A stretch of 42,732 nt of DNA from Chiloscyllium plagiosum (taxonomy: Eukaryota): contig NC_057719.1 of the NCBI RefSeq assembly GCF_004010195.1, positions 7,252,795 through 7,295,526 on the forward strand, read 5' to 3'. A program made the translations under genes and the position numbers. Positions 1 through 42,732 of this stretch are shown here, one piece after another. The notes beneath the pieces were generated by a model that was given only the letters and a program-made list of their open reading frames with translations, did not search any database and was not told the DNA's origin. Numbering within the stretch: the first letter of the stretch is position 1; the number at the start of each line of letters is the position of its first letter.

Positions 1-800
1 TCCCTCCAACGCTCTGTCTGAACCTTGTTTCCTCAGCCTTATGTAAGCCTCCTCCTTCCTCTTTACTAGACAGTCAACCTCCCTCGTCAACCAAGGTTCT
101 CTCACACGACCATCTCTTTCCTGCCTGACAGGTATATACATATCAAAGACACATCATATCTGTTCCTTGAAAAAGTTCCACATTTCAATGACATCCTTCC
201 CTGACAGCCTATGCTCCCCACTTATGCTCCTCAGATCCTGTCTTGCAGCATCGTATTTACCCTTCCCCCAGTTGTAAAACCTACCCTGTTGCACGCACCT
301 ATCTCTCTCCATAACCGAGGTGTAAGTCACAGAATTGTGGTCACCATCACCAAAATGCTCACCCACTAACAAGCCCATCACTTGTCTTGGTTTGTTACCG
401 AGTACCAAATCCAATATGGCCTCCCCTCTGGTCGGACAATCTACATACTGAGTTAGAAAAGCTTCCTGGAACACTGCACAAACACCGCCCCGTCCAATCT
501 ACTTGATCTAAAGAACTTCCAATCAATATTTGGGAAGTTGAAATCGCCCATGACTACTACCCTGTGGTTTTTGCACCTTTCCAAAATCTGTTTCCCAATC
601 TGTTTCTCCACATCTCTGCTGCTATTGGGGGGCCTATAGTAAACACCCAACAAGGTGACTGCTCCTTTCCTATTTCTGACTTCAGCCCATACTACCTCCA
701 AAGGCTGAACCCCCTCGAACTGCCTTTCTGCAGCCATTATACCATTTCTAATTAGCAACGCCACACCCCCTCCTTTTTTACCACCCTCCCTAATCTAATT
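1..800 (-). mobile_element. CR1 LINE fragment, ORF2 AP-endonuclease region (frameshifted)
   Basis: Minus-strand ORFs 453..764 and 154..474 contain GVYYRPP, VVMGDFNFPNIDW, PTRGEAILDLVLGN and GDHN motifs typical of CR1 endonuclease domains. Confidence 0.92.
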
Positions 801-904
801 TTTCCAAAGCCTACAAGTACAGAGAACTTTGTTTTGTCCCTGACAAATCTTCTCCACTTCAAGCTACCACACATGATATTGTATATATTAAGTCGACCAC
901 GTAT

Positions 905-1003
905 CCCAGTCCTGAAGAAGAGACCTACCTGAAACATCGACTCTCCTGCTCCTCGGAATCTGTCTGATCTGCTGTGCTTTTTCCAGCACCACATTTTATC
1001 AAC
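905..1003 (+). mobile_element. PLE 3'-end fragment (family A) with decayed hammerhead core
   Basis: CTGAAGA (912-918)...GAAACATC (931-938), flanked by complementary AGTC/GACT, then ctcctgctcctcgga...ctgctgtgctttttccagcaccac shared with copies at 8401-8495 and 26307-26397. Confidence 0.7.
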
Positions 1004-2469
1004 TTTACATACCTGTGCTCAACATGAGTACCAATGATTATCATTACATTTAGCACTACGTAATGAAATCTCATGAAACTTTTAACTTTGAATTCCAGCA
1101 GAATTGCTTTATATTTTCTGCTTTCAGTCAGTTAAGGGTTTGACTAGACAATGGAAATTTTCCCATCTACAGCAGAGATAAATAGGTGTCTATTTCAATT
1201 GCTGCAACAAGGTCCTCAATATCAACCACCTATCCCCCATGAATCATGCAGAAGAGGATTAGAATGTGGTTTAAAATTATAAAATGAGGAATCTGTCTTC
1301 AATCTGCCTTGTAAGCATCTGATACTGCTTTTGTGATAATTGCCCTTCTTAGTGTGCAAATTACTTTCCTCCAAGAGGTAGGACAGTTCACAAACATGTT
1401 TCTGTCAGCTTCCCACAATATAATTGTGTTTTTTTTCATGGAACCAGTAGTGAGAGAGAGACTGGAGGTGTTGGCTCAAGGTGTTAAGTGATTTTTACAG
1501 AAATCTCTGTGGGCCATGAGAATGAAGAGGCTGTCAGGAAATATTTGCAATCCCTCACCTTCCCTGATGTTATTGAATCTCTTTCCCAATCCTTTAGCCT
1601 ACATCAGTCTTTGGCTTCCTCTCACCTTCCAGTTCTAATTTTCCACTCCCTCCCTCCTTTAATGACCTCCTTCCCCTCCACATGGAGATGACAAATAGCC
1701 TCTTCACTTGCATGCTCGATTCTCCTTACTTATGTGGGATTATCCTTGAATATAGTCTTCTGTCAGCCAGCTACTGATTTGGCTGGCAATTGGGTAGAAA
1801 TTGGAAGAGATAAAAAATATCTATATTCTTTAAAAAATTGGAAGAGAAAGATTATAAGCAGCTCTGTCTAGGCTTTCTTTTAAGCTTAATGATGAACTTT
1901 AAAATGAATTCCTTTAGCTGTTGTTTTAGTCACTTACAGTAGATTGAGTCTCACCATGTTGGTGTGAACTTTTTAATTTTTCAGTCATACAGAGTAAAAT
2001 GAAAGTTGTGCTCTCCTTAAGTTGCGGTTTTGTAGTATTGACGTTGCCAGCCTCTGACATCTGGGAATGAAAACGCTGCAAGTTAATTAAGTTGACTGCC
2101 AGGAAGTGCTGTTTGAAAAAAAATCTGTCTTTAAGGCTGATGGCTTTTACAAATGCTCAAACTTTCATCTGTTGCTGCAGGTTATTTGCCTCTAGGTGGA
2201 GAATTAATGGCATTGTCCAAACACAGATGGAGCCATGGAATATACTAGATAAGCATGTTCTGGAAATTTACAAACAAAAATGTCTCCGGTTTATGGATTG
2301 AAATAACATTTCTTGCTTTCCTGGCAGTTGTAGATGTAGTTTTGTCCTCAAAGACTGTGTTATTATGCAGTTTTTTCCTCTCCAAATGGTATAATTTGGA
2401 AAATAATTTTCTAATTCACAGTGTGACTGACCTCTTATCATTTAATCCTGGAAGTTATAACTCCACAAT

Positions 2470-2715
2470 AGGTCTCCCATTTAAGATCAAGATGAGGAAT
2501 TTCTTCGCCCAGGGTCATTAGTCTTTGGAATTTTCTTACAGAGAGCAGCAGAAGCTGGGTCATTGAATATTTAGAAGTTATAGTTGACAGATTTTTGACA
2601 AGGGAATCTTGGGTCATTGAGGTCAGAGATGTTCAGATCACAATCCTATTTACTCTGACTGTGTTGAATGGTAGAGGAATCTTCATGGGCCAAATGCTAC
2701 TACTAGGAACTTAAG
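2470..2715 (+). mobile_element. Old CR1-type LINE 3'-end remnant
   Basis: gatgaggaatttcttc...tctttggaatt...gtcattgaatatt resembles the CR1 ORF2 C-terminus/3' UTR seen at 24520-24620 and 40520-40620. Confidence 0.6.
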
Positions 2716-2776
2716 ATGCAAATATTTTTGTTGCTTGCAAAATTACTGCCTTTCGTGGCATTATCCTTTGCAGAAC

Positions 2777-4820
2777 CATAGAATCATACAGTGCAGAATA
2801 GGCCTTTCAGCCCATCAAGTCTGCACTGATAATACCTGACTTTCAAATTTCATATTTACTAGTACTTTGTCCATAGCCCAGAATATTAAAATGTGCCAAG
2901 TGTTCACCCAGTTATTTCTTAAAGGATTTGAGGCAACTCACCTCTACCAGCCACCCAGGCAACGTATTCCAAACCATCACCAATCTCTGAGTAAATCAAG
3001 TTTTTTCTCACATCTCCCAATATCTCCCCCCAGCCCCCATGCCTCCTTATGATTGACCCTTCAACTAAGGGAAACAGCTGCTCCTTACTCCTCTTGTCCA
3101 TGCTCCTCATAATCTTGTACATCTCAATCAGATGACCCCTCAATCGTCTCTGCTCCAACGAAAACAACCCAAGCCTCAACCTTTCCTCATTACTTAAATT
3201 TTCCATTTCAGGGAACATACTCATTCCAGTATAATCACATCCTTCCTGTAATGAGGCAAGGCAGCTAGAACTGCACACACAATTTTCACTATGGTCTCAC
3301 CAAACTTCTATACAAATCCAACATGACTTCCCTTCTTTGTAATCCATACGTCGATAAACGCAATTCTCACATATGCCTTTTTCACCACCGTATTTTCCTC
3401 TTCAGATCTACGAACAGATGTGTCAAGGTCCCTTTGTTCCACAGCACTGCATAGTCTCATGCATTCATTAAATAGTTTCTTGTCAAATTGCTCCTTCCAA
3501 AGTGAATCAGCTCTCACTTTTCAGCATTAAATTCCATCTGCAACTTATCTGCCCATTTGACCATTCCATTTATATCTTGTAGTCCAAGGCACTCAACCTT
3601 ACTGTTAAGCACCTGAAAATCTTTGTGTTATTTACAGTGTATCATTTTACTATTCCAACCCCCACCCCCACACAATCATCTGTGCTATATATATAAAACT
3701 GACAAATGATCAGGAACCCAGCACAGATCCCTGTTGGTCATCACTGGACACTCATTTTCAGACACTAAGGCAGCCCTCTGTCATCACCCTCTGTCTCCGA
3801 CAACTGAACCAATTCTGAATCCACTTTATCAAATTATCCTGTATCCCATGCACATTCACCTTCTTGATAAATCTCCTATGTGGGACCACAGATGGAGCTT
3901 TGCTAAAATCCATATGAACTATATCAACTGCCCTACCCTCATTGACATACCCGATCACCTTAAAAATTTCAAATTTGTTAGGCGTGACCTTCCTCCAACA
4001 AAGCCATGGTGACTATCCCTGATCAGACCTTGCTTCTCCAAGTGGAAATAGATGCTCTCCTTCAAAGTTTTCTCCAATAGTTTCCCCTACCATTGCCATG
4101 AGACTCGCTAGTCTGTTCCCTGACTTATCTTTATAATCCTTCTTGAATATTAGAACCAAAGTTTCTGTTCACCTTTCCTGTGGCCAGAAAAGAATTAAAA
4201 ATTTGGGTCAATGCCCCTGCAATCTCCTCACTTGTCTCCCATGATAGCCGAGAAAACATTTCATCTGTACCTGGAGATTTGTCTACTTTTTAGCAAAAAG
4301 GGGGAACAGTAGCTTAGTGGTATTATTGCTGGACTGTTAATTCAGAGACCTAGGCAATGTTCTGGGTTCAAATCCCACCACGGCATATGGTGGAGTTTGA
4401 ATTCAATAAAAAGAAATCTGGAATTAAGAGTCTAATGATGACCGTGAATCCATTGTCAATTGTTGGTTCACTTATATCTTCTTTGGAAGGAAACTGCTAT
4501 CCTTACCTGGTCTTGCCTACATGTGCCTCCAGACCCACAGCGCTGCCCTCACTCCATGAATGAATACCAGAAACAAAGCCTGCCAAAACTTCCAATACTT
4601 TGTCCTTCTCTGTGTCAATTTGCTCAATCACTTCAGTCTAATCTGCCTGGGTTGCATACCTTCATCATCATTCTCTTGGGTAAAGTATTAGTTCAACACT
4701 CTACCAATGTCCTCTGGCTTCACCTACAAAATGCCCCCTTGGGCCCTACTCTTTCTATGGTTATCCTCTTTCCATTGATGTACTTGCAGAGTATCTTGGG
4801 ATTTTCCTGCTTTTACCAGC
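2777..4820 (-). mobile_element. Degenerate CR1 LINE (RT and 3' end), interrupted by a SINE at ~4302-4565
   Basis: Minus ORFs give GLFSLEQRRLRGHLIEMYKIM and GRAVDIVHMDFSKA...WIQNWFSCRRQRV; catagaatcatac tail near 2777. Confidence 0.85.
4302..4565 (+). mobile_element. Old tRNA-derived SINE
   Basis: A-box-like tagcttagtgg and B-box-like ggttcaaatcc; core and tgaatgaat tail shared with 9360-9707 and 25322-25625. Confidence 0.7.
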
Positions 4821-6335
4821 CTGGGCTTTATAATTATTGTATGTTGCTATTTTATATTTCTATTGGTACAGAAATAAATCGAACCAGCTGTGTTTGCTGC
4901 CTCAAGAATTAAACTCAGTGCAAAATTCCGAATAAGTAAACAAGTGATTACCCCATGTTCTATTTTTTTCAAGATGACTTTATCAAAACCTAGTATAGCC
5001 TTTGTTTGCTGAATTAGCATTGCAATATTGGCTGATGCAAAGCCATTTGGCTTCCTGCCCTGATTCTTTGAAAGAGTTATGCAATTACTCTATTCTGCTC
5101 TAATTCTAATTTCCCACAACTTTGCAGAATTTTCCCTTTTAAGTACTTTTCCACTTCACTTTTGCTTCTTCCAGCCAGTAGTTATAATTTGTTACAGAAA
5201 TAAAATGTTCCTTGTCTCACCTTGATTCTTCTGCCAATTACCTTAAATCTGTTTCCTCTGGTCACTGACCCTTCTGCCAATGAAAACTGTTTCTCTTACT
5301 CACTCTGTTACAAACCTTTCAAGATTTTGAGCCCCCTCCTCCCCCCATTAAAATCTCTCTTTAACATTTTCCACTGTAAGAAAAACAAGGACAAATTCTC
5401 TTATCCTCCAATATAACTGATTCCCTGTGTTCTTGTTCCATTTTCTTAAATGTCCTTTGCATTTTCTACAATCTCTTGACACCCCTTAGTCTGTGCTCAG
5501 AGCTTGCACAATATGCCAGTTCATTCCAGTTACTTACAAAGATTTAGTATGGCTATTTTTGTAAGGTATTGTAATCCCTTCCAGAGACAGCAGATGTATT
5601 TGTATCCTCATGGTATTGGTTGGTTTCCAGTTTTTCGATCCATTGTGAGAATTTCTGAAGCAATAAATTGCAGCAAGTCTGTAATGCTTAACTGCAACTT
5701 GAATCAGATGTTAAATATGGAAATAAGTTTAGTTTAGTTATGAGGCTAATAATTTTTAATATGTGCTCCCTCTGCAATTTATTTCACACCCTCGATAATT
5801 TAGCTGTACACCAACCTCTGATGTGGAACTTCCCTTCTTGATTTATTACACTATCCTCAGCAGATTGCACTGTATTAGGCAAGAACTTTCAAAAGCTGAT
5901 TGGGCGCAGATGTTTGCAGGTAAAGGGATGGCTGGAAAATGGGAAGCCTTCAGAAATGAGATAACGAGAGTCCAGAGAAAATATATTCCTGTTCGGGTGA
6001 AAGGAAAGGCTGATAGGTATAGGGAATGCTGGATGACTAAAGAAATTGAGGGTTTGGTTAAGAAAAAGAAAGAAGCATATGTCAGATATAGACAAGAGAG
6101 ATCGAGTGAATCCTTAGAAGAGTATAAAGGCAGGAGGAGTATACTTAAGAGGGAAATCAGGAGGACAAAAAGGGGATATGAGTTGGCTTTGGCAAATAGA
6201 GTTAAGGAGAATCCAAAGGATTTTTACAAGTACATTAAGCACAAAAGGGCAACGAGGGAGAGAATAGGGCCTCTCAGAGATCAGCAAGGCTGCATTTGTG
6301 TGGAGCCACAGGAGATGAGGGAGATACTAAATGAG

Positions 6336-6833
6336 TTTAGGGTGTAGGTTTGCTCGCTGAGCTGTAGGTTTGATATCCAGACGTTTCATTACCTGGCTAG
6401 GTAACATCATCAGTGGCGACCTCCAAATGAAGCGAAGCTGTTGTCTCCTGCTTTCTATTTATATCTTTCTCCTGGATGGGGTTCCTGGGGTTTGTGGTGA
6501 TATCAATTCCTGTTCGTTTTCTGAGGGGTTGATAGATGGCATCTAGATCTATGTGTTTGTTTATGGCGTTGTGGTTGGAGTTGCCAGGCCTCTAGGAATT
6601 CTCTGGCATGTCTTTGCTCAGCCTGTCCCAGGATAGATGTGTTGTTCCAGTCAAAATGGTGTTTTTTTCCTTCCGTGTGTAGGGCTACGAGGGAGAGAGG
6701 GGTTGTGTCTTTTTTTGGCTAGCTGGTATTCGTGTATCCTGGTGGCTAACTTTCTTCCTATTTGCTCTATGTAGTATTTGTGGCAGTCCTTGCATGGAAT
6801 TTTGTAGACGATGTTGGTTTTATCCATGGGTTG
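6336..6833 (-). mobile_element. PLE (family B) 3' part with GIY-YIG endonuclease remnant and hammerhead motif
   Basis: Minus strand reads NIVYKIPCKDCHKYYIEQIGRKLATRIHE...HHFDWNNTSILG...REFLEAW. It splits the CR1 between EILNE and YFASVFT. Confidence 0.88.
6377..6416 (-). ncRNA. Minimal type-I hammerhead ribozyme motif (PLE family B)
   Basis: Minus strand: CCA CUGAUGA U GUUACC-uagcca-GGUAAU GAA ACGU C UGG. Intact core, 6-bp helix II, palindromic helix III, 3-bp helix I. Confidence 0.72.
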
Positions 6834-8229
6834 TATTTTGCATCGGTATTTACTGTGGAAAAGGACATGGAAGATATAGAATGGAGGGAAATAGATGGTG
6901 CTATCTGAAAAATGTCCACATTACAGAGGAGGAAGTGCTGGATGTCTTGAAATGCATAAAAGTGAATAAATCCCTAGGACCTGATCAGGTGTATCCTAGA
7001 ACTCTATGGGAAGCTGGAGAAGTGATTGCTGGGCCTCTTGCTGAGATATTTATACCATCGACAGTCACAGGTGAGGTGCCAGAAGGCTGGAGGTTGGCTA
7101 ACGTGGTGCCACTTTTTAAGGAAAGTGGTAGAGACAAGCCAGGGAACTATAGACCAGTGACCCTGACATTGGTGGTCAGCAAGTTGTTGGAGGGAATCCT
7201 GAGGGACAGGATGTACATGTATTTGGAAAGGCAAGGACTGATTAGGGATAGTCAACTTGGCTTTATGCGTTGGAAGTCATGTCTCACAAACTTGATTGAG
7301 TTTTTTGAAGAAGTAACAGAGGATTGATGAGGGCCGAGTGGTCGGTGTGATCTATGTGGACTTCAGTAAGTATGCCTGGTTAAAAAAGACCAAAATTTTT
7401 AAAATTGTACTCACGGCTCGCAATAAGCATTAATTGCTTGGCAAGTGTGATCAGTGGAGTGCCACAAGGATCGGTGCTGGGTCCACTGCTTTTCATCATT
7501 TATATAAATGATTTGGTTGAGAGCATAAGAGGTACAGTTTGTAAGTTTGCAGATAACACCAAAATTGGAGGTGTAGTGGACAGCGAAGAACTTTACCTCC
7601 GATTACAACAGGATCTTGATCAGATGGGCCAGTGGACGGAGGAGTGGCAGATGGAGGTTAATTTAGATAAATGTGAAGTGCTGCACTCTGGGAAAGCAGA
7701 TCTCAGCAGGACTTATACACTTAATGGTAAGGTCCTAGGGAGTGTTGCTGAACAAAGAGACCTTGGAGTGCAGGTTCATAGCTCCTTGAAAGTGGAGTCG
7801 CAGGTAGATAGGATAGTGAAGGCGGCATTTGGTATGCTTTTCTTATTGGTCAGAGTATTGAGTACAGGAGTTGGGAGGTCATATTGAGGCTATACAGGAT
7901 ATTGGTTAGGCCACTGTTGGAATATTGCTTGCAATTCTGGTCTCCTTCCTATCGGAAAGATGTTGTGAAACTTGAAAGGGTTCAGAAAAGATTTACAAGG
8001 ATGTTGCCAAGGTTGGAGGATTTGAGCTATAGGGAGAGGTTGAATAGATTGATGCTGTTTTCTCTGGAGCGTCAGAGGCTGAGGGCTGGCTTTATAGAGG
8101 TTTATAAAATTATGAGGGGCATGGATAGGGTAAATAGACAAAGTCTTTTCCCTGGGGTGGAGGATTCTGGATTAGTGTGGTGCTGGAAAAGCGCAGCAGT
8201 TCAGGCAGCATCCGAGGAGCAGGAAAATC

Positions 8230-8257
8230 GACGTTTCGGGCAAAAGCCTTTCATCAG
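8230..8257 (-). ncRNA. Minimal hammerhead ribozyme core (family A)
   Basis: Minus strand CUGAUGA A AGGC-uuuu-GCCC GAA ACGU C; first helix II pair is mismatched. Confidence 0.55.
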
Positions 8258-8400
8258 GAATAGAGGCAGAGTACCTTCTGTATGGAGAGAGAAATGAGAG
8301 GAGGGTGGGGGTGTGAAGTTTGCCAATGATATGATGTTAGGTAGACAGGCAGGTCATACTGAGGAGGTGGGGAGGCTGCAGAGGCACTCTGCCTCTATTC

Positions 8401-8428
8401 CTGATGAAGGGCTTTTGCCTGAAACGTC
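8401..8428 (+). ncRNA. Minimal hammerhead ribozyme core (family A), sense to FOXN3 pre-mRNA
   Basis: CUGAUGA A GGGC-uuuu-GCCU GAA ACGU C; helix I is weak (about 2 bp). Confidence 0.62.
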
Positions 8429-9359
8429 GATTTTCCTGCTCCTCGGATGCTGCCTGAACTGCTGTGCTTTTCCAGCACCACTCTAATCCAGAATCTGGTT
8501 TCCAGCATCTGCGTCATGGTTTTTACCTGGGGTGGAGGAGTCCAGAACTAGAGGGCATAGGTTTAGGGTGAGGGGGGAAAGATACAAAAAAGACCTAAGG
8601 GGCAACGTTTTCACGCAGAGGGTGGTACGTGTATGGAATGAGCTGCCAGAGGAAGTGGTGGAGACTGGTACAATTGCAACATTTAAGAGGCATTTGGATG
8701 GGTATATGAATAGGAAGGGTTTGGAGGGATATGGGCCGGGTGCTGGTAGGTGGCACTAGATTATGTTGGGATATCTGGTCTGCATGGACGAGTTGGACCG
8801 AAGGGTCTGTTTCCATGCTGTACATCTCTGACTCTATGACAACTCTTTTCATGCAAATCTTTAACCCAACATAGCAAAACAATCAAATAGCATTTGCTGA
8901 AGTATTAGTTTGATGCAAGGTGCAATTTTAACCTCCTTTTCATATTTTATCATGGCAGTTTTCTGTACTTAAATGAGTAGGCTACAATATATAATTAGTG
9001 ATATTAACTTGTTGCATAATGGGAATAACTGTAAAACATACCACGGGTTTTAAAGTGATGAATACTTGTATAAAGACATTGTATCTTTTTACATACTCAT
9101 TAATCTCTCCTTCTATTTTGCTGGTCTGTTGGGAAATTTTACTTTCTTAAAGGCATTATATCATTGCATTTATATTTATGTAGATGAGTTCCGAATTAAT
9201 TTTGCTTCCAATGACTTACAGCATAGAAGTGGATTCACTAGCAAAGCTTAAAATAATCGAAGTTTCACAGTCTCATACTGGACAGTTAACCTGGGAAAAC
9301 ATTCAACTGCTCAGATGAATAGAAGTACCAAATGGAGTGCTACAATTCAAGAAGCTTTT

Positions 9360-9707
9360 TAAAACAAAATTCATGAGATGTGGGCATCACTGGCTGGGCC
9401 AACATTTGTTTCCTGTCACTAATTGCCCAGAGGGCAGTTAAATGTCAGCCACATTGCTGAGAGTCTGGAGCCACCGCAGGCCAGAGCAGTAAGGATGGCT
9501 TTTTCCTGCCCTAAAGAACGTTAGTGAACCAGATGTTTTTTCTGACAATTGACAATGGATTCATGGTCACCGTTTGACTGTTTAATTCCAGGTATTTATT
9601 CAAATTCCACCATCTGCTGTGGCAGGATTCGAACCCAGGTCCCCAGAACATTGCCTGGGTCTCTGGATAAATAGTTAGTGATAATACGACCCTAGGCCAT
9701 TGCCTCT
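9360..9707 (-). mobile_element. Old tRNA-derived SINE
   Basis: Reverse complement has B-box GGTTCGAATCC (~9625-9635) and the same core and tail as 4302-4565. Confidence 0.72.
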
Positions 9708-9917
9708 CTGCGAAGTTGGCAAAGATAGCAAAGTTTAAGAGGAATTTAGATGGACACATGATTTGGCAGAGAATAGAGAGGACCTGGCAAATGGGAAATT
9801 AGTTTAGAATAGTATCATGGTAGGCTAAAGGGCCTGTCCTCAGACTGTACTGTTCTATGTTTTGACCTTTATAGAAACCTCCCATATCTAACCCTAATAG
9901 CGTAACCTTTTTCCCTG

Positions 9918-11514
9918 TGTTATGGACGAGGCTAGACCACTCAAAACATTCTTGAGCAGGCAACCCAGACCATAAATTTGCAATTTGTTACAGTAAGTGT
10001 ACTGTGATAACTACCTGGAGTAAATTAGCTAGGTTGACTACCAGGTTTTAAAACAGACAGAAATTTATTCACAAAATTACACAGTGAAACACACAGGACA
10101 GAATAAAGAACCCCTACAGAGCTCAGTCTGTCCAAACTAGACTTAATTATGTTGTTGCGAATATACACAGGAGTCCCAATAAGCAAATCTCGTTAAAAAA
10201 CAGTAAAAAATGGAAAAATGCTTACAGGTTGAATTTAGAAGGGCAGTGAGAGAGAAAGAACCTGTTTCCACACAGCTGAACTCCTAACTAGTTCTGGACT
10301 GAACTACTCAGCTAGAAAATCTACCACTCCCCTTTCATTATAGAAACCACTTCTAAAACATGACCACTTTGGCCTGAAGTCTCATCTGTTTACATATAAA
10401 CAAAAGGTCTCTCAAAATCCTCTTCATCTCTGTACCGAACTAGTCATACAGTCATAGAGATATACAGACCGGAAACAGACCCTTCGGTCCAACTCGTCCA
10501 TGCCGACCAGATATCCCAACCCAATCTAGTCCCACCTGCCAGCACCCCGCCCATATCCCTTCAAACCCTTCCTATTCATATATCCATCCAGGTGCCTTTT
10601 AAATGTTGCAATTGTACTTGCCTCCGCCACTCCCTCTGGCAGCTCATTCCATACAACCTCTGAGTGAAAACGTTGCCCCTTAGATCTCTTTTATATCTTT
10701 ACCCCCTCACCCTAAACCTATGCCCTCTAGTTCTGTACCCCTCCCCTGCAGGGAAAAGACTTTGTCAATTTATCCTATCCAAGCCCCTCATAATTTTATA
10801 AACCTCTATAAGGCCACCCCTCAGCTTCCGATTCTCCAGGGAAAGCAGCCCTAGCCTATTCAACCTCTCCCTCTAGTTCAAATCCTCCAACCTCCTCATA
10901 AATCTTTTCTGAACCCTTTCAAGTTTCACAACATCTTTCTGATAGGAAGGAGACCAGAATTGCACGCAATATTCCAACAGTGGCCTAACCAATATCCTGT
11001 ACAGCTGCAACATGACCTCCCAACTCCTGTACTCAATACTCTGACCAATAAAGGAAAGCATACCAAATGCCGCCTTCACTATCCTATCTACCTGCGACTC
11101 CACTTTCAAGGAGCTATGAACCTGCACTCCAAGGTCTCTTTGTTCAGCAACACTCCCTAGGACCTTACCATTAAGTGTATAAGTCCTGCTGAGATCTGCT
11201 TTTCCAAAATGCAGCACCTCGCGTTTATCTCAATTAACCTCCATCTGCCACTCCTCAGCCCATTGGCCCATCTGATCAAGACCCTGTTGTAACCCTGCTG
11301 TCCACTACACCTCCAATTTTGGTGTCATCAGCAAACTTACTAACTGTGTACCTCTTATGTTCACATCCAAGTCATTTATATAAATGATGAAAAGTAGTGG
11401 ACCCAGTCACCTCGGAGCCGGGAGCTGTTTATGATCCCTCTGAAAAAAATCAAGGACACAATATCCTTGAGAAAAGCAATAGCTTTTAGGGAAAAAGGCA
11501 CCAGTTTTGTGACA
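9918..11514 (-). mobile_element. Probable solo LTR split by a CR1 insertion
   Basis: TGTTA...TGACA inverted termini (9918; 11514), ~640 bp once the CR1 is removed, AATAAA on the minus strand at 10064-10069. No clean TSD, so orientation and ends are tentative. Confidence 0.55.
10447..11404 (-). mobile_element. CR1 LINE 3' fragment, same subfamily as 5871-8840
   Basis: ORF 10873..11217 is nearly identical to the protein encoded at ~7680-8030 (GKADLSRTYTLNGKVLGSVAEQRDLGVQVHSSLKVESQVDRIVKAAFGML); agtca occurs at both junctions. Confidence 0.95.
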
Positions 11515-11943
11515 TCTCATGCATTATCTTACCTAGCAGGGAAAAAAAAACATAGGGATAGGCCTGTCAGATGTGGGGTCTACCTTTTACTATAATCAGA
11601 CAGATGTGGCTGAGGCAAAGCAAAACATCTGAACTAGAGACCCAAAAGTTGTGTGTCGTCATTGAGACGGCATCTTCAGTACCAAGTTCATTAGTATACA
11701 AATGATATTTGTTTTGGTGTCAAAACATGTTCAAATAAATTTGCTGTAAATCAAGTTGCTTGAATAATATTTTTCAAGATGCAAAAGAATGATCAGAAAC
11801 CTGCAAGTTTCATACTTGAAGGTTTCAGAAGCATGCGCTGTAGAAAAAGCATGTTAGAGTTCTAATGGATACATTCCTTTGTAAACTGCGTTTTGGCACA
11901 GGGTACCATTATTGAACAGAGTAGGGCATGTTGATTTAATAAA

Positions 11944-11971
11944 CTGACCTACAGTTTCTTTTCCTTTTCAG
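11944..11971 (+). promoter_or_regulatory. FOXN3: Branch point, polypyrimidine tract and 3' splice acceptor of the FOXN3 last exon
   Basis: CTGAC at 11944-11948, tttcttttccttttc, AG at 11970-11971; a phase-2 junction gives (R)NGIANCRMR in frame with the ORF. Confidence 0.9.
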
Positions 11972-12518
11972 GAATGGAATTGCAAACTGTCGGATGCGGA
12001 ATGATAGCGAACAGTCCTGTGGCTCCCCTGTTGTCAGCAGCGACCCTAAAGAAGATCACAACTACAGTGTCGCAAAATCTTCCAATCACAGGAGTACATC
12101 CCCCACCAGCGACTCTACATCTTCTTCCTCTGCCGATGACCACTACGAGTTTGCCACGAAGGTTAGCCACGATGGGAGTGAGGCCAGTGAAGGGAGTTAC
12201 CACTGCCATGAGAGTTACAGCGAGACAGAAGATGAAGAGAGAAAAAACAAAAAGGAAAGCAAGGATTCCTTAGCAGACAGTGGGTACTTATCCCAGCACA
12301 CAAAACGGCAGCACATGACAAAAGCAAAAAAAAATGCAACTGAGACACTACCACTTAAAAAGAGGCGCACAGAAAAACCACCAGAAAGTGATGATGAGGA
12401 AATGAAAGAGGCAGCAGGTTCACTCCTGCACTTGGCAGGGATTCGCTCCTGTTTGGATAACATCACAAACCGCACTTCAAAAGGGCAGAAAGAGCAACAA
12501 CATTCGGCAAAAAATTAA
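11972..12518 (+). CDS. FOXN3: Forkhead box N3 (CHES1), terminal coding exon
   Basis: Translation [32 protein letters not shown]...[10 protein letters not shown]...DSGYLS...[50 protein letters not shown] matches the vertebrate FOXN3 C-terminus as I know it; TAA at 12516-12518. Confidence 0.96.
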
Positions 12519-15500
12519 GACAATAATGCACAGCCTCTTTAAGATTGTTGGCAGAAATTTATTTTCTTTCAGCACGTCAGGTGAATTATAATGATTTGTG
12601 GCAATATCAGCAATCACTTTGTTTTCCTATTTTAAGCCCCCTTGAGTTTTTTTAAATATATAAAAAATAATTTTTGTTTAAGGAGATTGAAGCCATAGCA
12701 AAACTTTTACTGACACTCAGCTAATTTGCAAAAGCTTTTCATTGACTGACAACAAAGCCAAAATCACTGCACCTTTTCTCTCTCCTCCTCTTTCTCTTCC
12801 CCTCCCCCTCCCCCACCTCTCTGTTCATTCTTTCAACCTGACAATACAGGTGCATGCAGGATGCATTACACTGACACATGTTGAGTTTGCATTTCGAATC
12901 CCGCATTGTTGTAATGTGAAAGGATGGGTTGGTGATGGACTGTTCATATCCAGCCATACAAAATGACAGCCAGCCTGAACAGCACAATGACCAAGAGCCA
13001 CCTGTGGTATCTGGACAAAAAGAAGAAAATTAATGTGCTGCTAAGGACTGTGATGGATTCATTGGAGGCAACTGCACTTAAGTACCAGAGATCTGGGTCT
13101 TTTAACAGGAGAGCAGATGATGGCCATCATTATTAGGCAAATCAAAACAGGGAAGAACTGTCTATTTAAAGTTTTAAAAAGTAATGCTGCCATTGGTCAG
13201 TTCCACAAATTTGTCATCTTAAACCCCAAATGCGCACACACATGTTCAAAGCCATATGCCTGATGGATGGCACTGCGTGCAAAGAGAAAGAAAACACACA
13301 GCATTTGAAACTGCCTGAGTGACGTAAAAGCAATCAAGTCTTGCAAAGAAATTCATAATCAAGCGATAATATGATAGTGATACTGATTCATCCTGACAGA
13401 TCGAAACATTTTGATCTGGCTATGATGACGAAGACAGCAAAACGATAAAAAGAGAAAAAAAGCTCTAAAGCCTGCCATTAGTATTATTCTGAAACAGAAT
13501 TGCTGAACAGTGATATCAGTGAGCTCCTCCACTGCCCTGGAACTGGAGTAAGCATCTCTCTCAGTCAGGATATGTGTATGATAAAAGACCATTGATTTTG
13601 GAATATAACCTACGTAGCCAGCAGGATTATTCAATCCATGTTGCATGGGTTCTTTGAACAAAAACTTTGCTTTTTATTCAAAGACGAAAAAAAGTTCATG
13701 TAAGGTAAATAATGTATTTAGCATGAGCATGAATTATTTTCATATAAATATAGAAAATAGAGAAAAGGCTATGCCTCTAATTTTTAAGCCCTTAGGCCTA
13801 GTTTGTTTTTTGAAGCAGGTGATGAGGTTTAACCTTTTTTTCAGGGAAAAAAAAACTGACTGTTGGGGAACTTACTCTGCAATATGAAGACTTCACATTT
13901 CTGGTAGGGCTTGGATGGTTGAGTATACTGCCTTGTCTGCATATTCAAGCCCCACTAGAGGCTTGTAAGATAAACAGAACAGTGACAGGTAACATATAAG
14001 TGTGTCCCCCAGTATAGAGTGGGAAGGGATTGGGAGGGATGGGATATGGGGGTGGGGAGGAAAATAAGTCTCTGTTCTCACCTAGTCAGTAGTGAGTGTG
14101 CATGATTTATCTAATCTCCTCAAATTTTTCTGTTAAATATTTGGGGTAGAGTGATGTATTGAATATCAATATCATATATTGGCAATATGTCACAAAACAG
14201 CACTTAGCAGTGCTGCTCATTATAATGATCAGAAGAAAGGTAAACACCACCTTTTTTGTTTATACAACTGTTTTGTCAGCATTTTTTTTCAAAAAAAGAA
14301 TTTGATAAAACAGGAACCATAAGAGCAACTGATTAATTTTGTGTTATTTTGGCAATTGTTGGATTCATAATTTTTATTTAATTGAAACTTTATGTTGGAG
14401 ATCAAGAAAGAAATTGTGTGCAGCCAACGTGATTAACAAATTGCATTGGTTATTGAGTAACACACCAAATCTTTCTGTAATTTGTCTCAGAAATTAGGAA
14501 GCCTGGCATTTTCTCAGATTAGCCTGCCTTGATTAAAAATAAAGGTGTTCATTCACACTCACTGCTCGACATTTTCCTTCTGAAAACCTTTAACCAGGCG
14601 ATCAAATCCAATCATTTTAATTTTTGGCCAATGTATCTCAGTTTAAAATTACCGATAGATTGTGACTCTACCTGAAAATGCTGAGTTAAATAATAGCCGT
14701 TATGGAAAGAGTCCAATCAGAACTTTCTCTTGTAATTCTTCACAGACATACAAAGGAGAACAGTGCAAGTGCATTCTGCAAAACCTATCTTGGGCTATGT
14801 TTATATAATAGTGAATGCTTTGTGACCAGGGTGTTGAGTAAAAATAGTTCGAAGTTTTAATTTTTTTAAAAAATTGGTTTATTAACATTGGTAAAGGGGA
14901 AGCTGCCTTTTTAAACTACTACAATAATAGATTATATGCGCAAATCTTTACTCTGAAGGCTTTAGAAATCATGTGCATTAATATTCCATGGCAGGCAGAA
15001 ATCTGCAATGACAAGGTGAAAGACTTGAAATTAGGAGATGAAAGTGGTAACTAAAGCTTTAACCTCCATAGTGATATTTTGAAATAAACCACTCGTGACC
15101 AAAAACATCCAAGCAAAAGCTACAAGTTCTTCTTTGGTTAGTTCGCTTATCCTATGGGATAATGAAAGCCATAGAACTGGAAAGCATCAGGATGCTAGCT
15201 TCCTAAATACAAAAAGCAGAATTTATCCCAAAGTAAGATGGTGAAAAAAATCTGAAATGAATCTTTGAAATTTCAAAATCATCTTCCTGCTCAGATTTGA
15301 AGTTTGCACTTGACCGTATACCAGGGTCCTTCCTATCTATCTTAAGTACTGCTTCAAATTGAAATGCGTAAACGATCATTTGTTTCTGCTGAGTTAGACT
15401 CTGAAGCAGAAATTGGGGAAAGACGATTAATTTAAAATAAACTGGAATTATGATGAGAAATAAAAATACCATCCCTCGTTAATGCATCCCTCCCCATCCA

Positions 15501-16134
15501 CAGTCTGGTGAAATCCATGAGAGCAGTGAAGCGACATGGGAAGAGCTAAACTAGTGAGTAGTCAATACTTATCAGGGGTTCTGTGCTTTGGTACACACCA
15601 GTTGATAACAGTTGGTAACAGAAGCAGGCATTACTGCAAAGTCACGAAAGCAAGCAGTTCAAACAGATAAAGGTTGAAGTTACATAGATTACTCAACATT
15701 TGAAATGGGAAACCGCAGTGACATTTCAAGTGTGATACTAAAGGAATAGCATCACCAAAATGTTCCAGGTTTTGACTAAACCATACCTCCTTTCTGTCTT
15801 TTAACAACACTGATCATGGTTGAGTTGTTCTTGAGTCCCGCTATCAAATCAGAACACGTCTTTTAAATGTGCTTTGAAACCTTTGATTTGGATGGGCTAG
15901 CAGCTTGTTTCAATAATGTCAACCATTAAGGTGTTCACAGTTTCCTTTGAGAAGCCACATGTTTCATCAAAATGAACAAACTCTTACCGGCGTCAGACGT
16001 GATCAACCATTTAAGGAGTTGATTTTGTAGTCACAAACAAGGCTAATGAAATAAGCAAAGAACCCCAATTTTAGAAGATGGACCCTCTATCTGATACTTA
16101 TCCAATTGCTACCAATGAATTGTTTTTTAAAAAA

Positions 16135-16325
16135 AGAATATTGGAGAAACTCAACAGGTCTGACAGCATCTGTGGAGAGAGACAGAGTGTTAACATTTCT
16201 CAAGTCCAGTGGGCTCAAAACATTAACTCTTGTCTCTTACCACAGATGCTGCCAAACCTGCTGAGTTTCTCCAGAATTCTCCATTTGTTTTAGATTTCCA
16301 ACATTGGCAGTATTTTGCTTTTATT
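16135..16325. mobile_element. Decayed inverted PLE hairpin (family E) in the 3' UTR
   Basis: ggagaaactcaacaggtctgacagcatctgtggagaga (~16143) is the reverse complement of ccacagatgctgccaaacctgctgagtttctcc (~16240-16272). Confidence 0.75.
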
Positions 16326-16904
16326 TGCCCACTCCAAATCTTGTTACTGGTTGGAAAAAATCAAGAATCTCTGCCGCTGACATGAGGAGATCCCTTTCCA
16401 AAGTCTTTGCCAGCAGCAGCAAACTTAACCTCTGCATAGCATAGTTTTAACAATGCAGTTTTCACCTAACTTCCTTATCCTGCATAAATTGAGGAAGGAA
16501 AGAGATTTCCATCATATTGGAATTACTGTTCATATTCTCATTCTGGACATCAAAAAAACTTCAAAACGTTTTTAATGTCTAATTGAACTAAAACTCCATG
16601 CCCCAATGTGGAGTAAGAGTGCATTCAATAATAGAGTGGAGCTTACTGTCAGCTAATTGAAGTGGTTAACCTTGATGAGGCACTTTTGTGTGGCTAATTA
16701 CTCCCATATAGGCTATCCTCAGACATCTGTTTGATAATTACAGGGTAATACCATGGAGTAACTGTCAAACTCTTGAGCAGTTTGGGAAATTAGTGCTGGT
16801 TTCTGCTTTATGTGAAAAAGGACTAAGCCCTCCTTCCAGTGATTTTGTTAATCTGAGGAAGATATCCAATAGAACGTTTAAAAAAAAAGTAGATTAAAAA
16901 CTGA

Positions 16905-17020
16905 AAAAAAACCTGCAGATGCTGGAAATCAGAAACAAAAGCAGAAATTGCTGGAAAAACTCAGAAGGTCTTGTAGCATCTGTGGAGAGAAATCAGAATT
17001 AATGTTTTGGACCCTTCCTC
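16905..17020 (-). mobile_element. PLE 3'-end fragment (family E)
   Basis: ctgcagatgctggaaatcagaaacaaaagcagaaattgctggaaaaactcag is the reverse complement of the ends at ~16240-16325 and ~20280-20345. Confidence 0.72.
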
Positions 17021-17776
17021 AAAAAAATATAGATTGCCTTTTTGTTGCACATGCTTTCAGTGAAGTTATCCTTGGCATTCCATATATTCTACCTTCCTTT
17101 CTTTCAATGCAGTTTCTAATTTATGTACTAGATTCCTGAAATTCAGCATTTAAACTATTAGATTAATAATACAACACTGCAACATGGTTCTGTGATTACA
17201 TTACTATCACTGGGGAGATGAATTTGGGTCTAATTGCTGAAAGTTTAAACCTGCAGCAATGACTTTGCATTAAACAATATTGGAAATTGTCAAATAACAA
17301 TATCAAAAAGGAAACTAGTGTACAGAATGGGCAAGGTGTAATTTAGTGGTACCAAACTATCACATCAAGGTATTTGTGACTATAGCAACTTTGTGAAGCA
17401 TAACTTCAAAGATTGTCGAGCGCTATATCAAAGGCAAGGAGTCTACTTTAATAGTTACATGAGAGGCCAAGTTTGTTTACTTTGGTATTTAATGATTTAT
17501 TAACTGCCATTTTCTTGTTTTCAAGAAGTATGTTGAATTTTTAAAATAGTTTTCTTTTCACAATGTGAGCAGTCAGAAGGCACGGGCAATCAACCAACCT
17601 TGGAGAAATATGACAAAGTCAACACAGAGGCATACTTGCATTCTACATTTCCTTAATGTTTAATCATTTTGCCAAAGACAAAAAAAAATCAATTGTAAAT
17701 ATCATTTGTCCATATATGAGAAAAGACTTTCTTGAACCTACCATAAAGTTTCTGTGATGTATTGTCTTCCAGTTGC

Positions 17777-17782
17777 AATAAA
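17777..17782 (+). terminator. FOXN3: Polyadenylation signal AATAAA (putative distal FOXN3 PAS)
   Basis: AATAAA with TGTA at 17758-17761 and downstream tgttgtcttgaattatgttgt; repeats resume about 200 bp later. Confidence 0.7.
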
Positions 17783-19062
17783 AAAATTACAAGTTGCATT
17801 AATTGAAAAAAATGTTGTCTTGAATTATGTTGTCCAGTATTCCCAATTAATTCAATAGTGATGCTCTTAGAATTGGTTTTGCAAATAATAAATGGTTGCT
17901 TTAACGAGGCCAAATGCCAGATATGTTTCATATGTGGCCTGATACAAGGTTGGAATCCTGAAACTGGCTGAAAGGGCACCTTGCAGTTTTGAATGAGGGA
18001 GAGCTGAACATGATTGCAGATGTAGAGGCCCAGTGATAGTGTCCCCTTACCTCTGAGCCAGGAGGCCCACATCCATGTCCCATCTGCTCCAAAGGTGTGT
18101 CATGAACATCTCCTGGACAGGTTGATTAAAAATGTCTGTGATTGTATATCTGGTTGACATAATATATTGCCAAACTAAATTCAATTGGATGGATGAAGAA
18201 GAATGTACTTCAATAAGCCAGTTTAAAGTTGGTTGGTAATATTGAAATAGATGAAGTTTCAAAAATGTTAAATGCTAAACGTAAACTACATGGACTCAAA
18301 GAAGGTGGGATAGCATCATATTACTAATAAACCTACAATGTACTTTTTACACACATTAAACAACTGGATAGTTCCCAGTGTCTGTGTTGCATCTGTTCTG
18401 ATGCCACCTTCTGCAGGAATGGGCCTCAGAAATGTTTGCCGTTTTCCTCGACCAAGGATTCCTTGTCACCATGATCGACATGCCCTTCGTGGTGTCCACC
18501 ATATGTCCCACCCCTTCTCTTTCCTCCAACAAGACAATAGGGTTCCCCTGATCCTCCATTTCCATCCTACCTAAAACATCAGCCACCATTTCCACTACCT
18601 CTCGTGGGATGCCACCACCAGATACATACTCGCTTCCCTTGTAGCTTTTGCAGGGACTTGAACACACTCCTCCAACACCCAAACTGCCCCCACAGCCTCA
18701 GACATCTTCCCCTTTAATGTGGTGGTGTGGCACAGTAGGTAGTGTTTGGGCTCCAGGGCAGCAGCATCCTTTTCGCTCTCTTTCGTCTTTTTTCTTTCTT
18801 TCACGTTCGAGGCTAGAGTGATGTTGGCAGTGTGGATTGAGATTCCTTGTGATAGCAGCGATGCGCAGCGGGAACTCCTGGCAATGGTAAACTCAGAGCC
18901 TGGACTCCTGGTGGTGGTGCCTGGAGTGGGGACTCCTAGCTGTGGTAGGCCCAGAGTGGGGACTCTTGGTGGTGTTGGTGAGGTAGCGGAAGCAGCAAAC
19001 TTTGGGGTCTTCTGGGACATAAGCATTGTTGTTATTATACCCAGATTGGAGGCGGCTTGAGG

Positions 19063-19280
19063 AGAAAGTGAGGACTACAGATGCTGGAGATCAGAGTCAA
19101 AACATGTGACACTGGAAAAGCGTAGCTGGTCAGCAGCATCTGAAGAGCAGGAGAGTTGATGTTTTGGGCATAAGCCCTTCAAAAATTCCTGATGAAGGGC
19201 TTATGCCTGAAACGTCAACTCTCTGCTCCTCGGACGCTGCCTGACTTGCTGTGCTTTTCTAGCACCACACTTTTTGACTC
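19063..19280. mobile_element. Inverted PLE hairpin (family A), 13-bp imperfect TSD
   Basis: AGGCGGCTTGAGG 19050-19062 and AGGCTTCTTGAGG 19281-19293; arms are reverse complementary. Confidence 0.82.
19189..19216 (+). ncRNA. Minimal hammerhead ribozyme core (family A)
   Basis: CUGAUGA A GGGC-uuau-GCCU GAA ACGU C; helix I poorly paired. Confidence 0.55.
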
Positions 19281-19350
19281 AGGCTTCTTGAGGTCCACCT
19301 TGCAGAAACCCTGGAGAACCAATTTGAACAGAAGTTGAACTCTGAGTACG

Positions 19351-19444
19351 TTTTTATTGTTCTTGTACTCAAAATAGTGCTGGATTGTGGCAACAAAACA
19401 CTTTTCACTATCTTCCTAGATATGTCACAATAAGATCATTCATT
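19351..19444 (+). mobile_element. LINE-type 3' end with (CATT)n tail
   Basis: tgtactcaaaatagtgc...acttttcact...tcattcattc; a related copy lies on the minus strand at ~25048-25128. Confidence 0.6.
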
Positions 19445-19903
19445 CCTTTGCAGTCACAAAAAATGTAACACCTGTCAATTTACTTCCTTCCTCACTATCC
19501 AAGGATCCAGACACATCATCTACACAAAGCAGTGATTTACTTGCACTTCACTTAATTTAGTCTACTGCATTTGCTGCTTATTCATATGGTCTCATGTACA
19601 CTGGGGATACAAAACACAGACTGGGTGACTGCTTTGCAGAACACTTCCATTCTGTCCATAGAAACAGCCCCGAGTTTCCAGTTGCTTCCCACTCCAAAAC
19701 AAGTCGCTGTCACAACATGGCCTGCTTTCAGAACCATTCTCACAGACTCATTGTGTCCACATGATCAGTTTTTCTTCTATTCTGGCTGACTATCCCTTTG
19801 CCTAACTTAGGTCTTCTCTTTCTGGGTTCCATTTCTACCCATCTGCTCATTCCTTCTCATCACCACCATCATTCCCACCCAATGTCATGAGAATAAATAC
19901 CAC

Positions 19904-20193
19904 TGCATGTAGGTTTGCTCACTGAGCTGGAAGGTTCGTTTTCAGATGTTTCATCACCATACTAGGTAACATCATCAGTGAGCCTCCGGATGAAGCATTG
20001 GTGGCATGGCCCGCTTTCTATTTATGTGTCGAGGTTTCCTTGGGTGGTTAATGTCATTTCCTGTAGTGATGTCACTTCCTGTTCTTGGTGGTACTTAGTA
20101 TGGTGACAAAACATCAGAAAACGAACCTTTCAGCTCACAAGCAAACCTACATCCAGAACCTCAACCTGGGCTACAAATCTTCTCAAAACTCGC
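19904..20193. mobile_element. Inverted PLE element (family B), 13-bp TSD
   Basis: GAATAAATACCAC 19891-19903 and GAATACATACCAC 20194-20206; homologous to 6340-6500; minus-strand hammerhead core 19945-19978 (CUGAUGA U GUUACC..GGUGAU GAAACAUC). Confidence 0.85.
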
Positions 20194-20389
20194 GAATACA
20201 TACCACCTTTTCCTCACTACTGTCAGTTCTGATGAAGTCACCGGACTCCAAACACTGGCTCTGTTTTCTGTTTCCACTGAAACTGCCAGACAAGCTTTAC
20301 CAGGAATTCCTGTTCTTGTTTTAGATCTTCAGCATCTGCAGTTCTTTGTTTCATAATATAGTTAATAGGTTTATTTAAGATTGATGTAT

Positions 20390-21250
20390 AGTGGACAGTG
20401 AAGAAGGTTTTCTGGGAATGCACCAAGATCTTGATTAACTGGGCCAGTGGGCTGAAGAATGGCAGATGGAGTTTAATTTAGATAAACTCAAGGTGTTGCA
20501 TTTTGGTAAGGTCAAACCAGGGCAGGACTTTAACATTCCCCAGGGCCTACCATTGACTGTTTTAAAACGGAGGTCTGGGATGCAGGTTGATAGTTCTTTG
20601 AAAGTGGTGTCACAGGTAGACAGTGGTGAAGAAGGTTTTTAGCATGCTTGCTTTCATTAGTCAGAGCACTGAGTATAGGAGTTGGGATGTTTTGTTGCAG
20701 TTGTACACAACGTTGGTCAGACTACATTTGGAATACTGCATGCAGTTCTGGTCACTATTATAGAAAGGATATTATTAAAACAGAAAGAGCACTGAAAAGA
20801 TTTACTAGGAAGCGAACTGGAAGATTTCAGTCATAAAGAGAGGCTGGATAGGCTGGGATTTTTTTCCCTAGAGTGTAAAAGACTGAGGGGTGACCTTATA
20901 GAGGTCTATAAAATCGTGAGAGGCATAGATAATGTAGGTAGCCAACAGCGTTTCCTCATGGTTAGGGAATCTAAAACTAGAGGGCATAATTTAAATGTGA
21001 GGGAAAAGGGTCCAGCGCAACAATTTTTTCACAAGAGTGTGGTGAGTGTCTGGAATGGGCTGCCAGAGGTAGTAATGGAGGCGAGTACAATTTTGTCATT
21101 TAAGAAACATTTGGACAGATACGTGGATGGGATAGGTATGGAGGGATATGGACCAAACCTGGCAAATGGGATAAGATTACTTATGAAATCTGGACAGCAT
21201 GACAAGGTGGGTGAAAGGACCTGTTTCTGTGCTGTAAACCTCTATGACAA
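20390..21250 (+). mobile_element. Degenerate CR1 LINE 3' fragment
   Basis: gtggacagtgaagaagg, tggcagatggagtttaatttagataa, VWNGLPEVV; ctctatgac tail. Confidence 0.9.
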
Positions 21251-21627
21251 CTATTTTTCTCTTTTCAATTTCTATTCTGGTTAGATTAAATACAAATTAA
21301 ATATATTATTGATTTAAAGATGCATTTGTTCTTTGCTTTATTTTCTCTCCGGTTTTGTTGGAGCAGAAACCACTGCAAAATTTCAACGAGTCTTTGTCAA
21401 AGACTTGAAGAAAATTGTGATCACTTCAAGAAATTAGAACTGCTGAATCTTGCTTTCCTCAATTGTATAACAGTTAAGTCTAATCAGATGTGTAATACTA
21501 TCTAATTTTCTGAAAAAAATATCATTTAATATAATTTCACTTGCTTTAAATGATCTATTAACGCAGCTTGTGGCACCAAATGTCAGATATGGTACTGAAC
21601 AAGTGTACTTGAGTTTAAATCCCATCT

Positions 21628-21704
21628 AGGAAACAGTGAGGTCTGCTTGCTCCTCAGATGCTGCCTGACCTATGCTTTTCCAGCAACACACAGTCGACAC
21701 AAAC
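21628..21704 (+). mobile_element. Miniature PLE (family A) insertion, 13-bp TSD
   Basis: TTAAATCCCATCT at 21615-21627 and 21705-21717; a short inverted 5' piece plus the family-A 3' end. Confidence 0.8.
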
Positions 21705-21837
21705 TTAAATCCCATCTGGCAGGTTGTGGGCCGGCACCACAAATATCTATGCAAGTTGTCAATTTATCATCTTAAACTCAAATAGTCCATCAATCTACTT
21801 CAGGGAATCTGCTACCTTAGCATAATCTCACCTGCAT

Positions 21838-22980
21838 AGAGTCATAAAGATCTCCAGCCATGGAGACACAGACCCTTTGGCCCGAACTGGTCCATGCCTA
21901 CCAAAATGTTTATCCATGTTAACCCCATTTCCCTGCACATGGCCCATATCCTTCTAAGCCTTTACTATCCATGTATTTGTTCAAATGCCTTTTAAATGTT
22001 AATGTACCCACCCACCTCAACCACTTAGGCTGGCAGCTCATTCCATAGGTGTACCACCCTCTGTGTAAAAGAGTTGCCCTTCAGGTTCCATTTTATTCTT
22101 TCCCCTCTAACCTTAAACTGATGCCCTCTAGTCCTTAATTCCCCAATCCTGAGAAAAAGACAGTACATTCACCCTATCCATGCTTCTTATGACCTTATAC
22201 ACTTCTATAAGTTCCCCCCTCAGTTTCCTATGCTCTAAAGAGGGAGGTCCTAGCTTGTCCAGCCTCTCCCAATAACTCAGACCATTGAGTCCTGGTAACA
22301 TCCTTGTAAATTTCTTCTGCACTCTTTCCAGTTTAATATCATCTTTCCTAAAGCATGGTGACCAAAAACTGAATGCAATATTCCAAATGCAGCCTCACCT
22401 AAATCCTGTACAACTCCTAACAACTTCACAACTTCTATACTCAATGCCCTGACTGATGAAGGCCAGTGTGCCAAAAGCCATCTTCACTGCCCTGTTACTT
22501 GTGACTCCACTTTGAGGGAACAGTGCACCTGAACTCCAAGGTCCTTCTATTTCACTACTTAAAGTCCTACCATTCATCATGAAATTCCTACCTTGATTGG
22601 ACTTTCCAAAATGCAAGACATCACACTTATCTATATTAAACTCCATTTGCCATCACTCCACCCCTCCCCAGGTTGATAAAGGTCCTGCTGCAATTTCTAA
22701 TCACCTTTCTCACTGTCTACAATACCATCTATGTTAGTACCATCTGCAAACTTACTAATCATCCCTTGTACATTCTCATTCAAATCATTGATATTGGTAA
22801 CAAACAGCAGGGACCCCGGAACCGACCCCTGAGGCAGTCTACTAGTGACTGACATCCAGTCCAACAAGCATCCTTCTGCTCTGCTCCCAACCCTTAAGCC
22901 AATTGTGTATCCAATTGGCCAGCTCTCCCTAGATTCTGTGCAATCTAACGTCCAGAGCAGCCTACTATGTAGAGCCTTAT
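21838..22980 (-). mobile_element. CR1 LINE 3' fragment inserted in an old SINE
   Basis: Minus ORFs MEFNIDKCDVLHFG and FTRMLPGLNGLSYWERL; the host SINE resumes (catgtgactc) at 22981. Confidence 0.9.
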
Positions 22981-24126
22981 CATGTGACTCTGATCGTAAG
23001 CAGTTGGCTCTTTATAACTTGTAAACTGATTCAGTTGTACAAGCAATTACCAGAAAGCAAGAACATATCAGGGCATCTCTTCATTTGAAGTCTTATGTCA
23101 GTGTAGCTGAGGGTGGGGATTGCAATATTGCTTACACCCTGAGACTAAAGCAAGCAATGACATCAGGCAAATACAAATTGCTACAAAGCATAACTAAAAT
23201 CGTGAGCTACACCTGTTTGATAAAACAACAAATTCTAGTCTGAGCTTGTTTGTTTATAAATTAAGGCCCTTTATGGTCTCATAATGATGGAATACAATAG
23301 ACTGCATATCACATGGTATGATATTCCATTCTTCAGATTATAGCATATTGATTTGATTGAAGTGAGCAAAAATGCTGGAAGTTCACTGGCATTTTGAGAG
23401 TGTGCCTTTGTGTCTAGATATTTGGAGTATAAGACAAGGAGAAGGACAATCAGCCTCTTGCATACATTCAACTTGTTCATGGCAGATGTGCACTTTAAAT
23501 CCTGGTTCCAAACACTTCACTAAGTTGAGTATTTTTTGTTTAACAAATCTATGTTTTGTTTCAATGTTAGAAAGGTCATGGGGTATATGAAAATTCCTGT
23601 TGATACAAAGGTTTCTGGAGTGGCTTCTTTTAATGTTCTTTGATGTTTTATAATGGAGGAGGATTTGGAGGAAATGGGGGTTAATCCAGGCCAGTTTTTG
23701 ACTCCAAACCCAGGACTATACAGCATGGAAATTGGGCATCATTCACATCTGTGTCAACAACTAGTAGCTCATTGGGAACCCACGGTTACTTCAAGCCTGT
23801 ATTGCAAGCAGGAAGTTGCAATGACTTTCTCACGAAGCCAGTTTACAGAATTATTATTGTGGTACAGAAGGTGGCCATTTGACCCATCATGCATGTACTG
23901 GTTCCATTTTCTATTGTCAATCTCCTGCCTTTTCTTCATATTGAAACATTACTATTCAAAACTCCACCAAATTCCCTCTTGAATGGCTCAATTGAACCTG
24001 CTTCCAGTACATTTCCAGTCATAGCATTCCAGTTTAAATCTACTCACCATGTAAGAAGTCTTTTCTCCCACATCGCCCTTGCTTTGTTTGAAGAGGTTTA
24101 CCAGGGAGAAAGGCAAGACAGGCTAA

Positions 24127-24378
24127 GATTAGATTAGATTACATTACAGTGTGGAAACAGGCCCTTCGGCCCAACAAGTCCACACCGACCCGCCGAAGCG
24201 CAACCCACCCATACCCCTACATTTACCCCTTACCTAACACTATGGGCAATTTAGTATGGCCAATTCACCTGACCTGCACATCTTTGGATCTGGGAGGAAA
24301 CCGGAGCACCCGGAGGAAACCCACGCAGACACGGGGAGAACGTACAAACTCCACACAGTCACCTGAGGCGGGAATTGA
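24127..24378 (-). mobile_element. HE1-type elasmobranch SINE, 5'-truncated
   Basis: Reverse complement gives gtggagtttgtacgttctccccgtgtctgcgtgggtttcctccgggtgctccgg with a CR1-derived tail and (aatct)n. Confidence 0.85.
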
Positions 24379-24506
24379 GTTTAAGATGATAAATTGACAA
24401 CTTGCATAGATATTTGTGGTGCCGGCCCACAACCTGCCAGATGGGATTTAAATTTGTGTCGACTGTGTGTTGCTGGAAAAGCACAGGTCAGGCAGCATCT
24501 GAGGAG

Positions 24507-24768
24507 TTTTAGAACGGAGATAAGGAGAAACTTCTTCAGCCAGAGAGTGATGAATCTATGGAATTCATTGCCACAGAAGACTGTGGAGGTCAGGTCGTTG
24601 AGTATATTTAAGACTGAGATGAATAGGTTCTTAAGTATCAAGGGGATCATGGGTTACAGGGAGAAAGTAGGAGAATGGGTTTGAGAAACTTATTAGCCAT
24701 AATTGAATGGCAGAGCGGATTTGATGGGCTGAATGACCTCATTTCTGCTTCTATGTCTTATGGTCTTA
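24507..24768 (+). mobile_element. CR1 LINE 3' end
   Basis: FRTEIRRNFFSQRVMNLWNSLPQK; tcttatggtcttat tail. Confidence 0.88.
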
Positions 24769-25321
24769 TACATCTTTATCAAGCCTTTTCTTGGTCTCCT
24801 TTGCTTCTAGGAGAACAAACCCTCCATGAACGCAGAATCTGAACTCCACCTGCCTGTTTCCACACCAACCCAAAATAACCCTATCTAACTCTGCCTTGAA
24901 TAAATTAAATGACCCATTCTTCCACTGCATACTGTGGGAGAGAATTCCATGGACTAGCACCCTTCAATGAGAAAAAGGTTGTCGTCAGTATTTTAATAGG
25001 GGATTGCATAAATATTTTATCAGAAGGATCAGTTCTTAAAGTGTATTGAATGAAATTAGCTTTGTCACATTCAAATGAATACAGTGAAAAGTTTGTAAGT
25101 CACTACTTCAAGCACTATCTTAGGTACAATCCTTAGTTACAGGGTAGAGAAATGAAGAAAAAAAAGTTACGTTACAGCAATATACCATAGGTCAGAAAAA
25201 CAGAAATAAGTTAAAAAAGATAAACATCACAGTGTCCTCGAGATCTCGTCTCTCCCAAAAGTGGAAACATTGTTTTGATATCAATCTATTTGAGTTCCCT
25301 CAGGAATTTGTATTTTTACTA

Positions 25322-25625
25322 AGGGGAGGTAGTGGCATATGGATAAAGACCAATGCTCTGGGGGCATAGGTTTAAATACCACCATGGCAGGTGGTGAAAT
25401 TTAAATTTTAAATTATCTAAAGTAAAGAGCTTGCCTAATGGCAAATACGCAACCAATGTCAATTGTTGCAAAAACACAGATGGTTCACTAATGTCCTTGC
25501 TTGGTCTGGTTTACATGTGGTTTAAGCCCCACAGCAATGTGGTTGACTCTCAACTGCTCTCTGGGCATAAAGGCAATAAAGGCTGGCTTAGCCATCAAAG
25601 CCCACGTTCTGCCAACAACTTTTTT
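25322..25625 (+). mobile_element. Old tRNA-derived SINE
   Basis: Same core (ggttcactaatgtcctt, cccacagcaatgtggttgactct) as the 4302 and 9360 copies. Confidence 0.65.
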
Positions 25626-25711
25626 TAAAATCACTATCATTTTTCCAAGATCCAATGCCCACCTCCTTCTTAGAGTAAGCTTCTCTTTCCAGAAAAGAAT
25701 GCAGTGACCAT

Positions 25712-26397
25712 AAGACCGAGAACTGCAGATGCTGGAAACCAGAGTCTAGATCAGAGTGGTACTGGAAAAGCACAGCAGGTCAGGCAGCATCCGAGGAGCA
25801 GGAAAATCGATGTTTCAGGCAAAAGCCCTTCATCAGTAATAGGCAGGGAGCCTGCAGGGTGGAGAGATAAATGGNNNNNNNNNNNNNNNNNNNNNNNNNN
25901 NNNNNNNNNNNNNNNNNNNNNNNNNNNNNNNNNNNNNNNNNNNNNNNNNNNNNNNNNNNNNNNNNNNNNNNNNNNNNNNNNNNNNNNNNNNNNNNNNNNN
26001 NNNNNNNNNNNNNNNNNNNNNNNNNNNNNNNNNNNNNNNNNNNNNNNNNNNNNNNNNNNNNNNNNNNNNNNNNNNNNNNNNNNNNNNNNNNNNNNNNNNN
26101 NNNNNNNNNNNNNNNNNNNNNNNNNNNNNTCCAACCTTCCAGCTCAGCACCATCCTCATGACCTGTCCTACCTGCCAATCTCCCTTCCCACCTATCCACT
26201 CCTCCATCCCCACCCCCATTCACCTATTGTACTCTTTGCTACCTTCTCCCCAGCCCCACCCCTCCCCCATTTATCTCTCCACCCTGGAGGCTTCCTGCCT
26301 CTATTCCTGATTAAGGGCTTTTGCCCGAAACGTCGATTTCCCTGCTCCTCGGATGCTGCCTGACCTGCTGTGCTTTTCCAGCACCACTCTGATCTAA
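25712..26397. mobile_element. Inverted PLE element (family A) spanning an assembly gap
   Basis: Arms ~25746-25874 and ~26268-26397 are reverse complements; hammerhead cores at 25809-25836 (-) and 26307-26334 (+, CTGATTA variant). Confidence 0.85.
25875..26129. other. Assembly gap (255 N)
   Basis: Run of N. Confidence 1.
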
Positions 26398-27765
26398 ACC
26401 CCACTTCACTACAGTACTAGAGTGTTATTTTATCAAAGATGATATCTTTAAGATGACTAATAAACTAAGGTTCTACCTGCCAGGTCGAATAAAAGAACTT
26501 GTGGAATGATTTGGAAAGCAAGAGAACCATTTCTTCCTCTACTATGTGGAGAAAGAAAAGCTACATTTGTCTTTCAGATGAGACAGAACTGTGTGAATAG
26601 AGGTCATAGTTAAAGATGATTGCTGTGAGAGCATCAATACTGTAATTACTGTGTCAATGGCAATACAATCCTGAAATATTTCACAGAATTAGAAACATGG
26701 AAAGAGGCTGGTGGGTAGGGTAGAAGAAGTTGATATGAAGGCTACAAAGAGTTTAGTTTCCCAGTGCCAAATAAATGCTTTCTTATTTAAAAATTATTTT
26801 CATTTAAAAATGTCTTCGTATTAATTCATTCTTAATGATATCATTTAATTTTGGAGAAGTGTCCAGGCTTTCAGTGTAGTTCTAAGTAAGATTTGGAATA
26901 AAAGCTCATGTTTAAACTGAGAAGAAATGAATACACATCAGCAGTCAATTACATTAACTCACCAGAGTGTGTTTGATCCAGGTTGAAATTGGCTTCTTCA
27001 AATAGTTAATTAAACTAATATTTGCAGGCTACTGAGAATTTTAGATTATTGTCAGATTATCATACCAAGTCAAAGAACTTTTCATCTTGATAATCTGAAA
27101 TTAGTGCACTCTGGGCAATTCAAAGCAGGATTCTAACAATGTGCAAAACATCAAGATGTTTACCTTGATATTTTCTTCATCAAATCAACAGTGACCTCGA
27201 TGTTTTTAGAGCAACTTCATAAACTGGATTTATTGAAAGTCACTGAAGAATAGAGCAATTACAATGATTAAAAGTGCAAAATATGACAAATGTAAAGTGA
27301 GGAATTATAACTAGATGAAGTGAATATGAGTTAACAGGCACACAGTGGTCAAATGCCTCACTGATTGTGTTTTAAATTGACTAGTGTCACTACCATCTAG
27401 AATCCTGGTTAAGGACAGCATATACATGGGCACACCACCACCAAGTTCCCCTCAAAGCCATTCACCATGCTAACTTGGAACTATATCATCATTTCTTCAG
27501 AAAGAAAAAATTGGCTGATGTGGTCAAGATCAATCTTACCCAGGCAATAGTGACACTATAGGTCACGTTCAAGAATGAATTAATACTAAGACATTTTTAA
27601 ATGAAAAGAATTTTAAAATAAAAAAGCATTTATTTGACTCCTATACAAAGGGATTCAAATTCTTCACTTTTGCATTTTGGAACACCCTCAAAGCCTCTGC
27701 CTTGAATTGCCTTGACTTTACAGGTGTTTGTAGTTCAAGTTCTATTTCTGAAACTGCTCCCAAGT

Positions 27766-28799
27766 TCAAAGTTCGTATAAAGATTTGTAGCTTGGGTGCC
27801 AGTTAGAGTTGTGGGTACGTTTGCTGAACTGGGATGTCTAGGTGATGTGCTCAGTGCCGTGAAGCTTCCTGTGAAAGACTGCTGTACTGTATCATTTGGA
27901 ATTTAATAAGTTTTGTTCCCACTCAATTCTGGTTGCCCATTCCAGTTGCTTGTTGCAGTGGCCTGTATATTGGGTCTCAGTCTGTGTTTATTGATGGTGT
28001 CCATGGATGAGTGCCATGCTTCTAGAAATTCTCTGTTGTCCTCTGTTTAGCTTGTCCTATTATTGTTGTGTTCCCAGTCAAATTTGTGATCCCTGCCATC
28101 TGTATGTATAGCTACTAGGAATAATGAATCGTGGCATTTAGTGGTGCTAGTCGTCTCCCTGCTTGTCCTATACAGTGTTTCCTGCAGCCCCAGCATATAA
28201 TCTTGTACATTACATTTGTCCTGCATATGATGGGTTTTGGCTCTTTTGTTCTGGTGAGTTGTCTGAGCATGGCTGTGGGTTTATGTGCTGACGTGAATTG
28301 GGCAGAGAAGTCTGACTATCAGTTCTGGGACTTATTTTATATAAGGTAGAGTGGTTAGTGTGTTGGGTCATGGCATGTAGGGACTGCAGGAAACACTGTA
28401 TAGGGTAAGCAGGGAGACAACTAGCGATGTGCATTCATGAACATCAACTCGCCACTAAACGCCACGACCAGCTGTCCCTAGTAGCTATACACACAGACAA
28501 CAAGGACCATGAATTCGACTGAGACAACGCAACAATAATAGGACAATCCAAACAGAGGACAGCCAGAGAATTTCTAGAAGCATGGCACTCAACCACGGAC
28601 TCCATCGATAACACATTGAACTAAACCCAATAAACCGGCCACTGCTACGAGCAACTGGAAGCAGCAGGAATGAAACCAAATAAATTCCAACCGACACAGT
28701 ATAGCAGCGCTTCATGGGTGCTCTATAACACTGCGGATGTCACCTAGAAAGGGGACAAGACGTCTGCAAACCACATTCCCAGCTCGGTGAACATACAGC
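27766..28799. mobile_element. PLE (family C) with inverted GIY-YIG arms, 14-bp TSD
   Basis: AACTGCTCCCAAGT at 27752-27765 and 28800-28813. Minus arm: TNVMYKIICWGCRKHCIGQAGRRLA. Plus arm: ...REFLEAWHS. Decayed hammerhead ctgcgga tgtcacc..ggggac aagacgtc at ~28731-28764. Confidence 0.88.
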
Positions 28800-30150
28800 A
28801 ACTGCTCCCAAGTGTCTAATCTCATGCGCAATTTAAACTTTTATAAAACTGCTCGTTTCTTCAAGCTGTGGCTGAACTTTTCCAAGTTCCAATCCTTCTC
28901 AGCTTAATCAAACAGCTTCACTCACCTCACTCTCAGCTGAAATGAATTATTAGTGGTTTGCAGTACTTTCTTTAAGCCCTAACCTTTTCCCATGGCATGG
29001 AGCCACCATTCAGTTGGACTTTTCCTGAATTCTGACTGCTTGAAATCTAACTGCAACACTTGTGCAGCCTGTAGCCATTTCTGTTTCACAGCACTCCCAA
29101 CTCTAAATTGGAACTGACTTCTCTCAGGAAAATTGCACCAGTCCTCTGCTTTCTTTTGTAGCTCTGTTGTAAAATATAACTTTAAAATAGAATAATTTAG
29201 AAAATAAACCAGAACCTAATTAAAATAAATACATGAAATACATCTATATAATTAAGAAATGTACAACAATTTTTGTAGGTAGTATTAGAATTTACTGTGC
29301 TTATTAAATATTACCATCCATAGGAATTATTTCTAGTTAATTACCAACATCATCTAAACAGAACTAATTAACCAAAGAGCCCAAGTATCATGACAGGTGT
29401 TCTGTTGCAGCTATGAAATGCAGGAGCTTTCCCATACCATGGCAATTCAGAGCAAATGCATCTGCAGAAAGTGTAAGCAACGAGATGCATTTCCGGTCAG
29501 GATTTTGATCTGGAAACTGAACTGCAGACACTGTACAACAGTGAGGCGAGGGGCAGAAATTTCAAGACGCTTTGATCCAACAGACAGTCACGAGTTTTAG
29601 AACAGAGTTAATTTCATGCTATTTTCATCAACAGTGTGGGACAAGAGATCAGACAGCAGTGAAGGAGCCTCAGACTTTGCAATTGTCAACAGAATTGAGG
29701 TTCTCTCAACCTGCGTAGATAAAGTAAGTTTGCAAGATGGGTGAGGAGATTGAATAGTACAGGAAGCGCTTCAAGTAGGGTGGATCAAAGAGCAGTGTGG
29801 TGAGGAGGATTGATGCTGTTCTCTGCAGCAAAGAGCATGGGTCCAGTCAGCTGTGCTGCCTTTTAAAAACTGTATTCTGGAACACAGGCATCACTGGCTG
29901 GCCTGTCCCTACTTGTCCTTCAGAAGGTGGATGTGAGCTGCCTTCCTGACCTGCTGCAGTTCCTGTCGTGTAGGTTGACCCACAATGCCCTTGAGGGAAT
30001 TCTAGGATTTTGTCCCAGCGAGAATGAAGGAATGATTATATATTTCCAAATCAGGATGGTGAGTGACTTGGAGGGGAATCTGCTGCTGATGGTGTTCCTA
30101 TGCATCTGCTGCCTTTGTCTTTCTACATGGAAGTGGTTTTGGGTTTGGAA

Positions 30151-30241
30151 CCGCACCACCTGATGAAGGAGCAGCACTCTGAAAGCTAGTGCTTGCAATT
30201 AAACCTGTTGGACTGTAACCTGGTGTTGTATGATTTTTAAC
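30151..30241 (+). mobile_element. 91-bp PLE (family D) insertion consisting mostly of a hammerhead motif, 13-bp TSD
   Basis: TTTGGGTTTGGAA at 30138-30150 and 30242-30254; homologous to 34628-34700 and 35070-35160. Confidence 0.85.
30157..30191 (+). ncRNA. Minimal hammerhead ribozyme motif (family D)
   Basis: CAC CUGAUGA A GGAG-cagca-CUCU GAA AGCU A GUG: 3-bp helix I, palindromic AGCU helix III, CUA cleavage triplet. Confidence 0.68.
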
Positions 30242-31299
30242 TTTGGGTTTGGAAGATGCTGTCTAATGATCTCTGGCAAATTTCTGCCGTGCTTGTGCAT
30301 AGTATACACTGCTGCTACTGAGTGTCAGTGATGGAAGGTGTGGATGATTGTGGATGTGTTGCCAATCAAGTGGGCTGCATTATCCTGGATGGTGTCAAAC
30401 TTGTTGAGTATTGTTGGAGCTGCATCCATCCAGGCAAGTGAGAGTATTCAGCCACATCCTGATTTGTGGCTTGTAGATGATGGGAAGTTAGGAGGTGAGT
30501 TATTCACTGTAGTATTCCTAGCCTCTTACCTGCTCTTTTAGCCATTGTGTTTATGTGCTGGGTCCATTCGTTTTCTGGTCAATGGTAACCCCAAGTATGT
30601 TGATAATGGGGCATTCCATGATGGTAACATCATTGAATGTCAAGGGTGGTGGTTAGATAGTCTCTTATTGGAGATGGTCATTGCCTGGCATTCGTGTGGT
30701 GTGAATGTTACTCGCCACTATCAGCCCAAGCCTGAATATTGTCAGACCTTGTTGCATTTGAACATGGACTGCGTCAGTATCTGAAGAATCTTGAATGGTG
30801 CTGAACACAGTGCAATCATCGTTAAATATCCCCAGTTCTGACCTAATGATGGAGAGAAGCAGCTGAAGACAGTTGGTTCTCAGACACTACCCTGAGGACC
30901 TCCTGCAGTGATGTTTCTGGAGCTGAGATGAGTTTTGATTGGTTTCTTCTATCTAAAACAATTTTACCGAATAGCTGAAATCTGTGGTGCTTTAGAAGTT
31001 GCATGAAGCGATTTGATTTCTATATTGAACAGTGATTAAATCATTCTAAAGTAATTATGCTTTCTTTCAACTTAAATCACACAGTTTCAATGTATCCTCT
31101 ATGGAAAGTTGCCATCCAACCTGTAGCTTCACTGAAGTACAATTTCACCCCCAAAATATTCAATGTTTTATTTTGAGTAGATTTCTGTCGTGTGACATTT
31201 TAGTTTAAAGGTGGTGTTGACATTAAGTGTAATTTATATTTAGATAGCATCTTTAACTTGAAGTGCAAAAGGAGGAGGTGAATAGCTCAGGTCTTATTT

Positions 31300-31587
31300 C
31301 TAGGCTAGAGAGCATAGGTTTAAAGGGAGAGGGGAAAGATTTAAAAAGGACCAAAGGTGTTACTTTTTCACACAGGGTGGTGTGCGTATGGAATGAGCTG
31401 CTAGAGGAAGTGATGCCTGGTACAATTGCAACATTTAAAAGGCATTTGGATGGGTATAAGAATAGGAAGGGTTTAGAGGGATATGGGAGAAATGGTGGCA
31501 AATGGGACAAGGTAAATTGGGAAGTCTGATCAGTGCATATGAGTTAGACCAAAGGGGCTGTTTCTGTGCTGTATGACTCTATGACTG
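31300..31587 (+). mobile_element. CR1 3' end
   Basis: FSHRVVCVWNELLEEV...GLEGYG; tatgactctatgact tail. Confidence 0.88.
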
Positions 31588-32164
31588 ACATTCAAGAACC
31601 ACAACTATCTTCCTACATGTGAGGTATGAGTACAGTCATTGATGCTAGTTTTGTTTGGGCTCCTTGACACCATACTTAAGTCAATTGCAGCCTTGATGTC
31701 AAATGCACTCTCACCTCATCTCGAGAATTCAGCTCTTTTATCCATGTTTGAACCCAAGGCTGGAATGAGATCAGGAGCTGAGTGGCCCTGGTGGAACCCA
31801 AGCCAGATGTCATTGAACAGGTTATTACTAAGCAGGTGCTGCTTGATAGCACTGTTGAATTCACCATCCATTGTTTTACTGATTATCGAGAATTGATTGA
31901 TGGGGTACTGCCATGTTGGTCAGGTTAGATTTGTTCTGCTTTTTGTGTGCAGAACATACCTGAGCAATGTTCCATATTGTCAGGGAGATGCCAGTGTTAT
32001 GACTGTACCGGAACAGCTTGGCTAGAGGAGCAGCAAGTTCTGGAGCACAAGTCTTCAGTATTATTGCTGGAATGTTGTCAGGGCCCATAGTCTGCAGTAT
32101 CCATTGCATCTAACTGTTTTTCTTGATATCACATGCAGTAAATCGAATTGGCTGAAGATTTGTA

Positions 32165-32872
32165 GAGACTTTGTAGTGCAGATTCATAGCTCCTTGAAAG
32201 TGGAGTCGCAGGTAGATAGGATAGTGAAGAAGGTGTTTGGTATGTTTTCCTTTATTGGTCAGAGTATTGAATACAGGAGTTGGGAGGTCATGTTGCGATT
32301 GTACAGGACATTGGTTAGGCCACTGTTGGAATATTGTGTGCAATTCTGGTCTCCTTCCTATCGGAAAGATGTTGTGAAATTTAAAAGGGTTCAGAAAAGA
32401 TTTATAAGGATGTTGCCAGGGTTGGAGGGTTTGAGCTATAGGGAGAGCCTGAATAGGTTGGGCTGTTTTTCTTGGACTATCGGAGGCTGAGGGGTGACCT
32501 TATAGATGTTTACAAAATCATGAGGGGCATTGATAGGATAAATAGACAAAGTATTTTCCCTGAGTGGGGAGTCCAGAATTAGAGGGCATAGGTTTAGGAT
32601 GAGAGGGGAAAAATATAAAAGAGACCTAAGGGGCAACTTTTTCACTTAGAGGGTGATATGTGTATAGAATGAGCTGCCAAAGAAAGTGGTGGAGGCTGGT
32701 ACAATTGTAACATTTAAAAGGCAGCTGGATGGGTATGTGAATAGGAAGGGTTTGGAGGGATATGCGCTGGGTGCTGGCAGGTGGGACTAGATTGGGTTAG
32801 GATATCTGGTCGGCATGGACAAGTTGGACAGAAGGGTCTGTTTCCATGCTGTACATCTCTATGACTCTATAG
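32165..32872 (+). mobile_element. CR1 3' fragment, same subfamily as 5871-8840
   Basis: HSSLKVESQVDRIVKK...YCVQFWSPSYRKDVVK; ctctatgactctat tail. Confidence 0.92.
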
Positions 32873-34627
32873 TATCTGTAATGCTGGAGGAGGAGGCCGC
32901 AATGGATCATCCACTCTGTGAAGATTACTGTGGAAGCTTCAGCCTTATCTTTTGCCCTGATCTGCTAGGCTCTTTCATCATTGAGGATGGGGATATTTAT
33001 ATAGCAGCCTCCTCCAGTGAATTGTTTAATTGTCCACTACCATTCATGATTGGATGTGGCAGGACTGCAGAGCTTAGATCTGATCCATTGGTTATAGGAT
33101 TACTGAGCTGTGTCTATCACTTGTTGCTTATGCTGTTTGGAATGGAAGTAGTCCTGTTTGGTAGCTTCATCAGGTTGACACTTCATCTTCAGTCTGCCTG
33201 GTGCTGCTCCTGGCATGCCCTCCTGACGTTAATGGTTGAGTGGGGGATATACCGGGCCAGATTACAGATTGTGCTGGAGTACAATTCTGCTGCTGTTGAT
33301 GACCCACAATGTCTCATGGATGCCAAGTCTTGTGTTGCTGGATGTGTTCATAGTCTGTCCCATTTAGCATGGTGATAGTGCCACACAACATGATGGAGGG
33401 TGTTCTCAATGTGAAGGCGGGACTTTGTCTCCACAAGGACAGTGTGATGATCACTCTTATGGAGTGTGCTGGTTTACTAAATATTCTAGTTGGTCATGTG
33501 GACCTCTTGGTCAATGTAAAAACTAAGTAATAAAAATATAAATGAAAAAGTAATAGTAATAGAAACAGCAAACTGTCATCCTTACCTGATCTAGTCGACA
33601 TGTGACTCCAGACCCATAGCAACGTGGTCGACTCTTAACTACCCTCTAGGCAATAAATGCTGCCTTGCCAGCGATGCCTTCATCCTGTGAATGAATAAAT
33701 AAAAAAAAGAAACACACTAAGTAATTAAAATGTAATGCAGGGATATACTTATCACTGTAATACTTTATTTATAACCTAAATAAAATAATGTAACTTCACC
33801 TTAAATAAAACTTAGCAAAGGAGAGTCTTCTCATTCACTCCATCAGGTGAGTACTTGGAGATTACAATAATAAAGTAAACTTCTAGTATTTCAGGTATAT
33901 ATTTTTGCCAATTTATCGAAAATGTCAGTTCATAGGGTGCCAGTTAAAACAAAGTTTGCTTTAGGAAGGACAGGAAACTAATAGACAGTGGAGGGGCAGC
34001 TCCATTGATTAAAACATAGCAGAGAGGGATGATTGAAGTTCCAGGAACTACGATGTAAAAGTAGTTTGGGTAGAGATGAGGAATGATAAGGCAAGAAGTT
34101 ATTGTGGAAGTAGTGGACAGGTCTCTAACAGTTACCTCGTAGTTGGGTTAATCACATCAGAAAAGCAAAGGTAGCCTTGGTGAAGTATTCATAGATGTCT
34201 TCAGGATAAGTTAGAAGAATGTGTTCTGGCACCAACCAAAAATAAACAAGACAAGACCTGATTTTGACCAGAGAGAATTATTCGTGACCTTAGTGAAGAT
34301 GGTAACAGTGAAAATAATTTGATTTAGTTTTACATTCAGCAAGGGAAGGGAGTGTGGATCCAAAACAATTATTTTACACTTAAATACGGTCAATTATGAG
34401 GGCATAAAAGCAGATCTAATGAAAGTGAAACATCAACTTAGGTTAAGTAAAGATCAACACTGTTGCAGTAGTGCACATTTTAGGAGATATTACAGAACAT
34501 AAAGCATATACAAGTTCTAGTCACAAAGAAGTTGTCCAAGGTAAGCACTCACTATCCCTGGTTTTATTTAACTACCTTGAACTTTTGAAGTGCCCCACAA
34601 AAATTTCTTTAATAATAGCTTCCAACA

Positions 34628-35195
34628 GCAGTGCTCCGAAAGCTAGTGCTTCCAATTAAACCTGTTGGACTATAACCTGGTCTTGTGAGATTTTTAACTT
34701 TGTACACCCCAGTCCAACATCGGCATCTCCAAATCATGGCTATCATCGACACCGCTAACTGCTGGCTTAAAGTGGAGAGGATCTCCAAGAAGATCACACA
34801 TATCGACACAGTCATCAAGTTTCTACAGAAATGCAGGCAAGCAGGAAAGATCCCAAAAGGATTACGGATCACGAAAAAGTTCACCTGAGAATGTAACTTT
34901 TAAAAAATGTTTTGTGATTTACATATGAAAGAAGTGAAACTATCATGGTTATTCTAACAGATAAGAGACTTAACAAACAATCAAGATTTTTTAAAAATGT
35001 ATAATTTCAGTGACATCACATTGTAAACTTTTGCTATGAATTCTGTGTCTTACAATTGTGTCCTCCACAACCACCTGATGAAGGAACGGCACTCCAAAAG
35101 CTAGAGCTTCCAAATAAATCTGTCAGACTATAACCTGGTGTTGTGTGATTTTTAACCTTGTCCACCACAGTCCAACACCGGTATCTCCAAATCAT
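34628..35195 (+). mobile_element. Partial tandem PLE (family D) with pseudo-LTR direct repeats and ORF N-terminus
   Basis: Direct repeats ~34628-34737 and ~35088-35195; ATG at 34736 starts MAIIDTANCWLKVERISKKITHIDTVIKFLQKCRQAGKIPKGLRI (FLxxC...IPKGL motif of PLE ORFs); CTGATGA at 35075. Confidence 0.82.
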
Positions 35196-36189
35196 AACAT
35201 TTTCCCTGTAACATTAATTGGCCTGTAGTTTTCTGCTTTTTCTCTCTTCCCCTTTTTGAAAAAGGAGTTATGTTTGCTATTTTCTAATCTAATTGAACAA
35301 TTATAAAAATCAAACTCAATACATCAACTGTAGGGTCATTTCTTTCAAGACTTCAGAATGAAGTCCTTCAGGACCCCTGGGGATTTGTTAGCCCGCCTTT
35401 CTCCCTGAAAATGTCCTTGAAAACTAATCTCTGAGTATTTGACCACTCCCGCCTTATTGATCCTTATGATTGGGTATCAGAAACATTTTTGATAATATTC
35501 CTGTGAAGTGCCTTGAGACAGTTTACTTTGTTAAAATAATTTTCTTCATTACATGTTTTGCTGACTATTTTTAAAAAGAGAATGGCCTCGTACATGGTGA
35601 AAAAGATGCAACTTTAGTAATGTTACAAGAATGTAGAAACACTTTGCAAAATGACCTCCGCAGAGGTTCCTCTCTGATGTGAAAATGTACACACAGCAAA
35701 GGAGATCAACTACAAAAGAAACTTTAAGTGATGTAAAGATTACAAGCGAATCTCTGGAGATGAATTGCACACTCAGTATCAAATTCAATCAAAGTACAGA
35801 TTAACACCCCATCTGTCAATCATGTGAATCATTGGCATCTCACAGCATGAATGCAGTGACACAATTGAAGTCTATGGATTATTCATCCCCAGTTTGAGTT
35901 TTTGAATATTTACATAGATTCATAATACTCCAGGATAATAGAACAAAACAGGTTGGCATCATCAACTTTCACAGAACTTACTGATGTGATTTGTGATCTG
36001 TCACTTGAAGATAATTGGCTAAATACCTCCATTTGAATCTATAATATGAGTTCCAAGTAAATAGCCTTGTGCTCTGCTTTCCCAGTCTTTGCTGAAGGGT
36101 TGATTCAGTAGCAGCAACTTCAGAGACCATTTCCGACTTTATGATTCTGACTGCAGACCTGAAACAGGCTATCCTACTCAACAAGTAAT

Positions 36190-36900
36190 AATTATGCCAC
36201 ACAATGACCATCTTGAATAGGAGACAATCTAACCATTATCCCTTTTTATTCAATGATACTACTCTCACTGAATCCCCCATTATCAACATCCTGGGGGGAG
36301 TTATCATTGACCAGAAACTGAACTGGATTTGTTATATATTCACAGTGGCTACAAAATATTGCAGGATTATCCCATCCTGATTCCTCGAGCCTGTCCACCA
36401 TCTACAAGGCACAAGTCAAGAATTTGATGGAATGCTCACCACTTACCTAGATAACTATAGTTCAAACAATACTCAAGAAGCTTGACATTATCCAGGACGA
36501 AACAGCCCACTTGATTGGCACCACATCCATGAGCATTCAATCTCCACCACTGACACTCAGTAACAGCTACAAGATGCACTGCAGAAACTCACCGAGGCTC
36601 CTTACATATCACCACTCACACCCATGACCACTTTCATCTGAAAGGACAAAGGCAGCAGATACATAGGGACACCAGCACTTGCACATTTGTCTCCAAGCCA
36701 CTCACCATCCTGACTTGGAAATATCAGTTGGTTGGGCCAAATTGCTGGAATCCCCTCTTTAAGGGGTATTGTGGGTCTATGTACAGCACATGGACTGCAG
36801 TGGTTCAATATTGCAGCTTACCACCATCACCAAGGGTAACCAGAGATGGACAATAAATGTCCACTTACTACCCAGTCAGTGATGCCCAAAAGTGAATTTT
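36190..36900 (+). mobile_element. Old CR1/L2-group LINE 3' fragment
   Basis: Reverse-complement homolog of 29880-30700 (accatctacaaggcacaagtca, gcagatacatagg, ctcaccatcctgacttggaaatat). Confidence 0.78.
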
Positions 36901-38832
36901 TAAAGAAATTGGTCAATGTTCCATCACTTATGTAATTTAACCCCATTAGAATAACCTTGCATTGCTTTTACCCTCATGCTTACCAGCTTCTGCTTCAATG
37001 CATTGATGCTATTTGTCACCAATACACTCTGTGGTAGCAAATTCCAAATTTTCTACATTCTGAGTAAAGCTGTTTCTCCTAAATTTCTCATTGGATTTAT
37101 TAATAATCTTATATTTATGGCCAGTAGTATGAATCTCCTGCATCAATGGGAACATCATTCTTGTGCCCTCCCTATCAAATCAAATTAGGTCGCCACTCAG
37201 CTTTCAAATTAATTGCTAAAATGGTAATTGATACTTTGGATCATAACAACAGTCTGTTCAACACCACTTATTACCCTAGATAAACATGATAATTAGGGGC
37301 AGTACCAACATTTTTTTTAATTAATAGAGGAGAAGAGGAAAAGACGTGCATCTCTCCATTATTCTTAAAGAATGTCAGTGCTGTGGGATGGAACATTTTC
37401 AATAAAGGCACTCAGAATTATCACAAAATATTTCTTCTAAGTCAGTATTGTGCAATCTAATGCGAAGTTTCAAGACACTACAACTCCAGTTTGTTGAATC
37501 TTTCAGATTGGTAAGTTACAGATAAATCCTTGTAAACCATTTTTGTACCTTTTCACTACCTCTATCTGTTTTCATTCAAAATTAACCGAGAAAAGTATGT
37601 CTCAAGAAAGAGATTATCACAAGTCCAACAACAAAAGGTCGGGGTAAATGGATGGATATAGAATCAGCATTACAAAGGACTACAAATCATTACCCCTCAC
37701 GTTGAATTCTCTCAAACTCTCAAAATTTCTAATGATAAATAGAGCATGTAGGAGAAACTCAACAAATCTGGCAGCATCTTTGGAGAGAGAAATAAGGTAA
37801 TGTTTGAGTCCAGTACTCTCCTTAACAGCTCTAGTGGAGTGGGTTTTTTTCCCCCCCGGTAAGAGTAGATATTATTTTAAAGAGAAATGTGTGGATAGAG
37901 AGCAAGAGATGGTAGAGATGTCATCTCAAAACAGACTACTAAACAGTTACTTTAAAAATCCTTCGAAACAGGATCAGAAAAGTACTACTCCTGTATCAAC
38001 ATCAAGACTGAGAGATATACACACGCAAACTTTGTTCATTTAAATTGCACTTTTCATTTTTAAAACAGAAGGTTTCATTATACCCATGGTTTTATATAGT
38101 ATACTTCATCTAGAGAACACACTTTGTGCAAAAGAAAATGGAGGGTGTGAAGTGAAACCCTATCCTTTTGAGATAAGTGGGGTGGGTTATTGAGTTGATA
38201 GATAGTTCTATTTGTGGGTGATTTCATGTACAAGGCGTATTGAGCACAAGATAACCACCTGAGTCTGACTCAATCAGTGTTATGGGGAAATAATGTAAAA
38301 TGACTGAATGCAGGCAAAATAAATTAACCACAAGAGCATTGAATTCACTGTAGGCATGAATAAAAAAATCTTTGTAATGCTTCCAATTGTCTTTTTCAAG
38401 CTCTGATTGCAGATTCCTACAGATTTTTGGGGACACTGTCCCCATATTCTTCTGATACCTACAGTCATACAGACTCCCCCAAATCCTTACACTGGTATCT
38501 ATTCTCTCGAATAAATGCACTGAACATTTCTCGCTATCTAGGCCTCTGCACTTTACAAACTTGATGTGCACCTCTAGCACTTTAACTGTCGATTCCATTA
38601 CAAATGGCTACAAAACAAGGCAACTGAAATAACATTAGATATCAGCCTTCATTTACACTAAAACTCCAGAATAAGACAGGTCCATGGATCTGAAGTAACA
38701 ATTTGATTTAAAGATGATCATATCAAGCATTCAGCATGCTTAGATGTTCAGAAAATATATTATTTGTCTTTTTTAAGTGTCTTGCAATGTTGACAAACAT
38801 AATATTCATGTTGGACCAGCACTAATCCACAA

Positions 38833-39053
38833 TCCTCCCCGTGTCTGCATGGGTTTCCTCCGGGTGCTCCGGTTTCCTCCTACAGTCCAAAGATGTGCAG
38901 GTTAGGTGAATTGGCCATGCTCAATTGCCCGTAGTGTTAGGTGAAGGGGTAAATGTAGGGGAATGGGTCTGGGTGGGTTGCTCTTCGGAGGGTCGGTGTG
39001 GACTTGTTGGACCGAAGGGCCTGTTTCCACACTCTAAGTAATCTAAAAAAAAA
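38833..39053 (+). mobile_element. HE1-type SINE, 5'-truncated
   Basis: ctccccgtgtctgcatgggtttcctccgggtgctccgg...gaagggcctgtttccacact plus an A tail. Confidence 0.85.
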
Positions 39054-39529
39054 GTATGGCTCTCAATCTGCTTTATTATTATGGGGTATTGTTTGAGAGA
39101 GAAATGTTGACTATGAGCTCAGGAAAGCAACCTTTTCTTTCAAAAGAGTGATTGGGTTTGATGTAACAGGTGGGGCCTGAATTTAATGTTTAATTATTGA
39201 GCAATATGGTGTCTCACAAACAGAAAGCTGGGATGGTCAGTCTGGAGTGTTCTCCTGTCCTGCACTGGGATGGTCAGCCTGGATTGGTCTACAACTCGTG
39301 AGTAAGGTTCGACCTTTGCAATCTCTGACCCAAAGATGTAAGTGCCGCCAACTGGTAGAAACTGACACATTGAAACCAGCAAGAGCTTCAAGTCAGCTCA
39401 GTTTGGTCTTCTTTATGTTCTTACAGTACCTTCAAAGTAAATCCCAACCCCCAAGATACAGCAGTCTCTGTTTGCACACTTTAATTGCCTCTCCAATTAT
39501 AATCATTAAATAAAGAAAAACACCAAGGA

Positions 39530-40773
39530 CAGTGTGTGATTTGGATGAAGGAATTGGATGCAATATCTCCAAATTTGCAGATAACACTAAGCTGGGTGGT
39601 AGTGTGTACTGTGAGGAGGATGCTAAGAGGCTGCAGGATAATCGGACAGGCTGGCTGAGTGGGCAAATGTAATATAATGTGGATAAATGGGAGGTTATCC
39701 ACTTTGGTCACAAAAACATGAAAGCAGATTAGGGTGGCATGGTGGCTCAGTGGTTAGCACTGCTGCCTCACAGCACCAGGGACCCAGGCTCAATTCCAGC
39801 CTTGGGTTACTCTCTGTGTGGAGTTTGCACGTTCTCCCCGTGTCTGCGTGAGTTTCCTCCGGGTGATCCGGTTTCCTCCCACAGTCCAAAGATGTGCTGG
39901 TCGGGTGAATTGGCCATTCTAAATTGGCCATAGTGTTGGGTGCATTAGTCAGAAGGAAATGGGTCTGGGTGGGTTACTCTGTAGCCTTGTTGGGCTGAGG
40001 GCCTGTTTCCGCACTGTAGGGAATCTAATCTAATCTAAAAAAAAATCTGAATGGTGGCAGTTTAGGAAAAGGTGAGGTGCAATGAGACCTGGGTGTCATG
40101 GTGGAACATTCACTGAAGGTTGACGTGCAGGTGCAGCAGACAGTGAGGAAAGCTAATGGCATGCTGGCCTTCAGAGCGAGATGATTTGAGTGTAGCAGGA
40201 GAGATGGTTTGCTGCAGTTACACAGGGCCTTAAGGAGGCCACACCTTGATTATTGTGTGCAATTTGGTCTCCTACTGAGGGAGTTCAGCAAAGGTTCACC
40301 AGACTATTCCTGGGATGGCAGGACTGGTATCTAAAGAAAGACTTGATTGACTAGGCTTGTACTTGCTAGAATTTAGATGAATGAGAAAGAACCTCATAGA
40401 AACATATAAAATCCTGATGGGACTGAACAGGCTAAATGCAGGAAGAACATTCTCAATGTTGGGGAATTCCAGAACCAAGGGTCAGAGTCTAAGAATGCAG
40501 GGTAAGCCATTCAGGCCTGAGATGAGAAGAATTTCTTCACTCAGAGAGTTGTGAACCTGTGGAATCCTTTCCCACAGAAAGCTGTTGGAGTCAGTTCATT
40601 AGATATACTCAAGAGGGAGCTGGATGTAGCCCTTGCAGCTAAAGGGATCAAGGGGTATGGACAGAAAGCTGGAGTGGGATACTGAGAGTGCATGGTCAGC
40701 CATGATCATACTGAACGGTGGTTCAGGCTCAAAGAGCTGAATGGCCTACTGCCCCTATTTTCTATGTTTCTAT
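39530..40773 (+). mobile_element. CR1 LINE 3' fragment interrupted by a SINE
   Basis: KFADNTKLGG at ~39571, CR1 C-terminal motifs, ttctatgtttctat tail. Confidence 0.9.
39732..40045 (+). mobile_element. Full-length HE1-type tRNA-derived SINE
   Basis: A box ggtggctcagtgg, B-box-like ggctcaattcc, conserved core, (aatct)n and A tail. Confidence 0.88.
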
Positions 40774-41545
40774 ACCAGCAGAGCCAAGCTGCACTATTAC
40801 CTTTAATGGGAGCAGTTCCCATTTCACAACCTGCTGTACTCGAGTTTAAGTAATCACTACTTCGCAAGATTAATCATTTATAGAGTACCAATTTTCTGCC
40901 TTTAATTCTCATGCTTGCTGCTGGATCTATTACAGCATTGAGATATTTTTGAGGGTATCGCAGAATCTACATTGTGCTACAATTCAGTGCTCAAACACTT
41001 CCTGCCATAGCTCACTCATAGCCACAGGCCCCTGGTATTTTAAGCCTTTATAATGTTCCCTGTGCTATTAGTGGATAGTATTGAATGTGTTTCAAATTAA
41101 ATTAAATTTTAATGACTGCTTGAAGCCTTTTGAAACCTATGAGTAAAGATTGAATGATCGATTGGAAAATGGCTGGATTTTCACATTTCACCATGAACTA
41201 CATTAAATGCTGACAGGGAAAATAAAACATTCCTAGTTATAATTACTGTCTGAATTTAGAAAATGAAAAATCAATTAGTTCAGACAACTGAATCAAAAAC
41301 TGAAGCTCTCTTTGCATGTAGCTTATGATTTTACAGTTGAAACTTAATCAGCACCTCTCACTAAATGATATGGCCTACACAGGATTCCAATCTCACTCTA
41401 CCCGATGGCCTTTGAAGTGACCTCACCAACTGTAATTTGTGCAAATCAAAAGTTAACTCTTGAGCATTGTCCCAATTGTCTACATTTTTACATTCTCTGC
41501 AATTTAGCTGAGATTCGATCAAAGTTTTCAAGATATTTAGGAAAA

Positions 41546-41880
41546 CATAGAACATAGAACATAGAACATAGAAGAATACAGCGCAGTACAGGCCCTTGGG
41601 CCCTCGATGTTGCGCCGATCCAAGCCCACCTAAACTACACTAACCCACTATCCTCCATATACCTATCCAATGCCCTCTTAAATGCCCATAAAGAGGGAGA
41701 GTCCACCAAGCCCACCTAAACTACACTAACCCACTATCCTCCATATACCTATCCAATGCCCTCTTAAATGCCCATAAAGAGGGAGAGTCCACCACTGTTA
41801 CTGGCAGGGCATTCCATGAACTAACGACACGCTGAGTGAAGAACCTACCCCTAACATCAGTCCTATATCTACCCCCCCTT
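41546..41880 (-). mobile_element. CR1 3' end with (ACATAGA)n tail and an 86-bp internal tandem duplication
   Basis: Minus ORF RYRTDVRGRFFTQRVVSSWNALP; duplicated units 41620-41705 and 41706-41791. Confidence 0.9.
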
Positions 41881-42245
41881 AATGGTGGCCCAGGGACAAG
41901 CACCAACGCAGACTCACCTCAGATCCCACGAGACTCTACCTTTTGTAGCAGCCTGCCGTAAGATGTGAAGCGATCCAGAAGAGATTACTGACGCAAAGGT
42001 GACTACACTTAAATGAAAGTGCTGGGAATGGCAACCGTGATGGAACTCGCAGCCAAGGAAGGTCAACACCTCACAAAATGGTGGCTGAGAGTTCACAAAA
42101 TGGTGGCCCAGGGACAAGCACCAACGCAGACACAAAACTGCCACTGCTGTGGAAACACATGTCAGGCAGCAGCAAATTGCTGCTGGAAAGAAGCTGTGTG
42201 CAGAAACTGCAGCATTAAAAAAGAATATATTAAGCGAGAAGAAGT
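41881..42245 (+). mobile_element. Gypsy-type LTR retrotransposon gag fragment (zinc-knuckle region)
   Basis: MATVMELAAKE...NCHCCGNT...CCWKEAVCRNCSIKK resembles decayed gag CCHC knuckles. Confidence 0.6.
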
Positions 42246-42608
42246 TTGAGAGGCAACTTAATTGAGATATATAAGATAATCAAAGGGTTAGACAGGGTGG
42301 ACAGTGATAGCCTTTTTCCTTGGACGGTGATGGCTGGCCTGAGGGGACTTAGCTTTATATTGAGGGGTGATAGGTATAGGACAGATGTCAGAGGTAGTTT
42401 CTTCACTCAGAATAGTAGGCGCATGGAACGCACTGCCTGCAACAGTAGTTGAGTCGCCAACTTTAAGGGCATTTAAACGGTCATTGGATAGTCATATGGG
42501 CGAAAATAGAATAGTGTCGTTTAGAAGGGCTTCAGATTGGTTCGACAGGTTGGCGCAACATCAAGGGCTGAAGGGCCTCAACTGCGCTGTAATCTTCTAT
42601 GTTCTATG
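42246..42608 (+). mobile_element. CR1 3' end, same subfamily as 41546-41880
   Basis: RGNLIEIYKIIKGLDRVD...RYRTDVRGSFFTQ; ttctatgttctatg tail. Confidence 0.9.
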
Positions 42609-42611
42609 TCG

Positions 42612-42686
42612 TAAAAGCACAGCAGGTCAGGCAGCATCCAAGGAGCAGGGGAATCGATGCTCCGAGCATGAGCTCTTCATCAGGAA
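42612..42686 (-). mobile_element. PLE family A 3' fragment with decayed hammerhead core
   Basis: Minus strand CTGATGA A GAGC-tcat-GCTC GGAGCATC (TCATCAG at 42677-42683). Confidence 0.72.
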
Positions 42687-42732
42687 CTAGTAACTACACA
42701 AGTCACGTTCAAAAGTGAAATCTACAACTGAG

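Follow-up and report, generated by a model that had tools for sequence, protein, structure and literature searches.

The window, i.e. the whole analysed stretch of 42,732 nucleotides of the Chiloscyllium plagiosum genome (NC_057719.1, positions 7,252,795 to 7,295,526), contains on its plus strand an open frame with the last coding exon of FOXN3 (11943-12518), which provides the host context for a dense set of minimal hammerhead ribozyme (min-HHR) motifs carried by Penelope-like elements (PLEs). The preliminary description had placed hammerhead cores at 13 sites. At each of them we found a CUGANGA-type core or a decayed form of it, all homologous to PLE min-HHRs, and the family profiles, built from genomic copies, matched all 13 (the weakest, at 20229, with an E value of 1e-5). 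The core assigned to position 42677 on the minus strand does exist, but 42677 is its low end and C3 lies at 42683. In total, the window holds 22 remnants, nine beyond the listed 13. The 13 sites represent fewer than 13 independent insertions: 8257(-) and 8401(+) share a single 14-bp target-site duplication, and 25836(-) and 26307(+) belong to one inverted pair around an N gap. The Rfam scan of the window gave no hammerhead family at E<=5, as expected, since the motifs lack helix III. Loose de-novo motif clustering was dropped, its output being mostly LINE noise.

Three PLE groups, A, B and C, are present in the window, and in all three the remnants of RT and GIY-YIG lie directly upstream of the motifs, in agreement with the proposed link to PLEs. 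Family A is found both as solo units and as back-to-back pairs. The solo units are 909-941 (+), with a 5' end about 5 nt upstream of the core, a broken helix II and a lost palindrome, and 42654-42685 (-), which starts 3 nt upstream of the core and has a decayed GAAA. A back-to-back insertion within a CR1-like LINE (8151-8539) is flanked by the 14-bp duplication (8151-8164 and 8526-8539) and has one short and one long tail; of its A1 motifs, the one at 8228-8259 (-) has a changed G10.1, which leaves helix II unclosed, and the one at 8399-8430 (+) is intact, with a helix I of 2 bp, and, according to the predicted fold, is enclosed in a long hairpin formed with the opposite arm. In the back-to-back insertion at 19063-19286, the right arm carries a motif with a broken helix I (19187-19218, +) and the left arm begins inside the core (19181, -). 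The inverted pair at 25718-26399, with the N gap at 25875-26129, has an A1 motif in its left arm (25807-25838, -; helix I and palindrome broken) and another in its right arm (26305-26336, +; G8 changed). Older A-related material comprises a back-to-back pair without a core at 16135-16280, not among the 13 listed, and a decayed motif at 20226-20262 (+), at the 3' end of an element interrupted by the B2 insertion described below, with a GIY-YIG remnant about 650 nt upstream (tblastn E 1e-8).

The intact B1 motif at 6377-6416 (-), with a helix I of 3 bp, a helix II of 6-7 bp, the ACGU palindrome and a GUC site, lies in a 5'-truncated, putatively Poseidon-type PLE (6340-6833, -) composed of a GIY-YIG C-terminal remnant (tblastn E 6e-20), the HHR and a short tail. 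The B2 motif at 19942-19981 (-) has lost only the palindrome, keeping core and stems; it is part of an inverted insertion at about 19903-20195, whose other arm (20087, +) has no core. The B3-like motif at 28728-28767 (+), decayed in core and GAAA, ends an inverted PLE insertion that extends from about 27860 and includes a GIY-YIG remnant (tblastn E 6e-33). Family C is represented by an intact motif at 30157-30191 (+; helix I CAC/GUG, AGCU, CUA site), in a self-contained unit of about 90 nt made of the HHR and a short tail (30138-30254, +), with 13-bp target-site duplications at 30138-30150 and 30242-30254. An internally deleted C element (34627-35195, +) includes a partial upstream pLTR from inside helix II, the ORF start, 3' UTR, an HHR with changed G12 (35072-35106) and a long tail.

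Decay had been noted for several cores, and indeed the core, GAAA, UH, palindrome and both helices are all kept at only three sites (6413-, 8401+ and 30160+), the other ten failing in at least one feature. The core is broken at 26307 and 28731, GAAA at 20229, 28731, 35075 and 42683, helix II at 912 and 8257, and helix I at 19189 and 25836; core, GAA and A/U/H are retained in eight of the 13 copies. Our strict descriptor (helix I of at least 2 bp, helix II of at least 4 bp) was matched at four places in the window (6413, 8401, 19978 and 30160) versus 0.02 on average over 200 dinucleotide shuffles, and the published one, taken from Fig. S7 of PMC4209133 and requiring at least 3 bp in helix I, passed three of the 13 sites (6413, 19978 and 30160). 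For the three intact sites, the monomer hammerhead fold was 4-5 kcal/mol above the predicted minimum, as calculated by a program that has no score for the special contacts of the core.

In a 970-kb evenly spaced sample of the genome we found 357 remnants, one per 2.7 kb. The density of one motif per 3-4 kb given in the preliminary description holds for motif-bearing remnants (274 core-covering profile matches) but not for intact motifs, which occur about once per 14 kb (70 strict-descriptor matches versus one in shuffles). The palindrome was present in 54 of these 70. The published descriptor yielded 33 motifs versus none in shuffles, which extrapolates to about 115,000 motifs genome-wide; by extrapolation, the genome likely contains about one million such relics.

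The families could be divided into 15 subfamily consensuses, consistent with the earlier suggestion of several ribozyme-bearing families. C3-G8 is found in 13 of them, U3-A8 in one and C3-A8 in one; position 10.1-11.1 is G-C in ten and G-U in five, and the extra nucleotide after A9 is present. The palindrome is ACGU or AGCU in ten consensuses, the remaining five showing CpG-type changes in small groups. Helix I has at least 3 bp in B, C, A3 and the U3-A8 subfamily, and 2 bp in A1, A2 and A4; these main A subfamilies fall under the minimum of the published descriptor and are missed by it, although Culex, Drosophila and Oikopleura motifs in Fig. S3 of the same paper also have a 2-bp helix I. The covariation reported for helix II was found between subfamily consensuses for both helices: 95 of 105 stem cells are paired, versus 65 on average and at most 78 after shuffling, with a shuffle that ignores relatedness and several consensuses built from 3-4 copies. 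The compensated U3-A8 core occurs in 35 of 40 matches of one subfamily, located outside the window. The stem pairing and the U3-A8 core suggest selection on master elements. Within families the core was conserved no better than the tail, and individual copies decay neutrally. Just upstream of helix I, A1 and the U3-A8 subfamily have a pyrimidine tract followed by AG, a candidate splice acceptor, at which no splice joints were seen in the reads of run X19.

Family A and C proteins carry the CX2-5CxxC linker between RT and EN, which was not seen in B. In the available parts of PMC3846280 and PMC8557442 this linker is described as present in Neptune/Nematis and absent in Penelope/Poseidon; judged by this motif alone, A and C would be Neptune-type and B Poseidon-type. 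Pfam detected GIY-YIG in family A above the cut-off in two frames (23.6 bits) and RVT_1 with an E of 0.008, and both domains just below the cut-off in family B (RVT_1 E 1.4e-6, GIY-YIG E 1.4e-4). Three family C pieces gave no Pfam match, and their RT and YIG motifs were recognised by eye; a PDB sequence search with the family A ORF also gave no match. As in EN+ PLEs, there is one ORF encoding RT followed by the GIY-YIG endonuclease. Full-length copies carry the HHR as a direct repeat, one at each end (separated by 3.38 kb in L218), with the ORF beginning shortly after the upstream one; this upstream HHR is retained in five B copies (L283, L284, L288, L290 and L291), and a pLTR remnant is also seen at 34627-35195 in the window. 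Counting from the core, the start codon comes after about 120 nt in B and C and after about 165 nt in A. This differs from PAc, a Poseidon element of Anolis carolinensis (Frangieh et al. 2024, PMC11167929, in its available text), whose ORF begins inside the HHR, although in both the HHR sits at the pLTR-ORF junction.

Most copies are ribozyme-plus-tail units of 90-130 nt, many of them back-to-back. Within 100 bp we counted 56 A and 20 C back-to-back pair rows, and same-strand tandem neighbours were rare (three A rows, no C rows). A long tail was paired with a short one in 35 of the 41 pair rows of A, all 20 of C and both of B, and insertions end downstream of the motif at either of two fixed positions, some 35 nt from each other. 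The hairpin junctions fall in the 5' part of the motif, with centres that vary from copy to copy. We measured 5' ends against ORF-bearing references and discarded an all-against-all estimate confounded by hairpin-to-hairpin matches; among the usable copies, 90 of 139 in A and 28 of 49 in C had their end between -15 and +9 relative to the core, and in ORF-containing A copies the ends were scattered from -16 to +120. Target-site matches of at least 10 nt were found for 9 of 56 solo units, versus 0.5% in controls. Inverted pLTRs, an optional tail and a target-site duplication are traits of EN+ PLEs; in the available descriptions of Adineta vaga Penelope and PLEs in general (PMC3846280, PMC8557442), the inverted pLTRs are likewise head-to-head, with palindromic junctions and a tail of 30-40 bp on one end, and the target-site duplications have 8-10 bp, compared with up to 13-15 bp here. 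Unlike in those elements, the inverted structure in the shark has mostly been pared down to the ribozyme and its tail, and copies are very numerous.

The 5' ends pile up at the 5' edge of the ribozyme, upstream of the cleavage site, which makes it likely that the templates had not been cleaved. The cleavage site is expected at +28 in A, +29 in C and +34 in B; ends at this position were not in excess in A (6 versus 5.55 expected) or C (1 versus 1.73 expected). Two B copies with an ORF start (L294 and L289) start on the cleavage site or 1 nt away, versus 0.36 expected, and an A copy (L313) likewise begins there, thus cleaved RNA may sometimes be used as a template. Single-cell poly(A) reads of run X19 covered the pLTR-ORF junctions of A (1063 reads) and B (138 reads) on both strands, without accumulation of starts or ends at any point, in a library type that makes a poor cleavage test; run X20 had no reads on these A and B junctions. 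Among the sequencing runs listed for the FOXN3 stretch there was no RNA run. Since close pairs are back-to-back on opposite strands, they cannot form a dimer in cis. Going by the literature, cleavage, if any, is likely slow, dimer- or protein-assisted, and would process tandem transcripts. This resembles PAc, for which the available text of PMC11167929 reports a protein-assisted HHR dispensable for insertion, cutting of both strands, two internal RT starts that define the tail, unprocessed RNA as the main template and no RNA-seq ends at the cleavage site; the shark side of the comparison consists of genome data and one poorly suited library.

Taken together, we consider the motifs, with a probability of roughly 85%, to be type-I min-HHR sequences in the pLTRs of Neptune-type (A, C) and Poseidon-type (B) PLEs, whose catalytic fold is likely kept in active masters only; the window copies are mostly decayed and likely inert relics of insertion. 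As for their origin, the PLE protein would start reverse transcription at two tail sites, one per nicked target strand, on likely uncleaved RNA. Priming on the tail near the RNA 5' end would run off after 90-130 nt at the RNA start, placed just upstream of helix I from the insertion ends alone, and such run-off at the 5'-proximal tail would give very short solo units and hairpin pairs.

An unlikely, but not far-fetched, alternative is that the short units and hairpins multiply in their own right, as non-autonomous elements (SINE-, retrozyme- or MITE-like) derived from masters of their own. In A and C the short units are indeed the majority and have their own target-site duplications, upstream 3' UTR-like sequence is common to only two of 30 loci of the U3-A8 subfamily (L263 and L258), and HHR-bearing non-autonomous PLE derivatives have been described (bioRxiv 10.64898/2026.07.22.740005, in the part available). 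These non-LTR retrozymes, reported there in one chondrichthyan, also carry type-I HHRs from PLE pLTRs; however, they form tandem arrays, whereas the shark units are solo or inverted. No tandem array with an HHR per unit was found in the window, and the rarity of same-strand neighbours speaks against tandem retrozymes. Moreover, the hairpin centres vary as expected if formed anew each time, and ORF-bearing copies with the same end exist in every main group.

Our fullest version of the PLE reading, rather improbable as a whole, is that the genome records PLE insertion about a million times, mostly of 90-130-nt ribozyme-plus-tail RNA primed twice, at a long and a short start, with hairpins joined at the 5' edge of the ribozyme; the min-HHR would serve, through its palindrome, as a signal for RNA dimerisation, by which one dimeric PLE complex receives two uncleaved templates, with cleavage later or occasional. 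That such pairing, with back-to-back insertions primed from both target strands as its outcome, is the main role of the motif seems to us more doubtful still. The back-to-back pairs with their junctions in the 5' part of the motif, the long-plus-short tail rule and the lack of excess cleaved ends would suit it, as would the PLE protein predicted in PMC11167929 to be a dimer that cuts and extends both strands. However, four palindromic nucleotides make a weak signal for dimerisation, the compensation at the 3:8 core pair suggests selection on catalysis, and the likeness between arms could not tell a one-template from a two-template origin. In the available parts of the respective papers, inverted structures of the same kind are also made by Naiad PLEs, which lack canonical HHRs (PMC8557442), insertion in vitro still occurs with HHR core mutants (PMC11167929), and self-priming on an antisense template is a published alternative (PMC3846280).

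It is highly improbable that some of the motifs have been recruited to cleave or control the FOXN3 transcript. Two of them, 912(+) and 8401(+), are in FOXN3 sense upstream of the last exon, and HHR-plus-tail sequence is found in RNA reads. However, 912 is no longer whole, and the predicted fold traps 8401 in a hairpin of -244 kcal/mol. The 22 remnants in 42.7 kb do not exceed what the genome sample shows, namely 3.6 per 10 kb on average and 11 at most. Copies decay neutrally, and the RNA reads represent both strands, their ends accumulating nowhere. Nothing suggests a host-gene role. Chance matches inside repeats, to which the ten imperfect sites and the unfavourable monomer folds might point, were ruled out by the shuffle controls (4 versus 0.02, 70 versus 1 and 33 versus 0) and the helix covariation, and the constant position in PLE ends speaks against them as well.

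Regarding the suggestion that these families may be undescribed, the kind is already known, as min-HHRs in metazoan PLE pLTRs, with weak dimer cleavage, were published in 2014 (Cervera and De la Pena, PMC4209133); among the titles listed in the literature searches none was on shark PLE hammerheads, a single candidate using 'shark' just as the name of a shape, and the families may be catalogued in subscription journals, Dfam or Repbase, which were outside the search. In the available parts of that paper the motifs share with ours CUGANGA, the extra nucleotide, G10.1-C11.1, GAAA-NN-UH with the palindrome and a short helix I, as well as their place in both pLTRs of full copies and mostly solo occurrence, with opposite-strand pairs 100-700 bp apart. 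The Acropora Neptune element and Clonorchis rows of its Fig. S3 closely resemble families A and B. The U3-A8 variant is given there for S. mansoni, with no vertebrate U3-A8 row in Fig. S3, and cartilaginous fish are absent from Fig. S3 and Table S1. The shark is an abundant example of this known kind, and what stands out is the scale: the roughly 115,000 extrapolated matches compare with about 4,000 in coelacanth and about 9,000 in X. tropicalis (the latter after family filtering), and 100,000-250,000 intact-looking motifs, also by extrapolation, would be more than ten times the published vertebrate counts. On the genomic side, the insertion ends lend support to what was found in vitro, namely that uncleaved RNA is what PLEs copy, starting at two internal sites; this bears on what the PLE hammerhead is for. 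The families also offer natural variants for cleavage assays, namely the 2-bp helix I, CUA and GUU sites and a vertebrate U3-A8 core.

All 13 hammerhead sites listed in the preliminary description were present in the window, where a strict descriptor gave four matches against an average of 0.02 across 200 shuffles. The remark that several of them are decayed also stood, but all features were kept only in three of the 13 (6413-, 8401+ and 30160+, named by position and strand); the published descriptor (PMC4209133) was satisfied by 6413, 19978 and 30160. The window held 22 remnants in total, and some of the 13 sites pair up as the two arms of a single insertion. In agreement with the suggestion of several families, the sites were sorted into three sequence groups: A (912, 8257, 8401, 19189, 25836, 26307 and 42683, with 20229 as an older relative), B (6413, 19978 and 28731) and C (30160 and 35075).

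The proposed link to Penelope-like elements (PLEs) was borne out, as GIY-YIG/RT remnants or motifs precede the ribozyme in every group. Long genomic A copies carry a CX4CxxC linker and a GIY-YIG domain upstream of the motif; in L218, a full-length A copy with assembly gaps, the motif stands at each end with a spacing of 3.38 kb, and the first motif is followed by the start codon after about 165 nt. In group B, RT and GIY-YIG without the CX4CxxC linker were found upstream, and two window copies themselves carry a GIY-YIG remnant. For group C, the RT, linker and YIG motifs were recognised by eye, with no Pfam match among the three pieces scanned. Since the linker is reported as present in Neptune/Nematis and absent in Penelope/Poseidon (PMC8557442), this motif alone would place A and C with the former and B with the latter. 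We also noticed that the family C element at 34627-35195 has an internal deletion, and that its long tail (the sequence downstream of the ribozyme where insertions stop) ends at the ORF start codon.

To sample the genome blind to content, 10-kb stretches were taken from large contigs at 100 evenly spaced round positions (970,387 non-N bases). A profile search revealed 357 remnants (263 A, 72 C and 22 B). At this density of one remnant every 2.7 kb, the whole genome would, by extrapolation, contain about a million. The estimate of one motif per 3-4 kb agreed with the 274 core-covering matches, one per 3.5 kb. Intact motifs were scarcer: 70 had a helix I of at least 2 bp, 54 of them palindromic; shuffled sequence gave one such match each time, and about 3 of the 70 resemble chance ones. 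The published descriptor found 33 motifs, against 0 in five shuffles. These counts extrapolate to about 245,000 and 115,000 intact motifs, respectively; published counts are about 4,000 for coelacanth and 9,000 for X. tropicalis, obtained after ungrouped matches had been removed, so that the two data sets compare only roughly (PMC4209133).

Helix covariation was upheld in the consensuses of 15 subfamilies; a sixteenth group did not parse owing to an internal deletion. Among the 105 cells of helices I and II, 95 were paired, whereas 5,000 stem shuffles averaged 65 and never exceeded 78; these shuffles take no account of subfamily relatedness, and 8 groups rest on only 3-4 copies each. Position 1 of helix I was C-G, U-A or A-U. 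In an A-related subfamily outside the window (L248-L277, also L116, L119 and L135), U3-A8 replaces C3-G8 and helix I has 4 bp; the full variant core was kept in 35 of 40 matches, chosen by similarity, and a PLE ORF lies upstream at one locus. This helix I is self-complementary; in nearly all copies the start precedes the core by 2-4 nt, many copies are perfect hairpins, and the two long ones have a splice-acceptor-like pyrimidine tract ahead of the motif. In the family C cluster C2 (L097, L133, L139 and L176) core positions 3/8 vary between C-G, U-A and C-A, so that, judged from sequence, it may be a second U3-A8 lineage.

The anticipated excess of core conservation over the flanks was absent within families, the core being kept no better than the tail: conservation of the non-CpG core was 0.925 in 111 A copies (tail mean 0.899, median 0.945) and 0.959 in 37 C copies (0.935 and 0.946). 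All 11 core bases were retained in 63/111 and 20/37 copies, respectively. Taken with the covariation, this indicates that selection acted on master elements, not on copies.

Within 100 bp of each other, A had 56 back-to-back pairs, 3 tandem neighbours and no tail-to-tail ones, and C had 20, 0 and 1, respectively; the junctions of the back-to-back pairs vary from copy to copy. The 3' ends, counted from core base C3, formed two clusters, at about +90 and +125 in A, +85 and +120 in C, and +75 and +110 in B. A long tail was combined with a short one in 35/41 A, 20/20 C and 2/2 B pair rows, where independent arms would give about half. L104 and L146 contain a few rows with an arm in common. The long-short rule also held in 4/4 scored window pairs. 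Solo units had flanking matches of at least 8 nt in 17/56 cases (control 5.3%) and of at least 10 nt in 9/56 (control 0.5%), and the unit at 30157 is flanked by 13-bp matches. Opposite-strand pairs are predicted to form long hairpins and cannot dimerise in cis. An inverted pair of pseudo-LTRs with a tail on one member was already known (PMC3846280, PMC8557442). At L288:1303, about the family B long-tail end, 13 RNA reads run on into an A stretch, which is either polyadenylation or an A-run of one locus.

Among usable copies, 90 of 139 in A (260 total), 28 of 49 in C (72 total) and just 1 of 11 in B (22 total) had their 5' end at -15..+9. In a larger set of gap-free copies with identity of at least 0.85, the A ends peaked at -5..-2. 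That larger set had no excess of 5' ends at the predicted cleavage site in A (6 vs 5.55 expected, n=286) or C (1 vs 1.73, n=112). A pyrimidine-rich upstream flank was found in only 2 of the 90 short A copies with ends at -15..+9; thus, missing references are an unlikely cause of the peak. Counting against a reading without cleavage, two of the 19 B copies with an ORF start have 5' ends at +34 and +35, and one of 29 ORF-containing A copies has its 5' end at +28. These three copies (L294:1237, L289:1244 and L313), whose 5' end is at or beside the predicted cleavage site, are possibly traces of cleaved templates.

Beyond motif position, covariation, decay, end distributions and duplications, which were observed directly, we infer that RNA would start immediately upstream of helix I, that each insertion would be primed twice and that templates would be mostly uncleaved. 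Minimal type-I hammerheads are reported not to cleave as monomers and to cleave weakly as dimers (PMC4209133). According to PMC11167929, the Anolis hammerhead needs protein to cleave and is itself dispensable for insertion, RT begins at two internal sites and both strands are cut. The shark motifs are of an already described kind, PLE hammerheads. Our literature searches returned no paper on those of sharks; retrozymes in one chondrichthyan are described in a 2026 preprint (bioRxiv 10.64898/2026.07.22.740005), whose supplements may include families of this sort.

Within the 3.56 Gb genome, the window includes the last coding exon of FOXN3, identified by protein comparison as an open frame for the C-terminus at 11943-12518(+). 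Its product is 100% identical to a Chiloscyllium punctatum protein over 180 residues and 91-94% identical to proteins of other sharks and rays, which marks the DNA as that of a shark. The 3.6 kb after this exon had no match in the window self-comparison and occur near-verbatim in sequencing runs of three organisms, as would fit a 3' UTR that is both long and conserved. Old A-related remnants lie downstream of the FOXN3 stop (16135-16280 and 16949-17021), one of them a 146-nt hairpin weakly matching miRNA precursor models; if within the 3' UTR, they could yield double-stranded RNA.

Much of the window outside the exon is LINE debris (RVT_1 matches), which we take to be CR1-like. A weak tRNA-like match heads a repeat at 4309-4379(+), also found at about 9456-9690 and 33567-33620, which is likely a tRNA-derived SINE. 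A 132-bp inverted duplication (21650-21781 / 24375-24506; 98% identity, 2.6 kb apart) contains a family A tail fragment. Nested and inverted LINE 3' ends at 41559-42609 include an exact 86-bp tandem duplication (41620-41794), and this structure is possibly an assembly artefact.
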